A DNA stretch of 64,000 nucleotides, from contig CM000151.3 of the NCBI GenBank assembly GCA_000004695.1, positions 512,001 through 576,000 on the forward strand, read 5' to 3'. This document shows positions 1-64,000 of the stretch, piece after piece. Positions within the stretch are counted from its first letter, which is position 1, and each line of letters opens with the position of its first letter. The translations under genes were made by a program, and so were the position numbers. The notes under the pieces are model-generated. The model had not been told where the DNA came from. It did not search any database and saw nothing but the letters and a program-made list of their open reading frames with translations. This stretch comes from Dictyostelium discoideum (taxonomy: Eukaryota).

Positions 1-23
1 CATCATATTATGATTTCGTTATA

Positions 24-3000
24 ATGTCAAATGTTCTTCATGTTGTTAAAGATATCAAACAAGCTGTAGAACAAATGTATCAATTGTTAACGACAAATGG
101 TCAATTAGTGTTTTTAGAACCACCTTATAAATCAGTTCTAAACGATTCAATCGTTGGTTCATTTGAACAATGGTGGTCATTCACTGATACTGATATTAGA
201 AAAGATAGATGTGGTATGCCTCAACAAAGTTGGTATCAATTATTAAATTCGTGTAATTTTAAAGACATTGTAATGTCTAAAGAATGCATTTTCTTTGGAT
301 CAGTAATACAGGCACAAAAACCACCAATTTCTTTATTGAATTCTCAACCAAAGTATGATAATATAATTATATATGGTGGCAGTATTAATTCAAGTTTTGT
401 AGAAAACATCAAATTAGATTCAAATTCAAAAAGTTTATTTCAAATTGAAACTATTCAAGAATTTAATAAATTAATAAGTAAATCAACAATTACAAACGAT
501 TCAATAGTTTATTTCATAAAAACATTAGAAACATTATCATTGGATAATTTTAAACAAATAACTCTTGAATATATTGAAATCAATCAAAAACTATTACAAA
601 TTAATAGTTTATGTAAACATGTATTAATTGTTAGTGATTCAAGAAAAACAAACTATTTAGCATCATCAGCTATTGGTGCAGCAAGATACTTTGATGAATT
701 CCCACTATTGAAATTACACACATTAGATTTTGATTATGATTCAACTCAAAATTATATAAATTCAAAAAATAACAAAATGGTTCAATTCATTAATATCTTG
801 ACAGATTCCAAAACAAATGTTCATAAAGAAATGATTATAATTAATAACAAAGTATATTATGAAATAGTTCAAAAAGAGAAAAATCTAAAATTAAAATACA
901 ATTCAGAATCTTTTGAAAATCAAAATAATTTAATGTGTTCGTTATCACCAAATTTAGAATATCAATTACAATCAAAACAAATTAAATTAAGAGATAATCA
1001 AGTTGAAGTTAAAACAATTGCAACTGGTATCAATTATAAAGATTATTTAAATTTTAGTGGTTCAAATAGCAACGGTGATGACAATACAGGTTTACCACAA
1101 TTTGGATATGAATTTTCAGGTATTATAACAAGAGTTGGTAATAATGTAAAAGATTATAAAGTTGGTGATAATGTATTTGGTTTATCAAATTCTTGTACAT
1201 CATCTCACATTGTTACAAATTTTAAAAAAATTCAAATAAAACCTTCAAAAATAAGTCATATTGAAGCATCATCAATTCCAATTGATTATTTAACATCATT
1301 TATGAGTTTATTTAATGTTGGAAGTTTAAATATTGAAGATAATGAATCGATTTTAATTCATTTAGGTAGAGATGGTTTTGGGTTATCAACATTTGAAATA
1401 TTAAAATGGAAAGGTTTTAAATCAAATTTATTCGTTACAGTTAATTCAGATAAAACTAAACAATATCTTTTAAAAAAATATGGTGATTTAATTACTGGAA
1501 TTTATTCAAACACAGATAAAAGTTATGTGGCAGAAATAAAAAACAAATTAATTAAATTAGGTTCAAAAAAGAAAGGAGTAGATTTAATATTAAATACATT
1601 ACCAAGTGATTTTATGGATTCAAATTTCAAACTATTAACAAAGTATGGTAGAATAATTGATTTAAATTCAAATCATTTAAATCAAAGTGAATTTTTAAAA
1701 AATATCAATTTTAAATATAATCATGGTTACCATAACTTTGAGTTATCATTATTTCAAAAAAATAAAATTCTCAAATGTTTAAATGAAATTTCAAATGCTA
1801 TTGAAAATGGAGAATTAAAAACTATTCCAATTAAAGAATTTACAAATTTAAATATTAAAGATGCCATCAAATACATTACCAACGGTAACATTGAAAAAAT
1901 TACAGTTAGTCATGATCATGAAATTTATAGTGATATTATTTATAGATATTTAGATGAAAAAGAGTTTTCAATATTAAAATCAAATTATCAAATTAATTCA
2001 AATAATTTAGGTAAAAATATATTAATTACAGGTCAATCAGGTATTATTTTAGAAATATTAAAATGGATCATTAAATATTCAAATATTAACACAATTGAAA
2101 ATGTTATTATTCTTTCAAGATCATCATTAAAATGGGAATTAGAATTATTAATTAATCAAACTAAACTATCAAATAATAATATTAAATTCCATTTCAAGAG
2201 TGTTGATGTTGGTGATAGTGAACAAGTTGATAATGCAATCAATGATATACTAAATGAAAACCAACAAATTAGAAATATTGATTCAATATTCCATTTTGCA
2301 TTTCAACAAATTGCATGTAAAGTTCAAGAAATCAATATGAAGCATTTAAATATTTCACATGGAGCAAAATCAATGGGTGCAATTAATTTACATAATCAAT
2401 CAATTAAACGTAATTGGAAATTAATTAATTTTGTTATGGCTTCTTCTGCACTTTCATTTATAGATTCAACAGATCAATGTACATATGCTTGTGCAAATAC
2501 TCTATTAGATTCATTTTCAAAATACAGAGTATCACTTGGATTACCATCAACTTGTATTAACCTTGGTTTAATTGAATCAACTGGTTTCGTTTCAAAGAAT
2601 GAATCGATTTCAGTATTTTTAGATGGCAATGGTATTATCCCAACACCAATCAATCGAGTTTTAGGTCTTTTAGATTTACAAATTCAAAATGCTAGTAAAT
2701 TCACAAATTCAATGATTTCAAATTTCAAACCCTCAAAATTTAAAAATAATCAACAAATATCATTATTTTTAAAATTTGACTACTTGATGAATTTAAAAAA
2801 CAATAGTGAACAAACTAAAAAAGAGAATACTGGAAATAAAAACATTGATGAATTATTCATTGAGAAAGTTTCAGAATTATTTTCAATGGATGAATCAAAA
2901 ATAAATAAAAATCTTAGATTAATCGATTATGGTGCAGATTCATTAATAATAGTTCAATTAAAGAATTGGATAGATAAAGAAATTGGTATAAATTTAATAA

Positions 3001-4313
3001 CAATTCAACAACTTCAAAATAATACAATTAATATTTCAATTAAAATGATATTAAATTCATTAATGAAAAACAATCAAAATAAATACCTACCTTCAAATAG
3101 AATTGATTATTGGAAGAATGAAATGAAATTTGAAGAATCTATTAAACCAATACCAAATGAAATTCGATCAAGAAATAATAACTCAGGAAAAATTATTTTA
3201 TTAACTGGTACAACTGGTTTTTTAGGTGGTTTCTTGCTATTCAATATGTTAAGATTAGATTCATGTAAATTAATTTATTGTTTGATTAGGAATAAAAGTA
3301 AATCAAGTTATCCATTAGATGAAATTATAAATAATTTAAAATATCATCAACTTTATGAAAAATTAAATAAATCACAAATTTCAAAGATTATACCGATTAT
3401 TGGTGATTTATCAATGAATAAACTTGGTCTTTCAAATGATGATTATGAAACAATTTCAAAAAATGTAAATTTAATTATCAATCCAGGTGCAGATATTAAT
3501 CAAAAATCAAGTTATCAAGATTGTAAATTAGTAAATGTTAATGGAGTAAAAGAAATTATTAAATTATCATTATCATCTTTAAAACAAAGGATACCAATTG
3601 TAAACTTTTCATCATTTTCAGTATTTTTCAATCAATCACTTGATAAGAATTTCGATGAATCAGTTTTACCATCAATTGATAATATTGATAATTTACCAAC
3701 AGAATATATGAAGAGTAAAGTTGTGGGAGAATACATTTTATTGGAAGCTTCAAAAAATTATAATATACCATCAATTTTAATTAGACCACCAAGTATATTT
3801 TTAAATCCAGAAACAGGTATTGGTCATAGTAGTGATCTCACTTTATTAATGATCCAATCATGTTATGAATTAGGTTATTGCCCAAATCAAATTTTAAATG
3901 GTTTTATTTTAATTAATACAATTACATGGTTATCAAATAATATTACAAATATTATAATGAATGATAATTGTTGGACAAATTCAAAAATGAATATTTATAA
4001 TGTACATGGTAAACAAATTCAATCAAGTTTAATAATTAAACCACTTGAAAAACATTTCAATTGTAAACAAATCAACAATAATGATTGGATTGATATGGTT
4101 AATAATTCAAATAAAAAATCATGTATTAAATTAAAATCATTCCATTCTTTAGAGAATATTTTTAAAAGTGAAAACAAAGGATATAAATCCAATGAAAGTC
4201 AAAGCATTTCATTATCAACCAAATCATTACTAGAATCAATGGGTTCATACAATACTGATCTTAAAATCACTGATAAAATGATTATTTCTCATATTAAACA
4301 TATTTTTAAATAA
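24..4313 (+). CDS. Type I iterative polyketide synthase, paralog 1, 3' portion only (cMT C-terminal part, ER, KR, ACP, C-terminal thioester reductase R domain); 5' end lies upstream of the window
   Basis: 1429-aa ORF open from the window start and >90% identical at nucleotide level to the 3' two-thirds of the PKS at 29447..38308. It contains ER-like 'GYEFSGIITRVGNNVKDYKVGDNVFGL', a KR Rossmann motif 'ITGQSGIILEIL' with 'YACAN' Y-x3-N, an ACP 'GADSL' phosphopantetheine site, and an R-domain 'LLTGTTGFLGGFLL' (TGxxGxxG) plus 'YMKSK' (YxxxK). Confidence 0.9.
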   Translation: MSNVLHVVKDIKQAVEQMYQLLTTNGQLVFLEPPYKSVLNDSIVGSFEQWWSFTDTDIRKDRCGMPQQSWYQLLNSCNFKDIVMSKECIFFGSVIQAQKPPISLLNSQPKYDNIIIYGGSINSSFVENIKLDSNSKSLFQIETIQEFNKLISKSTITNDSIVYFIKTLETLSLDNFKQITLEYIEINQKLLQINSLCKHVLIVSDSRKTNYLASSAIGAARYFDEFPLLKLHTLDFDYDSTQNYINSKNNKMVQFINILTDSKTNVHKEMIIINNKVYYEIVQKEKNLKLKYNSESFENQNNLMCSLSPNLEYQLQSKQIKLRDNQVEVKTIATGINYKDYLNFSGSNSNGDDNTGLPQFGYEFSGIITRVGNNVKDYKVGDNVFGLSNSCTSSHIVTNFKKIQIKPSKISHIEASSIPIDYLTSFMSLFNVGSLNIEDNESILIHLGRDGFGLSTFEILKWKGFKSNLFVTVNSDKTKQYLLKKYGDLITGIYSNTDKSYVAEIKNKLIKLGSKKKGVDLILNTLPSDFMDSNFKLLTKYGRIIDLNSNHLNQSEFLKNINFKYNHGYHNFELSLFQKNKILKCLNEISNAIENGELKTIPIKEFTNLNIKDAIKYITNGNIEKITVSHDHEIYSDIIYRYLDEKEFSILKSNYQINSNNLGKNILITGQSGIILEILKWIIKYSNINTIENVIILSRSSLKWELELLINQTKLSNNNIKFHFKSVDVGDSEQVDNAINDILNENQQIRNIDSIFHFAFQQIACKVQEINMKHLNISHGAKSMGAINLHNQSIKRNWKLINFVMASSALSFIDSTDQCTYACANTLLDSFSKYRVSLGLPSTCINLGLIESTGFVSKNESISVFLDGNGIIPTPINRVLGLLDLQIQNASKFTNSMISNFKPSKFKNNQQISLFLKFDYLMNLKNNSEQTKKENTGNKNIDELFIEKVSELFSMDESKINKNLRLIDYGADSLIIVQLKNWIDKEIGINLITIQQLQNNTINISIKMILNSLMKNNQNKYLPSNRIDYWKNEMKFEESIKPIPNEIRSRNNNSGKIILLTGTTGFLGGFLLFNMLRLDSCKLIYCLIRNKSKSSYPLDEIINNLKYHQLYEKLNKSQISKIIPIIGDLSMNKLGLSNDDYETISKNVNLIINPGADINQKSSYQDCKLVNVNGVKEIIKLSLSSLKQRIPIVNFSSFSVFFNQSLDKNFDESVLPSIDNIDNLPTEYMKSKVVGEYILLEASKNYNIPSILIRPPSIFLNPETGIGHSSDLTLLMIQSCYELGYCPNQILNGFILINTITWLSNNITNIIMNDNCWTNSKMNIYNVHGKQIQSSLIIKPLEKHFNCKQINNNDWIDMVNNSNKKSCIKLKSFHSLENIFKSENKGYKSNESQSISLSTKSLLESMGSYNTDLKITDKMIISHIKHIFK

Positions 4314-5530
4314 GCAATGTCTTTTTAATGTTTATAAAAGGAAAATAAATAAATTAACTAAATATATTAAATATTAAATATAATTAAAATATTAATATAA
4401 TTCTAAATTTGTGAGTAACTTTTATTTTTTTATTTTTATTTTACATTTTAATTATATTTGCCCCATGCCAAAAATAATTTTATTTTAAAAAGTGAGATAT
4501 TATTTATTAATATTTTAAATTTGTTAAAAATTTTATTAAATTATAACATCTCTTTTTAAAAAGTGAGAAATTGTGTGTGGTAAAATTTTTCCAAAAATAA
4601 CCAATTTTCGAGATTCTGAAAACAATTTAAAAACAATTCGTCAAGTTCCACCAAAATCGAGCAGGTCTGCAGAGTAAAAATTAAAATACTAAAAATAATA
4701 ATAATAAAATAATTAAAATAAAAAAATTAATAATAATGTGTGGAGATAAAATAAATAATTAATTTAATTTATTTTTAATGAAAAAAATTCTTAAAATACT
4801 ATTAAAAAATGAGAGATTGCTGGTTTTATAAAATTTATTAACTTCTTTTTTCCAGTGTTTATATAAAAAGGATTCTATTTTTTTTATATTTTAAAATTAA
4901 AAAATAATTATATTAAAAAGGTAAAAAATAAATTTTTCTGAAAAACTTTAAAATATATATATTATATATTAATAGTTTTTTAAAAAAAAGAAAAAAAATA
5001 AAAAATAAAAATTAAAAAGAAAAAAATAAAAAATAAAAAAAATCATGTTAAAAATTTTTATAGCTATTTTATTTTAGTGATATTCTCATTACTTTCAAAT
5101 TTGAATGCAGTAAATGGAGTTAGTGTTGGCTGTATGACCTATTGTCAAAATTATTTTAAATTTTGCACCTTAGGATCCAGTCAATCAGACAAATTAAATT
5201 GCAAAAAGATAAATGAAAAATGTCCAGAGGGATGTCTAAATATTCTACCAACTAGGTTGGGATGAATAATTCGAAATGGATTGAATTGGAACAAATTGAA
5301 ACAATTTTTTAATGTTTATAAAAATAAACTAAATTTAAAAATAATAAAATTTTTTAAAATTTGAACAGTCACTTTCATTTATTTTGAAATAAATTTTTTT
5401 TTTTTTTTTTTTCTGTAACAGAAGTGGTATGGTTTAGAAAGATTTGAAATATATCTCCCCATTTTAGAGTTTCTTCATTCTATTGATGTTGAATACATTA
5501 TGAGAATTGATAATATTTGGAAATTATAAT

Positions 5531-6170
5531 TTAAACGGTTTCTTTGATCTCTTGCTTAATAGACCAACCCAAGAATAACACTTTTCCTTGATACCATATT
5601 TTCTTATGTTTTGTCATTAATTTCATATTCGCATAATTTATCATTCCAAATGAATTTAACACCTTTTCTATATATTGATATATTGGATGAGAATATTGAT
5701 TTTGACGATGTATTCTCCTGACAGTCTTTTTCACTAATAACCATTTGATTTTGTTTCTCTAACTTTTCTTGGTTTTCTAATAATTTATTATTGATCTCAT
5801 TTTGAGATTCTTTTAAATTGCATACCATTGAATTTGCTAAAGTTCCAACCTCTACTTCCATTTGCTGACAACTACCAGTTTTAAAGTTGTGAATAATCTA
5901 CCTCCAATTGCATTGATTGAACCACGAGATGGACTATTATCATTATTGCTGTCATTAAAGGTGTCATCACCATTTAAATCTACATCTTCTTCATCTCTGA
6001 TATTATTAATTTTATTATTGTTATAACTATTATCTTTATTATTATTATTATTATTAATCCACCAATTTGCTTTTGTGTGGCCTAATCTACAACAATTTAA
6101 GCATTTTAATCTATTATTAAATTTATCATTGTTATTAGAATTAATATTATTGTTGCTGTTTTGATTATAA

Positions 6171-6229
<59 letters not shown>

Positions 6230-6600
6230 ATTGCTACTATTTTAATTATTGTTATTAAAATTATAATTTCTATTTGAATCAAAATTATTATTTGATATTG
6301 AATTGTAATCATTTCTCAAACTTCTATTATTATAATAAGAATTATCATCATTTCTTTGTCTCATTGAATTAATGGATTGAGAAGAAGAAGAAGATGATGA
6401 TGATGGACTTGATTATAAATAATATGAACTTGGGAGTCCATTGATGAATTTGATTGATTTTTAGGAGATGAATAAGGTGATTCATAATTATCAATATTAT
6501 CCCATTTGATTTTGTAATTATTATTATTAATATTACTATTGTTATTATTATTAAATTTTATATTATAATTTGAAAAGTTTGGGTGTACACTTTGGCCATT
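5531..6600 (-). pseudogene. Degenerate N-rich ORF(s) with frameshifts; contains a zinc-knuckle-like motif (C-x2-C-x4-H-x4-W); possible decayed gene or retroelement gag remnant
   Basis: Minus-strand ORFs 5531..5734 and 5604..5861 overlap in different frames; upstream the minus strand encodes '...KCLNCCRLGHTKANWW...' followed by N-rich and D/E-rich runs; no single intact long ORF. Confidence 0.25.
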
Positions 6601-7189
6601 AAATAATGATTTACCTTATTGCAATATTAAAAAAAAAAAAAAAAAAGTAGAAATTTAAAAATAAGGAGTATTATTATTATTTCTTTATTTCATAAAATTC
6701 GATTTTGAAAAAAAAAAAAATTAGATTTACCATATTAAATTTTCATTTTTTCCACAAATCGCCACACAAAAATTTTTTTTTTTTTTTTTTTAAAAAAAGG
6801 AGGGTTTTTTTCATGCAAAAGGGTGTTAAAATAAAAATAAAAATAAAAATAAAAAAATAAAAAAAAAAAAAAAAAATTAATTAGACCAGGCCATAAAATT
6901 TCATTTAATGAGATACGAATAAACAGGGGAATTTTTTTTCTTTTATTTTTTTTCCCACAACTAATTAGTTATTTTGCAATTAATAAATTATTGATATTTT
7001 TAATTTTATTACTATTAATAATTCTTAATTTCATAAATATTATACACAGTAACAAATTAAAAAACTTTAAGTTTTTATTTGGGAAAAAATTAATTATTTT
7101 CAAAGTTAATTTTTAAATTATTTACAAATAATTAATTATAATAATTCTTATAAAACAAATATTTTAAAAAAATTAAACCACTTTATTGA

Positions 7190-7335
7190 TCCCATATGGT
7201 GGGTTTTGTAATTGGAAATATTGCAAACTTGTCTGGATTCTAAAATATCTCCTAATTTAAAAAGTTTTTTAAATTTTACCATAAAATGTATAAAAAAAGT
7301 GGTATTTAATAATTCTAATTAATATTCATTCTTTA
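7190..7335 (+). promoter_or_regulatory. Conserved upstream block of the PKS paralogs (putative promoter/regulatory region of PKS paralog 2)
   Basis: Blocks '...atctcctaatttaaaa...', 'aaaaaaagtggtatttaataattctaattaatattcatt' and 'tcacctatttt' are shared with the regions upstream of the PKS genes starting at 18981 and 29447. Confidence 0.3.
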
Positions 7336-7477
7336 TATTCACTCACCTATTTTCTTAAATAAGGTTAGTTTTTATTTTTTTAAAAAAAAAATATATTTAA
7401 AAAACAAATATTAATTCGAATAAATTATTCTATATTATTCTATAGAGATATTCCTCAACTAAAATTACTAAATACCT

Positions 7478-8114
7478 ATGAATAATTTTAAGAATATAAA
7501 TTTAATAGAGAAAGGAGTTGCAATTGTTGGTATTGGATTTAGAATTCCTTCTGGTAATAATGAAAATTCAATCAGTTCACCAGATGATTTATTTAATAAT
7601 TTAAAGAATGGTTTTGATGGTGTTAGTAGTACATCAGAAAGATGGAGTGACAATTTTCATAAATTAGGTGAAATTAGTAGTCCAAATGCAGGTTTATTAC
7701 CATTTAATGAATGCAAATCATTCGATCCATTATTTTTTGGTATTAATCCATCCGAAGCACCATTGATTGATCCTCAACAAAGATTATTATTAAAATGTAC
7801 ATGGGAAGCATTAGAAGATGCATCTATTGATCCAATTTCAATTCGTGGTACAAATACTTCAGTTTTCATTGGTTCTTCAAATATTGATTATTTACATACA
7901 AATAAACATCAAGACTCAGTTTTAAAAAATGTAATAGCACAATCCACCTGTGCAATTTCAAATAGAATATCATATTGTTTCGATTTTAATGGTCCATCAT
8001 TATCAATTGATACTGCATGTTCATCATCATTAAATGCAATTTCTCAAGGTTATCATTCAATATTAAATGGTACTTCTGATATCTCAATTGTTGGTGGTGT
8101 AAATTTAATATTAG
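7478..8114 (+). CDS. PKS paralog 2, exon 1 (ketosynthase N-terminal half incl. active-site Cys '[10 protein letters not shown]')
   Basis: ATG at 7478; ORF '[28 protein letters not shown]...VGGVNLILG' ends at a GTAAGG donor at 8115. Confidence 0.85.
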
Positions 8115-8186
8115 GTAAGGATTAAATATATATATTTTAAAAATACACTCATTAATTAAATTTAATTTATTTAAATATTTTACTAG
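8115..8186 (+). other. Intron 1 of PKS paralog 2 (72 bp, phase 1, GTAAGG...TACTAG)
   Basis: Joining the g at 8114 to the 'at' at 8187 gives '...VNLILG|DVETTKAYSYLSMLSKTHGKCKAFD', the canonical KS continuation; exon 1 and exon 2 ORFs are in the same frame and the intron length is a multiple of 3. Confidence 0.8.
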
Positions 8187-11100
8187 ATGTTGAAACGACA
8201 AAAGCATATTCGTATTTAAGCATGTTAAGTAAAACACATGGTAAATGTAAAGCATTTGATGAAAGTGGTGATGGTTTTACACGTGGTGAATGTGCTGGTG
8301 TTGTAGTTTTAAAGAATTTACAAGATGCAGTAAAAGATGGTAATAGAATTTATTGTGTAATTAATGGTTCAAGTTCAAATGTTGATGGTAATGGTAATAT
8401 GGATAAAGTTAACTTTTATTCGCCATCAAAGCAATCACAATTTAATAATATTAATTCAGCATTTAAATCAACCAATGAAAAACTTTCAGTAAATGAAATT
8501 CAATATATCGAAGCACATGGTACTGGTACTAAAACAGGCGATCCAATTGAAACTGAAGCAATTTCAATGGCTTTTAAAAATAGAGATAAATCAACACCAA
8601 TTCTAATTGGTTCAATTAAAAGTAATATTGGTCATTGTGAAGCTGGTTCAGGTGTTGCATCATTAATCAAATGTTGTTTAATGTTTAAATATCAATGCTT
8701 TTTACCAAACATTCATTTCAAAAATCCAAATCCATTAATTAAATTCAATGAATGGAATTTAAAAGTTGTAACATCACCAATTCCATTCAACAGGAAAAAT
8801 GAAAAACCAGTTTCAATGATGATTAATAACTTTGGTGTAACAGGTTCAAATTGTTGTTTACTTATTTCAGAGTTTAAAAAACAAGATTATGAGCCATATG
8901 AAAACAACTACAAAAGTAATAATAAAAATATATTAATACCATTCTCAGCAAATTCATCAAATTCATTAAATCAATACCAATCAAAATTTAAAAATATAAT
9001 TAATAATCAATTCAATTTTATTGATTTTACCGCAAATCAAATTTATTCAAAATCAAATTATCTTTGTCAAAGATCAGTTATAGCTGCAAGTAATTCAAAT
9101 GAACTTTTTGAAAAAATTTTAAATAAAAAACAAATTCAAACTAAAAATTCAATCATTTCGAATATGTCATTCAAAGGAAAGAACCCAATTACAATTTTTG
9201 TTTTTTCAGGTCAAGGATCACAATATCCTAAAATGGCTTTAGAATTATATAATAATGAAGTAATCTTTAAGAAGTCAATTGATTTAATCAATTCAAAATT
9301 ATCAAAATACTATGGTTATTCAGTTTTAGAAAAATTAAGGTCGATAGGAGATGATGATACCACTTCCATTCATGATCCAAATATTTCACAACCAGCAGTG
9401 TGTATGATTTCAGTATCACTATTTGAATTGTATTGCCATTGGGGAGTAAATCCATCATTTATTCTTGGTCATAGTCTTGGTGAAATTTCAGCATCATATT
9501 GTTCTGGAATGATAGACTTAGATACATTCTGTTATACAGTTTATCACAGATCAATAGCGCAAACTAAAACACACGGTAATGGTAGAATGTTATCAATCAA
9601 TATCAGTGATGAAGAATTTAAATCAATGTATTCTCAAAAGTATCCACAAATTGAAATAGCATGTTATAATTCACCTCAATCAATTGTTGTGGCAGGTAAT
9701 GAATCAATATTAAATGAAATTTCAAAAGAATTAAAAGAAAAAGAAATTTTCACTGCAATGTTAGGTTCATTATCATCATTCCATACAAGTAGTCAGCAAT
9801 GTACAAAAGATAGTGTATTAAAACTAAATATTCAAAGCAATCAACCAAAAGTACCAATATTTTCAACAGTTACAACAAATTTATTTAATGAATCAAATCG
9901 ATTTAATTCACAATATGTTTACGATAATATTATTAATCCAGTTAGATTCACACAAACAATTTCAAATATTTATAAACATATCGAATCAAATCAATTAAAT
10001 AATGATATTGTATTCATTGAAATTGCACCACATCCAACATTATCATTTTATATTAAACAAATGGTACCATCAAGTTTAAATGAATCAGTTTCAGTTTATT
10101 CAGCACTTCACAAGAAAAAGAATGATGTCGAAGAGTTTCAACAAACCATTTCAAATTTATATTGTCAAAATGGATATAATATTAATTTTAAATGTCAATT
10201 TAATAATAAAAAATCAAATAAAAAAATTGATTTACCTCTTTACCAATGGAGTGACGAAACATACTTCGCTCAAACTCAAACACTTGAACAACATAGAGAA
10301 GAAGGACCACCAATTGACCATCTTGGTATATCAAACTCTTTTATTTCACCATTTAATAATTCATATAAAACATTAATCGATATAAACAATAAACCATTCC
10401 AATATCTTAAAGGTCATATGGTTAAAGGTAAATACTACTTCCCAGGTTGTGGTTATATCGATAATATTATTCAACTTTATAAAAATCAAGATATTTTTAT
10501 TAGTTTTATAGAATTTAAAACACCATTAATTTTAATTGAAGGTATCAATCAATGTTTACAAACAAACATTCAACAAACTGGTAAAAGTGAATATCGTGCA
10601 CAATTTCATTTCAAAGATCAAAAATCAAATCAATGGACTCAATCGTCAAATTCAAATTTCCAATTATTAGATCATGGTAATGATATACCATCAAATTATA
10701 ATATTGAAGAAATTATTAAAAACAAATGTAATTTAAGCAAATTAACAAAGAATGAACTTTATACACATATAAAATCAAAAACTGGTTTAAATTATACTGG
10801 AGTTTTTAAAGGTGTTACTGAATGTTATATAGGTGATAACTGTTCATTATCAGTTGTATCTTTAGAATCTCAAACAAACTCATTTTTAAATATACCAATA
10901 TTAGATACATGTTTACATGGAATGTTAGTATTAATAAATGATCAATGTCAAATTGTATTTGATAAAACCATTGGATTTAAATATTATTCATCAAACATAC
11001 CAGCATATTTCAAAGAAAATAAAGATTGTTTTTATGTTTATTCCCATTTAAAATCAAAGAGTGCTGATTCATACCATGGATCTATAATTGTAATGTTATC

Positions 11101-14100
11101 AGATGGTTCAGTTTTATATGAAATTCAAGAAGTTGTTTGTAAATCATTAATTCCAATCAAAGATTCACTTAAAATTGAATATCCAAATGATGAATTATAC
11201 AAAGTTCATTTACAATCAAAAGATTCTCAAATTCCAACACCATCATATTTCAAATCAATTATTTATGAAAATGATTCTTTCCATTCTATTGTAAATATTC
11301 CAGAAGATTTATTCAAATATATTTCAACATTGTTTTATAAAGATATTATAAAAAGATGTCCAGAAATTAATATCAATAAAATTAATTCTCATAGTGTTAA
11401 TGAAATTATTTCAAGTTTCAGTAAAATTTCAAAACACGAAAGATTATTTAGATTTGTATTTGAAACAATAAAAGAGAATGGTATTCTTAATAGTTTGGAA
11501 GAAAATGATGATGCTTATTTCGAATTTAATGAATTAGTTATAAAATCATCAAGAATTATTTCAAAATTATTATTTCCATTAGAAAATGATAATGATAATG
11601 AAGATTTACCTCAATCATTATTTCAAAATGGTTTAATGGATAAATTTTATAAATGCAACAATTTTAAAAAGAAAAATCAAATTATTTCACATGTTATAAA
11701 ACATTCAATTAAAGAGATTATTAATAATAATATTATAATTAGAATTTTAGAATTTGGAGGAGGTACTGCATCATTATCAGTTGAAGTTATTGGAGAAATC
11801 GTTACATTACTCCAAGAGAATCCAAATTATCAAGTTGAAATCGAATATACATGGAGTGATATTTCACCTGCATTCATAGCAGATGCAAAGAATAAAATCA
11901 ATAAAATCATTAATGATGCTGCTATAACAAATGGATTAAATGTTATTTATCTTCCATTAACAATTGGTGAATCATTGATAGAAACTCAATCAATTAAACC
12001 ATCATATTATGATTTCGTTATAATGTCAAATGTTCTTCATGTTGTTAAAGATATCAAACAAGTGGTAGAACAAATGTATCAATTGTTAACACCAAATGGT
12101 CAATTGGTGTTTGTTGAACCACCTTATAAATCAATTCTAATTGATTCAATAGTTGGTTCATTTGATCAATGGTGGTCATTCACTGATACTGATATTAGAA
12201 AAGATAGATGTGGTATGTCTCAACAAAGTTGGTATCAATTATTAAAGACATGTAATTTTAAAGACATTGTAATGTCTAAAGAATGCATTTTCGGATCAGT
12301 AATACAGGCACAAAAACCACCAATTTCTTTATTGAATTCTCAACCAAAACATGATAATATAATTATATATGGTGGTGGTAATAATTCACGTTTTTTTGAA
12401 AACATCAAATTATATTCAAATTCGAAAAGTTTAATTCAAATTGAAACTATTCAAGAATTTAATCAATTTATAAATAAATCTACAATTACAAACGATTCAA
12501 TCATTTATTTTATAAAAACATTAGAAACATTATCATTGGATAATTTTGCACAAATAACTCTTGAATATATTGAAATCAATAAAAAACTATTACAAATTAA
12601 TAGTTTATGTAAACATGTATTAATTGTTAGTGATTCAAGAAAAACTAACTATTTAGCATCATCAGTTGTTGGTGCTGCAAGATACTTTGATGAATTCCAA
12701 CAATTGAAATTACATACGTTAGATTTTGATTATGATTCAACTCAAAATTATATAAATTCAAAAAATAACAAAATGGTTCAATTCATTAATATATTAACAG
12801 ATTCAAAAACAAATGTTCATAAAGAAATGATTATAATTAATAATAAAGTATATTATGAAATAGTTCAAAAAGAGAAAAATCTAAAATTAAAATACAATTC
12901 AGAATCTTTTGAAAATCAAAATAATTTAATGTGTTCATTATCACCAAATTTAGAATATCAATTACAATCAAAACAAATTAAATTAAGAGATAATCAAGTT
13001 GAAGTTAAAACAATTGCAACTGGTATCAATTATAAAGATTATTTAAATTTTAGTGGTTCAAATAGCAACGGTGATGACAATACAGGTTTACCACAATTTG
13101 GATATGAATTTTCAGGTATTATAACAAGAGTTGGTAATAATGTAAAAGATTATAAAGTTGGTGATAATGTATTTGGTTTATCAAATTCTTGTACATCATC
13201 TCACATTGTTACAAATTTTAAAAATATTCAATTAAAACCTTCAAAAATAAGTCATATTGAAGCATCATCAATTCCAATTGATTATTTAGCATCATTTATT
13301 AGTTTATTTAATGTTGGTAGTTTAAATATTGAAGATAATGAATCAATTTTAATTCATTTAGGTAGTGATGGTTTTGGATTATCAACATTTGAAATATTAA
13401 AATGGAAAGGTTTTAAATCAAATTTATTCGTTACAGTAAATTCAGATGAAACTAAACAATATCTTCTAGATAGATATGGTGATTTTATTAGTGGAATTTA
13501 TTCAAACACAGATAAAAGTTATGTTACAGAAATAAAAAACGAATTAATTAAATTAGGTTCAAAAAAGAAAGGAGTAGATTTAATATTAAATACATTACCA
13601 AGTGATTTTATGGATTCAAATTTCGAGTTATTAACAAAGAATGCAAGAATAATTGATTTAACTTCAAATCATTTAAATCAAAGTGAATTTTTAAAAAATA
13701 TCAATTTTAAATATAATCATAGTTACCACAACTTTCAGTTATCATTATTTCAAAAAAATAAAATACAAAAATGTTTAAATGAAATTTCAAATGCTATTGA
13801 AAATGGAGAATTAAAAACTATTCCAATTAAAGAATTTACAAATTTAAATATTAAAGATGCCATCAAATACATTACCAACGGTAACATTGAAAAAATTACA
13901 GTTAGCCATGACCATGAAATTTATAGTGATATTATTTATAGATATTTAGATGAAAAAGAGTTTTCAATATTAAAATCAAATTATCAAATTAATTCAAATA
14001 ATTTAGGTAAAAATATATTAATTACAGGTCAATCAGGTATTATTTTAGAAATATTAAAATGGATCATTAAATATTCAAATATTAATACAATAGAAAATGT

Positions 14101-15091
14101 TATTATTCTTTCAAGATCATCATTAAAATGGGAATTAGAGTTATTAATTAATCAAACTAAACTATCAAATAATAATATTAAATTTCATTTCAAGAGTATT
14201 GATGTTGGTGATAGTGAACAAGTTGATAATGCAATCAATGAAATATTAAATGAAAATCAACAAATTACAAATATTGATTCAATATACCATTTTGCATTTC
14301 AACAAATTACATGTAAAGTTCAAGAAATCAATATGAAACATTTAGATATTTCACATGGAGCAAAATCAATGGGAGCAATTAATTTACATAATCAATCAAT
14401 TAAACGTAATTGGAAATTAATTAATTTTGTTATGGCTTCTTCTGCAATTTCATTAATAGGTTCAACAGATTTATGTACATATGCTTGTGCAAATACTCTA
14501 CTAGATTCATTTTCAAAATACAGAGTATCACTTGGATTACCATCTGCATGTATTAACTTTGGATCAATTGAATCTACTGGTTTCGTTTCAAAGAATGAAT
14601 CAGTTTCAGTATTTTTAGACGGTGGTGGTTTCCATCCAACACCAATCAATCAAGTTTTAGGCCTTTTAGATTTACAAATTCAAAATTCTGGTAAATTCAC
14701 AAATTCAATGCTTTCAAATTTCAAACCCTCAAAATTTAAAAATAATCAACAAATATCATTATTTCTAAAATTTGATTACTTGATGAATTTAAAAAACAAT
14801 AGTGAACAAACTAAAAAAGAGAATATTGGAAATAAAAACATTGATGAATTATTCATTGAGAAAGTTTCAGAATTATTTTCAACCGATGAATCAAAAATAA
14901 ATAAAAATCTTAGATTAATCGATTATGGTGCAGATTCATTAATAATAGTTCAATTAAAGAATTGGATAGATAAAGAAATTGGTATTAATTTAATAACAAT
15001 TCAACAACTTCAAAATAATACAATTAATATTTCAATCAAAATGATATTAAATTCATTAATGAAAAATAATCAATGTGGAAGGGAAATTTAA
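8187..15091 (+). CDS. PKS paralog 2, exon 2: rest of KS, AT, DH, cMT, ER, KR, ACP; terminates 8 codons after the ACP region ('...MKNNQCGREI*'), no reductase domain
   Basis: KS His motifs 'EAHGTGTKTGDP' and 'NIGHCEAGSG'; AT 'FVFSGQGSQYPKMA' and 'GHSLGEISA'; DH 'LKGHMVKGKYYFPGCGY' (H-x3-G-x4-P); MT 'ILEFGGGTASLS'; KR 'ITGQSGIIL'; ACP 'IDYGADSLIIVQL'; stop at 15089-15091 with a junction sequence not seen in the other paralogs. Confidence 0.85.
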
Positions 15092-15461
15092 CTTTTTTTT
15101 TTTCAGGGAAAAAAAGCGCTATTTTACCTACACTGCTTTGTGAAATTTAAATAAAAAACCAATATCTAATAATAATAATAATTAATTTATATTTTTAATA
15201 TGAATGTTTTAATATAATTTATTTAAATAATTAAATTCTAAAAATAAAACTTTTGATTTAAAAAATAAAAAATAAAATAAAAAATTCAAAAAACAGCTCT
15301 ACAAATGTCAAAAGAAAAATTTCTAAAGATATTTCACGGTTTTTTACGAGCTCGAAAATATCTTAGGCGCCTACACAAAAAAATTTTATTTTAATAATAT
15401 GACAACATCACAAAATAAATTTACAGAAAAAAAAAAAAATAAAAAAATAAATTAGAGATGC

Positions 15462-15477
15462 CGGAAATGAAAAAAAA

Positions 15478-15516
<39 letters not shown>

Positions 15517-16348
15517 GCAAAAAAAAAAAAAAAAAAAAAAAAATTTGGTTTTTTTTTTTTTTAATTTTTTTTTTTTAATTTTTTTTTTTATTTTTTTTTT
15601 AAATTAATTTATATTTATTTTAGGAGTCAATCCATTCATCTAAATCTATTTTCTCAACTGCTTTTGGAGTAACTGTTATTGAAAAAATTATATTTATTTG
15701 AGACTGTTGAGAATGTTTTTTTGTTTTATTTTTTTATAAAATATTTAATATACCATCTGGATGAATATTTTTTTATAAAATTTAATTAATTAAATTCTCT
15801 CTTTTTTTATTTATAAACAAAACTATAGAACCAACTGACAACATCTTCATACTCCATTGGAATTCTTCGGCACTCAGAGATTAAAATTAAATGATCCCAT
15901 CATTTTACCATTAGAAGATGGATCGTTTAAACTTGTTTTTGGTTATCCACCTTTTGATATTGAAATAATTGAGGTTAAATATTTGGGTGATGGTAGAATT
16001 GGAATAAGATACCATGTCTTATTACCATCAAGAGAAGATCTAGAAACAATAGTTGGTTATGATTATTCATCCAGATGGTATATTAAATATGATTGTCTAC
16101 CACTCAAAACCACAAGCTTTCACTTTCTTCATCACTCTGCCTCTACAAAAGAACAAGAAAAATATCAAAGTTGTAAAATCGATATTGAAAAAGATATAAA
16201 ATATTTTTCAATAACAGTTACTCCAAAAGCAGTTGAGAAAATAGATTTAGATGAATGGATTGACTCCTAAAATAAATATAAATTAATTTAAAAAAAAAAT
16301 AAAAAAAATAAAAAAAATAAAAAAAAACAATTTTTTTTTTTTTTTTGC

Positions 16349-16390
<42 letters not shown>

Positions 16391-16412
16391 CATTTCCAGC
16401 GTCTCTATTAAA
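15462..16412. repeat. Nested inverted-repeat (foldback-like) element, ~950 bp overall, with ~510-bp central region; candidate non-autonomous DNA transposon or hairpin-forming repeat
   Basis: Outer arms 15462..15545 vs reverse complement of 16330..16412 ('tagagatgccggaaatgaaaaa...aaatttggcaaaaa' vs 'tagagacgctggaaatgaaaaa...aaatttggcaaaaa'). Inner arms 15602..15690 vs reverse complement of 16202..16290 appear identical by eye. T-rich and A-rich spacers between arms are also complementary. Confidence 0.5.
15857..16270 (+). CDS. Hypothetical 137-aa ORF inside the inverted-repeat element (no recognisable domain); 3' end lies within the right inner repeat arm
   Basis: ORF 'MEFFGTQRLKLNDPIILPLEDGSFKLVFGYPPFDIEIIEVKYLGDGRIGIRYHVLL...' is not low-complexity, unlike most of the neighbouring intergenic sequence; no similarity to any family I recognise. 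Confidence 0.3.
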   Translation: MEFFGTQRLKLNDPIILPLEDGSFKLVFGYPPFDIEIIEVKYLGDGRIGIRYHVLLPSREDLETIVGYDYSSRWYIKYDCLPLKTTSFHFLHHSASTKEQEKYQSCKIDIEKDIKYFSITVTPKAVEKIDLDEWIDS

Positions 16413-16815
16413 AAAAACAAAATAAAAAAAAAAAAAAAATTAAAAAAATAAAAAAAAAATTAAAAAAATAAAACAAAAAAACATTTTCAAATAAAAGAAA
16501 AAAGAAAAATATTGTGGATCGAAGAGAATCGATTTTTTTTTTTTTTTTTTATTAATCGTTAGAATTTGCAATTAAATTGCGATTTTTTAATTTTTTTGAT
16601 CTGAAATGAATTTTAAAAATCATAATATTAATAATAGTAATAAAAAAATTAATGATAAATAATTTATTTATTTAATTTTATATATTTTGGAGTTTTCTTT
16701 CGAAACTTTTCAGTCGAAAAATAAAAAATTAAGAAAAATGAAAAAAAAAAGTTTTGGTTCACGCTTTACAATATTCTTATAATATAAATTGTGTTGTTCC
16801 TTTATTTATTATGAT

Positions 16816-18190
16816 CATTTTTTTTTTTTGGTATAAATAAACTATTGTAGTATACAATTAGTATGTTATTTTTATTTATTTATTTTAGGTTTTTTAGTTT
16901 TTGTGAATTTAAAATGGTATGTTATTTTAGATGTGGTAATTAATAATTAATTGGTAGTGTAATTGTTGGAATTGGTTCATTTGTGTTTATGCTCCATTCT
17001 TTTTTAAATTTTTTGATGGTTTCGGACCATTGGGTTTCTTTTTGAGTTTTTGTGAGGTTGTTTTTAATTGAGTATTGGTTAAAGTTTGATAATGTTCTTG
17101 AATATTCCAATCTTATTAGCTTGTGCCATTTTGATTTTAATATATCATAATCTAGTGTTGTGTTGTTTATTTGGTTGTTCCAATTGTCAATTGATTGAGT
17201 TATATTGATGTCAAATAATGATTTGCATAACCATATTTGGTGAATAACTAATGAGATTATGTTCCAATATGCATGTGTTCTGACTAGATCAAGATTTGTT
17301 TATATAATTCCAGTTGAATCTGTATTTTTTATATTGTGCGTTTTCTGCTAAATGAAAATTAATATTGATAGTTGGATCTGGTTTAAATGCTTTGTTGTTT
17401 GTTTGTGGTTTATAAATGAGTGTGTATAATTTTGTTGTTTGGTTTTTTGTTAGTGACCAGTTTTTGTTTCCATTGCAATTTTTATATATAAAATATTTTA
17501 ATTTGTCGTGGTTTATGAAGTTGATTGTGTGCTGACAATTGAAAAACAAATGACCATAGGGATCATTATTCATTTCATTGTTGCAAATGGGGCAAACTTT
17601 GTTGTGTAGATGATTAATTGGAAGACATCTAGCATGGAATCTTTGCATTGTATCACGGCCTTTTGGATCTTTTAATTTTTGAATTTTGACAAATAGTTGG
17701 TCGTATGTGTATTTCCATAATAGTTGTATTGATTGTTGGTGCGAAGTAAGAAGTATATCTGAATATTTCTTGCCAACATAGTCTTTTGATTTACATTGGT
17801 GATTGTTGAGTATTGTCGAGTAGATTTCTTTGAGTGTTGGTGGTAGTGAAATATTATTTGTGGTTAATGTTTGAGAGGTTTGGTTTTTTGTTAATATTGG
17901 TTGTAGGGTTTGAACTTTATCTTTTAGATGTCCAATTTGAGTTGCATAGTTTTCCCATTCTTTTTTGATTTTTATAAGGTATGGAGAAGAGATTGATTTG
18001 TTGATGATTTGATCCATCCAACTTATCATGTATATTGAATTGTTTGCAGATTTATGCTTTTGTAAAAATCTGTTGTATATCCAAATCTTTTGAGCAACTT
18101 GTCGTAATTGTATATTCCACATACCCCAACCACCTTCTTTTAATGGTGTTTCAACAAATTGAAACAAATTGAAACAAGTTTTTTTAATGT
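16816..18190 (-). mobile_element. 5'-truncated non-LTR (TRE/LINE-like) retrotransposon fragment: ORF2 C-terminal region with CCHC finger, 3' UTR and short poly(A)
   Basis: The minus-strand ORF ends with 'CPICNNEMNNDPYGHLFFNC' (C-x2-C-x10-H-x4-C), as at the C-terminus of non-LTR ORF2 proteins. The + strand is locally G+T-rich rather than AT-rich; the minus strand runs into a 12-nt A-tract at 16816..16827. Confidence 0.5.
17289..18167 (-). CDS. Retroelement ORF2 C-terminal fragment (292 aa, truncated at its 5' side)
   Basis: ORF-track protein with a C-terminal CCHC-type finger and no homolog among the cellular genes in the window. Confidence 0.5.
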   Translation of the reverse strand: MFQFVETPLKEGGWGMWNIQLRQVAQKIWIYNRFLQKHKSANNSIYMISWMDQIINKSISSPYLIKIKKEWENYATQIGHLKDKVQTLQPILTKNQTSQTLTTNNISLPPTLKEIYSTILNNHQCKSKDYVGKKYSDILLTSHQQSIQLLWKYTYDQLFVKIQKLKDPKGRDTMQRFHARCLPINHLHNKVCPICNNEMNNDPYGHLFFNCQHTINFINHDKLKYFIYKNCNGNKNWSLTKNQTTKLYTLIYKPQTNNKAFKPDPTININFHLAENAQYKKYRFNWNYINKS

Positions 18191-18689
18191 TTAAAAAAGG
18201 AATCTCTAAAAATAACCTATATTTAAAAATAATAAAATTTTTTAAAATTCCAACTTTTTAAAAATGGTTTTTTTATTTTTTAATTGAAAAAAAAAAAAAA
18301 ATTAAACCCAATTAAACAAAATTTTTTTTCTAATTAATCAAACATGATATTATTTTCTCCAAATTTAAAATATTTTTAAATTATTCCACATCATAAAATG
18401 TATACATATGTGTATTTTATTGTGAAAAATCCCCTTGTTAATGAAGGGAAATTTTTTTTGAAATTTCACTACAAAAAGATTTGGTATGAAAATTTGAAAA
18501 AGACAAAAAAAAAAAAAAAATTAAAATTAAAAAAAATATCTTCACGTGGGAATTTATTTTCAGAAAAACCTTTTTTTTTTTTCATTTTTTATTTTTTTTT
18601 ATTTTTTAAATTCTTAATAATAAATAAAATGACAGTAAAATAAACATAAAAACAAAAACCAAATTTACAGACTTTATTTTTAAAATCCC

Positions 18690-18790
18690 CAACATGATAC
18701 CGATTATCTCCAAATTTAAAATGTTCCACACTATATAAAAAAAAGTGGTACTTGATAATTTTAATTAATATTCATTTTTTTTTATTGGTT
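18690..18790 (+). promoter_or_regulatory. Conserved PKS upstream block (putative promoter of PKS paralog 3); a partial second copy lies at 18340..18415
   Basis: 'atctccaaatttaaaatgttccacac...aaaaaaaagtggtacttgataattttaattaatattcatt...tcacctatttt' matches the block upstream of paralog 2; 'tctccaaatttaaaatatttttaaattattccacatcataaaatg' at 18352-18400 repeats its first part. Confidence 0.3.
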
Positions 18791-18980
18791 CACCTATTTT
18801 TAACTGCTTCTTACTATAAAAAATAATAGTAAAAAAAAAAGTAAATAATGCAAGTTTCTAAAAAAAAAAAAAAATATAAATTAAAAAAAAAAAAAACAAA
18901 ATTTAATTTTAAAATTAATTTAGAATTATTTCTGGTAATAACTAATAGAGATATTCCTCAACTAAAATAACTAAGCACCA

Positions 18981-19617
18981 ATGAATAATTTAGAAATTAT
19001 AAATTTAATAGATAAAGGTGTTGCAATTGTTGGGGTGGGGTTTAGAATTCCTTCTGGTAATAATGAAAATTCAATTTGTTCACCAGATGATTTATTTAAT
19101 AATTTAAAGAATGGTTTTGATGGTGTTAGTAGTACATCAGAAAGATGGAGTGACAATTTTCATAAATTAGGTGAAATTAGTAGTCCAAATGCAGGTTTAT
19201 TACCATTTAATGAATGCAAATCATTCGATCCATTATTTTTTGGTATTAATCCATCCGATGCTCATCAGATTGATCCTCAACAAAGATTATTATTAAAATG
19301 TACATGGGAAGCATTAGAAGATGCATCTATCGATCCAATTTCAATTCGTGGTACAAATACTTCAGTTTTCATTGGTTCTTCAAATATTGATTATCAACAT
19401 ATAAATAAACACCAAGACTCAGTTTTAAAAAATGTAATAGCACAATCTGCCTATGCTGTTTCAAATAGAATTTCATACTGTTTCGATTTTAATGGTCCAT
19501 CATTATCAATCGATACTGCATGTTCATCATCATTAAATGCAGTTTCTCAAGGTTATCATTCAATATTAAATGGTACTTCCAATATGTCAATTGTTGGTGG
19601 TGTAAATTTAATATTAG
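18981..19617 (+). CDS. PKS paralog 3, exon 1 (KS N-terminal half)
   Basis: ATG 18981 '[28 protein letters not shown]...[15 protein letters not shown]...VGGVNLILG' followed by a GTAAGA donor at 19618. Confidence 0.85.
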
Positions 19618-19691
19618 GTAAGAATTACATTTAAATATATTATATATAAAATACACTCATTAATTAATTTTTTATTTAAATATTTTACTAG
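19618..19691 (+). other. Intron 1 of PKS paralog 3 (74 bp, phase 1)
   Basis: GTAAGA...TTACTAG; splicing restores '...LILG|DVGMIKAYSYLSMLSKTHGKCKAFD'; the 74-nt length explains the frame shift between the exon 1 ORF (frame 0) and the exon 2 ORF (frame 2). Confidence 0.8.
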
Positions 19692-22600
19692 ATGTTGGAA
19701 TGATAAAAGCATATTCGTATTTAAGCATGTTAAGTAAAACACATGGTAAATGTAAAGCATTTGATGAAAGTGGCGATGGTTTTACACGTGGTGAATGTGC
19801 TACTATTGTAGTTTTAAAAAATTTACAAGATGCAGTTAAAGATGGTAATAGAATTTATTGTGTAATTAATGGCTCAAGTTCAAACGTTGATGGCGGCGGT
19901 CATATGGATAAAGTTAACCTTTATTCACCATCAAAGCAATCACAATTTAATAATATTAATTCAGCATTTAAATCAACCAATGGTAAACTTTCAATTAATG
20001 ATATTCAATATATCGAAGCACATGGTACTGGTACTAAAACAGGCGATCCAATTGAAACTGAAGCAATTTCAATGGCTTTTAAAAATAGAGATAAATCAAC
20101 ACCAATTCTAATTGGTTCAATTAAAAGTAATATTGGTCATTGTGAAGCTGGTTCAGGTGTTGCATCATTAATCAAATGTTGTTTAATGTTTAAATATCAA
20201 TGCTTTTTACCAAATATTCATTTCAAAAATCCAAATCCATTAATTAAATTCAATGAATGGAATTTAAAAGTTGTAACATCACCAATTCCATTCAACAAAA
20301 GAATTAATGAAAAACCAGTTTCAATGATGATTAATAACTTTGGTGTAACAGGTTCAAATTGTTGTTTACTTATTTCAGAATTTAAAAAACAAGATTATGA
20401 ATCATATGAAAACAACAACAACAACAAAAGTAATCATAAAAATATATTAATACCATTCTCAGCAAATTCATCAAATTCATTAAATCAATACCAATCAAAA
20501 TTTAAAAATATAATTAATAATCAATTCAATTTTATTGATTTTACCGCAAATCAAATTTATTCAAAATCAAATTATCTTTATCAAAGATCAGTTGTAATTG
20601 CAAGTAATTCAAATGAACTTTTTGAAAAAATTTTAAATAAAAAACAAATTCAAACTAAAAATTCAATCATTTCGAATATGTCATTCAAAGGAAAGAACCC
20701 AATTACAATTTTTGTTTTTTCAGGTCAAGGATCACAATATCCTAAAATGGCTTTAGAATTATATAATAATGATGAAATTTTTAAGAAGTCAATTGATTTA
20801 ATCGATTCAAAATTATCAAAGTACTATGGTTATTCAGTATGGGGGAAGTTAACAACGATCAAAGATGATGACTTGACCTCAATACATGATCCAATTTTCG
20901 CACAACCAGCACTGTGTATGCTTTCAGTATCACTATTTGAAATATATTGCCATTGGGGAGTAAATCCATCATTTATTCTTGGTCATAGTCTTGGTGAAAT
21001 TTCAGCAGCATATTGTTCTGGAATGATCGATTTAGATACATTCTGTTATACAGTTTATTACAGATCAATCGCCCAATCTAAAACAAATGGTTGTGGTAGA
21101 ATGTTATCAATTAATATCAGTGATGAAGAATTTAAATCAATGTATTCTCAAAAGTATCCACAAATTGAAATTGCGTGTTATAATTCACCTCAATCAATTG
21201 TTGTGGCAGGTAATGAATCAATATTAAATGAAATTTCGAAAGAATTAAAAGAAAAAGAAATTTTCACTGCAATGTTAGGTTCATTATCATCATTCCATAC
21301 AAGTAGTCAGCAATGTACAAAAGATAGTATATTACAACTAAACATTGAAAGTAATCAACCAAAAGTACCAATATTTTCAACAGTTACAACAAATTTATTT
21401 AATGAATCAAATCGATTTAATTCACAATATGTTTATGATAATATTATCAAACCAGTTAAATTCACACAAACAATTTCAAATATTTATAAACATATCGAAT
21501 CAAATCAATTAAATAATGATATTGTATTCATTGAAATTGCACCACATCCAACAATATCATTTTATATTAAGCAAATGGTACCATCAAGTTTAAATGAATC
21601 AGTTTCAGTTTATTCAGCACTTCACAAGAAAAAGAATGATGTCGAAGAGTTTCAACAAACCATTTCAAATTTATATTGTCAAAATGGATATAGTATTAAT
21701 TTTAAATGTCAATTGGAAAATAAAAAATCAAATCAATCAATAAATTTACCACTTTACCAATGGGATGATGAATTATACTTCGCTCAAACTCAAACACTTG
21801 AACAATATACAAAAGAAGGACCACCAATCGATCATCTTGGTCTATCAAACTCTTATTATTCACCATTTAAAAATTCATATAGAACATTTATTGATATAAA
21901 TAATAAACCATTCCAATATCTTAAAGGTCATATGGTTAAAGGTAAATACTACTTCCCAGGTTGTGGTTATATCGATATTATTATTCAACTTTATAAAAAT
22001 CAAGATATTTTTATTAGTTTTATTGAATTTAAAACACCATTAATTTTAATTGAAGGTATCAATCAATATTTACAAACAAACATTCAACAAACTGGTAAAA
22101 GTGAATATCGTGCACAATTTCATTTCAAAGATCAAAAATCAAATGAATGGATTCAATCATCAAATGCAAATTTCCAATTATTAGATCATGGTAATGATAT
22201 ACCATCAAATTATAATATTGAAGAAATTATTAAAAACAAATGTAATTTGAGCAAATTAACAAAGAATGAACTTTATACACAAATAAAATCAAAAACTGGT
22301 TTGAATTATACTGGTGTTTTTCAAGGTGCTACTGAATGTTATTTAGGTAATGATTGTTCATTATCAGTTTTATCTTTAAAATCTCAAACAAATTCATTTT
22401 TAAATATACCAATTTTAGATACATGTTTACATGGAATGTTAGTATTAATAAATGATCAAAGTCAAATTGTATTTGATAAAGCCATTGGATTTAAATATTA
22501 TTCATCAAACATACCATCGGATCTTAAAGAATATAAAGATAGTATTTATGTTTATTCCAATTTAAAACCAAAAAATGCTGATTCATACCATGGATCTATT

Positions 22601-25600
22601 ATAGTAATGTTATCAGATGGTTCAGTTTTATATGAAATTCAAGAAGTTATTTTTAAATCATTAATTCCAATCAAACATTCACTTAAAATTGAGTATCCAA
22701 ATGATGAATTATACAAAGTTCATTTACAATCAAAAGATTCTCAAATTCCAACGCCATCATCATTCAAATCAATTATTTATGAAAATGATTTCTTCCATTC
22801 TGCACTTAATATTCCAGAAGATTTATTCAAATATATTTCAACATTATTTTATAAAGATATTATAAAAAGATGTCCAGAAATTAATATCAATAAAATTAAT
22901 TCTCATAGTGTTAATGAAATTATTTCAAGTTTCAGTAAAATTTCAAAAAATCAAAGATTATTTAGATTTGTATTTGAAACAATAAAAGAGAATGGTATTC
23001 TTAATAGTTTGGAAGAAAATGATGATGCTTATTTCGAATTTAATGAATTAGTTATTAAATCATCAAAAATTATTTCAAAATTATTATTCCCACTAGAAAG
23101 TGATAATGATAATGAAGATTTACCTCAATCATTATTTCAAAATGGTTTAATGGATAAAATTTATAAATGCAGTTATTTAAGAAAGAAGTATCAAATGATT
23201 TCACATGTCATTATACATTCAATTAAAGAGATTATTAATAATAATATTATAATTAGAATTTTAGAATTTGGAGGAGGCACTGCGTCATTATCAGTTGAAG
23301 TTATTGGAGAAATCGTTGCATTACTTCAAGAGAATCCAAATTATCAAGTTGAAATCGAATATACATGGAGTGATATTTCACCTGCATTCATAGCAGATGC
23401 AAAGAATAAAATCAATAAAATCATTAATGATGCTGCTATAACAAATGGATTAAATGTTATTTATCGTTCATTAACAATCGATGAATCATTGCTTGAAAAT
23501 CAAGCAATTAAACCATCATATTATGATTTCGTTATAATGTCAAATGTTCTTCATGTTGTTAAAAATATTAAACAAGCTGTAGAACAAATGTATCAATTGT
23601 TAACACCGAATGGTCAATTGCTATTTATAGAACCACCTTATAAATCAGTTCTAATCGATTCAATCATTGGTTCATTTGAACAATGGTGGTCATTCACTGA
23701 TACTGATATTAGAAAAGATAGATGTGGTATGTCTCAACAAAGTTGGTATCAATTATTAAAGACATGTAATTTTAAAGACATTTTAATGTCAAAAGAATGC
23801 ATCTTTGTTGGGTCAGTAATACATGCACAAAAACCACCAATTTCTTTATTGAATTCTCAACCAAAACATGATAATATAATTATATATGGTGGTGGTGGTA
23901 ATTTAAGTTTTGTAGAAAACATCAAATTAGATTCAAATTCAAAAAGTTTAATTCAAATTGAAACTATTCAAGAATTTAATCAATTATTAAGTCAATCAAC
24001 AATTACAAATGATTCAATAATTTATTTCATAAAAACATTAGAAACATTATCATTGGATAATTATAAACAAATAACTCTTGAATATATTGAAATCAATCAA
24101 AGACTATTACAAATCAATAGTTTATGTAAACATGTATTAATTGTTAGTGATTCAAGAAAAACTAACTATTTAGCATCATCAGTTGTTGGTGCTGCAAGAT
24201 ACTTTGATGAATTCCAACAATTGAAATTACACACATTAGATTTTGATTATGATTCAACTCAAAATTATATAAATTCAAAAAATAACAAAATGGTTCAATT
24301 CATTAATATCTTGGTGGACTCCAAAACAAATGTTCATAAAGAAATGATTATAATTAATAACAAAGTATATTATGAAATAGTTCAAAAAGAGAAAAATCTA
24401 AAACTAAAATACAATTCAGAATCTTTTGAAAATCAAAATAATTTAATGTGTTCATTATCACCAAATTTAGAATATCAATTACAATCAAAACAAATTAAAT
24501 TAAGAGATAATCAAGTTGAAGTTAAAACAATTGCAACTGGTATCAATTATAAAGATTATTTAAATTTTAGCGGTTCAAATAATAATAATGGTGATGACAA
24601 TACAGGTTTACCACAATTTGGATATGAATTTTCAGGTATTATAACAAGAGTTGGTAATAATGTAAAAGATTATAAAGTTGGTGATAATGTATTTGGTTTA
24701 TCAAATTCTTGTACATCATCCCACATTGTTACAAATTTTAAAAATATTCAATTAAAACCTTCAAACATAAGTCATAACGAAGCATCATCAATTCCAATTG
24801 ATTATTTAACATCATTTATGAGTTTATTTAATGTTGGTAGTTTAAATATTGAAGATAATGAATCAATTCTAATTCATTTAGGTAGTGATAGTTTTGGATT
24901 ATCAACATTTGAAATATTAAAATGGAAAGGTTTTAAATCAAATTTATTCGTTACAGTTGATTTGGACGAAACTAAACAATATCTTCTAGATAGATATGGT
25001 GATTTTATTACTGGAATTTATTCAAACACAGATAAAAGTTATGTTACAGAAATAAAAAACGAATTAATTAAATTAGGTTCAAAAAAGAAAGGAGTAGATT
25101 TAATATTAAATACATTACCAAGTGATTTTATGGATTCAAATTTCGAGTTATTAACAAAGAGTGGTAGAATAATTGATTTAACTTCAAATCATTTAAATCA
25201 AAGTGAATTTTTAAAAAATATCAATTTTAAATATAACCATGGTTACCACAACTTTCAGTTATCATTAATTCAAAAAAATAAAATACAAAAATGTTTATAT
25301 GAAATTTCACATGCTATTGAAAATGGAGAATTAAAAACTATTCCAATTAAAGAATTTACAAATTTAAATATTAAAGATGCCATCAAATACATTACCAACG
25401 GTAACATTGAAAAAATTACAGTTAGTCATGATCATGAAATTTATAGTGATATTATTTATAGATCTTTAGATGAAAAAGAGTTTTCAATATTAAAATCAAA
25501 TTATCAAATTAATTCAAATAATTTAGGTAAAAACATATTAATTACAGGTCAATCAGGTATTATTTTAGAAATATTAAAATGGATCATTAAATATTCAAAT

Positions 25601-26599
25601 ATTAACACAATTGAAAATGTTATTATTCTTTCAAGATCATCATTAAAATGGGAATTAGAATTATTAATTAATCAAACTAAACTATCAAATAATAATATTA
25701 AATTTCATTTCAAGAGTGTTGATGTCGGTGATAGTGAACAAGTTGATAATGCAATCAATGAAATATTAAATGAAAATCAACAAATTACAAATATTGATTC
25801 AATATACCATTTTGCATTTCAACAAATTACATGTAAAGTTCAAGAAATCAATATGAAACATTTAGATATTTCACATGGAGCAAAATCAATGGGTGCAGTT
25901 AATTTACATAATCAATCAATTAAACGTAATTGGAAATTAATTAATTTTGTTATGGCTTCTTCTGCACTTTCATTAATAGGTTCAACAGATCAATGTACAT
26001 ATGCCTGTGCAAACCTATTATTAGATTCATTTTCAAAATACAGAGAATCACTTGGATTACCATCTGCTTGTATTAACCTTGGGTCAATTGAATCAACTGG
26101 TTTCGTTTCAAAGAATGAATCAATTTCAGAATTTACAGATGGCATTGGTTACGTTCCAACACCTATCAATCTAGTTTTAGGTCTTTTAGATTTACAAATT
26201 CAAAATGCAGGTAAATTTACGAATTCAATGCTTTCAAATTTAATATCATCAAAATTTAAAAATATTCAACAAACATCATTATTTCTAAAATTTGATTACT
26301 TGATGAATTTAAATGACAACAGTGAACAAACTAAAAAAGAGAATATTGGAAATAAAAACATTGATGAATTATTCATTGAGAAAGTTTCAGAATTATTTTC
26401 AACGGATCAATCAAGAATAAATAAAAATCTTAGATTAATTGATTATGGCGCAGATTCATTAATAATAGTTCAATTAAAGAATTGGATAGATAAAGAAATT
26501 GGTATAAATTTAATAACAATTAAACAACTTCAAAACAATACAATTAATATTTCAATCAAAATGATATTAAATTCATTAATGAAAAATAATCAAATATAG
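19692..26599 (+). CDS. PKS paralog 3, exon 2: KS(C-term)-AT-DH-cMT-ER-KR-ACP; stops 3 codons into the linker that precedes the reductase domain in the full-length paralogs ('...MKNNQI*')
   Basis: Same motif set as paralog 2. A premature TAG sits at the position where the paralog at 29447 continues 'NIDDNNKDLPSNRIDYW...' into the R domain. Confidence 0.85.
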
Positions 26600-26700
26600 A
26601 TGACAATAATAATACATACAATAGATATTAACCCAATGAAAATCAAAACATTACTAGAATTATCAACAGATAATGGGTGATCTTGAAATTTTTTATTTAA
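26600..26700 (+). pseudogene. Remnant of the 3' end of a deleted thioester-reductase (R) domain directly downstream of the PKS paralog 3 stop
   Basis: 'acaatagatattaacccaatgaaaatcaaaacattactagaattatcaacagataatgggtgatcttgaaatt' aligns to the last ~90 nt of the R-domain coding sequence of the paralog at 38160..38250 ('aatagatataaacccaatgaaaatcaaagca...cattactagaatcaatgggctcatacaacactgatcttgaaatcac'). Confidence 0.7.
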
Positions 26701-26970
26701 ATAAGATTCAAATTTTACTTTGCGTTTTTTTTATTTAATATTTTTAGATTTGGGTAGTTTTGGACATTATAAAATAAAAAATCTAAATCTAAATAAAATA
26801 AAAAATACAAATCTAAATTATTCTTTTTTATAAAAAAAAAAAAAAAAAAAAAAGTCAAATCAACATAAAAACATCTTCAGACATTATTTTTAAAATTGAA
26901 TTTATAAAAAAAATTTTATTTATAAAAATAAAATTTTTTCTCAATTAATATAGATATTTCAAAACTAAAT

Positions 26971-28450
26971 TATGAATAATTTTAAAAAATATAAATTTAA
27001 TAGATAAAGGTGTTGCAATTGTTGGGGTGGGGTTCAGAATTCCTTCTGGTAATTATGAAAATTCAATTAGTTCACCAGATTATTAAATTTAATAATTTAA
27101 AGAATGGTTTTGATGGTGTTAGTAGTACATCAGAAAGATGGAGTGACAATTTTCATAAATTAGGTGAAATTAGTAGTCCAAATGCAGGTTTATTACCATT
27201 TAATGAATGCAAATCATTCGATCCATTATTTTTTGGTATTAATCCATCCGATGCTCATCAGATTGATCCTCAACAAAGATTATTATTAAAATGTACATGG
27301 GAAGTATTAGAAGATGCATCTATTGATCCAATTTCAATTCGTGGTACAAATACTTCAGTTTTCATTGGTTCTTCAACTATCGATTATCAACTGTTTCGAT
27401 TTTAATGGTCCATCATTTTCAATGCATGTTCATCATCATTAAATGTTGTTTAATGTTTAAATATCAATGCTTTTTACCAAATATTCATTTCAAAAATCCA
27501 AATCCATTAATTAAATTCAATGAATGGAATTTAAAAGTTGTAACATCACCAATTCCATTCAACAAAAGAAATAATGAATTACCAGTTTCAATGATGATTA
27601 ATAACTTTGGTTTAACAGGTTCAAATTGTTGTTTACTTTTAACAGAATATAAAAAACAAGATTATGAATCATATGAAACTATCTACAAAAATGATAATAG
27701 TAAAAATATATTAATACCATTTTCAGCAAATTCAACAAATTCATTAAATCAATACCAATCAAAATTTAAAAATATAAATAATAATCAATTCAATTTTATT
27801 GATTTTACCGCAAATCAAATTTATTCAAAATCAAATTATCTTTATCAAAGATCGGTTGTAATCGCAAGTAATTCAAATGAACTTTTTGAAAAAATTTTAA
27901 ATAAAAAACAAATTCGAAATAAAAATTCAATCATCTCAAATATGTCATTCAAAGGAAAGAATCCAATTACAATTTTTGTTTTTTCAGGTCAAGGATCACA
28001 ATATCCTAAAATGGCTTTAGAATTATATAATAATGAAGTAATCTTTAAAAAATCAATTGATTTAATCGATTCAAAATTATCAAAGTACTATGGTTATTCA
28101 GTATGGGAGAAGGTAAAAAAAATCAAAGATTATGATACTACTTCCATTCATGATCCAACTATTGTACAACCAGCAGTGTGTATGTTTTCAGTATCATTAT
28201 TTGAATTGTATTGCCATTGGGGAGTAAATCCATCATTTATTCTTGGTCATAGTATTGGTGAAATTTCAACATTATATTGTTCTGGAATAATCGATTTAGA
28301 TACATTTTATCACAGATCAATAGCACAAACTAAAACACACTGTAATGGTGGGCATCCACTGATATTGATATTAGGAAAAATAGATGTAGTATGTCTCAAC
28401 AAAGTTGGTATCAATTATTAAATAACAGTAATTATAAAGACATTGCAATG
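26971..28450 (+). pseudogene. Decayed PKS copy: KS N-terminal fragment and AT-domain fragment joined to a short cMT-region fragment, with internal deletions, frameshifts and an in-frame stop
   Basis: Begins 'atgaataattttaaaaaatataaatttaatagataaagg' like the intact genes. 'gattattaa' introduces a stop at ~27083. The KS C-terminal half is missing (27390-27440 jumps from '[10 protein letters not shown]' to 'IKCCLMFKYQCF'). The AT region is intact until 28335, then fuses to 'actgatattgatattagg...tgtagtatgtctcaacaaagttggtatcaattattaaa', which in intact paralogs lies ~2.7 kb further 3' (cMT region), and sequence similarity ends ~28450. Confidence 0.8.
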
Positions 28451-29098
28451 TGCATGCTAAAATTAAAAAGATTCCTTTATTGTATCCAAAAAATAAAAGT
28501 GAAAAAAAAAAAAAAAAGAATGGTTTAAAAAAAAAAAAAAAAGGGTTAAAAATATAATAAATTAATTTTTAATAAATGTTGAGAGAAAGTATTTAAATTT
28601 TTTTTTTATTTTATTTTTTATTTTTTTTTTTTTTCCTATTCTCTGGGATTATAATCTGAAAAAGGGTTTTTTTTTTTTAAACAAATATGGGCTTACTAAT
28701 AATTTAAATTGGTAAAAAAAAACAGAAAGGATGATATATACAAAAAAAAAAATATTTTTTGTCCTTGAATATAATTTTTTCAAATATTATATCATTGTTG
28801 TTTTATAATTAATTTGAATTTGTATAATTTTATGAATTTTATCTGGTGTGAATCTGCAAAAAATTTTATATTTTTTTTTATTTTTTTATCTGGTGGAAAT
28901 CTACAAAAAAAACAACAATAAATCTATAGATTTAAAAAATTAAAAAATCGTCATTATTTTTTTTTTTGGTATGGCTTTCTCTAAACGAATCCCCACGAAA
29001 AAAAATTATAAACTTCTAATTTTCTAAGGCCACAGTGCTGCACAAAATTACTTTTCACTTTATAGTGCTGAAATTTTTACATCCAACCCCCAAAATTT

Positions 29099-29135
<37 letters not shown>

Positions 29136-29224
29136 CATATGTACAAAAAAATAAATAAAAATAAATAATTTAACAACAAAATGAACACAAAAACAAAATA
29201 CATTTCTTCAAGTATTATTTTTAA

Positions 29225-29345
29225 AATAAATCAAATGTGCTGTTAGTTAATCTCCTGAATAAAAATTTTTTATAAATTTTACCACATAAAGCCTTTAAAA
29301 AAAGTTTGTGTTTAATAATTTTAATTAATAAAATCATGTAAATAA
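29225..29345 (+). promoter_or_regulatory. Conserved PKS upstream block (putative promoter of PKS paralog 4)
   Basis: 'taatctcctgaataaaaa...aaattttaccacataaagcctttaaaaaaagtttgtgtttaataattttaattaata' shares the atctcct / tttaccaca / aaaaaaagt / ttaataatt(c/t)taattaata elements with the other paralogs. Confidence 0.3.
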
Positions 29346-29446
29346 TGAAAGTTTTTTAAAAAAAATATAAATTTAAAACAACAATATTTAATTTTAATAA
29401 AAAATTTTCTTCACTAATTTTGATATTTCAAAACTACTAAATACCT

Positions 29447-30083
29447 ATGGGTAATTTAAAAAATATAAATTTAAAAGAGAAAGGAGTTGCAATTGTTGGT
29501 ATTGGATTTAGAATTCCTTCTGGTAATAATGAAAATTCAATTAGTTCACCAGATGATTTATTTAATAATTTAAAGAATGGTTTTGATGGTGTTAGTAGTA
29601 CATCAGAAAGATGGAGTGACAATTTTCATAAATTAGGTGAAATTAGTAGTCCAAATGCAGGTTTATTACCATTTAAAGAATGGAAATCATTCGACCCATT
29701 ATTTTTTGGTATTAATCCATCTGAAGCTCCATTAATCGATCCTCAACAAAGATTATTATTAAAATGTACATGGGAAGCATTAGAAGATGCATCTATTGAT
29801 CCAATTTCAATTCGTGGTACAAATACTTCAGTTTTCATTGGTTCTTCAACTATTGATTATTTACATACAAATAAACATCAAGACTCAGTTTTAAAGAATG
29901 CAATAGCACAATCAACCAGTGCGATTTCAAATAGAATTTCATACTGTTTCGATTTTAATGGTCCATCACTATCAATTGATACTGCATGTTCATCATCATT
30001 AAATGCAGTTTCTCAAGGTTATCATTCAATATTAAATGGTACTTCCAATATGTCAATTGTTGGTGGTGTAAATTTAATATTAG
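29447..30083 (+). CDS. PKS paralog 4 (full-length copy), exon 1 (KS N-terminal half)
   Basis: ATG 29447 '[28 protein letters not shown]...[15 protein letters not shown]...VGGVNLILG' followed by a GTAAGG donor at 30084. Confidence 0.85.
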
Positions 30084-30830
30084 GTAAGGATTATTATTTT
30101 TTTTTTAAAATTAAAAATACACTTATTAATTAAAATTTATTTTTATTAGATGTTGATATTATAAAAGCATATTCGATTTTAAGCATGTTAAGTAAAACAC
30201 ATGGTAAATGTAAAACATTTGATGAAAGTGGCGATGGTTTTACACGTGGTGAATGTGTCGGTGTTGTAGTTTTAAAGAATTTACAAGATGCAGTAAAAGA
30301 TGGTAATAGAATTTATTGTGTAATTAATGGTTCAAGTTCAAATGTTGATGGTAATGGTAATATGGATAAAGTTAACTTTTATTCACCATCAAAACAATCA
30401 CAATTTAATAATATTAATTCAGCATTTAAGTCAACAAATGACAAACTCTCGATTAATGATATTCAATATATCGAAGCACATGGTACCGGTACTAAAACAG
30501 GCGATCCAATTGAAACTGAAGCAATTTCAATGGCTTTTAAAAATAGAGATAAATCAACACCAATTCTAATTGGTTCAATTAAAAGTAATATTGGTCATTG
30601 TGAAGCTGGTTCAGGTGTTGCATCATTAATCAAATGTTGTTTAATGTTTAAATATCAATGCTTTTTACCAAATATTCATTTCAAAAATCCAAATCCATTA
30701 ATTAAATTCAATGAATGGAATTTAAAAGTTGTAACCTCACCAATTCCATTCAACAAAAGAAATAATGAAAAACCAGTTTCAATGATGATTAATAACTTTG
30801 GTGTAACAGGTTCAAATTGTTGTTTACTTA
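29468..30830 (+). other. Domain: ketosynthase (KS), spans intron 1
   Basis: Cys '[10 protein letters not shown]' in exon 1; His motifs 'EAHGTGTKTGDP' and 'NIGHCEAGSG' in exon 2. Confidence 0.8.
30084..30149 (+). other. Intron 1 of PKS paralog 4 (66 bp, phase 1)
   Basis: GTAAGG...TTATTAG; splicing gives '...LILG|DVDIIKAYSILSMLSKTHGKCKTFD'. Confidence 0.8.
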
Positions 30831-33800
30831 TTTCAGAATTTAAAAATAACAATAACTTTAAAGAGAATATTAATTTAGAATCTCAAAGTGTTAATGATAG
30901 AGTGTTAATACCATTCTCAGCAAATTCATCAAATTCATTAAATCAATACCAATCAAAATTTAAAAATATAATTAATAATCAATTCAATTTTATTGATTTT
31001 ACCGCAAATCAAATTTATTCAAAATCAAATTTTCTTTATCAAAGATCAGTTGTAATTGCAAGTAATTCAAATGAACTTTTTGAAAATATCTCAAATAAAA
31101 AACAAATTCAAACTAAAAATTCAATCATCTCAAATATGTCATTCAAAGGAAAGAACCCAATTACAATTTTTGTTTTTTCAGGTCAAGGATCACAATATCC
31201 TAAAATGGCTTTAGAATTATATAATAATGAAGTAATCTTTAAAAAGTCAATTGATTTAATCGATTCAAAATTATCAAAGTACTATGGTTTTTCAGTATGG
31301 GAGAAGGTAAAAACAATCAAAGATGATGACTTAACCTCAATACATGATCCAATTTTTGCCCAACCAGCACTATGTATGATTTCAGTATCACTATTTGAAT
31401 TATATTACCATTGGGGAGTAAATCCATCATTTATTCTTGGTCATAGTCTTGGTGAAATTTCAGCATCATATTGTTCTGGAATGATTGATTTAGATACATT
31501 CTGTTATACAGTTTATCAAAGATCAATAGCACAATCTAAAACAAATGGTTGTGGTAGAATGTTATCAATTAATATCAGTGATGAAGAATTTAAATCAATG
31601 TATTCTCAAAAGTATCCACAAATTGAAATCGCATGTTATAATTCACCTCAATCAATTGTTGTGGCAGGTAATGAATCAATATTAAATGAAATTTCAAAAG
31701 AATTAAAAGAAAAAGAAATTTTCACCACAATGTTAGGTTCATTATCATCATTCCATACAAGTAGCCAACAATGTACAAAAGATAGTATATTACAACTAAA
31801 CATTGAAAGTAATCAACCAAAAGTACCAATATTTTCAACAGTTACAACAAATTTATTTAATGAATCAAATCGATTTAATTCACAATATGTTTATGATAAT
31901 ATTATCAAACCAGTTAAATTCACACAAACAATTTCAAATATTTATAAACATATCGAATCAAATCAATTAAATAATGAAATTGTATTCATTGAAATTGCAC
32001 CACATCCAACATTATTATTTTATATTAAACAAATGGTACCATCAAGTTTAAATGAATCAGTTTCAGTTTATTCAGCACTTCATAAGAAAAAGAATGATGT
32101 CGAAGAGTTTCAACAAACCATTTCAAATTTATATTGTCAAAATGGATATAATATTAATTTTAAATGTCAATTTAATAATAAAAAATCAAATCAATCAATA
32201 AATTTACCACTTTACCAATGGGATGAAGAATTATATTTCACTCAAGCCCAAACTCTCGAACAACATAGAAAAGAAGGACCACCAATTGACCATCTTGGTA
32301 CATCAAACTCTTATAATTCACCATTTAATAATTCATATAGAACATCAATCGATATAAAGAATAAACCATTTCTATATCTTAAAGGCCATATGGTTAAAGG
32401 TAAATACTACTTCCCAGGTTGTGGTTATATTGATAATATTATTCAACTTTATAAAAATCAAGATATTTTTATTAGTTTTATTGAATTTAAAACACCATTA
32501 ATTTTAATTGAAGGTATCAATCAATATTTACAAACAAACATTCAACAAACTGGTAAAAGTGAATATCGTGCACAATTTCATTTCAAAGATCAAAAATCAA
32601 ATGAATGGATTCAATCATCAAATGCAAATTTCCAATTATTAGATCATGGTAATGATATACCACCAAAGTATAATATTAAAGAAATTATTGAAAACAAATG
32701 TAATTTAAGCAAATTAACAAAGAATGAACTTTATACACATATAAAATCAAAAACTGGTTTAAATTATACTGGAGTTTTTCAAGGTGTTACTGAATGTTAT
32801 ATAGGTGGTGATTGTACATTATCAGTTGTATCTTTAGAATCTCAAACAAACTCATTTTTAAATATACCAATATTAGATACTTGTTTACATGGAATGATAG
32901 GATTGTCAAATGATCAATGTCAAATTGTATTTGATAAAGCTATTGGATTTAAATATTATTCATCAAACATACCAGCAAATTTAAAAGATTATAAAGATAG
33001 TGTTTATGTTTATTCCCATTTAAAATCAAAAAGTGTTGATTCATTCTTTGGATCTATAATAGTAATGTTATCAGATGGTTCAGTTTTATATGAAATTGAA
33101 GAAGTTGTTTGTAAATCATTAATTCCAATCAAAGATTCACTTAAAATTGAGTATCCTAATGATGAATTATACAAAGTTCATTTACAATCAAAAGATTCTC
33201 CAATTCCAACACCATCATCATTCAAATCAATTATTTATGAAAATGATTTCTTCCATTCTGCACTTAATATTCCAGAAGATTTATTCAAATATATTTCAAC
33301 ATTATTTTATAAAGATATTATAAAAAGATGTCCAGAAATTAATATCAATAAAATTAATTCTCATAGTGTTAATGAAATTATTTCAAGTTTCAGTAAAATT
33401 TCAAAACACGAAAGATTATTTAGATTTGTATTTGAAACAATAAAAGAGAATGGTATTCTTAATAGTTTGGAAGAAAATGATGATGCTTATTTCGAATTTA
33501 ATGAAGTAATTATCAAATCGTCAAGAATTATTTCAAAATTATTATTCCCACTAGAAAGTGATAATGATAATGAAGATTTACCTCAATCATTATTTCAAAA
33601 TGGTTTAATGGATAAAATTTATAAATGCAGATATTTAAGAAAGAAGAATCAAATGATTTCACATGTTATTAAACATTCAATTAAAGAGATTATTAATAAT
33701 AATATTATAATTAGAATTTTAGAATTTGGAGGAGGTACTGCATCATTATCAGTTGAAGTTATTGAAGAAATAATTGCATTACTTCAAGAGAATCCAAATT

Positions 33801-36800
33801 ATCAAGTTGAAATCGAATATACATGGAGTGATATTTCACCTGCATTCATAGCAGATGCAAAGAATAAAATCAATAAAATCATTAATGATGCTGCTATAAC
33901 AAATGGATTTAATGTTATTTATCGTCCATTAAAAATTGATGAATCATTGATAGAAACTCAATCAATTAATCCATCATATTATGATTTCGTTATAATGTCA
34001 AATGTTCTTCATGTTGTTAAAAATATTAAACAAGCTGTAGAACAAATGTATCAATTGTTGACTCCAAATGGTCAATTACTATTTTTAGAGCCACCTTATA
34101 AATCAGTTCTAAATGATTCAATAGTTGGTTCATTTGAACAATGGTGGTCATTCACTGATACTGATATTAGAAAAGATAGATGTAGTATGTCTCAACAAAG
34201 TTGGTGTCAATTATTAAAGACATGTAATTTTAAAGACATTGCAATGTCTAAAGAATGCATCTTTGTTGGTATTGTAATACATGCACAAAAACCACCAATT
34301 TCTTTATTGAATTCTCAACCAAAACGTGATAATATAATTATATATGGTGGTGGTAATCCAATTTTTGTAGAAAACATCAAATTATATTCAAATTCAAAAA
34401 GTTTAATTCAAATTGAAACTATTCAAGAATTTAATCAATTATTAAGTCAATCAACAATAACAAACGATTCAATCATTTATTTCATAAAAACATTAGAAAC
34501 ATTATCATTGGATAATTTTAAACAAATAACTCTTGAATATATTGAAATCAATCGAAAATTATTACAAATCAATAGTTTATGTAAACATGTATTAATTGTT
34601 AGTGATTCAAGAAAAACTAACTATTTAGCATCATCAGTTGTTGGTGCAGCAAGATACTTTGATGAATTCCAACAATTGAAACTAAATACTTTAGATTTTG
34701 ATTATGATTCAACTCAAAATTATATAAATTCAAATAATAAAGATATGGTTCAATTCATTAATATCTTGACAGATTCCAAAACAAATGTTCATAAAGAAAT
34801 GATTATAATTAATAATAAAGTATATTATGAAATAGTTCAAAAAGAGAAAAATCTAAAATTAAAATACAATTCAGAATCTTTTGAAAATCAAAATAATTTA
34901 ATGTGTTCATTATCACCAAATTTAGAATATCAATTACAATCAAAACAAATTAAATTAAGAGATAATCAAGTTGAAGTTAAAACAATTGCAACTGGTATCA
35001 ATTATAAAGATTATTTAAATTTTAGTGGTTCAAATAGCAACGGTGATGACAATACAGGTTTACCACAATTTGGATATGAATTTTCAGGTATTATAACAAG
35101 AGTTGGTAATAATGTAAAAGATTATAAAGTTGGTGATAATGTATTTGGTTTATCAAATTCTTGTACATCATCTCACATTGTTACAAATTATAAAAAAATT
35201 CAAATAAAACCTTCAAACCTAAGTCATAACGAAGCATCATCAATTCCAATTGATTATTTAACATCATTTATGAGTTTATTTAATATTGGTAGTTTAAATA
35301 TTGAAGATAATGAATCAATTTTAATTCATTTAGGTAGTGATGGTTTTGGATTATCAACATTTGAAATATTAAAATGGAAAGGTTTTAATTCAAATTTATT
35401 CGTTACAGTAAATTCATATGAAACTAAACGATATCTTCAAGATAATTACGGTGATTTTATTACTGGAATTTATTCAAACACAGATAAAAGTTATGTTACA
35501 GAAATAAATAAAAAATTAATTAAATTAGGTTCAAAAAAGAAAGGAGTAGATTTAATATTAAATACATTACCAAGTGATTTTATGGATTCAAATTTCAAGC
35601 TATTAGCAAAGTATGGTAGAATAATTGATTTAACGTCAAATCATTTAAATCAAAGTGAATTTTTAAAAAATATCAATTTTAAATATAATCATGGTTACCA
35701 TAACTTTGAGTTATCATTAATTCAAAAAAATAAAATTCACAAATGTTTATATGAAATTTCAAATGCTTTTGAAAATGGAGAATTAAAAACCATTCCAATT
35801 AAAGAATTTACAAATTTAAATATTAAAGATGCCATCAAATACATTACCAACAATAAAATTGAAAAAATTACAGTTAGTCATGATCATGAAATTTATAGTG
35901 ATATTATTTATAGATCTTTAGATGAAAAAGAGTTTTCAATATTAAAATCAAATTATCAAATTAATTCAAATAATTTAGGTAAAAACATATTAGTCACAGG
36001 TCAATCAGGTATTATTTTAGAAATATTAAAATGGATCATTAAATATTCAAATATTAATACAATTGAAAATGTTATTATTCTTTCAAGATCATCATTAAAA
36101 TGGGAATTAGAATTATTAATTAACGAAACTAAACTATCAAATAATAATATTAAATTTCATTTCAAGAGTGTTGATATCGGTGATAGTGAACAAGTTGATA
36201 ATGCAATCAATGAAATATTAAATGAAAACCAACAAATTACAAATATTGATTCAATATACCATTTTGCATTTCAACAAATTACATGTAAAGTTCAAGAAAT
36301 CAATATGAAACATTTAGATATTTCACATGGAGCAAAATCAATGGGAGCAATTAATTTACATAATCAATCAATTAAACGTAATTGGAAATTAATTAATTTT
36401 GTTATGGCTTCATCTGCAATTTCATTAATAGGTTCAACTGATTTATGTACATATGTTTGTGCAAATGCATTATTAGATTCATTTTCAAAATACAGAGAAT
36501 CACTTGGATTACCATCAACTTGCATTTGCCTTGGTGCAATTGAATCAACTGGTTTCGTTTCAAAGAATGAATCAGTTTCAGTATTTTTAGACGGTGGTGG
36601 TTTCCATCCAACACCAATCAATCAAGTTTTAGGCCTTTTAGATTTACAAATTCAAAATGCTGGTAAATTCACAAATTCAATGCTTTCAAATTTCAAACCC
36701 TCAAAATTTAAAAATAATCAACAAACATCATTATTTTTAAAATTTGATTACTTGATGAATTTAAAAAACAATAGCGAAGAAACCAAAATAGAGAATACTG

Positions 36801-38308
36801 GAAATAAGAACATTGATGAATTATTCATTGAGAAAGTTTCAGAATTATTTTCAATGGATGAATCAAAGATAAATAAAAATCTTAGATTAATCGATTATGG
36901 TGCAGATTCACTAATAATAGTTCAATTAAAAAATTGGATAGATAAAGAAATTGGTATAAATTTAATAACAATTCAACAACTTCAAAACAATACAATTAGC
37001 ACTTCAATGAAAATGATATTAAATTCATTAATGAAAAATAATCAAAATATAGATGACAATAATAAAGACCTACCTTCAAATAGAATCGATTATTGGAAGA
37101 ATGAAATGAAATTTGAAGAGTCTATTAAACCAATATCAAATGAAATACAATCAAGGAATAATTCAGAAAAAATTATTTTATTAACCGGTACAACTGGTTT
37201 TTTAGGTGGTTTCTTATTATTCAATATGGTAAGATTAGATTCATGTAAATTAATTTATTGTTTAATTAGAAATAAAAGTAAATCAAATAATCCATTAGAT
37301 GAAATTATAAATAATTTAAAATATCATCAACTTTATGAAAAATTAAATCAATCACAAATTTCAAAGATTATACCAATTATTGGTGATTTATCAATGAATA
37401 AACTTGGTCTTTCAAATGATGATTATGAAACAATTTCAAAAAATGTAAATTTAATAATCAATCCAGGTGCAGATATTAATCAAAAATCAAGTTACCAAGA
37501 TTGTAAATTAGTAAATGTAAATGGAGTAAAAGAAATTATTAAATTATCATTATCATCATTAAAACAAAGGATACCAATTGTAAACTTTTCATCATTTTCA
37601 GTATTTTTCAATCAATCACTTGATAAGAATTTTGATGAATCAGTTTTACCATCAATTGATAATATTGATAATTTACCAACAGAATATATGAAGAGTAAAG
37701 TTGTTGGTGAATATATTTTATTGGAAGCTTCTAAAAAATATAATATACCATCAATTTTAATTAGACCACCAAGTATATTTTTAAATCCAGAAACAGGTAT
37801 TGGTCATATTAGTGACTTCTCTTTATTATCAATCCAATCATGTTATGAATTAGGTTATTATCCAAATCAATTTGAAAATGATTTTATTTTAATTAATACA
37901 ATTACATGGTTATCAAATAATATTACAAATATTATAATGAATGATAATTGTTGGACAGATTCAAAAATGAATATTTATAATGTACATGGTAAACAAATTC
38001 AATCAAGTTTAATAATTAAACCACTTGAAAAACATTTCAATTGTAAACATATCAATACTAATGATTGGATTGATATGGTAAATAATTCAAATAAAAAATC
38101 ATGTATTAAATTAAAATCATTCCATTCTTTGGATATAATTTTAAAAAGTGAAAACAATAGATATAAACCCAATGAAAATCAAAGCATATCATTATCAACC
38201 AAATCATTACTAGAATCAATGGGCTCATACAACACTGATCTTGAAATCACTGATAAAATGATTATTTCTCATATTAATCAAATTTTTAATTTAAATGAAA
38301 CAATTTAA
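30150..38308 (+). CDS. PKS paralog 4, exon 2: complete KS(C-term)-AT-DH-cMT-ER-KR-ACP-R megasynthase (about 2920 aa after splicing) with C-terminal NAD(P)-dependent thioester reductase
   Basis: Continuous 2707-aa ORF; all catalytic motifs are listed in the domain entries below; stop TAA at 38306-38308. Confidence 0.9.
31160..32135 (+). other. Domain: acyltransferase (AT)
   Basis: 'FVFSGQGSQYPKMA' and active-site 'GHSLGEISA' (Ser at ~31445-31447). Confidence 0.8.
32280..33130 (+). other. Domain: dehydratase (DH)
   Basis: 'IDHLG...' N-terminal region and 'LKGHMVKGKYYFPGCGY' H-x3-G-x4-P active-site motif. Confidence 0.65.
33600..34300 (+). other. Domain: C-methyltransferase (cMT)
   Basis: SAM motif I 'ILEFGGGTASLSVEV'; downstream 'YDFVIMSNVLHVV' motif II/III-like. 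Confidence 0.65.
34940..35885 (+). other. Domain: enoylreductase (ER, MDR superfamily), nucleotide motif atypical
   Basis: 'QVEVKTIATGINYKDY...GYEFSGIITRVGNNVKDYKVGDNVFGL' and 'ILIHLGSDGFGLSTFEILKW'; the glycine-rich motif reads G-S-D-G-F-G rather than the canonical G-x-G-x-x-G. Confidence 0.55.
35970..36575 (+). other. Domain: ketoreductase (KR)
   Basis: Rossmann 'ILVTGQSGIILEIL'; catalytic 'CTYVCANALLDSF' (Y-x3-N). Confidence 0.65.
36800..37040 (+). other. Domain: acyl carrier protein (ACP)
   Basis: 'LRLIDYGADSLIIVQLKNWI', phosphopantetheine Ser in 'GADSL' at ~36908-36910. Confidence 0.75.
37165..38305 (+). other. Domain: C-terminal thioester reductase (R, SDR-type)
   Basis: 'ILLTGTTGFLGGFLLFNM' (TGxxGxxG NAD(P)-binding) and 'PTEYMKSKVVGEY' (YxxxK catalytic pair). 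Confidence 0.75.
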
Positions 38309-38426
38309 TTAAAAAATAAAATTTTAAAATTTTAATAAATATAAATATAATTTTTAATTTATTTATTTTTTTTTATTATTACTATTATTATTATTATTAT
38401 TATTATTATTTTTTAATTAATTAATT

Positions 38427-39325
38427 TTAACCTCTTGAAATATCTCTACCGAAAACACTACTCTTTAACCAATCGAAAGAGACTAAAGCACGATTTCTAA
38501 CACTTAAAAGTTTAGTGAAATATACACTTCTCCAGAGGTAATAAGTGATATAACCTTCAGAGACAGTTGTTGAATGATCACCTTTGAATTCAGCTACAGC
38601 TTGATGATCACCAACATAAGCTAAAGTACCCATATGTTTATATTTAAATAATGGTTTCTCTTTGACGGCTTCCTCAAAGCTTTTATTTGAACCAGTGATT
38701 GAATTGAAAAGGTTTAATTTCTCTTGTTGTTTTTCTTTTTCCTCTTTATGTGCATCTGGATTCTCTCTCTTTTTAATGAGATCATTATTCATTTCCTCTG
38801 CCAATTGATTGAATAATCTGCCTAAATAACGACCTTGTTGAGAAGCAACTTGAGCAGTTTGAGCCAATGGTTTTGATGGATTAATTGAAGCATCACCAAT
38901 TGACCAAATTCCATCAGTACCAGCCACTCTGAAATAATCATCAACAACCAAACCTCTTCTATTGTTTTGAATATTTGGTCCGATCGATTGCATAATTTGA
39001 GTGGTAATCTTTCTTGGTGTATTACCGGTTGCCCATACTAATAAACCGTATGGATGAATTGATTCCTCTTTGGTTGTAGTATTCTTTACTGTAATCTCTT
39101 TCTCTCTAACTCCAACAACTGCTGTCTTTGTCCAAATCTTTGTATTGTTTGAACTTTGAAGACGTTTTTCAACATGATCAATAATCTTCTTATCAAAAAT
39201 TGTTAAAATATGTGGAAGTGCTTCAACTAATGTAACATTAATTCTCTTTGCTAATGGATATGTTTTTAATAAATCTGATTGAAGGAAATCATTTAATTCT
39301 GCTGTAAATTCAACACCAGATGGAC
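38427..39325 (-). CDS. NDH-2 NADH dehydrogenase, exon 3 (second GxGxxG Rossmann fold to C-terminus)
   Basis: Intron 39326..39454 is 129 bp, A/T-rich, with GTAAGT...TTTTAG boundaries. Splicing gives 'VVVGGG|PSGVEFTAEL...LVWATGN...IWSIGD...MGTLAYVGDHQAVAEF...YITYYLWRSVYFTKLLSVRNRALVSFDWLKSSVFGRDISRG*', colinear with Ndi1. Confidence 0.8.
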
Positions 39326-39398
39326 CTAAAATAAAAATAAAAAAATAAAAAATAAAAAATAAAAAAATTTGAAAATTAAAAATGATTAGGACAGCGAG

Positions 39399-39429
<31 letters not shown>

Positions 39430-39454
39430 GGGAAAAATATATAAATAAACTTAC

Positions 39455-39879
39455 CACCACCAACTACAACGAAATTTAATAAACGATCAATTTCTTTTTC
39501 AGGTTGACCAGGATAAGAAGCAGTTTCAAGACAATCAATAATTTTATCTCTAATGTTACGAGTATCATTAATTTCTTTTAAGAAACAAGCATTCTCTTTT
39601 ACACCTGGAATACCAAAGGTTTGATTATCGGCACCGACACCAACGATCAAATGATCATACTCTAATTCGAATTCTGAAACTTCACCTTTTACAGCACTAT
39701 TATCATAACATTTAACCTTTTTAGAAACTGGATCAACTGATAAACATTCTGCTTCATAAAAAGTTGCATCCTCTGCATCTGCTCTCTTACAATACTTTCT
39801 AATTGGTTCCATAATTGATCTAACTTCAACTGTACCTGTTGTACCACCAACTAATAATGGTGTAAATAAAAAGTAATTT
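39455..39879 (-). CDS. NDH-2 NADH dehydrogenase, exon 2
   Basis: The acceptor ...AAAAG|AAATTAC restores 'ISPR|[29 protein letters not shown]...LNFVVVGGG', matching yeast Ndi1 '[31 protein letters not shown]'; intron 39880..39956; exon ends at a GTAAGT donor at 39454. Confidence 0.8.
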
Positions 39880-39956
39880 CTTTTTTTTTTTTTTTAAATT
39901 TAAAATAAATTAGTAAATAAGATTAAAATAAAAATAAAATTAAATAATTTAATTAC

Positions 39957-40387
39957 CTTGGTGAAATGATTGTAACATCAAATAAATCAGTATGTAATTT
40001 TCTTAAGAAACATAATGAACCCCAACCAGTACCAAGAATGACAACTTTTGGTCTTTTCTTTCTTTCACTTTCTGGTAATCTAGTTCTAAATTTATCAGTG
40101 ACTGAATCGAAATCATCATTAACCACCATATCAATTATCCAAAAACCACCTAAACCTGCTACTGCTAATCCACCCCAAAATGCAAATTTATTCATTTTCT
40201 TTTTTGGTTCTTGTTCTTTTTGTTGTTGTTGTTGTTGATTTTGTTCATTATTATTACTATTATCAGTTGATGTCGAAAATCTTTGTATAAATTGTGTTTG
40301 ATTATTTTTACATGCGACAATACGATTTGTTGACACTGTTTTAATTAATTGATTTTTATTAACTTTTGAAAATGCTCTTGAAATCAT
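39957..40387 (-). CDS. Type II (alternative, rotenone-insensitive) NADH:ubiquinone oxidoreductase, NDH-2 (yeast Ndi1/Nde1 family), exon 1
   Basis: 'MISRAFSKVNK...KKRPKVVILGTGWGSLCFLRKLHTDLFDVTIISPR' contains the first dinucleotide-binding GxGxxG motif; GTAATT donor at 39956. Confidence 0.8.
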
Positions 40388-40680
40388 TTTTTAATTTATT
40401 TATTTTATTAATTTATTTATTTTATTAATTTGTTTATTTTTTATTTATTTATTTATTTTTGGAAAAAAAAAAAAAAATTAAAAGGTTTTAATTTTTATAA
40501 ATCTTTGAAAAAAAAAAAAAAAAAATTGAAAAATAAAAATAGAAAAATAAAAAAAAAGTTATTATTATAACTTTATAATTAGTTGTAGTTTGTGAAGTGA
40601 GAAAAAAAAATGAAGAAAAAAAAAAAAAAAAAAATTCAAAAAAAAAATAAAAAAAATATAATACCACAAAAAAAAAAAAA

Positions 40681-40740
40681 AAAACAGTAGGACCTGCATA
40701 GGTCGGGGCAAATTTTACGTATTTGCCACCATACTGTTAG
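40681..40740. other. Imperfect palindrome / stem-loop in the divergent intergenic region
   Basis: 'acagtagg acctgcataggtcggg GCAAAT tttacgt ATTTGC caccatactgt': inner 7-bp stem plus outer 'acagtagg/ccatactgt' stem; relatively GC-rich for intergenic DNA. Confidence 0.3.
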
Positions 40741-41199
40741 ATTTTTATTTTTTTTTTTTTATTTTTTTTTTTTTTTTTTCGGAAATGAAATGGCTTTCGT
40801 TTTTGATCACCTGGTATGAAAAAAATAAAAATTATGCACCCAACCCAAAAACAAAAAAAAAAAAAAAAAAAATTAAAAAAAATATTAAAAAAAAAATTTT
40901 TGAAATCAAATATGATATTTTCCCATATTAATTAATTTGGGAAATAATATTTTTTTTATTTATCAATTTTATTATATTTTTATTTTATTTTATTTTATAT
41001 TTTATATTATATTATTTACAAAAATAGAATTTTTATTTTTTATTTTTTATTTTTTTTAATTCTGCAATTATTTTCTAATTAAAAAAAAATGAAAGGGTGA
41101 TTACTATATAAATAAAAACAAAACAAAAAATAAAAGGGCTCTACTTTTTTTGTTAATTTAATTTAATTTTTTTATTTTATTTTTTTTTTTTTTTTTTTT

Positions 41200-41238
<39 letters not shown>

Positions 41239-41299
41239 AAAACGAATTTTTTTTTTTTTATTTTAATTTTTATTTTTCTGAAATAATTGTAATAATAAT

Positions 41300-41863
41300 A
41301 TGTTAAAGTTTTGTAGTAAGACTAAAATACTATTTGGTAGTTTGAATGGTGGAATCATTTCAACATCCATTTTTAAAAGAGATTTTTCAAAAATTCCAAT
41401 TAGAACTTCAATTTTTAATAATCAAACCAGCATTCCAAAAAGAATGATGATGATAAAAATTGAAGGTGAAGGAACTGTAAAAAAAGAATTAACAAATGAA
41501 GAGAAACAAAAGATTAAAGAGAAAAAGAAAAAAGAACAAATTGAAAGAAATGCATTAAAAAAACAGAATCGTGCTGCAATGATTGAAAGATCAAAAGAAC
41601 TTAAAAAGACTAAAAAGGAAAAAGATATTCAATCAAATGAAAAGAAATCTCAAAATACCAAAAATAAAGATAAAGATGATGACGATGATTACTATGATGA
41701 AGATGACGAAGATGATGAAGATGAACATGAAAAAAAAGGCGAAAGTGATGAAATTATAGATTTTGCTGAAGGTGATGGAGAAACATACTTTCCAAAAAAA
41801 GAAAAAGTTAAAGTAAAACCAAATAAAAAGAAACCAAACAATGATAAAGGTTTTCGTAGATGA
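41300..41863 (+). CDS. Hypothetical K/E-rich protein (187 aa) with basic, presequence-like N-terminus and acidic C-terminal tail
   Basis: ORF 'MLKFCSKTKILFGSLNGGIISTSIFKRDFSKIPIRT...KEKKKKEQIERNALKKQNRAAMIERSKELKK...DDDDDYYDEDDEDDEDEHE...'; no catalytic motif recognised. Confidence 0.45.
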   Translation: MLKFCSKTKILFGSLNGGIISTSIFKRDFSKIPIRTSIFNNQTSIPKRMMMIKIEGEGTVKKELTNEEKQKIKEKKKKEQIERNALKKQNRAAMIERSKELKKTKKEKDIQSNEKKSQNTKNKDKDDDDDYYDEDDEDDEDEHEKKGESDEIIDFAEGDGETYFPKKEKVKVKPNKKKPNNDKGFRR

Positions 41864-42126
41864 TTTTAATATACAAATGTAAAAAAAAATAAAAAATAAA
41901 AAATAAAAAATAAAAAATAAAAAATAAAAAATAAAATAATAATAAAAAAAAAAAAGATATTATAATTTAAATTATTATTTATTTTTTTATTTTTTTAAAT
42001 CTGATCAATTTGTTTGGGTTGAAAAAAATAAAAAAAATTAATTTAAAAAAAAAAAAATGGAAAAAATTGAAAAAAAATAAAATCTAAAAAAAAAAGATAC
42101 AGACAAAATGGTATCAGTTTTTTTTT

Positions 42127-42155
42127 TTTGTTTTGTTTTGTTTTGTTTTGTTTTG

Positions 42156-42185
<30 letters not shown>
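42127..42185. repeat. (TTTTG)n simple repeat, about 12 units
   Basis: Direct reading: ttttgttttgttttg... Confidence 0.9.
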
Positions 42186-42186
<1 letters not shown>

Positions 42187-42532
42187 TTTATTTTATTTTG
42201 TTTTTTTTTTTTTATATTTTTATATTTTTATATTTTTATTTATATATTTTATTATAATAAAATTCTCTCCAACCAAATAAATATCTTTGAGTGGGTGGGG
42301 GTGTTAATCAAAACTCCACGTTTCTTTGGTGATTTAAAAATCATAGCATCCTTTTTGGAGGAGTGGTTAAATATAAACTGTATTTTAAAAAAAAAAAAAA
42401 AGAAATGAAAATAATATAAATATTTAAAAAGTGCTATATTAAACCTTGGTTATAATAATAAGATTTTTGTGTATTCACAATTTTGTGAAACTTTTTTTTT
42501 AATTTTTTTTTTTTCCTTTTTTTTTTTCTTTT

Positions 42533-42564
<32 letters not shown>

Positions 42565-42756
42565 TATTTTATTTTTTTATTTTTTTTTCAGTCCCAAAAA
42601 ATCAAAAAAAAAAAAAAAAAAATAAAAAAAAAAAGAGTGTTTTTTAATTTATTTTATTTATTTTTATTTATTTCATTATTTTTGTATTGTAGAGTTTATA
42701 TCTAAACAATAAAATAATTTTGTAAAATTTATATATCTTTACTTTGTTCGAAAATC

Positions 42757-42798
<42 letters not shown>

Positions 42799-43495
42799 CC
42801 ACACTAATGCAAATAGATTTTAACAATACATTTACATACACACATATATAAATAAATATATATATTTTTTTATTTTTTTTTTATTCTCAACTTTCAAATT
42901 TAACAATTTGTTGAATCATCAAATTAGGAGAACTTGTGTTAACACTCTTCACCACACTCACACACTTAAATATAAATATACAAATATCTTTTTTTATTTT
43001 TTTTTATTTTTTTTATTATTTTTATTATTTTTATTCTATTTTCTAATTTATATAAATAAATATATATTACTTTCACAATTAAAATTTAACACCATCGAAA
43101 TAAATACAATAAAAAAAAATAAAAAAATAAAAAATAAAATAAAATAAAAATAAAATTAAAATAAAACAATTTATTAATACATTCACACACAAAAAATAAA
43201 ACAAACAAAAAACGGTACACCCACCCTCACATTTTTTTTTTTTTTTATTTTCTTTTTTTGGATTGTTTTTTTTTTTAATTTTTTTTTTTTTTATTTAAAT
43301 AAAAAAATTTAATTACTCTTTTGGTTTAATTTTTTATAAAAAAAAAAAAAAAAAAAAAAAAAACTTTTTTTAGACAAAATAAAAAATAAAAAAATAAAAA
43401 AATAAAAAATAAAATAAAAAATAAAATAAAACATAAAATAAAACTTAAAATCCAAAAAACAAACAAACAAATAAATAAAAAAATAAATAAAAGAA

Positions 43496-44230
43496 ATGTC
43501 AAAATTAGAAAGTGAATTAGCAAAATTAATATTAGAGAATAATAAAGCCAAGGGAATAGACAGTAGTAATAGTCTTGGCCCACCAAGTATTACATTTGGA
43601 GATAAAAGTAATAGTTTTATTGGTACCACTAAAACCAATATAAATAGTATAGGCAATAACAGTAGTGGTAGTAGTAGTAAAAGTTTAAATGTACCAAGTA
43701 TTGTCGTTAGTTGTGATAATGAAAATTCTAATAGTAACTTCAATAAAGGTTGTTGCTTTAATGTAAATAATAATAATAATAATAATAGTAATCTATTCAA
43801 CGATAAGAAACAGCAGCAACAACAACAAGGACCATCACCATCACCATCACCACCATCACCATCATCATTATCAACATCACCAAATTGTAAAAGTAATTTT
43901 AGTAGCTGTAGTGATAGTGGTAGTAATGATAAAGAGGCATTAATATATCAAATGAGACAAAAAAAGATTAAATCATTAGAGAGAAGAGAACCATCAAATG
44001 TACTAATAATAGAGAATATAAGTGAAAAGAATGCACAATTAGTTCAACTATTGGTAGAAGATCAAAATTTAAATTTCTCATTCTCTGTTCAACTTATTAG
44101 ATATCTATCACATTTTAAATCTTTGATTCTAGTTTTTTCACATAGAAATGAGGCGGAATTATGTAAATTATTAGTTTCAAGACAAGATTCAATTAAACTT
44201 GATGTTGATACAATACTTTATTTTGGAAAG
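43496..44230 (+). CDS. rcnA: Calcipressin / RCAN (regulator of calcineurin) homolog, exon 1 (N-terminal RRM-like domain)
   Basis: '...NVLIIENISEKNAQLVQLLVEDQNLNFSFSVQLIRYLSHFKSLILVFSHRNEAELCKLLVSRQDSIKLDVDTILYFGK' resembles the RCAN N-terminal RRM-like domain ending in the conserved 'LYF(A/G)' element; GTAAAT donor at 44231 (phase 0). Confidence 0.7.
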
Positions 44231-44407
<177 letters not shown>

Positions 44408-44884
44408 GAAATTTCAATCGGTTCAATTGGAAAATATCAATTAACAACACCATTTGCAACAAGACAGCATTTAATATCACCACCATTAAGTCCCCCAAAT
44501 GAATGGAGTGCACCAGGTGATGGTATGGAACATCCTCCAACTGATGTTGACCCATTTGCAGTTGTCACAAGAGTTGTAATCGATGAAAATGATGATGAGA
44601 ATTTCAGTTTTGGTGGTAATAATAAAAATGATAATAATGATAATGATAATAATAATAAAAATAAAAATAATAATAATAACAATGGTGGTTGTAATGATAG
44701 TGAAAGTGAAACACCCTCATCTTCATTAGTGGGGTTTTCAACAAATAGTAGAAATAGTAGTAATAATAGTGAAAGTACTTTTGTTAATAGTTTAGATCCT
44801 GAACAATTATCTGACCGATTAAGAAAAGTAATTTATCAAGATAATACTTCAAATGGTTTCCCTTCAATTACTTTAGAGTTTTGT

Positions 44885-44890
<6 letters not shown>
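44408..44890 (+). CDS. rcnA: Calcipressin / RCAN homolog, exon 2 (FLISPPxSPP calcineurin-regulatory motif and acidic C-terminus)
   Basis: 'EISIGSIGKYQLTTPFATRQHLISPPLSPPNEWSAPGDG...' matches the RCAN signature 'FLISPPxSPPxxW'; stop TAA at 44888-44890. Confidence 0.75.
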
Positions 44891-44920
<30 letters not shown>

Positions 44921-45799
44921 TTATCAATCCCTTAATAATATTACAAAAATTACAATTATCATCCAAACGAACAAAAAGGGATTATTCTTTTATTTTTATA
45001 AATACTCAAGTACTCTCTGTCTCTATCTCTCTCCATTGTCAATCTTTTTTTTTATTTTTTTTTTATTTTTATTTTTTTATTTAATTAAATCCACAAAGAA
45101 ATAAAAAAAAAAAAAAAAAACATTAATTGTATATTAAAAATAAATTTAAACATTTTTATATTTTTTTTGTACTATATATTTTTATTTTCTTTATTATTTT
45201 TTATTTTTTCCTGACTACTATCTTTTTCTTTTTCCTCTTCTTCTTCTTCTTCTTCTTCCATCCTTGGCCAAACTTTTGGTAATTTAATATTACTTAATGC
45301 TTAATCTTCAAATAAATTTGAAACAAATTAATTTTTTTTTTTTTTTTTTCTAAGTTGGATGGATTTGTTTCATAGCATGGCTTTCTAGGTTAAATTATTT
45401 ATTATCATTATCTTTTTTTTTTTTTTCTTTTAATAATGATTTCATATTTTCTGTTAACAAAAAAAAAAAAAAAAAAAAACTAGAGATGCCTGACATTTAA
45501 CTTAATTTAAATTAACCTGTATTTAGATTTGCTGTTAGTTTAACTTTGCATGCACAACTAAAAATAAACCTTTTTAAATATTTGTAATAACAAAAAAAAA
45601 AAAATTGAAAATTATGGGTTTGTTGTTTTTTTTATTTTTTTTTTTAGAAATAAAAAAGAAAAGTGGATGACTCTTGATTAAAAAAAAAATTCAATGTACT
45701 TCCATTAATATTTCAAATTAATTATTTTATTTTTTTACCTTTTTTTTTCTTATTTTAATAATTTTTAAAAAAACTATTAATAAATAATTGTTTTTAACT

Positions 45800-47822
45800 T
45801 TATTTTTCAAATCTTTTCATTTTGGCTAATCTTTTACTTAATTGTTTTTCCAAATTTCTTTTATATAATAAAAATGAGACAGCGCCAATAACTGAAAGAA
45901 ATACTACACCACCAACTACAGAGCCAGCAATAATGGCTGTTTTTGATGAATATTCCTCTTGATTTCCACAATTTGTTGGATTAAATTTAACCAAAACTTG
46001 AAAGTCAGGATCTATCAAACACTCCTTTGTGCAATGGGGTAATTGTAAAGCAGTGATTATTGAGTCCTTTGTTTTATTTATTACTAATGTATTTAAGAAT
46101 GTACTTCTACCATCTGATAATGCACGTGATATAATTCTACCAATTAATTGTTTTCCATTTTTTTGAATTTTAATATAATTTGAATATTGATCTTCTTGAT
46201 TATCAATATCAATTTTATTCTTATCAATTATATTACAATTATTATCATATTGAATTTCATCATTATCATCATCACCATCATAACCATTGTTATTATCTGA
46301 AACTGATGATTCAAATGTTAATTGAAGTGAATTTAATGATGTTTGATAATGATAGTTTTTAATTGAAATTGAAATTTTAATTGAATTTTCATCCAATGTA
46401 AAATTAATTCCTGCAAAATTTGAATTTCTTTTAATTTTAACTTCTTCTAATGTTGCAGTTATTAAACAATCTTTATTATTATCTGATAATATGGTTTGAG
46501 TGAAAATTAGAGCTGGATTACCTAGAGTTGATTTTTTTGTTAAATTCCAATTACCTTTTAATAAATGATTTTTAATAATAAGATTATTTTGATCAATTTC
46601 TAATAATGATAAAATATTAATTTGATAATTTGTATCTTGATTAATAATTGTTGTATCACCATTATCAGAGATTGTATTATTTGATTTTGAAGGTGGTAAA
46701 ATACTACTACAATCATATCCTTGGAATCCATTTTTACAAATACAAATTGAATTTATACAATCACCATTATTTATTGATGTGCATCTATTTATACAATTAT
46801 TATTATTATTGTTATTGTTGTTGTTGTTATTTGAAATTGGTAAATATTTATAAATATTTGTAAAATTGTATGTAGTACCATCAATGATTATTGAAATTGA
46901 TACAATTCCTTTACCAGATTGAGCTATACAATTAATCATTTCAAATGAAGTTGAATGTAATGAACATTGTTTACCACCAATATAAACTTCAAATTTTGAA
47001 GAAGAGTAACCAAAAAACCCATACAATGTTGTGTTTCCACCATTTTCAGTTGTTTCACCAATTGCTGATATTGAAATGTTGGCATATTCACATTGTACTC
47101 CATAATAGTTGTCAGAGCAAATACAACTATCAATAAAACAATATCCATTTAAACCACAATCAATAGGACAATCAGTTGGTGTTATTTCACTACAGTCATT
47201 ATTTGAATTTGGATTATTACAATCACAAATACCAGTATTATAATCACATTCACCTTCTGGGTAATTACATTCATTTGGACATTGAGGAATATTTGTAATT
47301 TTATCAATACTTAATTCATCAACATCAAATATTACTACCCTATCATCAATTATCATATATATATGATATGGACCTCCACCGCTACCACCACTACCACCAC
47401 CACTACCACCAGAAATTGCAAACCGACCAATAATTGAATGGAATGTAGTACTAATAATATCAATTTTATAATTATTGATATATATAAAAACTAGTGATGA
47501 ATTGTATGTAAAGTATTGTCCTTTAATTTCAATTTGATCTTTTGAAGTTAAAATTGAAATTGGGTTTGGTTTTGCTAATTGATACCAAGTTGATAAATAA
47601 AATAAATTATTTACTAAACTTTTTGTAAAATTAAATTCTAAAATTTTCTTTGAATAACCAAATGAATAATCTATTTCATAAATTAAATATTTTTCATTTA
47701 CAATATTATATTCTGAATCTCTAGTATAAAATTCAATATCATTAGTTTGAATTGATTCCCATTCAAACCCCAAATCACTTCCAACCAAAAATAATTTATT
47801 TGATTCAAATATAATATTTGGA
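45800..47822 (-). CDS. Type I transmembrane surface protein, last (large) exon: Cys-rich EGF-like repeats, IPT/TIG-like domain, Gly/Ser linker, TM helix and short basic cytoplasmic tail
   Basis: 'CPNECNYPEGECDYNTGICDCN...CPIDCGLNGYCFIDSCICSDNYYGVQCEY' (EGF/laminin-EGF-like); 'KFEVYIGGKQCSLHSTSFEMINCIAQSGKGIVSISIIIDG' (TIG-like); 'TAIIAGSVVGGVVFLSVIGAVSFLLYKRNLEK' (TM + stop-transfer); acceptor ...AATAG at 47823-47824. Confidence 0.7.
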
Positions 47823-47913
47823 ATTAAAGTTTCTATTATTATTATTATTACAAGTGTTAGTTTTTATAAATAAATAAATAATTAAATTATTAATAATAGT
47901 AAGTAAAATTTAC

Positions 47914-47995
47914 TGCAAGTATTATAAATGATCGGAACATCAGATACAGTAGAGCCAATAATATTGTTTTTAAAGCTGATATCCTTGAAATAACC
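47914..47995 (-). CDS. Same surface-protein gene, small internal exon (82 bp)
   Basis: TTTTAG|gttatttcaagg...acttgca|GTAAAT; keeps the frame open from the upstream exon into the large last exon ('...CYFKDISFKNNIIGSTVSDVPIIYNTCK|TLIPNIIFESNKLFLVGSDLGFEWES'). Confidence 0.5.
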
Positions 47996-48073
47996 TAAAA
48001 TTATATTATTTTTATTTTTAATTATTTTATTTTATTATTTTTATTTTATTTATTGATTAAAAAATAAACTTAC

Positions 48074-48189
48074 ATGTAAAACAAGAGGGTAATGATGTTT
48101 TATCTATTAGAGTACTATACATAATAAGATATCTTAAATTGCAATATGATTTATCTAGAGTACCTGTTATTGGATTGTTTGAAACATCT
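48074..48189 (-). CDS. Same surface-protein gene, small internal exon (116 bp)
   Basis: TTTTAG|agatgtttcaaacaatcc...ttttacat|GTAAGT; encodes 'DVSNNPITGTLDKSYCNLRYLIMYSTLIDKTSLPSCFT'. Confidence 0.5.
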
Positions 48190-48657
48190 CTAAAATTTTT
48201 CATTAATTGTTTTTTTTTAATTAATTATATTTTCAATTTAAAAGATTGGTATTTTTTATTAATTTGAAATTTTTAGTTTTATAAAATGGAATATTTACAG
48301 TTTTTTAATATGAGAATATCTTTTACTCCACAACGGTAATGGGGATTCAATTCCATTATCTGGAAAATATCTTTTTTATTTTTAAAAAAACAAAAAAAAA
48401 AAAAAAACAAAGGGTTTGGTAAGATTATATTCAATGGTATAAAAATAATAGTAACCTTTTTTTAAATTTACTTACATAGATTCATAAAAAATTTGTGAAA
48501 AATCTGGTAAATTTAGAAAATGGCTCGATATTTTCCTTAATAATTGTAATAATAAAAAATAAAATATAAAAAAAAAAAATAAAAAAAACAAAAAAGAAAA
48601 TTTAGATTAAAATTTTGTATATATACTTATATGTATATATATAGTATAAATCAATTA

Positions 48658-48891
48658 TTACATTATAGAATTTGAAGTATTTGATAAAATTGGATATGGT
48701 TTAAATGGTATAGTATTATTAAAATTGAAAAAAGGGTTATCTCCAATATTTAAATAATTCAATTTATTCAAGTGAGAAATGTTAACTATACTATTTGCAG
48801 TTAATTGGTAAAGGCTAAATTCTAAATTTTCTAGTGAATCGGATGGGAAAATAGGGAAAAAAAAATCTTTGGCACTTTTTCCAGTCACCAC
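48658..48891 (-). CDS. Same surface-protein gene, candidate LRR-like exon(s) (boundaries not resolved)
   Basis: Open frame 'SDSLENLEFSLYQLTANSIVNISHLNKLNYLNIGDNPFFNFNNTIPFKPYP' with LxxLxLxxN-type periodicity; flanked by T-rich intron-like sequence. Confidence 0.3.
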   Translation of the reverse strand: MVTGKSAKDFFFPIFPSDSLENLEFSLYQLTANSIVNISHLNKLNYLNIGDNPFFNFNNTIPFKPYPILSNTSNSIM

Positions 48892-49080
48892 ACTTTTTTT
48901 TTGTTTTTTTTTTTTAATGTTAGAAACTAAATTAAAATTGATTTAGATAATGTTACATTATAATTTACTTACATTTTTTTAATTTTATTGTGTGTTGAAA
49001 AGTTTAAAAAAGAATTTAAATCTGGAGAATTTAATTCGTAGGTTCTAAAACATAGTAGTTTTTTTTTTTTGAATGAATAA

Positions 49081-49113
<33 letters not shown>

Positions 49114-49688
49114 TGTTCAAAAATTGTATTAGTAATTTTAAAATTATTCAAGTTTTTTATTTTCAAATTAATACCTACATTGAAGGAATTGATACATTGG
49201 TAAGATCTGGTATTTTCTGAATATTAATCAATGTTCTTTTATATAAAAGATTTAAATCTGTTTAGTTAATATAAATAAAAATAAAATATAATAAAAACAA
49301 TTAAAATAAAAACGACGAAAACTATTAATAGTTACAAAATACCATTATCTGTATTGGGATTTAAATAATAATTATTTAAAATTTCCAAACTTTCACATTC
49401 AATTTTTCTGACTTTTAAGCATAATAAAAAAAAAAGATTTGTTTGTAATATTATTATTATAAAGATTATTACCATATAAGTCTTTTATTATAAATATAAA
49501 TAATTACACAGATGAAAAGTTTGCAAGAGAAGTGATCTTAAAAGTGAAACCACAACTATAATAATCTATAATAAGAGAAATTTTACTTGAAACACTTGGT
49601 AAAATTAAATTATTTATGTTATCAACATTGAATAAAGTACTTTGAAATTTTTTTTTTTTTTTTTAAATTAAATTGATTAGTAAACAAT

Positions 49689-49723
<35 letters not shown>

Positions 49724-50135
49724 ACTCACATTTCTGTATTATTTTTTCCTTTAAAAGATGTTATATCTGGATCAACAGAAGAGTTATCGATTTTTATTTT
49801 TTTTAGATTATAAAAACAACTGATGTGATTTGAAGTAAGTGGTGGTGAGAGACTTGGACTCTGAAAATTTCTGATTTATTTTATTTTTTTAATTTTGATA
49901 TAATCAGGATTAGATTTAATTAAATTAAATTTTTTTTTTTTTTTATTACTTACAGAGATATTAAAAAACCCCCATCACATTTAATAGAGGTCGAATTACA
50001 AAATAAAAAACTCGAGTTACCATCATTTGATACTACACTTGACATTAAATTAAAGGTTTCATACAAACTATGAATACAATCATCTTGAAATATATGAAAG
50101 ATTTATTTTTTTTTTTTTTTTTTTAGTTATTACCA

Positions 50136-50166
<31 letters not shown>

Positions 50167-50168
50167 AC

Positions 50169-50277
50169 ATTCAGTTTCTATTAATCCATTAATTTGAATT
50201 GAATTTCCAAATCTTTGATTTAAAATTGATAAAAATAATATAATAAAATATAATTGAAATGACTTTTTCATTTTCAT
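50169..50277 (-). CDS. Same surface-protein gene, exon 1 with cleavable signal peptide
   Basis: 'MKMKKSFQLYFIILFLSILNQRFGNSIQINGLIETE' followed by a GTAAGT donor at 50168; several further 60-120-bp exons separated by ~80-120-bp T-rich introns evidently lie between 48200 and 50160. Confidence 0.5.
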
Positions 50278-50909
50278 TTTTTTTTTTTGCATTAATTCAA
50301 AAAAATTAAAAAAAGATTGATTTTGAATAAAATAAAAAAAAATATTTTATTCAAAACCAATCATTTTTTTAATTTTTTTAATTTTTTTTTTTTTTTTCAA
50401 AATCATCTTTGGATATTTTCAAATTTTATTATTTTCAAATAAAATTGATCAGAATAAATATCTGAAAAAAAAATTTTTTTTTAATTTTAATTTTAATTTT
50501 TTTAGATTTGAAATAATTAGATTTCAGAATTTAATAATATTTTTTTTTTTTAATTCGGGATTGAATTTAAAAATAAACATTATTTTGGTAATATTTTTTT
50601 TTAATTTTAAAGGAAATATTTTAATTTTTATTTTTATTTTTTTTTTAATAATTTATTTTTATTAAACGAATGTTGAAGGTTTCCACAATTCCTTCAACAA
50701 TAAATTTATTATTTTTTTTGGAAATTTTTAAAAATTTGTTTTTTTTTTATTTTTTTTTTTATTTTTTTTTTTTTTTTTTTACTTTGGATGTTTTAGAGGT
50801 TTTGAAATTGGAGATAAAGTCTTTCTTTTTTTTCTTCTCCTTTTAATTTTTTATTATATTTTTTTTTTTTTTTTGAAAAAACAAATAAAAAAAAATAAAC
50901 AAATAAAAA

Positions 50910-50944
<35 letters not shown>

Positions 50945-51063
50945 AATTTTCAGTTTTTTTTTTTTTTTTTTTTTTTTTTTTCTTCGATAACAATAGTAAC
51001 AATAATAATATTAAAATAGTTCTAATCTATTGAAGAGAAGAGATATATTGGTGTGATAAACCA

Positions 51064-51777
51064 ATGAGTACAAACTCGACACCAAGAAAGCAAAAGCTTT
51101 CCAATTCAAAATCATTACAAAATTCACCAATCTCTCCAACTGTTAAAAAAACAAATTCCTTCCCTTTAGGAAACAATATACCTACAAATATTAATAGAAG
51201 TAAAAAAGATAAAAATAATAACAGTAATAATAATATTAATAATAATAATAGTAATGGTATAGGCTCAAACACTATTATAAATTCGACACCAATTGCAACA
51301 ACACCAGTCCCACCACTTCCATTCATCCATTCATCTTCATCTTCATCTTCATCTCCATCTCCATCTTCATCTTCGTCATCACCATTTCCAAAAGCAAAAA
51401 AATCACCATCACTTTCAATTAACCAACAACAACAACAACAACCACAACAACCACAACAATCACCACAATCACAACAATCACCACAATCACAACAATCACA
51501 ACAATCACAACAACAACAACCTCAACAACCACAAGAACAACAAGAACCTTTGCCAAATTTATCGTTTTTACGAAACCAAGAACCTGATAAAAATGTTTTG
51601 CCTACATCTAGAAAACGACCACCATCTGTAATGCCTAGTACACCAAATCAATCATCAAATTCTTCATCACTGAATTCTTCATTAAATTTTTCATCATCAA
51701 ATTCTTCACCATCACCAACATCAACACAATCTAATAACAGTAGATTTGAAACAAGGAGCCAAAATGATCAATATGAA

Positions 51778-51853
<76 letters not shown>

Positions 51854-52419
51854 TAGAATGTATAGTTATTGATGATGATGATGATGATGATGATGATGAG
51901 GGTAATTCCATTAAATCAACACATACATCAACACAATCTACTCCTATACGAGATAGAAGACAAAGGGATAATAAATGGACAATAAACCCTCTCCCACAAT
52001 TTCAAAGAGAAATTATTGATGTTGATACACCTTCTCCACCAAATGAATCATTATCAATAGTTTCACAAACTACAACTAATACTATTACTGATACCACTTC
52101 AATTCAAACACCAACATTAATTCGACAATCATCATCATTATTATCATCGTCATCATCATTATCACCATCAACTACTTCAACACCATTAACTCAAAATAAT
52201 ATTAATTTACAAAACGCTCAAGTAATTGCAACAATGACAGCGCCAATGGAAATTGAACTACCAACAATTGTCCAACTTGAACCATTATTTTCTTCTGAAT
52301 TCACAACATCAACTCAAAATTTATTTATTCAAACACCACCATTTACTTCAACTTTAACTCTACCTACAACTACAGCTCAAACATCACAAACTCTTTTTAC
52401 AATCCAAACTTCACATGAT

Positions 52420-52457
<38 letters not shown>

Positions 52458-53310
52458 TAAAAATAAAAATAAAAAAGAAATTGAAAAAGAAAAAGAAAAA
52501 CTACGAGAAGCTTTAAAACAAAAATTAAAAGAATATGAGAATGAAAATGAAAAAGAAAGAGAAAAAGAGAGAAAAAGGGAAAGAGAAATAGAGATAGAAA
52601 GAGAGAGAAAAGAAAGAGAAAGAAAAGAAAGAGAAAAAGAGAGAAAAAAAGAAAAAGAGAGGGAAAGAGAAAGAGAAGAAAGAGAGAGAAAAGAAATAGA
52701 AAGAAAAGAAAGAGAAAGAGAAGAAAGAGAAGAAAGAGAAAGAAAAGAAATAGAAAGAAAAGAAACAGAAAGAAAAGAAATAGAGAGAAAAGAAATAGAG
52801 AGAAAAGAAATAGAGAGAAAAGAAAGAGAAAGAAAAGAAAGAAAAGAAAGAGAAGAAAGAGAAGAAAGAGAAAGAGAAGAAAGAGAAAGAAAGGAAAGAG
52901 AAGAAAGAGAAAAAGAAATAGAAATGGAAAGGGAAAAAAAGAAAGAAAAGGAAAAGGAAAAGGAAAAGGAAAAGGAAAAGGAAAAGGAAAAGGAAAAGGA
53001 AAAGGAAAAGGAAAAGGAAAAGGAAAAGGAAAAGGAAAAGAAAAGAAAAGAAAATGAAGTAGAAAATGAAATAGAAAAAGAAAGAAGAGAGAAAAATGAC
53101 TCATATATGGTTTTAAATTATCACCATAGTATAGATGATCATCATTCAGAATCAGAATCAGAGTCTGACTCTGACCAAGACTCAATTTATTCAATTTCAA
53201 CACAAGAATTATCTTCTGTTATTAGTGATAATGATTTTTGCGATAGTGATAATGAAAAGGTGGCAAATAATAATAGGACCGTTGGTGAAACATTTTTAAA
53301 TGATAGTAGG

Positions 53311-53342
<32 letters not shown>

Positions 53343-53554
53343 TAATAATAATAAAAAAATTGAGAATGATAAAAATCAATTAATAGAAAGAGAAAGATTA
53401 ATTAGTGCATTTAACGATAAAGCATTTCTTTATGCACTCGATACAATTCGTGAAGTATTAGGTGGTATTGATTTTAAATTAAAGGTATCAAAAGAACAAA
53501 TCATCGAAATTAGCACGAATGCTAAAAAACCTTTAAATATATTATCTGAACCAG

Positions 53555-53597
<43 letters not shown>

Positions 53598-53599
53598 CC

Positions 53600-53649
<50 letters not shown>

Positions 53650-54153
53650 ACAACAAAAACAACTACCACAACAAATAATACCACTACCACTACAGCTGAA
53701 ACTGAAAAACCAAAAGAAGTATTTTTATTAAAGAAACCAATTAAAATACCATATGGTAGGGATTGTAAAAAAAGATTGATTAGAAGATTTCATGGAACAT
53801 CACGTAATCCATTATTTCATAAAAATTTAGAATCAACTCTTAAATTATTAAAGAGAGCGAAATTCGATTGGGCAAGTATAGAATTTGATACTAAATCTTA
53901 TTTAATGAATTGTAATTGTAAAACAGTCTGTCATAAATCTGAAAGAATGAAAGATAATCCTACAAATAAACTTCAAAATAATAATAGAAATAATAATAAC
54001 AATAATAATAATATTATTAATAATAATAATAATAATAATAATAAAAATAATAATAATAAAAATAATAATAACAAAAATAATAATAGAAATAATAATTCAA
54101 TTGCAAAGAAAATTGGAACTAATAATAATAATAATAATACTACTATTATTAAA

Positions 54154-54214
<61 letters not shown>

Positions 54215-54227
54215 AAAATAATAATAA

Positions 54228-54258
<31 letters not shown>

Positions 54259-56504
54259 ACAATTGTTAAGAAAATTGAAACTATAAAAAAAGATATTAAT
54301 AAAAAACCAACCAAAACAACAACAACAACATCATCATCATCATCATCAACATCATCATCAAATAGTTTAACAGTTATAAAGAAACCAGTTAAAAAAATCA
54401 ATGGTAGTCAACGTATTTGTTTATTTGAAGATGATTTTGATGTTGGTATTGGAGTTCCAGTAACAACAGGAACATCAGAAACAACTACAACAAGAGCATC
54501 ATCAATTAGAAGGAAAATGAATATTTCAAATATTTTTGATGATTTTACAAAGAAACCAAGACAGAATAAATATAATGAAATTGAAATGCCAGATTTATTC
54601 GCATCAAAAGAGTGCAACTATACATTGGAACAACAAGCACCATTCATTAGAGCACAAAAACTATTGTTGACACAACAACATGAAAATAATTTATATAATG
54701 GTAAAAGATTTATGAAATATGATGAATGGTTAGATTTATATCATGGTGAAATGAGATCATCAATACAGAATCCAAAAGTGTTGAAACACTATATAAGTTT
54801 CTCTCAAGAGGTTTATGGCGAAGCCGAACCAACACTATTAAGACACTGGATTCATCTTGGTTTAATTAAACCAACCGATGTATTTTGTGATATTGGTTGT
54901 GGTATTGGCAATGTCTTGTTTCAATTGGCTGCTCAAGTCGGTTGTAGAGTAATAGGTGTGGAGATCAGAAAAGACCTTTATGATATCTCTCAAAGTATGT
55001 TGGAAATTTATAAAAAGCGCTCATTGGAATTAGGTTTACATCCAAGTACTCAACAAATTAAAATCTACAATTGTGATGTCAAAGGTTCACTAGAGTTTGA
55101 TTTCTCTGAACCCAATGTATTCTTTATGCACAATACTTGCTTTGGTCCGGAATTAGAGATTTCAATTATGGAATTATTTAAAAAATATTCGAAACCAGGT
55201 ACAAAAGTTATAACAATGAAAACACTTTGTCCACGTTTTAAACCTTCCGATAAAAAAACTAAACCATGGGGTATCTTTAAGTATCCCTATGAAAGTTATG
55301 AAATGGAAGAAGGTTCTTTATCTTGGAGATCCGCTACAAATTGTAGTTTTTACTCTTTTACAATCGATGATAAAGATTCTGATATTGTTACTGACCAAAC
55401 TCATTTAAATAGAGTTATATTATCAACTCCAAAGAAAAAACATTCAAAATTACAATTATTTTCATCTTCTTCATTACCATCATCACCACCGTCATCATCA
55501 TCATCATCATCACCACCAAATATTGCTACTAATACTACTACAACTACAACAACTACTACTACGACTTCCCCTTCATCAATTTCATTACCATCACCATATT
55601 TATCACCATCTAAAAAAACACCAAATAGTAATAAGAGAGACAGAAGTGATATTGATAATAGTAACTCTGATGATGGTGATGAAAATAATAATAATATTAA
55701 TATAAATAATAATAATAATAACAGTAATAATAAACCAATTAAATTGAAATTATCAATGGATCATTCAATTGATAATCAAAGTAATAGTGAAAGTAGTGAT
55801 ACTGATGTTGAATATATGCCATGGTCTAAAAGAAATAATAGAAAAAAGAGAAAATCACTTTCATATTCTTTGGATTCATATTTATCTTCTAGAATATCTC
55901 CATCATTATCTTTAAGTACCTCTTCTTCTTCCTCTTCCTCTTTAGATTCTTCTCCATATTCATCACCACCATCCTCTTCTTCTTCTGATAATGAAAATGA
56001 TGATGATAATGGTGATGATGAAGATGATTCCTCTTCATCAAATGATACTAAATTAAAAGAAAAATTACTTTTAATGAAAAATAATGAAAAGATTGGTGGT
56101 GCACCACCATTAACTAGAAGAAATGCTAATAGTGATACAAATAAATTGGTACAAGGTTGTTATCAAAGTTTATCATCTTATGCTCTTCCAAAAGAAGAGA
56201 GTCAAATTCATAAATTACAATTACAAGCTAAACTATTAGAACATAAAAACAGTTTAGTATTAAAACATCAAAAATCAATTCATGACCAACAAAAGAGATT
56301 ATCAAGAAAACAAAAAAAACTGGCAAAGAAAAACAAAAAGAAAGAACAGCAATTACAAGCTCAAGCTAAAACTATAAATTATAATAATAATAATAATAAT
56401 AATAACCAAAATGATAACCAAGTTAATCATAATAATTTGAACGAAAATGAAATTAATACTGATTTAATTAATGGTTATAATAATAATAATAATAATAATA
56501 TAAT

Positions 56505-56535
<31 letters not shown>

Positions 56536-56601
56536 GATAAGGATGATGATAAGGACAGCAACAATAAGGATTATAATAATATTAACGATAATAATAAATA
56601 A
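51064..56601 (+). CDS. dotA: DOT1-family histone H3K79 methyltransferase with long low-complexity N- and C-terminal extensions (1845 aa, single exon)
   Basis: DOT1 catalytic core at ~54830-55260: 'VFCDIGCGIGNVLFQLAAQVGCRVIGVEIRKDLYDISQ...IKIYNCDVKGSLEFDFSEPNVFFMHNTCFGPELEISIMELFKKYSKPGTKVITMK', colinear with the yeast/human Dot1 'DLGSGVGQVVLQVAA...GVE...VIFVNNFAFGPEVD' SAM-binding motifs; also polyN, polyQ, poly-acidic and ER/K-rich tracts. Confidence 0.75.
52945..53045 (+). repeat. Perfect (GGAAAA)n hexanucleotide repeat (~16 units) inside the dotA coding sequence, encoding (KE)n
   Basis: Direct reading 'aaaggaaaaggaaaagg...'; translated as KEKEKEKE... in the 51064 ORF; flanked upstream by imperfect gaaagagaa-type repeats encoding an E/R/K-rich segment. 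Confidence 0.9.
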
Positions 56602-56652
56602 AAAAAATTTTCAAACAGAATTATTATTTATTAAAAACACAAATTTATTTAT

Positions 56653-57796
56653 TTATAACTTCTTCTTCTTTTTCTTATTTTTATTATTTGGCTTTTTTTT
56701 TGGTTGCATTGGAGGAATACCACCTAAAACGGTTGCACAAGCGGATTGGGATAATGGTTTTGGTGGATCTTGATCTAAAGCGGTTGCATAATTTAAATTT
56801 GGAGTTGAAATGGTTGCTGCAAATGATTTTGGATTTGAATATCTAATATCATTAACAGTTAATGATGTTAATAATTCAGATGGCACATCATCTTCATCCT
56901 CATCTTCATCTTCATCAACGGCGGATGATTGCTTTAAATCCATCATTGATTTTGAGTTTGGTGGTGGTGTAAAAAATGAAGGATTGAATATATTATTTTG
57001 TCTTTTATTTTGACCACCATAATCAATGTTTGGTAAAGGTTGTGCAACTGCATGTTCTTTATATACTACTGAATTAAATGATTCTTCTTCATCTGTTTTT
57101 ATTATTACTGATGATCCTGAAATATCACCACCACTTCCATTTTTATTCTTTTTATTATTATTTTCATTACTATTATTATTATTTTCATTATTATTTTCAT
57201 TATTTTCATTACTATTGTCATTATTATTATTATTATTTTCACTATTATTATTATTATTACTGTCATCATTTGGGTCAATGAATGAATCCTCATCAGGATC
57301 AATATATGGTTTTGATTTACCTTTAACTGGTAAATCTTTTAATTGTTGATTTGTTAAAACTTTTAAACCTTCAACAACGATTTTAAATGTTGGTCTATCT
57401 TTTGGATTATAAGAACAACACCATTTTGCTAAATCCATGAAAGCTCTTGGACAAGATTCTGGTGCTAAATGTTCAGCTTTCTCAAGATTCATATCGAAAG
57501 CATTCATTGGAGTTCTCTTTAATTGAGTTTTGACGACACGTGATCCACAAATTAATTCCAACAATAAAACACCATAAGAGTAAACATCACAACTGTCATT
57601 ATATGATGAACCAACGATTACTTCTGGTGACATTGTATTCTCTGATCCACAAATGGTTAAATTATTGGTATCTTTTCCATCGAAAATACGTGCAAATCCA
57701 AAATCAATAACTTTGGCTCTATATAATCCATCTCCAATCTCATCAACTAAAATATTCTTTGCTTTTAAATCTCTAAATATAACTTTTTTTGAATGT
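56653..57796 (-). CDS. Protein kinase, exon 3 (catalytic loop, DFG, SPE, C-lobe) plus long N/D/E-rich low-complexity C-terminal tail
   Basis: Acceptor TTTTTAG|TTTCAT; 'FSYLHSKKVIFRDLKAKNILVDEIGDGLYRAKVIDFGFAR...MSPEVIVG...DVYSYGVLLLELI...DRPTF'; the catalytic loop reads FRDLKxxN (Phe in place of the HRD His); stop at 56653-56655. Confidence 0.75.
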
Positions 57797-57831
57797 AAAT
57801 ATGAAACTAAAAATATATTTAAAAAATAGAG

Positions 57832-57863
<32 letters not shown>

Positions 57864-57902
57864 TTTAAATAATTATTAAATTAAAATTATTAATAAACTT
57901 AC

Positions 57903-58081
57903 ATGCTGATGCAATATCTAATGCTAATTTCATTCTTAATGTCCATGAAATATTTGATACACCACGTGCTTTAATAAATTGATGTAAATCTCCACCTTTA
58001 ATATATTCTGTTACAATCATATATCTTCCTTCATGACAACATGCACCAATATATTGAACAATATTTGGATGTCTCATACCC
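57903..58081 (-). CDS. Protein kinase, exon 2 (subdomains III-VIa)
   Basis: Acceptor TATAG|GGGTATG; '(K)GMRHPNIVQYIGACCHEGRYMIVTEYIKGGDLHQFIKARGVSNISWTLRMKLALDIASA'; GTAAGT donor at 57902 (phase 1). Confidence 0.75.
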
Positions 58082-58155
58082 CTATAAAATAAAATAAAAT
58101 ATTAAGATATTAGAATAAAAATTAAAAATGAAAGAAAAAAAAAAAAAAAACTTAC

Positions 58156-58406
58156 TTTAAAATTTTAATTTCTCTTAACATAAATTTAAAATAATCAGGA
58201 TCAATTGATACTAAAGTACTTAATTGTTTAACTGCAACATCTGTACCAAAATAACTAGCTTTTTGAACTTGTCCAAATGAGCCTCTACCAATTTCTACAT
58301 CCATAAAGAGATCACTATAATCTAAACTTGAGAAATCATTTTCATCCTCTTCTTTGGTTGATTTTGGTAATCCTGTAATATCATCTTTTGAAAAATTGAT
58401 ATTCAT
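58156..58406 (-). CDS. Protein kinase (Ser/Thr or dual-specificity, TKL-like), exon 1: N-terminus, Gly-loop and VAVK lysine
   Basis: 'MNINFSKDD...VEIGRGSFGQVQKASYFGTDVAVKQL...LREIKIL'; GTAAGT donor at 58155 (phase 2). Confidence 0.75.
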
Positions 58407-59186
58407 TTTCTTTTCTTTTTTTTTTTTTTTTTTTTTTTTTTCTTTTTTTTTTATTTGTTCTTAATATCAATTGATTTATTTAAGATACTGAATGATGATA
58501 ATAATAATAAAATAAATAAAAAAATGATAATAATTATTTAGAAAAAAAAAAAAATAATAAATATTTTTTTTTTTTTATTGAATGTTTTAAAAATTTTGAA
58601 AAAAAGTAATTAGTAATTTTTTAATATAAAATAAATAAAAAAGGTGAATTTGTTTTATAAAAATTTTTTTATTATTTATAAAATAAATCAAAATATAATT
58701 ATAATTTTATAATCTATTGAATATATATATGTGAGGGTGAGTAATTTAATAAATTTTTTGTTTATAAGGTGATATGTAAGTGGGATGTGTGTGTGAGTGT
58801 TGTAATGTGTGTGTTGTTTTTAATAGAAAGCATTATAATAATAATAACAGGAATTAAATTTATAAATAAAAAAAGTTTTTTTTTTTTTTTTTTTTTTAAG
58901 AATGAGTGTAGAGGGGGAAGATGATTTTTATAAAATAATAATTATTTTATTTTTTATTTTTTTTATTTTGGGTGATATTTTATTAAGAATAATGCCAGCC
59001 AAAATTGCCAATTTGGTGTTGTGTGAATGTGGTGGTGATTTTTGTTGTATGTTATTAAAAAAATGATGTTGGTGTAAGTTTGTAAGGGATATATACAAAA
59101 ATTTTAATTTGTAGAGTTTAAAAATAAATAAAATAAAAATTAAGAAAATAAAAAAAAATCTTTATTTTGTTTTAAAAATAAATTTG

Positions 59187-59229
<43 letters not shown>

Positions 59230-59233
59230 AAAA

Positions 59234-59269
<36 letters not shown>

Positions 59270-60265
59270 ATAAACGTTTATTTTCAGTCAAATTGTTTTT
59301 GGTTATAACGTGTTTCCTCAAAAGAAATCTTTAAAAAAAAATAAATTAAAAGAAATTGAATAAAATAAATAATTTTTTAGTTTAGCTAATAAATAACAAT
59401 TAAACAAATAATTTTAAAATAAATAATCCAAAAAAAAAAAAAATTTATTATTTTAACTTTATTTTTTTATTTTTTTTTCTCTTTTTTCTTTTATTTATTT
59501 ATTGCTGTTTTCAAATAAATGATTGGAATTAATTTCAGATAATTTTGATAACATCCAATCAAAAAAATTTTTCATGAATTTTTATTTTCAAATAAAAAAA
59601 TAAAAAAAAAATAAAAAAAAAAAAAAATGTAAAACATAAAAAATGAAAATAACTATTTTAGTAAATTTCACCTTTTAAACTCTTTAGCCAATATTTTTAA
59701 TAAATTGTGTTTGTTGGCTAATTAAAATTTAATAATAAAACTCCATTTCAAAAAAAAAAAAAAAAAAAAATGATTATGGTCATTTTTTTATATTTTATAT
59801 CATTTTGTGTAATTGAGTTCTCTATTTTTATATGCTATATTCAAATAAAATTAAATAAAAATAAAAATAAAAATAAAAATAAAAATAAAATATAAAGGAA
59901 AAAAAAAAAGAAAATGTTGTAAATTTTATTCATAACTTTCATTCTTACAAATATTTGATTAATTCGAAGATATTCTTAAAAAAAAAAATAAAAAATTAAA
60001 ATTAATTTAAAAAAAAAAATAGAAAAAAAAAAATAAAAAATAAATAAAAATTTTTTAAAAAAAAAATTTGGCGCTAATTTCTTTTTTTAGAAGAAATAAT
60101 CTTTTTCTAAGTATCTTATTCTCAATTTTTATATTTTTTTTTTTTTTTTAAAAATGTTTAATTTTTTATTTTTTATTTTTTTTTTAATTTTTTATTTTTT
60201 ATTATCCACCATTAAAATATATTTGTAAATAAAATTAAATAAAATTAAATTAAATAAAATAAAGA

Positions 60266-60609
60266 ATGTCACATCAACAACAACAAGCACATTTTGATAT
60301 CTCTAGTAATAGTACTTTAACAACAAATACAATAGCAACAACTACAAATGCTTCAGTTTCTTCATCACCACAATTAAACAAAGCACAAATGGCAATTGCT
60401 GAAGCTATGGCACTAAAGATGCATGAAGAAGAGAAAAAGAAAAGAGAAGAAAAAAAAAGAAAAAGAGATAATGAAGAGTTATTATCAAAACAAGTTAGAA
60501 CAAAATTAGAAAATGAAAGAAAGAAATTAGATGATTCTGAATCTATTAATGCATCAACAAATCAAGAGTTATATTCATTATTTAATGATTTACAAATGAT
60601 ATCACATGA
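60266..60609 (+). CDS. Dynamin-family large GTPase (DRP5/ARC5-like), exon 1 (N-terminal extension)
   Basis: ATG 60266 'MSHQQQQAHFDISS...NQELYSLFNDLQMISH'; GTAAGA donor at 60610 (phase 2). Confidence 0.65.
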
Positions 60610-60727
60610 GTAAGATTATTTTAATTTTAAAAAAAAATAAATAAATAAATAAAAAAAAAAAAAATAAAAAAAAAACTAATATATATATATTATTTTTTTT
60701 TTTAATATATTATATTTATATAATTAG

Positions 60728-63098
60728 TCATAATATATCATTTGATACACCAGAATTAGTTGTAGTTGGTATGCAATCTGATGGCAAATCATCATTTATT
60801 GAATCATTATTAGGATTTCAATTTAATATTGTAGAGACAAATATTGGTACAAGAAGACCATTGATCATTCAAATGATTAATAATCCTTCAAAACAACAAC
60901 CATCTTGTAGATTTAAAAAAGAAGATTATTCAAACTCATATGGTGGTTCTAGTTCTTCAACATCAACAACAAGTGGTAATAGTAATCATAATACTGATAA
61001 ACAACAAAATGTAAGTAGTAGCCAAGGTGGTGGTGGCGGTTCAAATAATTTAAATGAAGATAAATGGGAAGAATATGAAACACCAGTAAATGAATTAACT
61101 GAAGAGATTATTAGAAGAACTAATGAAAGAACTGGTAGAGCTGGTGATAGAGTATCATCTATACCAATCTTTTTACGTGTTGAATTTGCTCATTGTTCAA
61201 ATTTAAACATTTATGATACACCAGGATTTAGAAAGGGTGGTGATGAACGTTTAAAATATGAAATCTCAGAGATGGTAAAGAAATTAATTGAGCCAAAGAA
61301 TCGTATCATTGTTTGTTTGGAACAATCAAATGTTGAATGGGCAAATACAATCTCAAGACCATTGGTAAAGAAAATTGATCCAGATTTCTCTCGTACGATT
61401 CTAGTGAATACAAAATTTGATAATCGTGTAAAAGAGTTGAGAAATCGTGAATCTGCTCATAAATATTTAGAAGGTGAGGGAATAATAGCACAAAAGAAAC
61501 CATTTTTCATTTCCCTTCCATTGAAGAGAAATTTAGAGACTCATAGATTCAAAGATGCAATGAAGGAAACATTCCTTGATGATTATAGAAAACTTTTAGA
61601 GATTGGATTCGATGAGAATAGATTTGGTGGACAAATTGGTATTTACAAGGTTAGACAATATGTAGAGAATTTACTTCATGAAAAGTATCAACAGAATCTA
61701 TTGCCAAGTATGTTGCAATTAGAGTCGATTTGCAAGAAAACCGAAGCGGATATCGTTCGTGTTAAAAAGGAATTATCAGATAATAACATTGTAACTTTGA
61801 AAGAGAAAGTGATGAGATTCGTCTCTAATTTCAATGGTCAAATCGAGAGATTGTTAGAAGGTAGTGTTGTTGGTGATCCTGATGAGTTTGGTCAAACTTT
61901 ACTTCAAGAGAAAGAGAATTGCTCCGTTCAACCATGGCCTGGTTATAATTTTGATTTTGATATTCAAAATTCAAATTATAGTTTGTATGGTGGTGCACAA
62001 TATGAAAGATTGTTAAATGAATTCGAGTTTGTAATTCATTCTAAAGAGTTTCCAGAGACCTCCATCAATGAGGTAGCCTCTGCCATTGGTGTATCGAAAT
62101 CTCATAATTCACCAATTTATGAATTGGCTGCAACTAATATCTTTCAAACAAAATCAAAAAAAGTGTTACTACCATTGATCGATATTGTGTTACAACGTTC
62201 ATCTTATATTATGAAGAGACTATTCGATATTAGTGTATCGATTTTAGGAAAGGATGAGAATGAATCATCTCATACCGTATCATTGTATGAACATTTCCTA
62301 AAGGAATTACAATCTCAATATGAAAAATTCATTCAAACCATTGAATCGGAGTGTAAATCACGTTTAAAGGATGACTTTGAAATGTTTACAAAGATTGTTG
62401 ATTGGAATTTACTATCTGGTTTAACTGAAATTAAACCTTACAACTATCTTAAAGTGTCACCAGAAGAGACCAAACAAAGAGTAATCTCAATAATGGATTG
62501 TAAAAAATTGGAAGATGAACCACTATCCAGATCAAGAAATATCGATGATGATACCTATCAAAAGGTTTGCATGATCGCTGGTCGTCTATTCTCTGGTATT
62601 CGTTTCTTTTTCTCAAAACTCATTAGAAACAAATTGAATGCTTTCTTTTTAGATCCAATGTTTCAAAAGTTGGGTAGTTTTGTCACTGATTATTTCTCAA
62701 AATTAAATGATCAAAAATATGAAGAAATGTTTCAATTAGGTTTAAAAGAATTGGAAAATAAATTACATAAATTAGAATTTCAATTAATTGATTGTAAAAA
62801 GAATAGAGATAAATTTAAAGATGTTTATAATAGAATGAAACAATCATTAAATCAAAATCAAAATCAAAATTCTTCATCTTCTTCTAATAGTGCAAGCAGT
62901 AGTAATAATAATGTAATAATAAAACACCAACAATCTTTAAATGGAAAATTTTCAACACCTGATAAAAACTCTTTAACAATGTCCCCTTTCACTTCACCAT
63001 TTACACAATCAAATTATCACCAACATAATAATAATAATTATCAAATTAATCAACAACCATTAGATATCAATAATGATCATTATTTTGATCAAAATTAA
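60728..63098 (+). CDS. Dynamin-family large GTPase (DRP5/ARC5-like), exon 2: GTPase domain, middle and GED-like regions
   Basis: Acceptor TAATTAG|TCATAAT (intron 60610..60727, 118 bp). 'VVVGMQSDGKSSFIESLLGFQFNIVETNIGTRRPL' (G1 GxxxxGKS and the dynamin switch-I TRRPL), 'IYDTPGF' (G3 DxxG), 'LVNTKFD' (G4). The closest pattern match is the plant ARC5/DRP5 type 'VVVGQTDAGKSALVEALMGFQFNHVGGGTKTRRP'. Confidence 0.75.
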
Positions 63099-63485
63099 TA
63101 TAAAATAAAAAAAATTGGTAATAATTTTATTTTTATAAAAATAAAGTATAAATTGATTTCTTTTTAGATTTTTTTTTTTTTTTTTTTTCATTCCCACAAT
63201 CATTGTTATATTTTTTAATTTAAAAAAAAAAAATAAAAAAATAAAAAAATAAAATAAAAAGATTGATTTGTGTTTTGTTGTTAAAATAAACTGATACTCC
63301 CACACTCTCGTTGCTTTAAAACAAAATTCGAATTTTTATTTTTTTATTTTTTTTTTATTTTTTTTTAATTTTTCTTTTTTTTTTTTTTTTTGTTTTTTTT
63401 TTTTTTTTTTGAATTTTTTTTTTTTGAATTTTTAATTAAATTAAATAGTATTGTATTATTAATAATTAAATAATAATATTATAAA

Positions 63486-64000
63486 ATGAATATTGAATTA
63501 ATTAATACAAATGAAAGATTTATATTAATAAATAATGGTAATAAAGATAAATCATTAAATATTGATAAACATTCAGTTAAAGCTAGTATTAGTGTTGGTG
63601 TACCAAAAAATAATGAAAAGGTTTTAACAAGAATTGAAAATGTTAAAGGTATAATCGGTTGTATTCAATTGGTATCAGGTCATTATTTAATGATATTCAA
63701 AGAACATAATCATGTTGCAACTGTGACAGGTAAGAAAATCTATCAAATGAAAGATGTCGAATTGATTCCATTCTTTCCAAATCAGCAATCACTAGTATCA
63801 ATCCCCGATCAAGATGCCGAGGAACAACATTTATCGATGATTAGATGGTTATTGTCGTCAGAGAATTTCTATTTCTCATATGACTATGATTTCACTCTTA
63901 CACTTCAAAGACAGTATTCAACCACCACCACCACCACAAGCGGATCGTCATTAGGCGAGCGTTGTGATTCACGTTTCTTTTGGAACGAAAAGTATGTTAC
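63486..64000 (+). CDS. Sac-domain phosphoinositide phosphatase (Sac1-like), 5' portion only; continues beyond the window end
   Basis: Open frame from ATG 63486: 'MNIELINTNERFILINNGNKDKSLNIDKHSVKASISVGVPK...IIGCIQLVSGHYLMIFKEHNHVATVTGKKIYQMKDVELIPF...EQHLSMIRWLLSSENFYFSYDYDFTLTLQRQ...ERCDSRFFWNEKYV', the Sac N-terminal domain ending in the conserved 'RFFWN' element; not in the supplied ORF track because it runs off the end. Confidence 0.55.
   Translation, partial: MNIELINTNERFILINNGNKDKSLNIDKHSVKASISVGVPKNNEKVLTRIENVKGIIGCIQLVSGHYLMIFKEHNHVATVTGKKIYQMKDVELIPFFPNQQSLVSIPDQDAEEQHLSMIRWLLSSENFYFSYDYDFTLTLQRQYSTTTTTTSGSSLGERCDSRFFWNEKYV

Follow-up and report, generated by a model that had tools for sequence, protein, structure and literature searches.

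Gene content and repeat structure of the array

The window, the whole stretch of 64,000 nucleotides of Dictyostelium discoideum DNA that was analysed, contains the pks6–pks7–pks8–pks9 array of chromosome 2, which is a known and previously annotated locus. The original prediction had advised that names be assigned by comparison with the pks family, and exact protein look-up did so, identifying the four PKS proteins of the window as those of D. discoideum AX4 pks6 (partial), pks7, pks8/35 and pks9/36 (copies A, B, C and D, respectively). The spliced models of the last three agree with the database proteins at every residue, the window proteins show no sequence difference from the UniProt entries 'Probable polyketide synthase 6, 7, 8/35, 9/36', and for pks6, whose full protein has 2924 aa, the retrieved locus is colinear with the window. 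The genes pks6, pks7, pks8/pks35 and pks9/pks36 reportedly appear in the genome description by Eichinger (2005) and in the PKS survey by Zucko et al. (2007).

Self-BLAST and the protein look-up confirmed the head-to-tail, same-strand array of type I PKS genes with one pseudocopy (Table 1), and the three predicted gene starts were correct, with start-to-start spacings of 11,503 and 10,466 bp. The frame of copy A does not start at position 24, as had been supposed, but is open from window base 3, and the gene begins upstream of the window. The array also extends beyond what had been recognised, as pks5 (the dictyodene synthase gene) lies ~650 bp upstream of pks6, past the window edge. The locus would then hold a five-gene tandem family made of pks5 (outside the window), pks6, pks7, pks8, the pseudocopy and pks9, with all its synthases being probably of the iterative, highly reducing type I. 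Downstream, the neighbours of the array encode an NDH2-type oxidoreductase, a calcipressin and a ComC-like protein, and no tailoring-gene cluster is evident beside it.

The predicted identity of more than 90% over more than 7 kb was borne out by self-BLAST, which found the copies 93.5–95.5% identical at the nucleotide level along as much as 7.8 kb. Positions 1–3077 of copy A align with 12000–15073 of B (95.5%) and with 23514–26594 of C (94.8%), and positions 1–4454 align with 33972–38419 of D (93.5%), this last alignment passing both stop codons. Among the complete copies, B 7382–15073 matches C 18887–26593 (94.3%), B 7247–15073 matches D 29250–37045 (93.5%) and C 18833–26612 matches D 29330–37065 (93.7%). 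The start points of these alignments also support the similar upstream blocks proposed for pks7, pks8 and pks9. A GTAAG…TAG phase-1 intron is present in the three complete copies (3/3), in agreement with the prediction; the peptide given for the splice site, VGGVNLILG, has to be corrected to VGGVNLILD, as the split codon is G/AT (Asp).

The pseudocopy is likewise real. It lacks the KS active site, and the only parts that Pfam recognises in it are the linker between KS and AT and the N-terminal third of the AT domain. It is present in the AX2 assembly and missing from the orthologous spacer of a diverged strain. That strain also lacks, in its orthologous pks7–pks8 spacer, the retrotransposon fragment found there in the window, whose homologues (93–98% identity, some with the RT domain PF00078) are located on four AX4 chromosomes. 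ARAGORN detected no tRNA genes in the window that could explain a TRE-type insertion, and the spacer ORF 15857–16270 has no Pfam match.

Table 1. Coordinates of genes, domains, repeat blocks and junctions in the window
Feature	Coordinates	Strand	Evidence
pks6 (DDB_G0271524), 3' 1436 codons: end of cMT, ER, KR, ACP, R	1..4313	+	open frame, Pfam
pks6 terminal reductase (NAD_binding_4)	3090..4307	+	PF07993 E = 1.3e-52; TGTTGFLG, YMKSK
3' flank common to both R+ copies, pks6 side	4314..4454	+	self-BLAST
pks7 upstream (promoter-proximal) block, common with pks9; last ~96 nt also in pks8	7247..7477	+	self-BLAST starts 7247/29250, 7382/18887
pks7 (DDB_G0271614), 2513 aa, KS-AT-DH-cMT-ER-KR-ACP, without R	7478..15091	+	gene model, exact match, Pfam, motifs
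pks7 exons	7478–8114, 8187–15091	+	
pks7 intron, 72 nt	8115–8186	+	
pks7 truncation junction: R+ homology stops after AATCAA; unrelated TGTGGAAGGGAAATTTAA gives last 5 codons and stop	15074..15091	+	breakpoint alignment
Non-LTR retrotransposon fragment in pks7–pks8 spacer: multi-copy, 5'-truncated, C-terminal ~400 aa of ORF2, one frameshift	16943..18146	-	tblastn
pks8 upstream block, common with pseudocopy and pks9	18821..18980	+	self-BLAST 18821/26791, 18833/29330
pks8/35 (DDB_G0271618 = DDB_G0295667), 2514 aa, without R	18981..26599	+	gene model, exact match, motifs
pks8 exons	18981–19617, 19692–26599	+	
pks8 intron, 74 nt	19618–19691	+	
pks8 3' end: 1-bp deletion in A-run relative to pks9, giving Gln-Ile-stop; R-linker homology extends ~20 nt further	26591..26612	+	breakpoint alignment
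Pseudocopy, pks8-like: four pieces (−159..+418, +480..565, +1178..2105, +4702..4809) left by internal deletions	26791..28451	+	self-BLAST
pks9 upstream block	29250..29446	+	self-BLAST
pks9/36 (DDB_G0271530 = DDB_G0295659), 2931 aa, KS-AT-DH-cMT-ER-KR-ACP-R	29447..38308	+	gene model, exact match, Pfam, motifs
pks9 exons	29447–30083, 30150–38308	+	
pks9 intron, 66 nt	30084–30149	+	
pks9 terminal reductase	37073..38305	+	PF07993 E = 6.4e-52; tblastn; TGTTGFLG, YMKSK
3' flank, pks9 side, common with pks6	38309..38419	+	self-BLAST

Domain content and loss of the terminal reductase

The KS and AT domains are matched by Pfam (PF00109, PF02801, PF00698) and carry DTACSS, HGTGT, NIGH and GHSLGE in every copy, thus presenting the KS Cys-His-His triad and the AT GHSxG motif of a type I PKS. 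The ACP (PF23297, PF00550) retains the phosphopantetheine-attachment Ser in GADSL in every copy, the cMT shows the motif EFGGGTA and matches to PF08242, PF13489 and PF08241, and KR (PF08659) and ER-type (ADH_N / ADH_zinc_N_2) matches are present. Pfam made no PS-DH call in the PKSs of the array, and DH is supported by its HxxxGxxxxP motif (HMVKGKYYFP) and by the published architecture of Pks5 (PMC9618038). Every copy retains its catalytic motifs; in the ER the nucleotide-binding motif is degenerate (HLGSDGFG or HLGSDSFG), which leaves ER activity uncertain.

The copies had been presented as equivalents having a cMT and a terminal reductase (R), which is right for pks6 and pks9 and wrong for pks7 and pks8, as these two end after ACP and lack the last ~410 codons corresponding to the reductase domain. 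Pfam identifies R (PF07993) only in pks6 and pks9, in which an SDR-type domain with TGxxGxxG and YxxxK follows ACP, and the R region of pks6 is 92.6% identical to the pks9 tail by tblastn. The alignment with pks6/pks9 ends at 15073 in pks7 and at ~26612 in pks8, and the two genes end 5 and 1 codons, respectively, past the common …MKNNQ. The orthologue of pks7 in the diverged wild isolate ACTFIW (ACTFIW_011180) has the same junction (AATCAA/TGTSGAAGGGA), and the pks8 orthologue (ACTFIW_011181) continues to …NLPSNRID before its stop codon. Genes of the pks8 type (pks8 and its orthologue) retain about 40 nt of additional R linker, a tblastn search past the ends of pks7 and pks8 found no vestige of the R domain, and the nearest outgroup, D. 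firmibasis RB653_009810, has the reductase. Read from the sequence, the loss of R is secondary, with two separate deletions just after ACP, one in pks7 and one in pks8. The ancestor of the pks6–9 subgroup would accordingly be one carrying a C-terminal NAD(P)H-dependent thioester reductase, retained in pks6 and pks9. The idea that pks6/pks9 gained R by fusion within the pks6–9 subgroup was prompted by the lack of R in every one of the nearest relatives from D. citrinum, D. firmibasis and D. dimigraforme; it is rejected because the pks8-type genes keep R-linker codons and because the body and the tail of pks9 are about equidistant (63% and 65%) from the R-bearing outgroup RB653_009810.

Given dN/dS values of 0.21–0.37 across the genes of the array and their intact motifs, all four genes, pks6 to pks9, look functional. 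A competing view is that pks7 and pks8 are former R-bearing genes in decay and no longer functional, which would leave pks6 and pks9 as the functional content of the array. Such a view would fit the deletion of the release domain from both genes, the additional frameshift at the 3' end of AX4 pks8, the existence of one isolate without pks8 and with a fragment of pks7 only, and the report that few metabolite features vanish in the pks7 knockout (PMC12625978). We nevertheless consider it distinctly unlikely, as the frames of pks7 and pks8 (2513–2532 codons) are kept in both AX and ACTFIW across a dS of ~0.12–0.14 with orthologue dN/dS at 0.23–0.27 and no catalytic motif lost, Pks5 is equally R-less and demonstrably active (PMC9618038), and conserved R-less relatives are also known from D. 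citrinum, D. firmibasis and D. dimigraforme.

Age of the duplications and concerted evolution

In ACTFIW (dS ~0.12) the four genes follow one another in the same order, R is distributed in the same way (R+/R−/R−/R+) and both truncation junctions recur; the dS values for the flanks of the array between AX and ACTFIW range between 0.06 and 0.17. The duplications are therefore old, and the very recent duplication offered in the original prediction as one explanation for the high identity is contradicted. An independent origin of the four-gene arrays of AX and ACTFIW is very unlikely given their common junction sequences, and unequal crossing-over probably built the array at a time when AX4 and the tropical D. 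discoideum isolates had not yet separated.

Examination of divergence within and between genomes yielded paralogue dS values (0.107–0.124) no higher than those of orthologues (0.119–0.139). The site patterns in quartets, analysed with simple tests of our own in which the full quartets used one diverged genome, numbered 119–143 for pattern O, 88–96 for pattern P ('concerted') and 8–14 for the cross pattern R, the difference between P and R being highly significant (binomial p ~1e-16 to 1e-18) and the sites being clustered along the genes (runs-test z −7.4 to −10.1). When only the window was considered, the three topologies of the four-taxon test drew 23, 18 and 20 sites, again spatially clustered (p = 4e-4), and identity varied as a mosaic between domains (for example, pks6/pks9 are 98.5% identical in AT and 88.2% in DH). 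Kilobase-scale identical tracts, a sign of very recent conversion, were not found, the longest exact run being 255 nt against ~105 expected. Because paralogue dS does not exceed orthologue dS, P is in excess over R and the sites are clustered, the data indicate mosaic gene conversion after the strain split and not very recent duplication. The array thus combines the two features that characterise concerted evolution, duplications predating the lineage split and a clustered excess of paralogue-common states. Since the split, short-tract conversion between copies would have repeatedly overwritten segments, which would explain why paralogues within one genome are as alike as orthologues between strains.

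Could very recent duplication alone, without gene conversion, account for the similarity of the copies? The uniform-looking identity (93.5–95.5% over 7.7 kb) and the near equidistance of the paralogues (218, 196 and 201 unique sites) agree with such a history; pure divergence, however, predicts that paralogue dS exceeds orthologue dS and that P equals R, contrary to what we observed, and the two distinct junctions and gene order common to ACTFIW predate the isolates' separation at dS ~0.12, making this explanation highly improbable. Gene conversion after the split is also in line with the other process originally proposed, ongoing conversion or unequal crossing-over, which is upheld by the mosaic seen in the quartet and four-taxon tests and by the fact that isolates differ in copy number.

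Copy number is polymorphic, since the array is contracted in a third isolate (GCA_054859385.1), which keeps pks5, a degraded pks6, a 1.4-kb pks7 cMT fragment and pks9 in 20.6 kb instead of 42.2 kb. Unequal exchange or deletion may therefore still be altering the number of copies, the pseudocopy of AX and this contracted array being its likely outcomes. In ACTFIW the frame of the pks6 orthologue reads as interrupted (longest terminal ORF of 1034 codons), so that not every copy may be intact in every strain. Conversion from intact neighbours could also help to hold the frames of pks7 and pks8 open.

The collapse or chimaerism of copies feared in the original prediction did not materialise. A Nanopore and Illumina de novo assembly (GCA_054883475.1, from the project described in PMC12745789) is colinear with window positions 1–48342 at ~99.85%, its matches covering 1–25128 and 19446–48342 at 99.84–99.87% with 3–4 mismatches; near-identity and the project description make this very probably AX2-214. 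As this independent long-read assembly is colinear, the copy number is no artefact, and with paralogue-specific differences about every 18 nt the copies are readily told apart. An assembly artefact as the source of the array or of its number of copies, through repeats that were collapsed, expanded or joined into chimaeras when the AX4 reference was built, can be practically dismissed: 7–9 kb copies at ~95% identity are difficult for Sanger-era assembly and the AX4 chromosome 2 assembly carries a large duplication (PMC2643946), but all junctions, spacers and the pseudocopy were reproduced de novo, the Pks6–9 proteins are identical in both assemblies and no exact run common to two copies exceeds 255 nt. 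The boundary of the chromosome 2 duplication would, judging from gene naming, lie near the array; Bloomfield 2008 gives no gene-level breakpoint for it, and looking up the second AX4 copy (pks35/pks36) returned the AX2 contig as the only match. It is conceivable that the left breakpoint of the 750-kb AX3/AX4 duplication coincides with the AX-specific retroelement fragment between pks7 and pks8.

The D. discoideum tgrB/C locus (PMC12745789) resembles the array in its mosaic tracts, copy-number polymorphism and pseudocopies. For tgr it is diversification that is stressed, whereas in the pks array megasynthase genes of 7–9 kb are homogenised, a process that in the truncated copies reaches no further than the ACP/R boundary. 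The literature searched contained no account of how the R+/R− junctions are built, of the mosaic left by conversion or of the difference in copy number among isolates.

Predicted products and implications

The product of the pathway had been called unknown from sequence, which overstates the case, as a neighbour with 88% identity, Pks5, makes dictyodenes, C18 methylated polyunsaturated hydroxy acids (PMC9618038), and this provides a concrete chemical expectation for Pks6–9. Pks5 is adjacent upstream in the same orientation, has the KS-AT-DH-cMT-ER-KR-ACP architecture and the same intron position, and is R-less like pks7 and pks8; its CDS is 88% identical to the array, a value of ~88% being also quoted for pks5/pks7 (PMC9618038). 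It differs from the array genes in dS (0.26–0.28), in an ACP only 67% identical and in a C-terminus that ends a few residues earlier with no trace of the R linker. By analogy, the probable products of Pks6–9 are long-chain polyketides of the dictyodene kind, methyl-branched and largely unsaturated. From the domain content we infer a split in release, with Pks7 and Pks8 predicted to release acids, like R-less Pks5, and Pks6 and Pks9 aldehydes or alcohols. Transcripts of pks6 are measurable (PMC12625978). Fungal highly reducing PKSs with a C-terminal NAD_binding_4 or SDR-type R, releasing aldehydes or alcohols, share with Pks6 and Pks9 the order of ACP then R and the motifs TGxTGxxG and YxxxK; unlike them, Pks6 and Pks9 come from a lineage-specific amoebozoan expansion and have no evident tailoring-gene cluster.

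Taking all these results together, we assign a probability of about 0.85 to the reading in which the annotated array is real, R was lost twice, the copies evolved in concert by conversion and their function is dictyodene-like as proposed. A further and more speculative proposal, which we regard as rather unlikely, is that the array is a small combinatorial system, in which conversion shuffles domain-sized segments among near-identical synthases and the presence or absence of R toggles release. If this were true, the mixture of dictyodene-like acids, aldehydes and alcohols produced by a natural isolate would depend on the copies it carries, and ecological or social selection would act on it. 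The retroelement as duplication breakpoint is a separate proposal, which we also regard as rather unlikely.

For users of the reference, the assembly of the array is correct, and guide RNAs, primers and RNA-seq mapping need paralogue-aware design. For natural products research, the locus supplies near-identical synthases in two matched pairs that are set apart mainly by the reductive release domain, and pks6–9 beside Pks5 form a ready comparison of the effect of this domain on amoebal polyketides. In evolutionary terms, concerted evolution and birth-and-death become quantifiable here in megasynthase genes of 8–9 kb, and the dynamics of the array may help to explain the lineage-specific look of dictyostelid PKS repertoires (PMC3188802).

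Gene content of the array and its assembly

Comparison of the window (~23% GC) against itself by BLAST revealed four same-strand copies (A to D) of one long repeat (see table), confirming the array of polyketide synthase (PKS) copies with a pseudocopy that the original prediction had proposed, whose ATGs at 7478, 18981 and 29447 and spacings of 11,503 and 10,466 bp agree with ours. The spliced models of copies B, C and D yielded proteins of 2513, 2514 and 2931 aa that an exact-sequence look-up matched to the D. discoideum AX4 proteins DDB_G0271614 ("Probable polyketide synthase 7"), DDB_G0271618/DDB_G0295667 (polyketide synthase "8/35") and DDB_G0271530/DDB_G0295659 (polyketide synthase "9/36"), respectively; copy A, partial in the window, is pks6 (DDB_G0271524, 2924 aa). 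The annotation of the reference genome and the PKS literature based on it already include these genes, their tandem layout and their high similarity. Because pks5 (2512 aa) precedes pks6 in the fetched locus, on the same strand and only ~650 bp away, the array comprises five genes and the pseudocopy, and the window begins inside the second gene. Each complete copy has a single short GTAAG…TAG intron; the predicted common phase 1 intron thus holds, but the spliced peptide reads VGGVNLILD because the split codon is G|AT, the final G proposed earlier being read-through into the intron.

Coordinates of features in the window (repeat pairs from self-BLAST)
Feature	Position	Strand	Remark
Repeats A, B	1–3077, 12000–15073		95.5%
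Repeats A, C	1–3077, 23514–26594		94.8%
Repeats A, D	1–4454, 33972–38419		93.5%
Repeats B, C	7382–15073, 18887–26593		94.3%
Repeats B, D	7247–15073, 29250–37045		93.5%
Repeats C, D	18833–26612, 29330–37065		93.7%
pks7 intron	8115–8186		phase 1
pks8 intron	19618–19691		phase 1
pks9 intron	30084–30149		phase 1
Non-LTR retrotransposon fragment	16943–18146	−	5'-truncated, ORF2 C-terminus; in spacer 15092–18980
Pseudocopy	26791–28451		four pieces of a pks8-like gene
NDH2-type oxidoreductase	38427–39812	−	
Calcipressin-family gene	about 43.5–44.9 kb	+	AX2 annotation
ComC-like EGF/TIG protein	45800–47788	−	
DOT1-domain protein	51064–56601	+	
Kinase C-terminal exon	56653–57633	−	
Dynamin-family protein	60771–63098	+	

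Collapsed or chimeric copies had been considered a real risk, and fewer copies in long reads the sign of an artefact. The de novo assembly GCA_054883475.1 (Nanopore plus Illumina) comes from the project of PMC12745789, whose strain set included laboratory strain AX2-214; this list and near-identity to AX4 argue that the assembly represents AX2-214. It is colinear with 1–25128 and 19446–48342 of the window (99.84–99.87%, 3–4 mismatches, a few indels), taking in all spacers and the pseudocopy, and its Pks6, 7, 8 and 9 proteins are identical to those of AX4. Paralogues differ once per ~18 nt, and the longest stretch identical between any of them measures 255 nt. An assembly artefact is hence ruled out by this independent assembly, and the long-read check on copy number favours the array.

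Reductase loss and predicted chemistry

Pfam searches identified KS, KS-C, linker, AT, cMT, ER-type ADH_N/ADH_zinc_N_2, KR and ACP in all copies, and the C-terminal NAD_binding_4 thioester reductase (R; E about 1e-52) only in pks6 and pks9. The copies are therefore PKSs as predicted but not of one type: pks6 and pks9 are R+, and pks7 and pks8 are R−, their proteins ending 5 codons and 1 codon, respectively, after the common …LMKNNQ. The pks7 DNA reads AATCAA followed by the unrelated sequence TGTGGAAGGGAAATTTAA…; that of pks8 continues to track pks9 for another ~20–40 nt of the R linker, and a 1-bp deletion in its A-run (CAAAATATAG to CAAATATAG) gives Gln-Ile-stop. In the diverged wild isolate ACTFIW (GCA_054859355.1), the pks7 orthologue has the identical junction (…NNQCRRDTG…) and the pks8 orthologue continues to …NNQNIDGNNKNLPSNRID*. 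From these junction sequences in AX (AX4 and the AX2-like assembly) and ACTFIW we conclude that pks7 and pks8 are R+ genes cut short at two distinct breakpoints, both predating the strain split. An R+ ancestor would be consistent with the R+ state of the nearest outgroup gene, D. firmibasis RB653_009810, about equally distant from pks9 body (63%) and tail (65%). No R remnant was found downstream of pks7 or pks8.

Catalytic motifs are all intact in pks5–9 (KS, C-H-H; AT, GHSLGE; DH, HMVKGKYYFP; cMT, EFGGGTA; KR, TGQSG; ACP, GADSL; and R, TGTTGFLG plus YMKSK, in pks6 and pks9 only); ER carries a degenerate cofactor motif (HLGSDGFG or HLGSDSFG), likewise in Pks5. Since dN/dS values were 0.21–0.27 for orthologues and 0.30–0.37 for paralogues, pks6–9 are all under purifying selection. 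Pks5, which shares the R-less architecture of Pks7 and Pks8, makes dictyodenes: C18 fatty acids, polyunsaturated, hydroxylated at C17 and methylated at the α or γ position, which give sori their colour and inhibit premature germination (PMC9618038). The products of Pks6–9 may be related methyl-branched, largely unsaturated chains, which Pks7 and Pks8 would release as acids, and Pks6 and Pks9 reductively as aldehydes or alcohols. A few metabolite features are lost in a pks7 knockout, and PPTase loss alters pks6 transcripts (PMC12625978). No obvious tailoring-enzyme cluster lies in 38427–64000 of the window, the neighbours being ordinary single-copy genes.

Dating the array and evidence for gene conversion

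Order and R pattern in ACTFIW are the same as in AX (11179, 2902 aa, R+; 11180, 2532 aa, R−; 11181, 2525 aa, R−; 11182, 2929 aa, R+). The longest terminal ORF of the pks6 orthologue ACTFIW_011179 (1–8325 of the retrieved locus), annotated as 2902 aa, has only 1034 codons in our reading; a frameshift, residual sequencing error or an additional intron in the annotation could account for this.

Values of dS between the ACTFIW lineage and AX4 were 0.06–0.17 for single-copy flanking genes and 0.119–0.139 for the PKS orthologues (AX against ACTFIW); dS was only 0.107–0.124 among the AX paralogues, which by this measure are no older than the strain split although the duplications must predate it. In quartets of two paralogues from both genomes, we counted orthology-type sites, concerted sites (one state common to both paralogues of one genome) and, as control, cross-pattern sites: 133, 96 and 14 for pks7/pks8, 143, 88 and 8 for pks7/pks9, and 119, 93 and 10 for pks8/pks9 (concerted versus cross, binomial p about 1e-16 to 1e-18). 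Orthology-type and concerted sites form alternating blocks along the genes (runs-test z −7.4 to −10.1), as in pks8/pks9, with 53/11 in columns 1–1500 and 2/26 in columns 1501–3000. Within the 3.07 kb common to the four window copies the three topologies are nearly equal (23, 18 and 20 sites) and their sites spatially clustered (permutation p = 4e-4), and identity is a mosaic by domain (pks6/pks9, AT 98.5% versus DH 88.2%; pks6/pks7, ACP 98.2% versus AT 90.1%). Quartet patterns, clustering and mosaic identify repeated short-tract interlocus gene conversion, one of the two explanations initially offered. The other, very recent duplication as the source of identity, fails, given the concerted excess and the order, R pattern and junctions common to ACTFIW.

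Copy turnover and spacers

The array is contracted in a third isolate, ACTFIR (GCA_054859385.1, JBTAPF010000011.1:593313–642789), which retains orthologues of pks5 and pks9, together with a pks6-like R+ gene that is split into three frame segments and has lost its 5' end, and a 1.4-kb fragment, closest to pks7, that covers cMT alone; pks8 is absent, and pks5 start to pks9 start spans 20.6 kb versus 42.2 kb in AX. Over one stretch of 500 nt the degraded pks6-like gene is closest to pks5 (93.1% versus about 90%), a hint of conversion from pks5. ACTFIW has an extra pks8-like copy on another contig (ACTFIW_000318, 2525 aa, 86% identical) and D. firmibasis has three R-less homologues in tandem (RB653_009874–6). 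Several lineages have therefore expanded this family independently; PKS expansions have been described as lineage-specific (PMC3188802). The ~88% identity between pks5 and pks7 was flagged as a warning in PMC9618038. Junction anatomy, the quantified conversion mosaic and the isolate copy-number difference, which we did not find in the accessible PKS literature, are useful refinements and represent ordinary tandem-family behaviour.

The predicted pseudocopy is real; counted from the pks8 ATG, its pieces correspond to −159..+418, +480..565, +1178..2105 and +4702..4809. The KS active site is gone, and only the KS–AT linker and a third of AT remain. ACTFIW lacks the pseudocopy and also ~3 kb of the spacer between pks7 and pks8, including the retrotransposon fragment. 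This fragment has one frameshift (17298/17299), belongs to a multi-copy element found at 93–98% identity on four or more AX4 chromosomes, and accounts for the spike in GC skew at 16–18 kb. The same spacer contains an inverted repeat (15453–15699/16190–16407; 85% identical, ~220–250 nt, partly low-complexity) overlapping a 137-aa ORF (15857–16270) with no Pfam match. In the pks6–pks7 spacer, AT-rich triplet repeats (6001–6316) align in reverse orientation with tracts of the DOT1-domain ORF that encode homopolymers (53961–54305); we rejected homology, both being typical low-complexity Dictyostelium simple sequence.

Two identical AX4 entries exist for pks8 (pks35) and for pks9 (pks36), and one each for pks6 and pks7. 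A ~750-kb duplication of chromosome 2 is known in AX3/AX4. Because pks8 and pks9 are doubled and pks6 and pks7 single, the AX4 entry counts imply that one boundary of this duplication probably lies between pks7 and pks8, in the ~15.1–19.0 kb spacer beside the retroelement fragment.

Follow-up and report, generated by a model that had tools for sequence, protein, structure and literature searches.

The fungal highly reducing polyketide synthases (HR-PKSs) LovB and LovF of lovastatin biosynthesis are iterative enzymes without a built-in release domain: their polypeptides stop at the ACP or close to it, and the chain is off-loaded by hydrolysis or with the help of a distinct hydrolase or acyltransferase. 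The polyketide synthases (PKSs) of Dictyostelium fall in a clade of their own. The lineage-specific expansion of their genes is long established (PMC3188802). According to a structural survey of 2025, 21 of the 40 D. discoideum PKSs carry an off-loading domain after the ACP, which is a chalcone synthase in two of them and a thioester reductase in the others; therefore, 19 of the 40 end at the ACP. The same survey marks the off-loading status of each PKS and links the chromosomally adjacent homologues (PMC12828403). PKS5, whose domain order is that of the enzyme described here and which lacks a reductase, produces two C18 polyenes as free acids, dictyodene A and B, together with an isoleucine condensation product (PMC9618038).

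Previous work has already established pks7, its domain composition and the division of the family into members with a reductase and members that terminate at the ACP. As regards novelty, the original prediction went too far: pks7 is an annotated gene, and the ACP end is seen in about 19 of the 40 D. discoideum PKSs (PMC12828403) as well as in most of the close relatives from sister species. What we add here is the detail of the breakpoint, evidence that the truncation is real and old and that the gene is under selection, and the recurrence of independent truncations in one short linker.

The pks6–pks9 tandem array

We analyzed a window of 64 000 nucleotides of chromosome 2 of D. discoideum AX4 (8.48-Mb record), in which the G+C content is 22–25% and type I polyketide synthase genes lie in a tandem array. 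Only the C-terminal 1429 aa of pks6 (P1; UniProt B0G0Z9) are inside the window (24..4313, + strand). It is followed by pks7 (7478..8114 joined to 8187..15091, + strand; 2513 aa), by pks8 (P3; 18981..19617 joined to 19692..26599; 2514 aa) and by pks9/36 (P4; 29447..30083 joined to 30150..38308, + strand; 2931 aa), the last two being exact matches. The spliced product of pks7 is identical, letter for letter, to UniProt B0G100/XP_001732963.1 (‘Probable polyketide synthase 7’, DDB_G0271614). These tandem paralogs are 7–9 kb each and 91–95% identical. Across residues 1–2508, pks6 and pks9 are 91–93% identical to pks7, and the promoter-proximal sequence and the position of the intron are also common to the three.

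Between pks8 and pks9, at 26982–28453, we observed PKS pseudogene fragments, which consist of a KS N-terminus (aa 4–138, with in-frame stops), an AT region (aa 376–685) and a 36-aa piece from the region around aa 1548–1583. Their protein identity to pks9 is 82–94%.

Domain organization of pks7

The first exon of pks7 (7478..8114, + strand) starts with the ATG at 7478, encodes the start of the KS domain and is followed by a GTAAG donor at 8115. The 72-nt GT..AG intron (8115..8186, + strand) has the same position in pks8 and pks9, and splicing it out yields an unbroken frame of 2513 codons. The second exon (8187..15091, + strand) encodes the remaining KS, AT, DH, MT, ER, KR and ACP, a 5-residue tail and the stop. 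The Pfam domains of the protein are ketoacyl-synt N and C, Acyl_transf_1, Methyltransf_12/23, ADH_N (ER), KR and ACP_SdgA_C, and the KS, AT, DH, (MT), ER, KR and ACP of an iterative type I highly reducing PKS are all present on this single polypeptide. We located the KS motifs DTACSS at 178, HGTGT at 323 and NIGH at 359, the AT motif GHSLGE at 640, the DH motif HxxxGxxxxP at aa 956, the KR motif TGQSG and the ACP motif GADSL at aa 2460–2464, which carries the phosphopantetheine Ser. Every catalytic motif that we checked is intact, with no difference from pks9 or from the pks5-like protein.

The ACP domain of pks7 (aa 2423–2508; 14816..15073, + strand) matches PF23297 (ACP_SdgA_C) with an E-value of 2.3e-31, over profile positions 3–88 of 95. 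The last residue in this match, Q2508, is also the last residue common to the paralogs, and the protein ends at 2513, that is, in an ACP-terminated architecture. After the ACP, Pfam detects no NAD_binding_4, the domain that defines the reductase-terminated PKS subclass, in pks7. Eleven relatives terminate at positions equivalent to the pks7 end.

The 3′ junction of pks7 and the DNA downstream

The pks7 gene ends in ...aat aat caa / tgt gga agg gaa att taa, where CAA (Q2508) is at 15071–15073, the five codons of the post-junction tail (CGREI, a peptide that is not conserved) are at 15074–15088 and the stop TAA is at 15089–15091 (tail and stop together, 15074..15091, + strand). When the four 3′ ends are aligned as DNA, pks7 follows pks6 and pks9 as far as this CAA and diverges sharply beyond it. 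Both this alignment and the Pfam analysis agree with the original prediction that pks7 ends directly after the ACP and is reductase-less, which turned out to be accurate to the base. By pattern search, the window contains a single copy of the 19-nt junction string.

We looked for traces of a reductase downstream. In the 3.9 kb between the stop and the start of pks8 (15091–18981), tblastn gave no reductase remnant at an E-value of 1e-3, and at an E-value of 100 it gave only non-significant low-complexity matches over the pks7–pks8 intergenic region. The best of the weak tblastn matches downstream of pks7 (E = 0.15) lies inside the inverted copy of a small ORF and was judged to be due to chance. 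Nucleotide local alignments of the pks7 flank with the reductase and the 3′ flanks of pks6 and pks9 scored within the range of shuffled sequences. The earlier claim that no reductase remnant lies 3′ of pks7 is thus borne out by tblastn and shuffled alignments as far as 18981. The segment 15074..15180, which contains an AATAAA within a run at about 15147–15155, resembles neither the reductase region nor the sequence 3′ of pks6, pks8 or pks9, and self-BLAST found no common 3′ flank among the four intergenic regions. Self-BLAST, pattern search and Rfam revealed no transposon end, microhomology or donor copy at the break, and the Rfam and tRNA scans gave no match.

The pks7–pks8 intergenic region (15181..18980) holds a small ORF, an inverted partial copy of it and a retrotransposon fragment, and is mostly missing in the strain ACTFIW described below. 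The small ORF, just 3′ of pks7 (15857–16270, + strand), has 137 codons and no Pfam match; in another assembly, a 129-aa gene is annotated at its site. A 248-nt inverted duplication (15453–15699 and 16190–16407; 85% identity) repeats the 3′ end of this ORF. Further downstream, a 292-codon ORF on the − strand (17289–18167) is 97% identical to the multi-copy protein DDB_G0274673, relatives of which carry a reverse-transcriptase domain; by this likeness, it is a 5′-truncated ORF2 fragment of a non-LTR retrotransposon. This fragment is the element nearest to the pks7 break, at a distance of 2.2 kb. As it is part of a 3.2-kb stretch (15084–18275) that is missing from ACTFIW, its arrival or loss was independent of the pks7 junction.

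Reductase-bearing paralogs and truncations in the neighbors

Pks6 and Pks9/36 are like Pks7 up to residue 2508, but unlike it they run on through a linker into the reductase. In pks6, the linker and thioester reductase comprise 411 aa after NNQ (3078..4313, + strand), and in pks9/36 they comprise 420 aa (37046..38308, + strand), with NAD_binding_4 at 37181–37897. Pfam assigns NAD_binding_4 to both continuations (E-values of 4.7e-53 and 6.4e-52 for pks6 and pks9, respectively). The linker is of ∼45 residues, and the reductase that follows it has the TGTTGFLGG and YxxxK motifs. These lengths and domains confirm the ∼420-aa thioester reductase that was ascribed to the full-length paralogs.

The 3′ end of pks8 (26594..26700, + strand) has a different anatomy. 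Pks8 is like Pks7 in architecture and ends in ...SLMKNNQ followed by I and the stop, but unlike pks7 its gene has retained remnants of the linker and the reductase. One base is missing right after CAA, which creates the stop in ATA TAG; the breakpoint is 1–21 nt beyond that of pks7. Nineteen nt of the linker are kept (to 26612), followed by a 5-nt filler and, from 26618, by a reductase remnant corresponding to the last ∼100 nt of the reductase coding region: from 26618 onward, pks8 aligns locally with pks9 from 38154 onward, and the translated remnant NRY*PNENQ matches NRYKPNENQ of pks9 with an E-value of 6.6e-4. These remnants prove loss for pks8. Read in this way, the pks8 sequence bears the mark of a ∼1.08-kb internal deletion that removed its reductase independently of pks7.

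Two further copies, in ACTFIW, stop within the linker (...NLPSNRID-stop and ...YLPSN-stop; L006 7340–7400 and L003 17640–17690) and keep 12–18 linker codons. Beyond the break, both have the same sequence (CTAAATTTTAAA.TAATAAAATAATTTT), and theirs is thus a junction of a third type. One of the two is within the array, and the other is on a different contig beside a run of Methyltransf_7 genes. The pks7 junction is therefore not the one-off that had been proposed: at least three independent breakpoints (the pks7, pks8 and ACTFIW ...PSNRID types) cluster in ∼55 nt of the same linker. The tandem array does form the natural series with and without the reductase that was envisaged at the outset, with pks6 and pks9 on one side and pks7 and pks8 on the other.

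Stand-alone NAD_binding_4 proteins are found in D. cf. discoideum and D. purpureum (P0126 and P0127, of 271 and 324 aa). They are 45–57% identical to the pks9 reductase and could be split-off or orphaned reductase domains.

The junction in other assemblies and strains

We compared the locus with other GenBank assemblies. A 3.6-Mb contig of GCA_054883475.1 (L001) is 99.84% identical to positions 1–25128 of the window, with 3 mismatches, and has an identical pks7 junction and flank. This assembly is nearly identical to AX4, and the comparison is thus a test of the sequence and not of the population. The independent assembly, with the same junction within 25 kb of 99.84% identity, answers the concern about assembly collapse that accompanied the original prediction.

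The second assembly, GCA_054859355.1 (locus-tag prefix ACTFIW; contig L002), which was deposited as D. discoideum, has genes that differ by ∼5% from those of AX4. Its array consists of a pks6-like copy, a pks7-like copy, a third reductase-less copy and a pks9-like copy. The junction of the pks7-like copy, ...AATAATCAA/TGTCGAAGGGA..., has the same breakpoint as in AX4, and a pairwise alignment over ∼100 nt showed that the 3′ flank (15074..15180, + strand) is homologous in the two, save for a 17-nt indel. The junction and the flank being common to AX4 and ACTFIW, they mark a single event that predates the split of these lineages (dS = 0.14). From the same junction, the translated tails differ (CGREI-stop in AX4 versus CRRDTGKKNLRNFTIL-stop in ACTFIW), which indicates that the tail is an incidental read-through. 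Of the ‘unique junction’ first proposed, the part that stands is its single copy in the window; the part that does not is its restriction to this sequence, as it is also present in GCA_054883475.1 and ACTFIW.

After the pks7 junction of ACTFIW (L002 17657–18121), there are three copies of a ∼73-nt unit with an internal hairpin (ATGAGAAAT...ATTTCTCAT), the first of which overlaps the segment homologous to AX4 15110–15180. This unit may be a small mobile or satellite element; in the window, its 16-nt core is no more frequent than expected by chance.

In a third assembly, ACTFIR, the region (L005 1–22555) contains a pks6-like gene, a 1.3-kb fragment of the methyltransferase region, a pks9-like gene and a gene for an NDH2-type oxidoreductase. 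Full pks7 and pks8 genes are both absent from it, and the 1.3-kb fragment is closest to pks7 (95.3%). By these comparisons of gene content, the array is fluid and variable in copy number across lineages. The ACTFIW and ACTFIR assemblies, both labeled D. discoideum, differ from AX4 by 5–9% at the nucleotide level even in the flanking single-copy genes. Such a difference is far above the expectation within one species, and these lineages may be cryptic species.

Selection on pks7

Between AX4 and ACTFIW, dN/dS of pks7 is 0.23 overall and 0.14 in the ACP (dS = 0.14), compared with 0.21–0.23 for the orthologues of the reductase-bearing pks9. We also simulated neutral evolution by placing half of the observed substitutions randomly on the pks7 coding sequence in 2000 trials; none of the 2000 ORFs stayed open, and the mean number of stops was 16. 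Even if pks7 itself were not selected, gene conversion between paralogs could help to maintain its frame and to reduce dN/dS. A sliding-window comparison of pks7 with the other AX4 paralogs revealed no stretch that is ≥99% identical, and recent gene conversion is therefore not the reason why the frame is open. The mosaic pattern of the sliding-window identities among the paralogs suggests an older exchange. With its 2513-codon ORF unbroken and dN/dS of 0.23, pks7 does not have the marks of a pseudogene; on these measures, it is an intact gene under purifying selection. The knockout of pks7 is reported to lose a few metabolite features of the fruiting body, which were annotated with amino-acid moieties (PMC12625978).

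Predicted mode of chain release

As the break leaves the carrier domain whole, Pks7 would still build a chain on the ACP, reduced and possibly methylated, like its paralogs. Without the reductase, NAD(P)H-dependent release to an aldehyde or an alcohol would be blocked. The chain would then come off as an acid or, if passed to a nucleophile (an amino acid, for example), as an amide or ester; this release might be spontaneous, or might be aided by a trans-acting, unlinked hydrolase or acyltransferase. Among the genes of the window, none beside pks7 encodes a candidate releasing partner.

The nearest comparison is with Pks5, which is encoded upstream in the same chromosome-2 cluster. Like Pks7, it has the order KS-AT-DH-MT-ER-KR-ACP and ends a few residues past the ACP. 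The nucleotide identity of the two genes is ∼88% (PMC9618038), and the pks5-like protein is 82% identical to that of pks7. They differ in the C-terminus: the Pks5-type genes have a conserved one of their own (...ILNFLKKINK), common to D. citrinum, whereas the break in pks7 is abrupt and the read-through tail that follows it is not conserved. From the products of Pks5 and the amino-acid features lost in the pks7 knockout, we infer that release from Pks7 is likely to be non-reductive, by hydrolysis or transfer. LovB and LovF belong to a different clade, and their partner enzymes are known and clustered, while no partner is identifiable beside pks7.

Origin of the reductase-less architecture

The explanation that we prefer, and that we consider probable as a whole, is that pks7 encodes a functional, ACP-terminated iterative HR-PKS, which lost its reductase in a single old deletion or rearrangement and releases its product non-reductively. 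The event would have occurred in a reductase-bearing ancestor of the pks6/7/8/9 group. It would have stripped pks7 of its reductase, of all the linker and of the 3′ flank that it originally had, and fused the Q2508 codon to unrelated AT-rich DNA, which would have supplied a stop after five codons.

An artefact might be suspected, either of assembly (tandem copies collapsed into one) or of annotation (an overlooked intron with a reductase exon beyond it), as tandem paralogs of 7–9 kb at 91–95% identity are prone to collapse. However, the same junction is present in the separate assembly GCA_054883475.1, which matches 25 kb at 99.84% identity, and in the divergent strain ACTFIW, and this rules out an artefact for practical purposes. 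Reductase-coding sequence in the window is moreover limited to pks6 and pks9, and the bases at the break (CAA/TGTGGA) are unlike the GTAAG donor of the real intron; this reading has next to no chance of being correct. It might alternatively be argued that pks7 is a young pseudogene or a crippled enzyme, the chains of which stall on the ACP because truncation took away its sole release domain, and that its ORF is kept open solely by exchange with working paralogs. The locus is indeed without a release domain or an obvious partner gene, only ‘a few’ metabolite features were tied to the pks7 knockout (PMC12625978), and ACTFIR holds the 1.3-kb fragment in place of pks7 and pks8, which indicates that the gene is dispensable in some lineages. 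Nevertheless, two lineages with a dS of 0.14 between them, over which ∼16 stops are expected under neutrality, both have an open ORF, the dN/dS of pks7 equals that of pks9, the catalytic motifs are intact and near-identical conversion tracts are absent. About half of the family works without a reductase, including the proven producer PKS5 (PMC12828403, PMC9618038), and the pks7 knockout, after all, does lose features (PMC12625978). We therefore regard a defunct pks7 as highly improbable.

A more serious alternative, though one that we still hold to be unlikely, is that pks7 was reductase-less from the beginning and that gene conversion homogenized its body with the pks6 and pks9 bodies as far as the ACP end, the junction being the point where its old 3′ end resumes. 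Outside the D. discoideum complex, the nearest relatives come from D. citrinum, D. dimigraforme and D. firmibasis, and each of them is ∼2513–2530 aa long and lacks the reductase, with a natural stop within a few codons of Q2508; a neighbor-joining tree of the bodies nests the pks6–9 group among them, and the mosaic identities of the paralogs are suggestive of past conversion. On the other hand, a conversion tract normally requires homology on both sides, and the match of the D. citrinum 3′ flank to the linker (18 of 22 positions) was equalled by 290 of 2000 shuffles and is not significant. Other reductase-less copies of this subclade are demonstrably descended from reductase-bearing genes: pks8 keeps part of the linker and 3′ remnants of the reductase, and the ACTFIW copies keep 12–18 linker codons. 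In local BLAST, the pks9 reductase is 65% identical to that of RB653_009810 of D. firmibasis, in congruence with 63% for the bodies, and among the proteins compared, D. discoideum reductases outside the pks6/9 group reach at most 47% identity to that of pks9. The congruent divergence and the lack of a closer donor fit a vertically inherited reductase. This vertical inheritance, together with the losses demonstrated in neighboring copies, favors loss for pks7. It appears the more likely direction of change, and we rate it as considerably more probable than an ancestrally reductase-less pks7.

Implications for polyketide off-loading in social amoebae

Beside pks6 and pks9, pks7 offers a natural and nearly isogenic comparison: the genes are ∼92% identical as far as the ACP and differ in whether a release domain follows. 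This comparison could be used to ask how the chemistry of off-loading shapes the polyketides of amoebae, and a pks7 knockout already exists. The anatomy of the breakpoint is useful for engineering or dating these genes, although the advance is a modest one and will not surprise specialists.

The clustering of the breakpoints leads us to a broader and more tentative proposal, namely that the linker is a recurrent ‘cut here’ site, that the truncated enzymes are selected like their reductase-bearing parents and that tandem duplication followed by clean deletion of the release domain is a regular evolutionary switch of off-loading. We consider this possible, with the balance tilting somewhat against it. 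If it is true, social amoebae would toggle a polyketide scaffold between reductive off-loading, to an aldehyde or an alcohol, and non-reductive off-loading, to an acid or an amide.

Follow-up and report, generated by a model that had tools for sequence, protein, structure and literature searches.

A palindromic unit downstream of pks7 in Dictyostelium discoideum: a probable relic of a two-gene PIF/Harbinger-type transposon

A 955-nt palindromic unit located downstream of pks7 in Dictyostelium discoideum is, in our judgment, very likely a rearranged and dead relic of a two-gene PIF/Harbinger-type transposon. With the same good confidence, we regard the relic as non-autonomous, internally deleted, and partly palindromic, and its parent as a transposon of the D. 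discoideum species group. The unit occupies positions 15453-16407 of the window (i.e. the whole 64-kb stretch of DNA that was analyzed) and is situated on AX4 chromosome 2 (8.48 Mb) between two polyketide synthase genes, the upstream one of which (spliced from 7478-8114 and 8187-15091) is an exact match to AX4 polyketide synthase 7 (DDB_G0271614). A preliminary description of the region had suggested that the unit is either a transposon bounded by terminal inverted repeats (TIRs) and lacking autonomy or a foldback element. The first of these suggestions is borne out by a 17-mer found at the boundary of homology between copies, by the inverted arrangement of this 17-mer around a pair of genes encoding a transposase and a second protein (ORF2), and by the DDE_Tnp_4 protein encoded within that pair. 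The feature is real, and it is an ordinary kind of genomic debris.

Anatomy of the inverted repeat

Self-blastn aligned the two arms of the unit (15453-15693 and, inverted, 16407-16196) over 242 columns with 86% identity including gaps (E = 3e-82), within which an ungapped core of 122 nt is 97% complementary (15565-15686 versus 16204-16325). In a gapped alignment, 202 of the 204 aligned bases are identical, a block of 105 nt is perfect (16204-16308 versus 15686-15582), both of the mismatches fall in the terminal 17-mer, and the indels, five in number, are all located in A/T runs. The inverted repeat of the preliminary description is thus genuine and greatly exceeds chance expectation, and its arms did not prove much less similar once they were aligned computationally. 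However, what had been taken for two concentric repeats is a single continuous arm of ~210-240 nt that is split by differences in A/T-run length, and the ends of the unit, which had been placed at 15462 and 16412, are corrected here to 15453 and 16407. A third, inner inverted block was also detected by self-blastn (15741-15767 versus 16064-16090, 27/27 identical), and alignment extends it to 15741-15770 versus 16061-16090 (28/30 identical). As had been proposed, the whole unit can fold into one hairpin: as single-stranded DNA, 15453-16407 yielded -246.5 kcal/mol versus -98.4 +/- 5.9 kcal/mol for shuffled sequences (z = -25). The G+C content of the region is 23%. Self-blastn revealed no second copy of the palindromic unit within the 64-kb window, a tRNA scan found no tRNA genes, and an Rfam scan returned no match at the gathering score, the sole hit being MIR5298 with 27.9 bits against a cut-off of 70 bits.

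The right arm (16196-16407, plus strand), made up of the end of ORF2 and its 3' flank, represents the element's ancestral right end. Its sequence runs colinearly with the right ends found in the related loci L001, L005, L006, and L007 and terminates in a 17-mer TIR (16391-16407, minus strand, TAGAGACGCTGGAAATG). The left arm (15453-15693, minus strand) is an inverted duplicate of this right end that includes the 3' flank as well as the last ~22 codons and the stop of ORF2. It begins with a terminal 17-mer of its own (15453-15469, plus strand, TAGAGATGCCGGAAATG), which is a copy of the right-end form of the TIR, and continues through a low-complexity spacer of A-runs and T-runs (15470-15601) containing a 31-nt two-copy A25TTTGGC duplication identified by TRF. 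The duplicated 3' coding end of ORF2 follows at 15620-15693 on the minus strand (…KYFSITVTPKAVEKIDLDEWIDS and then a stop), and tblastn placed P0001 and P0004 onto 15685/15691-15623. Adjacent to the left arm are 47 nt of filler (15694-15740), at a position where the right copy has ~105 nt (16091-16195) and without any real alignment between the two. In a search for the source of this filler, the best local scores remained within the range of shuffled sequences and involved low-complexity sequence only. The filler is succeeded by the left copy of the inner inverted block (15741-15770, minus strand), which reproduces 16061-16090 and its codons …YSSRWYIKY… (tblastn 15767-15741). The central part of the unit holds a retained 3' portion of the ORF2 intron (15782-15828, plus strand), which ends in an AG acceptor and begins where blastn homology to L007 and L001 starts (15782), and then ORF2 exon 2 (15829-16270, plus strand).

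An independent assembly (L009, GCA_054883475.1) matches the window with 99.84% identity across 25 kb and has the same structure, with ungapped palindrome arms of 189 nt at 96%. Inside the unit, the two assemblies differ only in the lengths of A/T runs, with 15534-15553 and other run segments missing from L009.

The parent transposon and its second gene

The 137-aa ORF noted previously at 15857-16270 does exist, beginning at a TTG with no ATG and containing no Pfam domain. It belongs to exon 2, whose frame is broken just past the acceptor by a CA insertion at 15839-15840 and stays open between 15857 and the stop codon at 16268-16270. As had been predicted, its peptide tail can also be read from the left arm on the minus strand, and this shared portion amounts to the last ~22 codons (tblastn 15691-15623). 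Full-length relatives of the ORF have two exons, the first encoding MPKTSNWSPAEDNYIKSELL…KRTKTALTQRIKKI and then an acidic linker, and the second beginning …EPTEHLHTPLEFFGTQR and corresponding to the ORF of the window. Homologs are confined to Dictyostelium (D. discoideum strains, D. cf. discoideum, and D. dimigraforme), and a profile of the family obtained six matches among 1.84 billion representative proteins, all of which are members of the ORF2 family itself. The ORF2 family is tiny and lineage-restricted. One further tblastn match in the window, at 49045-49218, was discarded as weak and of low complexity with no ORF.

In AX4, two members of the family are annotated, both as plain hypothetical proteins. 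DDB_G0269532 (P0019) is located on chromosome 1, encodes an intact protein of 279 aa, and has a C-terminus 100% identical to the translation of exon 2 in the window; it is the intact ORF2 of the transposon. The other gene model, DDB_G0271528 (P0020, 129 aa), maps onto the window itself at 15305-16270 on the plus strand (exons 15305-15338 and 15915-16270). Its apparent intron (15339-15914, 576 nt) holds the entire left arm, and the model is an artefact built upon the relic. The preliminary description had envisioned that the ORF might have clear orthologs as a normal gene. Homologs were indeed found, but they are copies of the second gene of a transposon and are mostly damaged.

The features of the intact element were reconstructed from related loci. 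In L008, which is from D. cf. discoideum, TAGAGATGCTGGAAATTG plus an A-run is found at 6530, together with a transposase gene on the minus strand (7554-6639, one intron), a divergent spacer of 450 nt, ORF2 exon 1 (8002-8396), and then a foreign insertion. The L008 transposase matches Pfam DDE_Tnp_4 (PF13359) with E = 1.1e-24 and 87.3 bits (cut-off 24.8), and its motifs IIDG…GSEHD…ADKGY…RQMIENVF, as read by eye, are reminiscent of PIF/Harbinger. Remnants of an L008-type transposase were also found divergently upstream of ORF2 in L004 (83% identity), L001 (98-100%), and L010 (63-84%, where the remnant is split by an insertion), while L011 holds a distant divergent pair with a transposase that is 53% identical and an ORF2 that is 35% identical. 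The element reconstructed from these loci (as L008 6530-8396 followed by L007 8397-9034) is ~2.6 kb when intact and consists of a left TIR (TAGAGATGCTGGAAATTG), an A-run, the DDE_Tnp_4 gene, a divergent intergenic region, the two-exon ORF2, and a right TIR. Its ORF2 of 279 aa is encoded on the strand opposite the transposase and is separated from the right TIR by ~130 nt of 3' flank, and both genes bear introns. A transposase combined with a second gene linked to it and with short TIRs amounts to a PIF/Harbinger architecture. An intact transposase of the L008-type family was not found in any D. discoideum protein set. Other DDE_Tnp_4 genes occur near L003, L007, L008, L010, and L011, but these are of a different lineage (28-45% identity) and have different ends; the gene at L003 was considered as a partner transposase and rejected, being a member of this other lineage (28% identity) and missing from most loci.

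The boundaries of the element were similarly consistent among copies. The TIR is the 17-nt sequence TAGAGATGCYGGAAAT(T)G plus an A-run, has a length of 17-18 nt at both ends of the element, and bounds the transposase/ORF2 pair in related loci. The 17-mer is found at the homology boundary in L001, L005, L006, L007, and L008 as well as at the right end of the window copy. In L001, L005, L006, L007, and the window, it is located 70-120 nt past the ORF2 stop codon and is the exact point at which homology between copies stops. At the left of L008 and L007, it is found in the opposite (plus) orientation, and the diverged copy L004 has the same variant, ATGGTGGAATTTG, at both of its ends. Native left ends read GGAAATTG - A-run - TAAAT[G/T]TA, while right ends read GGAAATG - A-run - AAATTTGGCAAAA. 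The left arm of the window unit exhibits the features of a right end (GGAAATG, then AAATTTGGCAAAA) rather than those of a left end. Thus, the arms owe their length to a left arm that was copied from the right end and is not the native left end, whereas the genuine TIR is only ~17 nt plus the A-run. For the same reason, the unit is bounded on both sides by outward-pointing right-end TIRs and is able to fold back upon itself. The motif at 45481 that had previously been related to the element does exist and shares 14 of 17 bases, but it has no inverted partner and no further likeness to the element. The region around it lacks similarity to any family copy, and we consider the motif to be a chance occurrence or an unrelated solo fragment.

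The target-site duplication of PIF/Harbinger elements is a 3-bp TWA (TTA/TAA). TA or TTA adjoins most ends of the element studied here, the flanks are AT-rich, and the copies are old; no matching direct 3-mers were found in the AT-rich flanks of the window unit, L007, or L004. Paralogous pks 3' flanks did not provide an empty site, as the flanks of the element are unique within the window.

Decay and origin of the palindrome

What is left in the window copy is the tail of the ORF2 intron, exon 2, and the right end. The window lacks both the transposase and, by tblastn, ORF2 exon 1; these and the native left end have given way to an inverted copy of the element's own right end (241 nt), filler, and the 30-nt internal piece. 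Its coding capacity is lost, since it has no start codon, no exon 1, and a 2-bp frameshift. Given the missing transposase, exon 1, and native left end together with the frameshift, the unit is a non-autonomous palindromic deletion derivative. It is without a function of its own, and the most that could in principle happen to it, judging from the two good TIRs that it has kept, is mobilization in trans by the transposase of another element. This particular derivative was seen as a single copy. ORF2 relatives are dispersed copies, and most of those seen are damaged: L001 has lost an internal segment, L002 and L006 contain in-frame stops, and L008 and L010 carry insertions. The window copy is 98.7% identical to L001 and 94.5% identical to L007, which is from the sister lineage. 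From the near-identity of the arms and the 100% identity of the exon 2 translation to DDB_G0269532, it follows that the rearrangement is recent, and the near-identity of the copies indicates that the family was either recently active or homogenized.

As for the origin of the palindrome, its anatomy makes it plausible, though we propose this only tentatively, that it formed in place through abortive gap repair with template switching. The process would start from a break or an excision gap in a full element. A repair strand would copy one TIR and then switch to the matching inverted TIR of the other end, after which copying would proceed inward with one further jump and the addition of some filler. 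Finally, the copied strand would join the other broken end inside the ORF2 intron. Template switching typically leaves filler and skipped segments behind at the junctions, and the arrangement of the window unit (a copy running inward from the terminus, a jump with filler, a second short piece, and a junction in the intron) is the trace expected from such an abortive repair.

An unlikely alternative is that two elements inserted head-to-head downstream of pks7 and that a later deletion removed both left halves, leaving two right ends pointing outward. Family members that share a genome hardly differ from one another, as is evident both from L001 and from DDB_G0269532, and for this reason the 99% identity of the arms is by itself no proof of a local duplication. 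Moreover, an interruption of the A-run ("A9-T") is common to the left arm and the right end of L001 and is missing from the right arm, a point in favor of this alternative. However, this scenario demands two insertions within ~1 kb plus a deletion, followed by an internal deletion and the acquisition of filler in the left copy, all in a family of low copy number, with two ORF2 models in AX4 and an L001-type copy in the assembly that is 99.84% identical to the window.

It is also improbable, on the present evidence, that the palindrome was co-opted as a hairpin-RNA locus whose diced small RNAs would silence intact copies of the family, analogous to Mu killer in maize. Transcription would be by read-through or local. 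The unit contains the perfect 105-bp stem within an arm of ~210 bp and folds far better than shuffled sequences, 67 nt of the stem are coding sequence of ORF2, the exon 2 translation matches the C-terminus of the intact ORF2 of AX4 with 100% identity, and the end of pks7, which has the same orientation, is only 360 nt upstream. In addition, D. discoideum makes small RNAs from transposons, thug-S included (PMC4894637, PMC6161686). Opposing this idea, the unit has no Rfam match above threshold, and its long A/T runs would impede both transcription and formation of the stem. A hairpin-RNA locus and a transposon relic are not mutually exclusive. In its most developed and equally doubtful form, the proposal would be that of a natural "killer" locus, in which a hairpin produced by transcription of the palindrome, for instance by read-through from pks7, might keep DDB_G0269532 and any returning transposase-bearing elements silent. 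If true, this would explain why the family is near-extinct in D. discoideum and has an intact transposase in the sister lineage.

We regard it as highly improbable that DDB_G0271528 (129 aa) is instead an ordinary gene of the host, one that has a long intron and for which the inverted repeat is incidental or regulatory. Both AX4 and a second assembly do annotate a 129-aa product. However, this gene would require a 576-nt intron enclosing the whole left arm and a first exon of 11 codons that is unrelated to the family, while the natural start of exon 2 is frameshifted, with no ATG and with exon 1 missing. Furthermore, its relatives are all transposon-linked copies, and it has no homologs outside of the D. 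discoideum group. Lastly, AT-rich homopolymers are error-prone and the A/T-run lengths vary between assemblies, but the same arms, core, and flanks are present in L009, and therefore the palindrome is not an assembly artefact, the chance of a chimeric or collapsed sequence being practically nil.

Implications and comparison with known systems

Returning to the reading that we favor, a relic of a two-gene transposon, several consequences follow for the annotation of the D. discoideum genome. Two hypothetical protein genes of AX4, DDB_G0271528 and DDB_G0269532, are to be reclassified as transposon-derived, and a two-gene family of PIF/Harbinger type would be added to a genome in which DNA transposons were said to have no recognizable transposases (PMC5633606). 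The unit also illustrates cleanly a palindromic derivative of the right-end/right-end kind, draws attention to a hairpin prone to recombination within the tandem pks6-pks7-pks8 cluster, and is a candidate endogenous source of hairpin RNA.

The parent element resembles PIF/Harbinger transposons in its DDE_Tnp_4 transposase, its linked and separately transcribed second gene, and its short TIRs. In PIF/Harbinger elements, the partner protein is normally Myb/SANT/MADF-like, whereas the second protein here is an orphan without any detectable domain of this kind. ORF2 does have a W-x-x-x-ED…KRT…R pattern that is reminiscent of Myb, but the alignment is very shallow. Searches for a Myb/SANT/MADF domain in ORF2 yielded no Pfam hits, no PDB sequence match, and no Foldseek match, comparison with c-Myb R2R3 by hhalign gave a probability of 0.2%, and AF2 predicts the N-terminal helices with a pLDDT of only ~70. 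Nothing significant in favor of a Myb-likeness of ORF2 emerged from Pfam, the PDB profile search, hhalign, AF2, or Foldseek. A model of its C-terminal domain (pLDDT 55) was set aside as evidence, having obtained only weak matches to small-HSP-like beta-sandwiches (E >= 0.014). Both the window unit and L001 keep their ends without an intact transposase and in this regard are comparable to the non-autonomous derivatives of PIF/Harbinger elements (Tourist-like MITEs), except that the window unit has a right end on both sides in place of one left and one right end.

Palindromic derivatives are known to arise from aberrant repair or transposition, as in the "double Ds" of maize (hAT) and the inverted duplicate of MuDR, Mu killer (Mutator). 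In both of these systems and in the window unit, one end of an element, coding sequence included, is duplicated in inverted orientation around a short unique core; those are hAT and Mutator elements, however, while the unit described here is of Harbinger type. The Drosophila Foldback (FB) elements share with it the long inverted arms and the capacity to fold over their full length into a hairpin. However, the arms of FB consist of arrays of short tandem subrepeats, whereas those of the window unit are composed of the 3' end of a gene plus A/T runs, and TRF detected only homopolymer-like arrays of A/T runs in them. Since the arms are devoid of subrepeat arrays, the unit is not of the Foldback type, and the earlier suggestion of a foldback element does not hold in the classical sense of that family.

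Among the DNA transposons of the same host genome (thug-S/T, DDT-A/B/S, and Tdd-4/5), thug-S is described as a multicopy element with an intron-bearing gene (PMC4894637), introns being present also in both genes of the element studied here, and it is reported to give rise to miRNAs (PMC4894637, PMC6161686). The Dictyostelium miRNA sequences published in PMC4894637 do not match the element. According to a review from 2017, no transposase of a D. discoideum DNA transposon resembles the known transposases (PMC5633606). This description does not fit the parent of the window unit, which encodes a clear DDE_Tnp_4 protein.

AX4 gene models incorporating ORF2

The transposon relic at 15453-16407 overlaps an annotated AX4 gene, DDB_G0271528 (UniProt Q86JI3, 129 aa; 15305-16270), the model of which joins an 11-codon exon to exon 2 of the transposon ORF2 across a 576-nt "intron" that contains the entire left arm. 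This gene model is probably an annotation artefact. An intact 279-aa ORF2 is found outside the window on AX4 chromosome 1 as DDB_G0269532 (Q55DT4), which is annotated as an "uncharacterized protein" and is 100% identical both to the translation of the window exon 2 and to exon 1 of the related copy at locus L001. The ORF2 C-terminal domain (15857-16267) was modeled by AF2 (m3fde4da175f5) with low confidence (pLDDT 55), and Foldseek searches with this model returned weak matches to small heat-shock proteins of the alpha-crystallin type, none of them significant (E 0.014-0.1, TM 0.3-0.5). Inside the unit, AX4 and the independent assembly GCA_054883475.1 differ solely in the lengths of A/T runs (15480-15581 and 16353-16358), one of these differences being a 31-nt A25TTTGGC duplication found in the window only. 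The differences are due either to polymorphism between strains or to errors in homopolymer assembly.

A TIR-like motif at 45481

The preliminary description also pointed to a related motif at 45481. The motif does exist (TAGAGATGCCTGACATT, 45481-45497) and its first 10 bases are those of the TIR, but we found no inverted partner for it and no other likeness to the element in this region. We roughly estimate that ~0.02 exact matches of 10 bases are to be expected in the window, so the motif may be a decayed solo end.

The PKS neighborhood

The tandem paralogous PKS genes pks6, pks7, and the next one (1-3077, 7442-15073, and 18945-26593, respectively) share about 94.5-95.5% DNA identity, and the transposon relic sits in unique sequence between two repeat units. 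The PKS genes adjoining the ORF2 copies of D. cf. discoideum and D. dimigraforme (L003 vs. L006) are orthologs with 83-87% identity. Their orientation with respect to ORF2 is opposite in the two species, which points to an inversion or to insertions that occurred independently in the vicinity of PKS genes. Downstream of the unit, a 292-aa ORF (17289-18167, minus strand) ends in a Cys/His motif (CPICNNE…HLFFNCQH) and resembles the terminal part of ORF2 from a non-LTR retrotransposon. Its Pfam matches are weak and limited to zinc fingers, no tRNA genes lie within 10-22 kb, and the independent assembly carries a 348-aa gene annotation at this site.

Other sequences at related loci

At 604-753 of L001, three neighboring copies, direct or inverted, match the published sequences of D. 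discoideum miRNA_can_D3-5p and -3p (PMC4894637, Table 2). They are located ~5 kb upstream of the element copy at this locus and bear no relation to the element itself. A second DDE_Tnp_4 (Harbinger-like) lineage, unrelated to the studied family, is present at five of the related loci, namely L008 (4576-6366 and 9828-11631), L011 (10837-12141), L003 (7108-8371), L010 (7256-8548), and L007 (12411-13328). Two 1.8-kb copies of this lineage are 99.2% identical and encode a 434-aa protein. Sequence resembling TGGACCTTTCTGTGAATAA… recurs in the flanks of the lineage and may be its terminus. The copies of this second lineage are placed near copies of the Harbinger-type family studied here.

Follow-up and report, generated by a model that had tools for sequence, protein, structure and literature searches.

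The lineage-specific expansion of polyketide synthase (PKS) genes in dictyostelids is well known (PMC3188802). The 40 DdPKSs have already been described with regard to the presence or absence of a thioester reductase (TR) domain, and to the linkage of adjacent, near-identical genes (PMC12828403). Pks5, which is TR-less, is active and makes carboxylic acids, the dictyodenes (PMC9618038), and a knockout of pks7 leads to the loss of metabolite features (PMC12625978).

The stretch of DNA analysed here (the window, 64 kb) belongs to chromosome 2 of Dictyostelium discoideum AX4 and carries a tandem array of pks6, pks7, pks8/35, a PKS pseudogene and pks9/36. An earlier note on this DNA, in which pks7 was called paralog 2, pks8 paralog 3 and pks9 the full-length paralog, had proposed that an internal deletion removed the reductase domain of pks8 and left its last part behind the stop codon. 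We confirm that the relic behind pks8 is a genuine remnant of a TR domain; no mention of the relic itself was found in the literature.

The pks8/35 gene and its neighbours

The four large genes of the array, all on the plus strand, are type I polyketide synthases with the common domain order KS-AT-DH-MT-ER-KR-ACP. pks6, whose 5' part is truncated in the window, and pks9/36 end in a TR; pks7 and pks8/35 are without one (Table 1). Once one short intron each is removed, the translations of pks7, pks8/35 and pks9/36 are exact D. discoideum AX4 database entries, that of pks8, with zero internal stops, being 'Probable polyketide synthase 8/35'. The genes 3' of pks9 are unrelated (NDH2, calcipressin-like, ComC-like, DOT1, a kinase and dynamin). 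To the left of the window lies pks5, TR-less and with its own distinct end point, and no TR relic is visible behind it.

In pks8, the Pfam matches (PF00109/PF02801, PF00698, PF21089 (weak), PF08242, PF08240/PF13602, PF08659 and PF23297/PF00550) follow the KS to ACP order in one reading frame, as in a highly reducing iterative type I PKS, and include no reductase domain. Its body has 94.5% nucleotide identity to those of pks6 and pks9, and its ACP carries the GADSL motif, with the phosphopantetheine serine codon at 26456..26458, and covers the ACP profile to position 88 of 95. In pks6 and pks9 the body is followed by a 420-aa C-terminal thioester reductase, which matches PF07993 at 177-179 bits (cut-off 20.1; E values around 1e-52, among them 5.6e-52) and resembles solved terminal reductases (MxaA 4u7w, 5e-25; the PKS TR 8v1x; the NRP R 4dqv; carboxylic acid reductases). 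Splicing of the relic into the pks8 mRNA by an intron is ruled out, as there is no GT from the ACP end to the relic. Our literature search found no report on the expression or the product of pks8.

Table 1. Features of the pks array (positions in the window)
Feature	Position	Strand	Remarks
pks6, 3' part	24..4313	+	Full protein 2924 aa; TR domain present; second full-length comparator
pks7	7478..15091	+	2513 aa, TR-less
pks8/35 (DDB_G0271618 / DDB_G0295667)	18981..26599	+	Encodes 2514 aa
pks8 exon 1	18981..19617	+	
pks8 intron	19618..19691	+	
pks8 exon 2	19692..26599	+	
pks8 ACP	26336..26593	+	PF23297, aa 2213-2298 of exon-2 ORF, E 3.6e-29; now last domain of the protein
Frameshift and present stop	26592..26599	+	A-run AAA in pks8, AAAA in pks9 (37044..37047)
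ACP-TR linker kept past the stop	26600..26619	+	Linker homology extends 13-20 nt beyond the stop
Relic of the last part of the TR coding sequence	26618..26691	+	Colinear with pks9 38154..38247 and pks6 4174..4267
AATAGA at the junction	26620..26625	+	Candidate microhomology
Possible continuation of the relic over the ancestral stop and 3' UTR	26692..26745	+	Weak, AT-rich alignment; tentative
Decayed PKS pseudogene (fifth copy)	26791..28451	+	Directly 3' of the relic; self-comparison
pks9/36	29447..38308	+	2931 aa; full-length comparator
pks9 linker	37046..37100		
pks9 interval without pks8 counterpart	37074..38155	+	
pks9 TR domain (PF07993)	37181..37897		
pks9 tail matching the relic	38154..38247		

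A remnant of the TR domain behind the pks8 stop codon

Between the anchors common to pks8 and pks9 the net loss is 1,084 nt, that is 361 codons and a single A, in agreement with the 1.1 kb estimated in the earlier note. The identification of the missing piece as the reductase holds as well, as the lost interval of pks9 spans PF07993, the NAD(P)-binding TGTTGFLGG (37184..37210) and the catalytic YMKSK (YxxxK; 37685..37699). Both the Rossmann TGxxGxxG and the catalytic YxxxK are absent from the sequence after the pks8 ACP.

The DNA past the pks8 stop does align, as had been proposed, to the 3' end of the reductase coding sequence, its counterpart being the pks9 codons 62-155 nt upstream of the pks9 stop. 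The solid part of this relic is about 74 nt long, and the whole 75-95 bases. A strict local alignment places 26618..26667 on pks9 38154..38199 with 84% identity over 50 nt (E 5e-10, computed against the whole 64-kb window, both strands), and the longer colinear chain given in Table 1 was obtained with long gaps allowed. A tblastn search with the TR protein after the pks8 ACP yielded nothing beyond a match of 12 aa (26620..26655; E 2.5).

In a genome of 23% G+C such a match might be a chance resemblance of AT-rich, low-complexity DNA, or an assembly artefact, and lax-gap alignments do give long spurious matches here (those that blastn returned with very cheap gaps were long, AT-rich and meaningless, and were set aside). 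We consider this reading practically untenable. The alignment score of the relic, 60, compares with 24.6 +/- 3.2 in 1000 dinucleotide shuffles (maximum 42) and with 23.7 +/- 4.1 (maximum 49) in a native control of 2540 83-nt windows taken from non-PKS parts of the AT-rich window. It is reached in none of them (0/1000 and 0/2540), and the low-complexity objection therefore fails. Moreover, the two top matches of the relic in the 64 kb, namely the pks9 site as the best non-self match and the pks6 site 4174..4219 as the runner-up, are homologous positions of both TR-bearing paralogs, and the match is colinear and in frame. Finally, the sequence of 26540..26800 is identical base for base in GCA_054883475.1, which was assembled independently from the same strain lineage (essentially AX4), and the relic is therefore not an assembly error.

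The remnant is also decayed. It has about four indels in 74 nt and a nonsense TAA (26629..26631) where pks9 has AAA, and these disabling lesions join the loss of 1 nt from an A-run upstream. Mismatches make up about 12% of the aligned columns over 26612..26745, where the sites are few and the distal part is weak, against a dS of about 0.12 between pks8 and pks9. A colinear, in-frame and decayed remnant bears out the claim that the reductase-less state of pks8 is derived. The relic may continue over the ancestral stop, as the stretch that follows it contains TTTAAATAAG, which resembles a pks6-type end; a 17-nt match links 26686..26702 to 38280..38296.

The neighbouring pseudogene, which differs from the live paralogs by about 9-13% and has suffered several internal deletions, consists of the promoter-proximal region with part of exon 1 (26791..27391), a KS-linker/AT piece (27427..28337) and an MT piece (28344..28451). 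A Pfam run on its ORF 27405..28421 backs the PKS identity, and in GCA_054883475.1 it is annotated as two hypothetical proteins of 116 and 331 aa. Given this broken fifth PKS copy beside the relic, deletional decay is common in the array.

Anatomy of the stop and of the junction

The end of pks8 reads ...MKNNQI before a TAG at 26597..26599, as the earlier note had it, but this stop is not the work of the deletion to which it was ascribed. The run of As at this site has lost one base, CAAAATATAG in pks9 being CAAATATAG in pks8, and the loss brings into frame a TAG which the other genes carry in another frame. CAAAATA is found in pks9, in pks6, in the 8-like gene of lineage W and in the 9-like genes of lineages W and R (see below), CAAATTATA in the R 6-like gene, and CAAATA in pks8. 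Judging from these sequences, the A-run frameshift is specific to AX4 and separate from the deletion junction.

With one A restored, pks8 reads ...NQNIDDNNNTYNRY up to the next stop. In this restored frame the linker runs into the TR tail, with ...MKNNQNIDDNNNTYNRY-stop-PNENQNI... in pks8 facing ...SENNRYKPNENQSI... in the pks9 tail (NRY-stop-PNENQ against NRYKPNENQ). The deletion therefore joined both in frame, for which the chance expectation is 1 in 3. The codon after NRY, AAA changed to TAA, is a second nonsense lesion, three codons beyond the junction. The resemblance to the linker near 37050..37065 also stands, but it does not end at the stop, as had been thought: 26600..26612 is identical to pks9 37053..37065 (13/13), and the following TACATAC (26613..26619) may match either GACCTAC of pks9 or TACCTAC of pks6.

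The hexamer AATAGA found at the junction occurs at exactly two sites in pks9 37040..38310, one in the linker (37079) and one in the TR tail (38156), which are 1,077 nt (359 codons) apart; its frequency in the window is 0.75 per kb. Such a repeat suggests slippage or microhomology-mediated joining. Between AATAATAA and AATAGA, however, there are 7 nt in pks8 versus 13 nt in pks9, and pks8 being 6 nt shorter left of the hexamer calls either for a second, 6-nt deletion or for a break at ...CTAC/AATAGA with a 2-nt (AC) microhomology. The latter junction is equally possible. The alignment of the breakpoints proposed in the earlier note thus maps them, in pks9 coordinates, to within 37066..37084 on the left and 38150..38161 on the right, with AATAGA and the 2-nt AC as candidate microhomologies.

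Timing and independence of the TR losses

We compared three further NCBI assemblies labelled D. discoideum: GCA_054883475.1, GCA_054859355.1 ('W') and GCA_054859385.1 ('R'). W and R are distinct lineages, about 3-8% diverged; in 16 kb of single-copy flank their identity to AX4 is 91.7%. Their flanking NDH2 gene is 97% identical to that of AX4 (dS 0.055-0.07), and the dS of the pks 'ortholog' pairs, about 0.12, is about twice as high. The AX4 order is kept in W, which has a 7-like, an 8-like and a 9-like gene. In R, a 6-like gene with TR is followed by no more of pks7 than an MT fragment of 1.3 kb; pks8 is missing, and pks9 comes next. In W as well as in R, the deletion boundaries are marked by a TIR-like palindrome.

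The pks7 junction, after 15073, reads AATAATCAA/TGTGGAAGGGAAATTTAA; it lies after 37045 in pks9 coordinates, further 5' than the pks8 break, and no TR remnant was found downstream of pks7. The W 7-like gene has this same junction, AATAATCAA/TGTSGAAGGGA (CAA/TGTSGAAGGGA), and about 100 nt beyond it are alignable. The pks7 truncation, common to AX4 and W, therefore predates the split of the lineages.

The W 8-like gene is also TR-less, but ends differently. It has a run of four As and no A-run frameshift, ends with ...NQNIDGNNKNLPSNRID before its stop, and has a linker that is longer than that of AX4 pks8 by 5-17 nt, according to the placement of the AX4 break. Beyond ...AATAGAATTGA its DNA is unrelated; a TR remnant was looked for behind this gene and none was found, and downstream of pks8 the DNA of AX4 and that of W have a single stretch of homology, 175 nt near the pks9 promoter. 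Searching the database with the C-terminal 300 aa of pks8 gave four short, distant fragments from other Dictyostelium assemblies and no full-length ortholog.

Sliding-window neighbour-joining trees with bootstrap are mosaic. In mid-gene the copies cluster by lineage and not by gene, which from the pattern of the trees is a signature of gene conversion. Owing to such conversion among paralogs, the orthology and the timing argument rest on the 5' and 3' ends only; the doubled dS of the pks pairs relative to NDH2 is a second caveat. At the ends, AX4 pks8 and the W 8-like gene group at 92-100% bootstrap, over the first 1.5 kb as well as over the terminal 0.6-1.5 kb (99% for the final 600 nt), and pks9 groups with the 9-like genes at both ends. 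Near the junction, on this phylogenetic evidence, pks8 and the W 8-like gene are orthologs with different breaks. Since AX4 alone has the right-hand relic and W alone the extra left linker, neither junction can be derived from the other; the AX4 deletion thus postdates the separation of the lineages.

It could be argued that the TR was lost a single time, in a TR-less ancestor that was duplicated into pks7 and pks8 and whose junctions were remodelled later. The two genes are adjacent, their ends lie at most 40 nt apart in the linker, and they group in the last 600 nt, albeit with a weak support of 28%; as the pks7 break is 5' of the pks8 break, it could in principle overlie a pks8-type deletion. 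We nevertheless regard a single loss as very unlikely. The pks7 junction is shared between lineages and predates their split, and the W ortholog, with its longer linker, does not have the junction of AX4 pks8. Being younger than the pks7 truncation, the AX4 deletion cannot be its precursor. In most windows of the trees, furthermore, pks7 does not group with pks8. The TR loss of pks8 would thus be separate from an older loss in pks7, and the pks8 ortholog of the sister lineage would have lost its TR via yet another break. The independence from pks7 had been claimed on the grounds of differing junctions alone; the claim is upheld, and the timing (pks7 old, pks8 young) is a stronger argument for it.

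Selection on the TR-less synthases

From KS to ACP, dN/dS is 0.27 for pks8 versus the 8-like gene (2507 codons), 0.225 for pks7 versus the 7-like gene and 0.21-0.24 for pks9 versus the 9-like genes; it is 0.19-0.28 for the TR domains kept in pks9 and pks6. These comparisons leave out pks5 and the partial 6-like gene of L002 (frame and intron handling). The bodies of the TR-less genes are under purifying selection, and these genes are therefore not decaying; the retained TRs are too, and reductive release is therefore not generally dispensable. The earlier note had offered two explanations of the repeated loss: a general relaxation of selection on reductive release does not agree with these values, and selection for product diversification is compatible with our data, which do not prove it.

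In the last 200 codons of the gene, dN is 0.075 between pks8 and pks9, twice the 0.037 between pks7 and pks9, and dN/dS between pks8 and the 8-like gene is 0.14. The doubled dN points to a burst of amino-acid replacements along the stem common to pks8 and the 8-like gene, a hint that the TR of this lineage was perhaps already non-functional before both physical truncations. One might thus envisage that the common ancestor of AX4 and the sister lineage already had this TR disabled, by a frameshift or a point mutation, and that both truncations are later, neutral clean-ups of dead DNA. Both orthologs are indeed TR-less with different junctions, and the burst on the stem was followed by purifying selection (w = 0.14). 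The relic, on its few sites, appears no less diverged than the synonymous sites of the pks8-pks9 pair and bears several indels, and the array is rife with deletions, such as those of the pseudogene and the loss of pks7 and pks8 in R. On the other hand, the parts of the linker that are retained show no disabling lesion common to both orthologs, the A-run frameshift occurs in AX4 only, and the in-frame junction fits, although weakly, a deletion in a still-translated gene. Such a prior inactivation is conceivable, but we are inclined to doubt it.

Discussion

Very probably, pks8 is a former TR synthase that has undergone an internal deletion of about 1.08 kb and is left with a decayed tail and an intact, constrained body. 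Its ancestor would have been a highly reducing PKS ending in ACP, linker and TR, like pks6 and pks9. The deletion begins in the ACP-TR linker and reaches to about 50 codons short of the original stop, and so took everything catalytic in the TR; its ends were joined in frame, perhaps at the 6-nt direct repeat AATAGA. Being internal, it spared the gene's original 3' end, presumably together with its poly(A) signals. The remnant then decayed, through the nonsense change past the junction and several indels. Owing to the loss of 1 nt from the A-run in the AX4 lineage, the protein now ends in ...MKNNQI, with its stop 20 nt ahead of the junction. By analogy, pks8 appears to be a working TR-less synthase, the product of which most likely leaves the ACP without reduction, as a free acid; the analogy is with the TR-less Pks5, together with the metabolite losses in the pks7 knockout.

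The relic is direct sequence proof of polarity, as it tells us that in the pks5-9 array the ACP-terminated state of pks8 derives from a TR-terminated one. The TR has been lost more than once among adjacent paralogs, and probably again in an ortholog. This helps product prediction (acids from pks5, pks7 and pks8; aldehydes or alcohols from pks6 and pks9), and it bears on the reason for the many near-identical PKS genes in social amoebae.

One might speculate further that the ACP-TR linker is a recurrent truncation point favoured by selection, with TR loss routinely diversifying the polyketide products. At least four events (pks5, pks7, AX4 pks8 and its sister ortholog) fall within about 45 nt of linker, and each time the 7.5-kb synthase body is under purifying selection. 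If this were true, repeated TR loss, with a shift from reductive to hydrolytic acid release, would be a routine route to new products in these organisms; at present we think it rather unlikely.

The pks genes are already annotated and the loss of domains by deletion in tandem families is well known; the pks8 relic is a new and clean case of this familiar process and changes no concept. Compared with its closest relatives, pks8 has the same body as pks9/36 and pks6 and the same linker up to the break, and its relic matches their last 50 or so codons; these two keep the TR under purifying selection, whereas pks8 keeps a decayed tail only. Pks5 and Pks7 are TR-less like pks8 and end at the ACP, pks5 being the most distant member (88% identity), but they are truncated elsewhere than pks8, and neither gene has a detectable TR remnant behind it.

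The lost domain is of the class of the reductases of MxaA (myxalamid synthase), of the mycobacterial NRP R and of the carboxylic acid reductases (PF07993), of which pks8 retains nothing catalytic, its relic being the extreme C-terminal segment only. A more remote parallel is the fungal LovB, which carries at its C-terminus a truncated NRPS module, a lone condensation domain, as a translated and functional remnant. In both cases a terminal off-loading module was partly lost and the remnant records the ancestry, but in LovB it is still part of a protein, whereas in pks8 it is untranslated, broken DNA past the stop codon.

Gene conversion and divergence between lineages

Two assemblies labelled D. 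discoideum, GCA_054859355.1 and GCA_054859385.1, differ from AX4 by ~3% in one flanking coding gene and by ~8% over 16 kb of flank, the flanks of L002 (from GCA_054859385.1) and L003 (a further stretch from these assemblies) being compared with window 38427..48595. This divergence is far above within-species expectation, and the two assemblies may thus represent cryptic sister species. In trees of alignment columns ~4500..6750 of pks6-9 (roughly ER-KR), the sequences group by lineage, not by gene, the AX4 paralogs forming one cluster and the copies of these two assemblies another, which is a signature of gene conversion. Orthology signal is retained at the 5' and 3' ends of the genes.

Array turnover and transposon-like sequences

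GCA_054859385.1 (L002 1..10000) lacks pks8 altogether, and pks7 is reduced there to a 1.3-kb methyltransferase (MT) fragment, flanked by a 6-like gene bearing the thioester reductase domain (TR) and by pks9; array copy number therefore differs between close lineages. A TIR-like palindrome, CCAAAATTACCGTATTAATTTCG...CGAAATTAATATGGTAATTTTGG, lies ~115 nt beyond the point where the pks8 ortholog of the sister lineage is truncated (in L001, from the GCA_054859355.1 lineage), and the same element adjoins the MT fragment of pks7 in GCA_054859385.1. Its presence near both suggests that the deletions in those sister lineages were transposon-associated.

In AX4, pks7 ends in CAA followed at the junction by TGTGGAAGGGAAATTTAA, in place of the TR domain; the junction and ~100 nt downstream are common to AX4 and the diverged lineage, and no TR remnant follows it. 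The inverted repeat further downstream may represent the ends of a transposable element; no Pfam family matches the minus-strand ORF at window 17289..18167.

The array also holds a fifth PKS copy, which is dead. What survives of it is the promoter-proximal region with some of exon 1, one KS-linker/AT segment and one MT segment, at 9-13% divergence and with several internal deletions. The annotation of GCA_054883475.1, essentially a second AX4 assembly, splits it into two short hypothetical proteins of 116 and 331 aa.

Features of the array and of the sister-lineage stretches
Feature	Location	Remark
pks7 end and junction	window 15074..15200; L001 7575..7700	
Inverted repeat	window 15453..15699 and 16190..16407	~220-250 nt, 85% identity; downstream of pks7
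TIR-like palindrome	L001 17770..17850; L002 7700..7850	
Dead PKS copy	window 26791..28451	between pks8 and pks9
Linker difference	window 3070..3085 vs 37046..37070	pks6 vs pks9
pks9 C-terminus	window 38270..38308	AX4
HIKHIFK ends	window 4290..4313; L002 ~5930; L003 ~18865	pks6; 9-like/6-like

Linkers and C-termini of TR-bearing genes

The AT-rich ACP-TR linker is indel-prone. A stretch of 18 nt (six codons, ...IDDNNK...) that pks9, pks8 and the other lineages have is missing from the linker of pks6. The AX4 pks9 product terminates in HINQIFNLNETI, and its ORF appears to have been lengthened by a small insertion. HIKHIFK followed by the stop closes pks6 and, outside AX4, both the 9-like and the 6-like genes, and the 3' UTR is near-identical among the genes with this ending; the 9-like and 6-like genes of those lineages look homogenised at their 3' ends.

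Follow-up and report, generated by a model that had tools for sequence, protein, structure and literature searches.

A fragment of a polyketide synthase (PKS) gene, called psi here, lies between pks8 and pks9 at about 26892-28502 on the + strand of the 64,000-nucleotide stretch of DNA that was analysed as a whole (the window). It is very probably a non-processed (duplicated) pseudogene, the remnant of a fifth PKS copy. The fragment is real, well defined and ordinary, a neutrally evolving stump of a tandem PKS duplicate.

According to the proposed history, a unit of pks8/pks7 type would have been duplicated in tandem in the lineage leading to AX4, and at least four illegitimate deletions (80, 639, 2,590 and 31 bp) would then have shortened the copy from about 8-9 kb to 1.6 kb. 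Three of these four would have arisen at microhomologies of 2-6 bp, as fits replication slippage or microhomology-mediated end joining. The copy would also have lost all that lay 3' of the cMT end and gained small frameshifts and a nonsense codon. The 5' 470 bp would have stayed nearly identical to pks8, or been remade so by gene conversion, and an AT patch of roughly 200 bp would have come to carry pks7-type sequence. The original copy is presumed to have been of full length, though the duplication may have been partial.

The PKS array and the blocks of psi

The window is rich in A+T (77%) and its genes are those of the Dictyostelium discoideum AX4 chromosome 2 array pks6, pks7, pks8/35 and pks9/36. 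Three long genes were found on the + strand, pks7 (7478-15091), pks8 (18981-26599) and pks9 (29447-38308), and after removal of one short intron per gene they gave proteins of 2,513, 2,514 and 2,931 residues. In an exact protein look-up the three spliced proteins matched the AX4 entries "probable polyketide synthase 7", "8/35" and "9/36", and pks6 (P0003) was placed in the same cluster. The partial gene at 1-4313 is taken as pks6 on account of its position within the array and of an R+ 3' end. Downstream of pks9 the genes in the window are unrelated, and neither tRNA genes nor Rfam families were found in the whole window.

The intact tandem genes are 93-96% identical. In pks9 the domain order is KS, AT, DH, cMT, ER, KR, ACP and R, and pks7 and pks8 end directly past the ACP, without R. 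The start-to-start spacing is 10,466 bp from pks8 to pks9 and 11,503 bp from pks7 to pks8, a difference of 1,037 bp which agrees with the repeat unit about 1 kb shorter that had been noticed earlier. The spacer which holds psi measures 2.85 kb, against 3.2 and 3.9 kb for the others, and is thus of normal total length.

Two ORFs, neither with a Pfam match, were observed in the spacer between pks7 and pks8. One (15857-16270), which is not of low complexity, is flanked by a 247-bp inverted repeat at 15453-16407, with arms at 15453-15699 and 16190-16407 that are 85% identical; this unit may be a foldback or mobile element, or a small gene. The other (17289-18167, - strand) has 292 codons with a Cys/His-rich motif, in DNA where the GC skew is strong, and gave no significant Pfam match; a 348-aa gene is annotated there in assembly GCA_054883475.1. 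In the database pks8/35 and pks9/36 carry the names of duplicated genes and pks7 that of a single one, so the AX4 chromosome 2 duplication probably has its left boundary in this same spacer (15092-18980), and two copies of psi would then be expected in AX4.

When 26800-28700 was compared with the window by BLASTN, psi appeared as four collinear blocks on the same strand in each intact paralogue, with 88-97% identity and E-values of 0 to 1e-17. In the alignment with pks9, which had been proposed earlier as the way to the deletion endpoints, psi 26892-27387 corresponds to pks9 29362-29860, 27372-27451 to 29926-30011, 27427-28337 to 30616-31543 and 28344-28451 to 34140-34247, all on the + strand.

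The start of psi is that of an intact gene, ATG context included, just as the earlier note had it. The ATG at 26972 is homologous to the paralogue ATG, and the promoter-proximal DNA before it (26892-26971, +) matched the 5' flanks of pks7, pks8 and pks9 in BLASTN, over about 80 bp and weakly to about 180 bp, with a fainter similarity to the pks8 flank that reaches back to about 26791. Upstream identity is only 55-69% over 120 bp, like that of all paralogue pairs.

Block 1 (26972-27391, +) is the N-terminal part of KS (pks9 residues 1-138) and is 97.4% identical to pks8. Block 2 (27392-27445, +) is the stretch that contains the Cys motif of the KS active site (pks9 residues 167-187) and has lost 7 bp internally after 27422. 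Block 3 (27446-28343, +) runs from the last part of KS-C through the KS-AT linker (KAsynt_C_assoc) and the first third of AT (pks9 residues 375-677); its identity to pks8 is 93.3%, and it keeps GHSIG and has an in-frame 12-bp deletion at 28305/28306. Block 4 (28344-28451, +) represents the last part of the C-methyltransferase domain (pks9 residues 1543-1579), with 88-90% identity to the paralogues, and consists of 36 codons which stand out of frame and whose native-frame translation is WWASTDIDIRKNRCSMSQQSWYQLL.

Similarity had been thought to end after the cMT segment, but a degraded tail of 51 nt (28452-28502, +) follows a 31-bp gap and corresponds to pks9 34279-34329 (residues 1589-1606). 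It matches pks9 at 32 of 51 positions, a better result than at any other of the 8,811 ungapped positions tried along that gene, and the match falls at the collinear place, so that the remnant extends to about 28502; in pks7 and in pks8, too, the best position is the homologous one. Past 28502 BLASTN and BLASTX gave no PKS similarity and nothing of the remaining gene, and a search of 28503-29250 for further PKS pieces or pks8 3' flank (BLASTN with word size 7, BLASTX) gave only low-complexity matches. The A-run at 28503-28518 beside psi resembles many others in this DNA, and the search for tandem or inverted repeats in the flanks of psi gave A/T low complexity only.

No complete PKS domain is left. 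KS residues 188-374, which carry the HGTGT and NIGH motifs in the paralogues, are deleted, and neither catalytic His region remains. AT had been described as almost intact, a statement that has to be withdrawn, for only positions 1-104 of 319 of Pfam Acyl_transf_1 are present (pks9 residues 552-677 of 552-869), the rest being deleted at J3, the last of three internal junctions. DH, ER, KR, ACP and R are absent, and psi has no ORF in which an ACP is joined with DH, cMT, ER and KR.

Junctions in psi and the loss of R in its neighbours

J1 (27390-27391, +) is an 80-bp deletion (pks8 19399-19478) with a 2-bp microhomology, AC, which takes KS residue 138 to 167 and shifts the frame. J2 (27441-27445, +) is a 639-bp deletion (pks8 19540-20178) from KS residue 187 to 375, with a 5-bp microhomology, AAATG, sitting in a longer imperfect repeat (left CATCATTAAATG, right CATCATTAATCAAATG); the intron and the KS residues bearing both catalytic His were removed with it. 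J3 (28344-28349, +) is an out-of-frame deletion of 2,590 bp (pks7 9584-12173) with a 6-bp microhomology, AATGGT, which joins AT residue 677 to cMT residue 1543 and takes out the remaining AT, DH and most of cMT. The gap in the middle and C-terminal part of KS (jumps at 27391/27392 and 27445/27446) and the jump of 2.59 kb to the cMT end had both been recognised in the earlier note and are real; the number of internal jumps is three instead of two, the first being the 80-bp deletion.

The microhomologies sum to 2 + 5 + 6 = 13 bp. When deletions of equal size were placed at random in pks7 or pks8 by simulation, the average was 0.9 bp each, giving a mean of 2.7 bp, and a sum of 13 bp or more had a probability of about 0.0003. 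Joins between non-homologous gene positions at 2-6 bp of microhomology point to illegitimate deletions rather than to crossovers between misaligned repeats. As read from the DNA, J1-J3 are illegitimate microhomology-mediated deletions of a kind that would fit replication slippage or end joining. Since the pieces are collinear and in one orientation, the simplest history is that of one gene copy whittled down, and not of an assembly of fragments. The earlier picture of a PKS pseudocopy made of KS-5', AT and cMT pieces holds as to the pieces, with AT represented by KS-end/linker/AT-start, as to the lack of function and as to the recombining tandem array, and fails as to the building from fragments.

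Unequal homologous recombination between misaligned repeats, which would have made both the jumps in psi and the R loss of its neighbours, had been favoured at first and is now considered improbable. In its favour, the array is one of tandem genes with 93-96% identity, psi is a mosaic of pks8-type and pks7-type sequence, and the unit from pks8 to pks9 is about 1 kb shorter than that from pks7 to pks8. The breakpoints in psi, however, are without extended homology and every junction joins non-equivalent positions with 2-6 bp in common, so that a reading of the internal jumps as footprints of such recombination is not supported. A misaligned crossover yields full-length chimeras and the gain or loss of whole units, and a single crossover of pks8 with pks7 would put the chimera between pks7 and pks8 and not after pks8.

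The R-less genes bear on the same question. In pks8, R was lost by an internal deletion of 1,088 bp which joins the pks9-equivalent position 37065 to 38154, with a filler of 5 nt (TACAT, 26613-26617) at the junction. A remnant of the R C-terminus, 50 bp long (26618-26667), is left downstream of the stop, and the stop itself was created by a 1-bp deletion at about 26591. For pks7, homology to pks8 and pks9 stops at 15073, which is 20 bp short of the pks8 junction, and the DNA beyond is unrelated and relatively richer in G+C. This different 3' junction means that R loss in pks7 was separate from the pks8 event or was later reworked. The two R losses go back to two or more events, illegitimate deletions or rearrangements in kind, and neither the filler in pks8 nor the other junction in pks7 agrees with unequal recombination as their cause. 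Of the link drawn earlier between psi and the R-less genes, a deletion-prone array and the same class of illegitimate deletion in pks8 remain; homologous unequal recombination as the common mechanism does not, and pks7 has a junction of its own.

Disabling lesions, neutral change and exchange with neighbouring genes

The reading frame of psi is broken repeatedly. A +1 frameshift in an A-run at about 26985 leads to a stop at codon 12 (27005-27007), and a second +1 frameshift occurs at about 27085. The in-frame stop placed at about 27083 in the earlier note exists as a native-frame TAA at 27084-27086, in a frame already broken by the first frameshift. In comparison with pks8, the lesions also include deletions of 80, 7, 639, 12 (in-frame), 2,590 (out of frame) and 31 bp, and everything 3' of the cMT end is gone.

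Substitutions were counted in codon alignments of psi with three intact genes of AX4 and four of two diverged relatives. Private substitutions in psi were 22 nonsynonymous and 5 synonymous (omega about 1.1), indistinguishable from the 80% nonsynonymous expected under neutrality, against 32 and 29 in the seven intact genes pooled (omega about 0.28, differing from neutrality with P about 1e-6). The counts of psi and of the intact genes differed from each other with Fisher P = 0.017, on a psi sample of only 27 substitutions. In block 3 of psi the private substitutions were 19 nonsynonymous and 3 synonymous.

Homology to paralogues and to their flank, real lesions and a neutral substitution pattern are all found in psi, as in a duplicated (non-processed) pseudogene. 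A processed (retrocopied) pseudogene was ruled out, as psi keeps upstream flank homology and ends mid-gene; the intron site lies within the J2 deletion and so gives no information on a retrocopy origin. Judged by its sequence, psi is a dead gene with no predicted enzymatic function.

Two residual ORFs are left on the + strand. The first, of 116 codons (27055-27405), is called hypothetical protein KAM9951475.1 in GCA_054883475.1, an annotation call that is not evidence of function; the second, of 338 codons (27405-28421) with about 300 in the native frame, is called there in a 331-aa version as ACTFIT_002156. Both are real reading frames but pseudogene debris. That psi is still functional, through a short protein from the 338-codon linker/half-AT ORF or through a regulatory transcript from the promoter-proximal DNA, is very improbable. 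The survival of 338 codons in 77% A+T DNA, the two genes called by the automated annotation and the upstream homology that was kept would speak for it. The ORF, however, has the substitutions of block 3 with omega about 1.1 overall, is without two thirds of AT and without any other complete domain, and belongs to a fragment missing from both diverged relatives. An exact-sequence look-up with the 338-aa product gave no match, and a homologue search with it returned only one ACTFIR fragment besides the 331-aa call of GCA_054883475.1, neither of them an AX4 entry.

A sequencing or assembly artefact in the repetitive array can be dismissed with near certainty. Arrays of 8-kb genes with 94% identity are prone to collapse, and two single-base lesions lie within or next to homopolymer runs, but the independent long-contig assembly GCA_054883475.1 contains the same 27.6 kb with identical structure, 0 mismatches and 38 gap positions. 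Its only difference within the pks8-pks9 interval is the length of a homopolymer (A-run) at 28527, and the frameshifts, nonsense codons and large deletions of psi are identical in it. With 27 private substitutions, psi is not a collapsed mixture of its neighbours.

Block 1 differs from pks8 by 2.4% and from the remaining genes by 4.8-9%. Derived sites in block 1 are common to psi and pks8 in five cases against one conflicting, and four of the five, clustered at 27026-27032, may be one event. Mismatches to pks8 number 12 of 468 (2.6%) in blocks 1-2 and 70 of 1,003 (7%) in blocks 3-4 (Fisher P = 0.0004). From 28061 to 28130 psi is of pks8/9 type, and from about 28131 to 28337, up to J3, it is of pks7 type, with 9 sites common to pks7 against pks8 and its sister-genome counterpart. 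Block 4 keeps states which are found in pks6 and in all the relatives' genes and which were lost from AX4 pks7, pks8 and pks9. The pks8-like 5' end and the pks7-like AT patch show that exchange between paralogues is real, at places other than the jumps.

In every paralogue pair, psi included, identity falls from 93-97% to 55-70% exactly at the ATG (7358-7477, 18861-18980, 26852-26971 and 29327-29446); for psi it is 97% in the coding homology and 58% in the adjoining upstream 120 bp. The drop at the ATG agrees with the strong divergence reported for PKS promoters and with conversion tracts confined to coding DNA. Because psi is unconstrained, selection would be unable to keep its coding-homologous part at 97%, and gene conversion between psi and pks8 would be the simplest reading of this tract. 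Part of the contrast between coding and upstream identity could come from very fast indel turnover in AT-rich non-coding DNA. A further proposal, that the 5' 470 bp are still converting with pks8, so that psi could donate frameshifts or variants to a working PKS gene, and that the upstream DNA it has kept drives a junction-bearing transcript which regulates the near-identical pks7-9 genes at the RNA level, is speculative and has little probability.

A one-step origin was also considered, in which a single replication-based template-switching event of the FoSTeS/MMBIR type would have copied four collinear pieces of a neighbouring PKS gene into the spacer, so that psi was never a complete gene. 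It is unlikely. Collinear pieces, microhomology at all junctions and a spacer whose total length is normal speak for it, and such a complex rearrangement could yield the same collinear patchwork. The differences between blocks in divergence from pks8 (2.6% against 7%) and in paralogue type are left unexplained by it unless conversion came later, and the extra deletions of 7, 12 and 31 bp and the frameshifts amount to continued decay. The stepwise decay of a tandem copy is the preferred reading for the blocks and junctions of psi.

Distribution of psi and comparison with known systems

The fragment is present in two assemblies of NC4-derived laboratory background. Two loci from other assemblies labelled D. 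discoideum, L002 and L003, are about 6% diverged from AX4 across the locus, single-copy downstream genes included. Divergent isolates or cryptic species have been described (PMC12745789), and L002 and L003 probably belong to them. In L002 psi is absent between the pks8-like and pks9-like genes, and in L003 it is absent upstream of the pks9 orthologue.

At this place in L003 (6411-7693, GCA_054859385.1), immediately upstream of the pks9 orthologue, another PKS fragment was found, which is 1.28 kb long, covers DH-C/cMT, is 95.3% identical to pks7 11021-12303 and is annotated as a 472-aa protein. Orthology with psi was rejected for it: the L003 fragment groups with pks7-like genes and not with psi, and the two have 90% identity over their common 102 bp and no specific derived states in common. 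The patterns in L002 and L003 mean that psi is limited to the AX4/NC4 lineage as sampled and that PKS stumps arise repeatedly in the array.

Several further observations were made at these loci. The array is not the same in all lineages: of the three full-length genes of L002, two are R-less and have end points of their own, and the upstream gene of L003 appears split into a KS fragment of 278 aa and an AT-to-R gene of 2,331 aa. Depending on the segment, the paralogues at these loci cluster either by type across genomes or by genome, a mixed grouping which points to concerted evolution. The spacer stretch 28605-28657 (53 bp, between psi and pks9) matches the spacers upstream of the L002 and L003 pks9 orthologues at about 80%, in the opposite orientation; the stretch is T-rich and the match may be due to chance. 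The L003 fragment is directly followed by a perfect palindrome, GTCCCATGCCAAAATTA...TAATTTTGGCATGGGAC, fragment and palindrome lying within L003 6411-7760, and a palindrome-like motif occurs also in the pks6 3' flank (window 4463; L003 6057).

A transposon end at the 3' break of psi (28452-28466, GCATGCTAAAATTAA), which resembles the palindromic element after the L003 fragment and the motif in the pks6 3' flank, was considered and rejected because the 51-nt tail fits a continuation of the PKS gene better. The GCATGCTAAAATTAA motif has 6 matches in the window against 3.2 expected, a number reached in 13 of 100 shuffles, and the local alignments for this idea were weak, being reached by 7 to 179 of 300 shuffles.

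With psi, an apparently unnumbered PKS pseudogene fragment is added to a well-studied family, and its value is mostly that of bookkeeping. The two "hypothetical proteins" of GCA_054883475.1 (116 aa and 331 aa) are pseudogene debris and a warning for annotation, and psi is an extra off-target for guides or probes against pks7-9. It is also a small, clean example of the turnover of a secondary-metabolite tandem array in a very A+T-rich genome, by gain of whole-unit copies, decay through microhomology-mediated deletion (the class of the pks8 R loss) and patching by exchange with neighbours.

Among known systems, human CYP21A1P/CYP21A2 is a non-processed tandem pseudogene that exchanges sequence with its functional neighbour. 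Like it, psi stands in tandem to its closest paralogue, keeps its 5' flank, carries small frameshifts and deletions and has a tract of near identity that suggests conversion. Decay is far more extensive in psi than in CYP21A1P. Nearer at hand, the L003 fragment sits in the same slot as psi, is headless and tailless as well, and has its end in the cMT-to-ER linker, no more than about 30-50 bp away from that of psi, whereas it represents a different segment, DH-C/cMT.

Within the family, Zucko et al. 2007 are said to have described the D. discoideum PKS genes as lying in near-identical clusters, with five stop-interrupted pseudogenes among them. The pks1-45 numbering presumably has no number between pks8 and pks9, so psi is seemingly not one of these five. 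For D. discoideum, about 40-45 PKS genes in near-identical clusters are reported, with five pseudogenes interrupted by stop codons (PMC9618038). The five recognised pseudogenes and psi belong to the same family and organism and have disabled frames within clusters of near-identical genes; the five are described as gene-length, whereas psi is a stump of 1.6 kb from which about 80% of the gene has been lost.

Follow-up and report, generated by a model that had tools for sequence, protein, structure and literature searches.

A 13-exon Dictyostelium discoideum gene very probably encoding a ComC-family LRR membrane glycoprotein

Positions 50277..45800 on the minus strand of the window, that is, the whole 64,000-nucleotide stretch of D. 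discoideum DNA analysed here (assembly GCA_000004695.1, contig CM000151.3, positions 512,001 to 576,000), very probably constitute a single intact 13-exon gene, AX4-like in sequence, whose product would be a type I membrane glycoprotein of 1101 aa belonging to the ComC family. An earlier note on this DNA had proposed one gene of many exons, coding for a surface protein that combines LRR, EGF-like and IPT/TIG modules, and exon assembly, Pfam, profile and fold matches all bear out this proposal, the protein being of the secreted-pathway, single-pass kind. The locus is not new, since the gene is already called at the same coordinates in a near-identical public assembly; what is gained is knowledge at the level of annotation, and current understanding is unchanged. 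The AX4 locus is hereby placed in a large dictyostelid-restricted LRR/EGF family, of which comC alone has a known developmental phenotype.

Gene structure

Reading of the minus strand and assembly of the exons yield 13 exons that splice into one frame of 1101 aa, with a CDS of 3306 nt and no internal stop:

50277-50169, minus strand: E1, 109 nt, phase-1 end, start codon at 50277
50277-50206, minus strand: signal peptide MKMKKSFQLYFIILFLSILNQRFG, aa 1-24, within E1
50083-49954, minus strand: E2, 130 nt, Cys-containing N-terminal LRR cap (C39, C65, C72), from tblastn to orthologues
48074..49870, minus strand: E3-E11 with introns 3-10, LRR solenoid, aa ~81-400, about 14 repeats
49870-49730, minus strand: E3, 141 nt, LRR
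49639-49508, minus strand: E4, 132 nt, LRR
49407-49336, minus strand: E5, 72 nt, LRR
49235-49179, minus strand: E6, 57 nt, LRR
49044-48973, minus strand: E7, 72 nt, LRR
48892-48662, minus strand: E8, 231 nt, LRR
48535-48476, minus strand: E9, 60 nt, LRR
48370-48299, minus strand: E10, 72 nt, LRR
48189-48074, minus strand: E11, 116 nt, LRR
47994-47914, minus strand: E12, 81 nt, phase 1 to 1, C-terminal LRR cap, last residue C424
47832-45800, minus strand: E13, 2033 nt including the stop, all modules C-terminal of the LRR domain

The 12 introns are 79-134 nt long, with an A+T content of 84-95%, and each is bounded by GT..AG and preserves the frame at its junction. The donor is GTAAGT in five of them, GTAAAT in two, and GTGAGT, GTAATT, GTAACT, GTAGGT and GTAATA in one each. 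The start codon in E1 is also the one used in the public gene call and in the orthologue P0001. The coordinates that had been given earlier for the signal-peptide exon (50277..50169) and for E11 (48189..48074) are exact, whereas for E12 (47995..47914) and E13 (47822..45800) the ends hold and the starts are off by 1 and 10 nt, respectively. For the small exons a size of 60-120 bp had been given; the real range from E1 to E12 is somewhat wider, 57-231 nt.

The public gene call has the same start and end as the present model, but its product is 1106 aa instead of 1101 aa. An alternative intron 5 gives exactly 1106 aa, which leaves one junction or more in dispute. The splice junctions of the present model appear to be supported by comparative data (see below), and this exon model probably corrects one splice junction of the public annotation.

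A markedly different reading would be that there is not one functional gene here, and that the pieces at 48200-50160 each belong to a gene of their own, or are decayed remnants, or arose by chance as ORFs in AT-rich DNA, with only the long last exon being real. It has some points in its favor: as had been stated of the ORF track, the six-frame listing sees only fragments, with pieces of 19-94 aa upstream of a 662-aa ORF, and the protein collection searched contains no exact AX4 protein matching the 1101-aa model. The canonical, frame-preserving junctions and the public call with its identical start and stop speak against it, as do the conservation data that follow, and taken with these it is scarcely credible.

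Conservation and selection

The gene structure is conserved across four lineages under purifying selection. Thirteen exons of the same size and phase are present in the annotated orthologues of D. citrinum, D. firmibasis and a divergent D. discoideum-clade isolate. Identity to the closest lineage is 94.8% in exons and 88.5% in introns; the exons, micro-exons included, are mostly gap-free in this comparison and their gaps are mostly multiples of 3, whereas the introns are full of indels of arbitrary length, a pattern not expected of decayed remnants. Exon 11 does show a 2-nt gap in the closest-lineage orthologue, whose annotated model omits 18 residues; this could be taken as a sign of decay. 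Against this, overall dN/dS is 0.22, 0.28 and 0.39 and stays below 1 in every segment, and the micro-exon LRR part, the very part that would be spurious, has a dN/dS of 0.28-0.37. On these substitution ratios (0.22-0.39), the gene evolves under purifying selection. The TM helix and the tail show no non-synonymous change relative to the closest lineage. Also at odds with a set of unrelated fragments are intron positions common to paralogues of only 27-30% identity and the predicted folding of the encoded region as one continuous LRR solenoid, both of which are taken up below.

Protein architecture

From the N to the C terminus, the single-gene model predicts a signal peptide, a capped LRR solenoid of about 14 repeats, two beta-sandwiches, EGF, IPT/TIG, EGF, a ComC supersandwich, a TM helix and a tail. 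The modules encoded by E13 are as follows:

47830-47591, minus strand: beta-sandwich 1, aa 426-505
47572-47306, minus strand: beta-sandwich 2, aa 512-600
47413-47369, minus strand: G/S insertion, aa 565-579, inside beta-sandwich 2
47281-47090, minus strand: EGF-like modules, aa 609-672
47083-46835, minus strand: IPT/TIG, aa 675-757
46834-46796, minus strand: poly-N run
46795-46709, minus strand: further EGF-like module, aa 771-799
46684-45992, minus strand: ComC supersandwich, aa 808-1038, Pfam ComC_SSD
45940-45863, minus strand: TM helix, aa 1056-1081, from hydropathy
45862-45803, minus strand: basic tail KRNLEKQLSKRLAKMKRFEK, 20 aa, invariant

The EGF-like modules, the IPT/TIG module and the TM helix that had been assigned to the last exon are thus found there. 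The G/S run that had been read as a linker before the TM helix is rejected as such: it is a lineage-specific low-complexity insertion that interrupts the second beta-sandwich and precedes the EGF modules, and D. citrinum and D. firmibasis do not have it. Hydropathy has a single peak (1058-1076), and all 19 N-x-S/T sequons lie in the ectodomain.

In the C-terminal part, ComC_SSD (PF22933) matches residues 808-1038 over positions 2-222 of its 222 profile positions (182.7 bits, E 9.9e-54, cut-off 24 bits). Matches of TIG, EGF_TEN and EGF_Teneurin to the window protein are sub-threshold; TIG is above threshold in the orthologues (33-44 bits), and the Cys pattern of the EGF-TIG-EGF block is conserved. 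Pfam LRR_ComC and both Beta-sand_ComC models do not match the window protein at E<=1, and a single-sequence phmmer search against PDB returned no match, so what supports the LRR assignment is profile-profile and fold evidence, most of it gained via the D. citrinum orthologue. In profile alignment, aa 31-430 match the LRR_ComC (PF24141) regions of paralogues with 99.7% probability (E 3e-25), and among PDB entries the family profile hits plant LRR ectodomains (E 3e-25). The LRR motif is degenerate among orthologues, LRR_8 scoring merely 17-21 bits. An AF2 model of the orthologue (pLDDT 76.5) has beta-strands spaced ~20-24 residues apart between positions 104 and 381, in keeping with the 20-29-residue tandem repeats and LxxLxLxxN-type core of LRR proteins, and aa ~81-400 are modeled as a continuous LRR solenoid. 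The beta-sandwich region (PF24142/PF24143) taken alone reaches only 70% probability (E 4e-5) and is colinear within the full-length hhalign; in the AF2 model it consists of all-beta modules with a pLDDT of 70-90. Foldseek returns plexin/MET IPT, Tie2 and BRI1-type LRRs, together with a match to the GLMP fold.

Membership in the ComC family

As judged from profile comparisons, the protein belongs over its full length to the dictyostelid ComC family, for which the Pfam models are LRR_ComC (PF24141), Beta-sand_ComC_1st/2nd (PF24142/PF24143) and ComC_SSD (PF22933). In hhalign against the AX4 paralogue DDB_G0270708, residues 3-1083 align with 1-1057 over 991 columns (E 2.7e-89), and a profile search returned 238 cluster representatives at E<=1e-30, the named ones all dictyostelid. 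The family (comC and the paralogues DDB_G0270708, DDB_G0280511 and DDB_G0290835) has the same domain order from the signal peptide to the TM helix and short tail; the paralogues carry LRR_ComC, Beta-sand_ComC_1st/2nd, EGF, TIG and ComC_SSD in Pfam and are of similar length, about 1000-1100 aa. The identity of the paralogues to the window protein is only 27-30%, and the LRR and beta-sandwich parts of the window protein are too diverged for the corresponding Pfam models. The genes also differ in intron number, with 12 here, 7 in DDB_G0280511 and 8 in a D. citrinum paralogue.

The gene's one unusual feature is that each small exon of the repeat region carries roughly a single LRR unit, in some cases two or three. 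Nine consecutive introns (introns 2-10) are all in phase 2, each splitting the L/I/V/M codon that opens an LRR beta-strand, and every exon from E3 to E10 is a multiple of 3 nt in length. Eight intron positions are common to the distant paralogues, with phases that match those of P0004 and DDB_G0280511; the phase-1 intron after E1 is likewise common to P0004 and P0158, and the phase-2 intron after E2 to P0158. The phase-2 LRR-per-exon layout is an old family trait, kept most completely by this paralogue, and does not mark a new kind of gene. The glycoprotein-hormone receptor genes LHCGR, FSHR and TSHR have a similar structure, with one ~24-residue LRR per ~72-nt exon and intervening introns all in phase 2, so that their exons are symmetric cassettes; they are unrelated to the present gene in lineage and in protein family. 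The setting here is intron-poor, the group-4 relative D. giganteum having about 2 introns per gene (PMC13487327), and the uniform-phase LRR exons common to distant paralogues are a record of how a repeat array was built in such a genome.

Possible function

If the model is right, the signal peptide would be cleaved and the protein placed in the plasma membrane, with the LRR horseshoe forming a membrane-distal tip that may serve as the ligand-binding surface, and the sandwich, EGF, TIG and supersandwich modules forming the stalk. Enzymatic and adaptor domains being absent, signaling or adhesion probably takes place via a partner recruited by the conserved TM helix and tail. By analogy with comC, its role is probably that of a cell-cell communication or adhesion receptor in aggregative development, a role proposed from homology with comC and family membership only. 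Aberrant aggregation is reported for a comC mutant (PMC2873529), and comC is listed as a developmentally essential, group-4-restricted gene with a signal peptide, TM and EGF domains (PMC4931340). The locus is a knockout candidate for cell-cell signaling in aggregative multicellularity.

The protein might instead be a ComC-family LRR receptor for non-self, such as molecules of bacteria, prey or pathogens, working in the manner of a plant RLP or a Toll/TLR ectodomain that has a short tail and relies on a co-receptor. At the sequence level, the family profile indeed finds its best PDB matches in the plant immune and peptide LRR receptors RXEG1, FLS2, MIK2 and PEPR1, with E down to 3e-25, and the tail resembles those of plant RLPs (RXEG1, TMM) in lacking a catalytic domain and in being too short for signaling alone. 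LRR solenoids, however, match one another whatever their function, and Decorin, LINGO-1, FLRT2 and FSHR score nearly equally. In addition, comC, the sole characterized family member, has a developmental phenotype, and the dN/dS of the LRR part does not show the positive selection that LRRs facing pathogens typically experience. Recognition of non-self is therefore unlikely. In comparison with animal receptors that have LRR-plus-Ig/EGF ectodomains (Toll/TLR, LINGO-1, LRIG1, FLRT) and with plant RLPs, the window protein has no TIR or kinase domain, and none of those families has a stalk like the one here, which consists of two ComC sandwiches, an EGF-TIG-EGF block and a supersandwich; the likeness to them is at the level of repeat and fold, and orthology is not implied.

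Neighborhood and the Tgr/Lag proteins

The architecture had also been likened to that of Tgr/Lag proteins. On this reading, the product would be a polymorphic IPT/Ig-repeat allorecognition or adhesion protein that binds a paired partner heterophilically and so discriminates kin. The two share some features, as TgrB1/TgrC1 are type I social-amoeba surface glycoproteins with an IPT/TIG-type beta-sandwich, the window protein is also found at the surface, crosses the membrane once and has one IPT/TIG module or more, and both families are largely confined to dictyostelids. A genetic link counts on the same side: comC, the family founder, has been placed genetically in a pathway with lagC (tgrC1) and lagD. 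Nevertheless, the comparison fails on domain set, gene pairing and evolutionary rate. Tgr proteins are by definition TM proteins with IPT/Ig-like E-set repeats (bioRxiv 10.1101/2025.10.22.684067), and this published definition sets TgrB1/TgrC1, which have no LRR, EGF or ComC supersandwich, apart from the window protein, which has all three and is colinear with the ComC family over the 991 columns. Moreover, tgr genes show extreme polymorphism, and often they are paired head to head within a hypervariable locus (bioRxiv 10.1101/2025.10.22.684067; PMC12745789), whereas the present gene is single and syntenic, is flanked by DOT1 and calcipressin genes with no head-to-head partner, evolves under purifying selection, and has no substitutions outside one short patch relative to the near-identical assembly, the sole D. 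discoideum-level genome compared. A Tgr/Lag identity is consequently extremely improbable, and a tempting but wrong tie to the Tgr allorecognition system is removed in favor of the ComC assignment.

The DOT1 gene is divergent and the calcipressin gene convergent to the one described here. Proximity to a PKS array had been considered noteworthy, but three genes intervene (calcipressin, a small ORF and NDH2), and the arrangement is ordinary conserved synteny, the gene order being kept in the divergent D. discoideum-clade isolate, the near-identical public D. discoideum assembly and D. firmibasis.

A substitution patch around exon 5

The near-identical public assembly (probably AX2-214) is 99.65% identical to the window over 22 kb, with 35 substitutions, 31 of which fall in a single patch:

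49316..49482, minus strand: substitution patch, 167 bp, running from the 3' part of intron 4 through the whole of exon 5 and 20 nt into intron 5

Across the rest of the gene span, the two sequences differ by just two 4-nt indels in intron homopolymers. One might imagine that cassette LRR exons are a substrate for exon-level receptor diversification, the patch being a gene-conversion or targeted-mutation tract that swaps one repeat, and frame-preserving exon skipping giving isoforms of differing repeat number; we regard this scenario as a long shot. The substitutions in the patch are clustered, indel-free and mostly non-synonymous, and the window carries the derived state.

Exon–intron structure

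The minus strand between 50277 and 45800 carries a gene of 13 exons, whose joined 3306-nt CDS specifies a 1101-aa LRR surface protein of the ComC family, the dictyostelid LRR–EGF–supersandwich proteins. The minus strand was read from 50600 to 45500; among the six-frame ORFs, a 662-aa ORF is preceded by nothing but fragments, as the earlier note had remarked, and automatic enumeration of GT–AG chains in this AT-rich DNA (G+C of the window, 23%) returned none or spurious ones. The exons were assembled by anchoring on motifs and checked against orthologues, the anchors being three orthologous proteins, which a search with the last exon had identified, and their tblastn pieces. All 12 introns are GT–AG, 79–134 nt long, and 84–95% A+T.

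Exons of the ComC-family gene (window coordinates)
E1, 50277-50169, minus strand, signal-peptide exon
E2, 50083-49954, minus strand
E3, 49870-49730, minus strand
E4, 49639-49508, minus strand
E5, 49407-49336, minus strand, one LRR
E6, 49235-49179, minus strand
E7, 49044-48973, minus strand
E8, 48892-48662, minus strand
E9, 48535-48476, minus strand
E10, 48370-48299, minus strand
E11, 48189-48074, minus strand
E12, 47994-47914, minus strand
E13, 47832-45800, minus strand

The coordinates that the sequence-only reading had assigned to the signal-peptide exon and exon 11 coincide exactly with this model; its starts for exons 12 and 13 are misplaced by 1 nt and 10 nt, respectively. Exact look-ups of the 1101-aa model and two neighbouring ORFs in a protein collection found no match.

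Evidence for one gene

The annotated orthologues of Dictyostelium citrinum and Dictyostelium firmibasis consist of the same 13 exons with equal lengths and phases, including those of 72, 57, 72, 231–234, 60–63, 72, and 116 nt. In the DNA alignment with L001, the locus of a divergent isolate of the D. discoideum clade that represents the closest lineage, exons are 94.8% and introns 88.5% identical; most exons are gap-free, and the gaps that do occur in exons are mostly multiples of three, in contrast to intron indels of 1–81 nt. The same contrast recurs with D. citrinum (82.9% vs 74.1%). By the Nei–Gojobori method, dN/dS is 0.22, 0.28, and 0.39 against three lineages and 0.28–0.37 for the micro-exon region alone, and the TM helix and tail have no non-synonymous changes relative to the closest lineage.

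Fast evolution of the gene, suspected from its 91–93% identity to a 'D. discoideum' protein, was rejected because divergence of that isolate is genome-wide: the whole locus is only 88–90% identical at the DNA level to the divergent assembly, and unlinked paralogues likewise differ by 5–8%. PMC12745789 describes divergent tropical isolates, and this assembly probably comes from one of them. In its orthologue exons 9–11 (L001 11795-12218), the DNA alignment has a 2-nt gap in exon 11, and the annotation of the orthologue protein, P0001, has shortened exons of 48/44/90 nt instead of 60/72/116, with 18 residues (KRYSHIKKLDVSNNPITG) missing. The gap is either a genuine frameshift, offset by the choice of splice sites, or a homopolymer error from long-read sequencing.

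Intron 5 and a substitution patch

Another D. discoideum assembly, GCA_054883475.1 (locus L006), is 99.65% identical to the window across the 22-kb stretch 50425..28426; it belongs to a set that includes the laboratory strain AX2-214 (PMC12745789) and is probably that strain. Its public gene call (L006 149-4618) has the same start and stop, with a product of 1106 aa vs 1101 aa in our model. An alternative intron 5, with exon 5 ending at 49343 and exon 6 starting at 49257 (region 49179-49407), would account for the 1106 aa exactly. Other lineages do not conserve its acceptor AG but do conserve that of the 1101-aa model; moreover, the alternative would interrupt the phase-2 intron series, and all orthologue models have 72- and 57-nt exons at E5/E6. 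Given this lack of conservation of the alternative acceptor, the public model probably has this single junction wrong, and sequence comparison favours the 1101-aa product.

Over the 22 kb, the window and L006 differ by 35 substitutions, of which 31 are packed into 167 bp (49482-49316), covering the 3′ part of intron 4, the entire exon 5, and the first 20 nt of intron 5. Indels are absent, and of the eight changes in the exon, seven are non-synonymous. At almost all of these sites L006 has the same base as the outgroup lineage L001, and the window therefore holds the derived state. A search for a donor in the window and the retrieved loci gave only the self-match. The patch may have arisen by clustered mutation, by gene conversion with an unlinked paralogue as donor, or as a base-calling error in the reference.

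Family membership and domain architecture

In Pfam, the window protein matches the ComC supersandwich domain (E 1e-53), with EGF and TIG below threshold; TIG exceeds the threshold in orthologues. Searching 1.84 billion cluster representatives with a profile retrieved 1036 relatives; 238 have E<=1e-30, and many are ~1000–1100 aa long and match end to end. All named relatives are dictyostelid, including DDB_G0270708, DDB_G0280511, and DDB_G0290835 of AX4. The paralogues carry LRR_ComC, Beta-sand_ComC_1st/2nd, EGF, TIG, and ComC_SSD. The Pfam LRR_ComC model does not match the window protein itself; with an orthologue-group profile, residues 31–430 align to the LRR_ComC regions of the paralogues (99.7% probability, E 3e-25), and the full-length alignment comprises 991 colinear columns (E 2.7e-89). 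Searched against the PDB, the family profile identifies plant LRR receptor ectodomains (E 3e-25), as well as MET/plexin IPT and teneurin EGF, while the single sequence has no significant match there. A word-index protein search with the N-terminal 564 aa found no match although orthologues exist, as low-complexity words swamp the index.

AlphaFold2 modelling of the D. citrinum orthologue, which shares 76% identity with the window protein, from a 30-sequence family alignment reached a pLDDT of 76.5; a 4-sequence alignment gave an unusable 41. The protein is laid out as an N-terminal LRR horseshoe on a long beta-rich/EGF stalk, with 19 sequons in the ectodomain, a single hydropathy peak at aa 1058–1076, and a very short, strictly conserved basic tail of 20 aa. 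This architecture and topology are those of a type I surface glycoprotein. The domain inventory of LRR, EGF, TIG, and TM read from the sequence was correct, and only its G/S linker needs revision: the G/S run (SGGSGGGSGGSGGGP, 47369-47413) lies inside the second beta-sandwich, where D. citrinum and D. firmibasis lack it and the divergent isolate has a longer version, which makes it a length-variable low-complexity loop insertion. Apart from its unusually many introns, the gene is an ordinary member of an already known dictyostelid family of surface proteins.

Proposed function

Genetically, comC has been placed in one pathway together with lagC and lagD. Literature searches on comC with lagC or lagD, and on rcnA, provided nothing usable. 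The comC mutant aggregates aberrantly (PMC2873529), and comC, which encodes a signal peptide, TM, and EGF domains, is listed as developmentally essential and restricted to group 4 (PMC4931340). Because the protein belongs to this family, it probably functions in communication between cells during development. A ligand would bind the LRR domain, and the TM-plus-tail segment would bind a partner, leading to signal transmission or adhesion. The LRR domain might alternatively sense non-self in the manner of a plant RLP or a TLR, a role made less likely by purifying selection on the LRRs.

Repeat-periodic introns

Introns 2–10 are all in phase 2, each splitting an aliphatic codon (L, I, V, L, I, I, M, I, L), and in the model the split residues occupy the first/second position of successive LRR beta-strands (126/127, 170/171, 194/195, 213/214, 237/238, 314/315, 334/335, and 358/359). 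Exons E3–E10 are all multiples of 3 nt in length and contain one, two, or three repeats each. Group-4 dictyostelids typically have ~2 introns per gene, for example, 1.96 in D. giganteum (PMC13487327), and the 12 introns here are about six times that number. Other family members show the pattern too: the introns at alignment columns 75 (phase 1), 129, 185, 240, 296, 430, 485 (phase 2), and ~570 (phase 1) are common to a D. citrinum paralogue and/or AX4 DDB_G0280511, and therefore the ComC-family ancestor was already intron-rich, with repeat-periodic introns. In the family alignment, four introns occur only in the orthologue group of this gene and one intron of both paralogues is absent here; among the compared paralogues, this one has lost the fewest ancestral introns. 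At the DNA level, the small LRR exons bear no sign of recent tandem duplication, pairs not exceeding shuffles except E6/E9 (z 3.2).

Genomic neighbourhood

The gene order is conserved: kinase, DOT1, the ComC-family gene, calcipressin, a small ORF, NDH2, and PKS.

Neighbouring features (window coordinates)
24-4313, 8222-15091, 19700-26599, 27405-28421, and 30185-38308, plus strand, tandem highly reducing polyketide synthase ORFs
38430-39812, minus strand, NDH2-like ORF
43496-45240, plus strand, calcipressin-family gene, convergent with the ComC-family gene, named from orthologous gene calls
51064-56601, plus strand, DOT1 histone-methyltransferase ORF, 1845 aa (domain aa 1233–1433)
56653-57633, minus strand, protein kinase gene, C-terminal part
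60771-63098, plus strand, dynamin-family GTPase ORF

The earlier note had likened the protein to the Tgr/Lag type and stressed its position beside the PKS array. Tgr proteins, however, have IPT/Ig E-set repeats and are encoded by paired, hypervariable genes, unlike this syntenic ComC-family gene, and the array lies three genes away within the conserved order; both the analogy and the link should be dropped.

The NDH2-like ORF is 100% identical, its own intron excepted, to the AX4 protein XP_001733038/EAL71630; together with the 99.65% match to GCA_054883475.1, this assigns the window to AX4 or a nearly identical laboratory lineage. Within the array, 27405-28421 looks like a PKS fragment with KAsynt_C_assoc and a partial AT domain. 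The 3′ end of the sole PKS visible in L001 is 93–94% identical to three non-syntenic window copies, which suggests that copies in the array were recently duplicated or homogenised. The DOT1 ORF and the ComC-family gene are divergently transcribed from either side of a ~790-bp intergenic region. The DOT1 ORF includes a highly charged block of E/K/R repeats as well as long tracts of poly-N/Q; since orthologue gene calls are longer (1887–1973 aa), the full gene probably has additional exons. In D. citrinum (L002 14772-21397), extra genes, including a terpene synthase (PF19086), lie between the ComC-family gene and calcipressin; the window, L001, and L004 lack them here, and they reflect a local rearrangement or insertion in the D. 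citrinum lineage.
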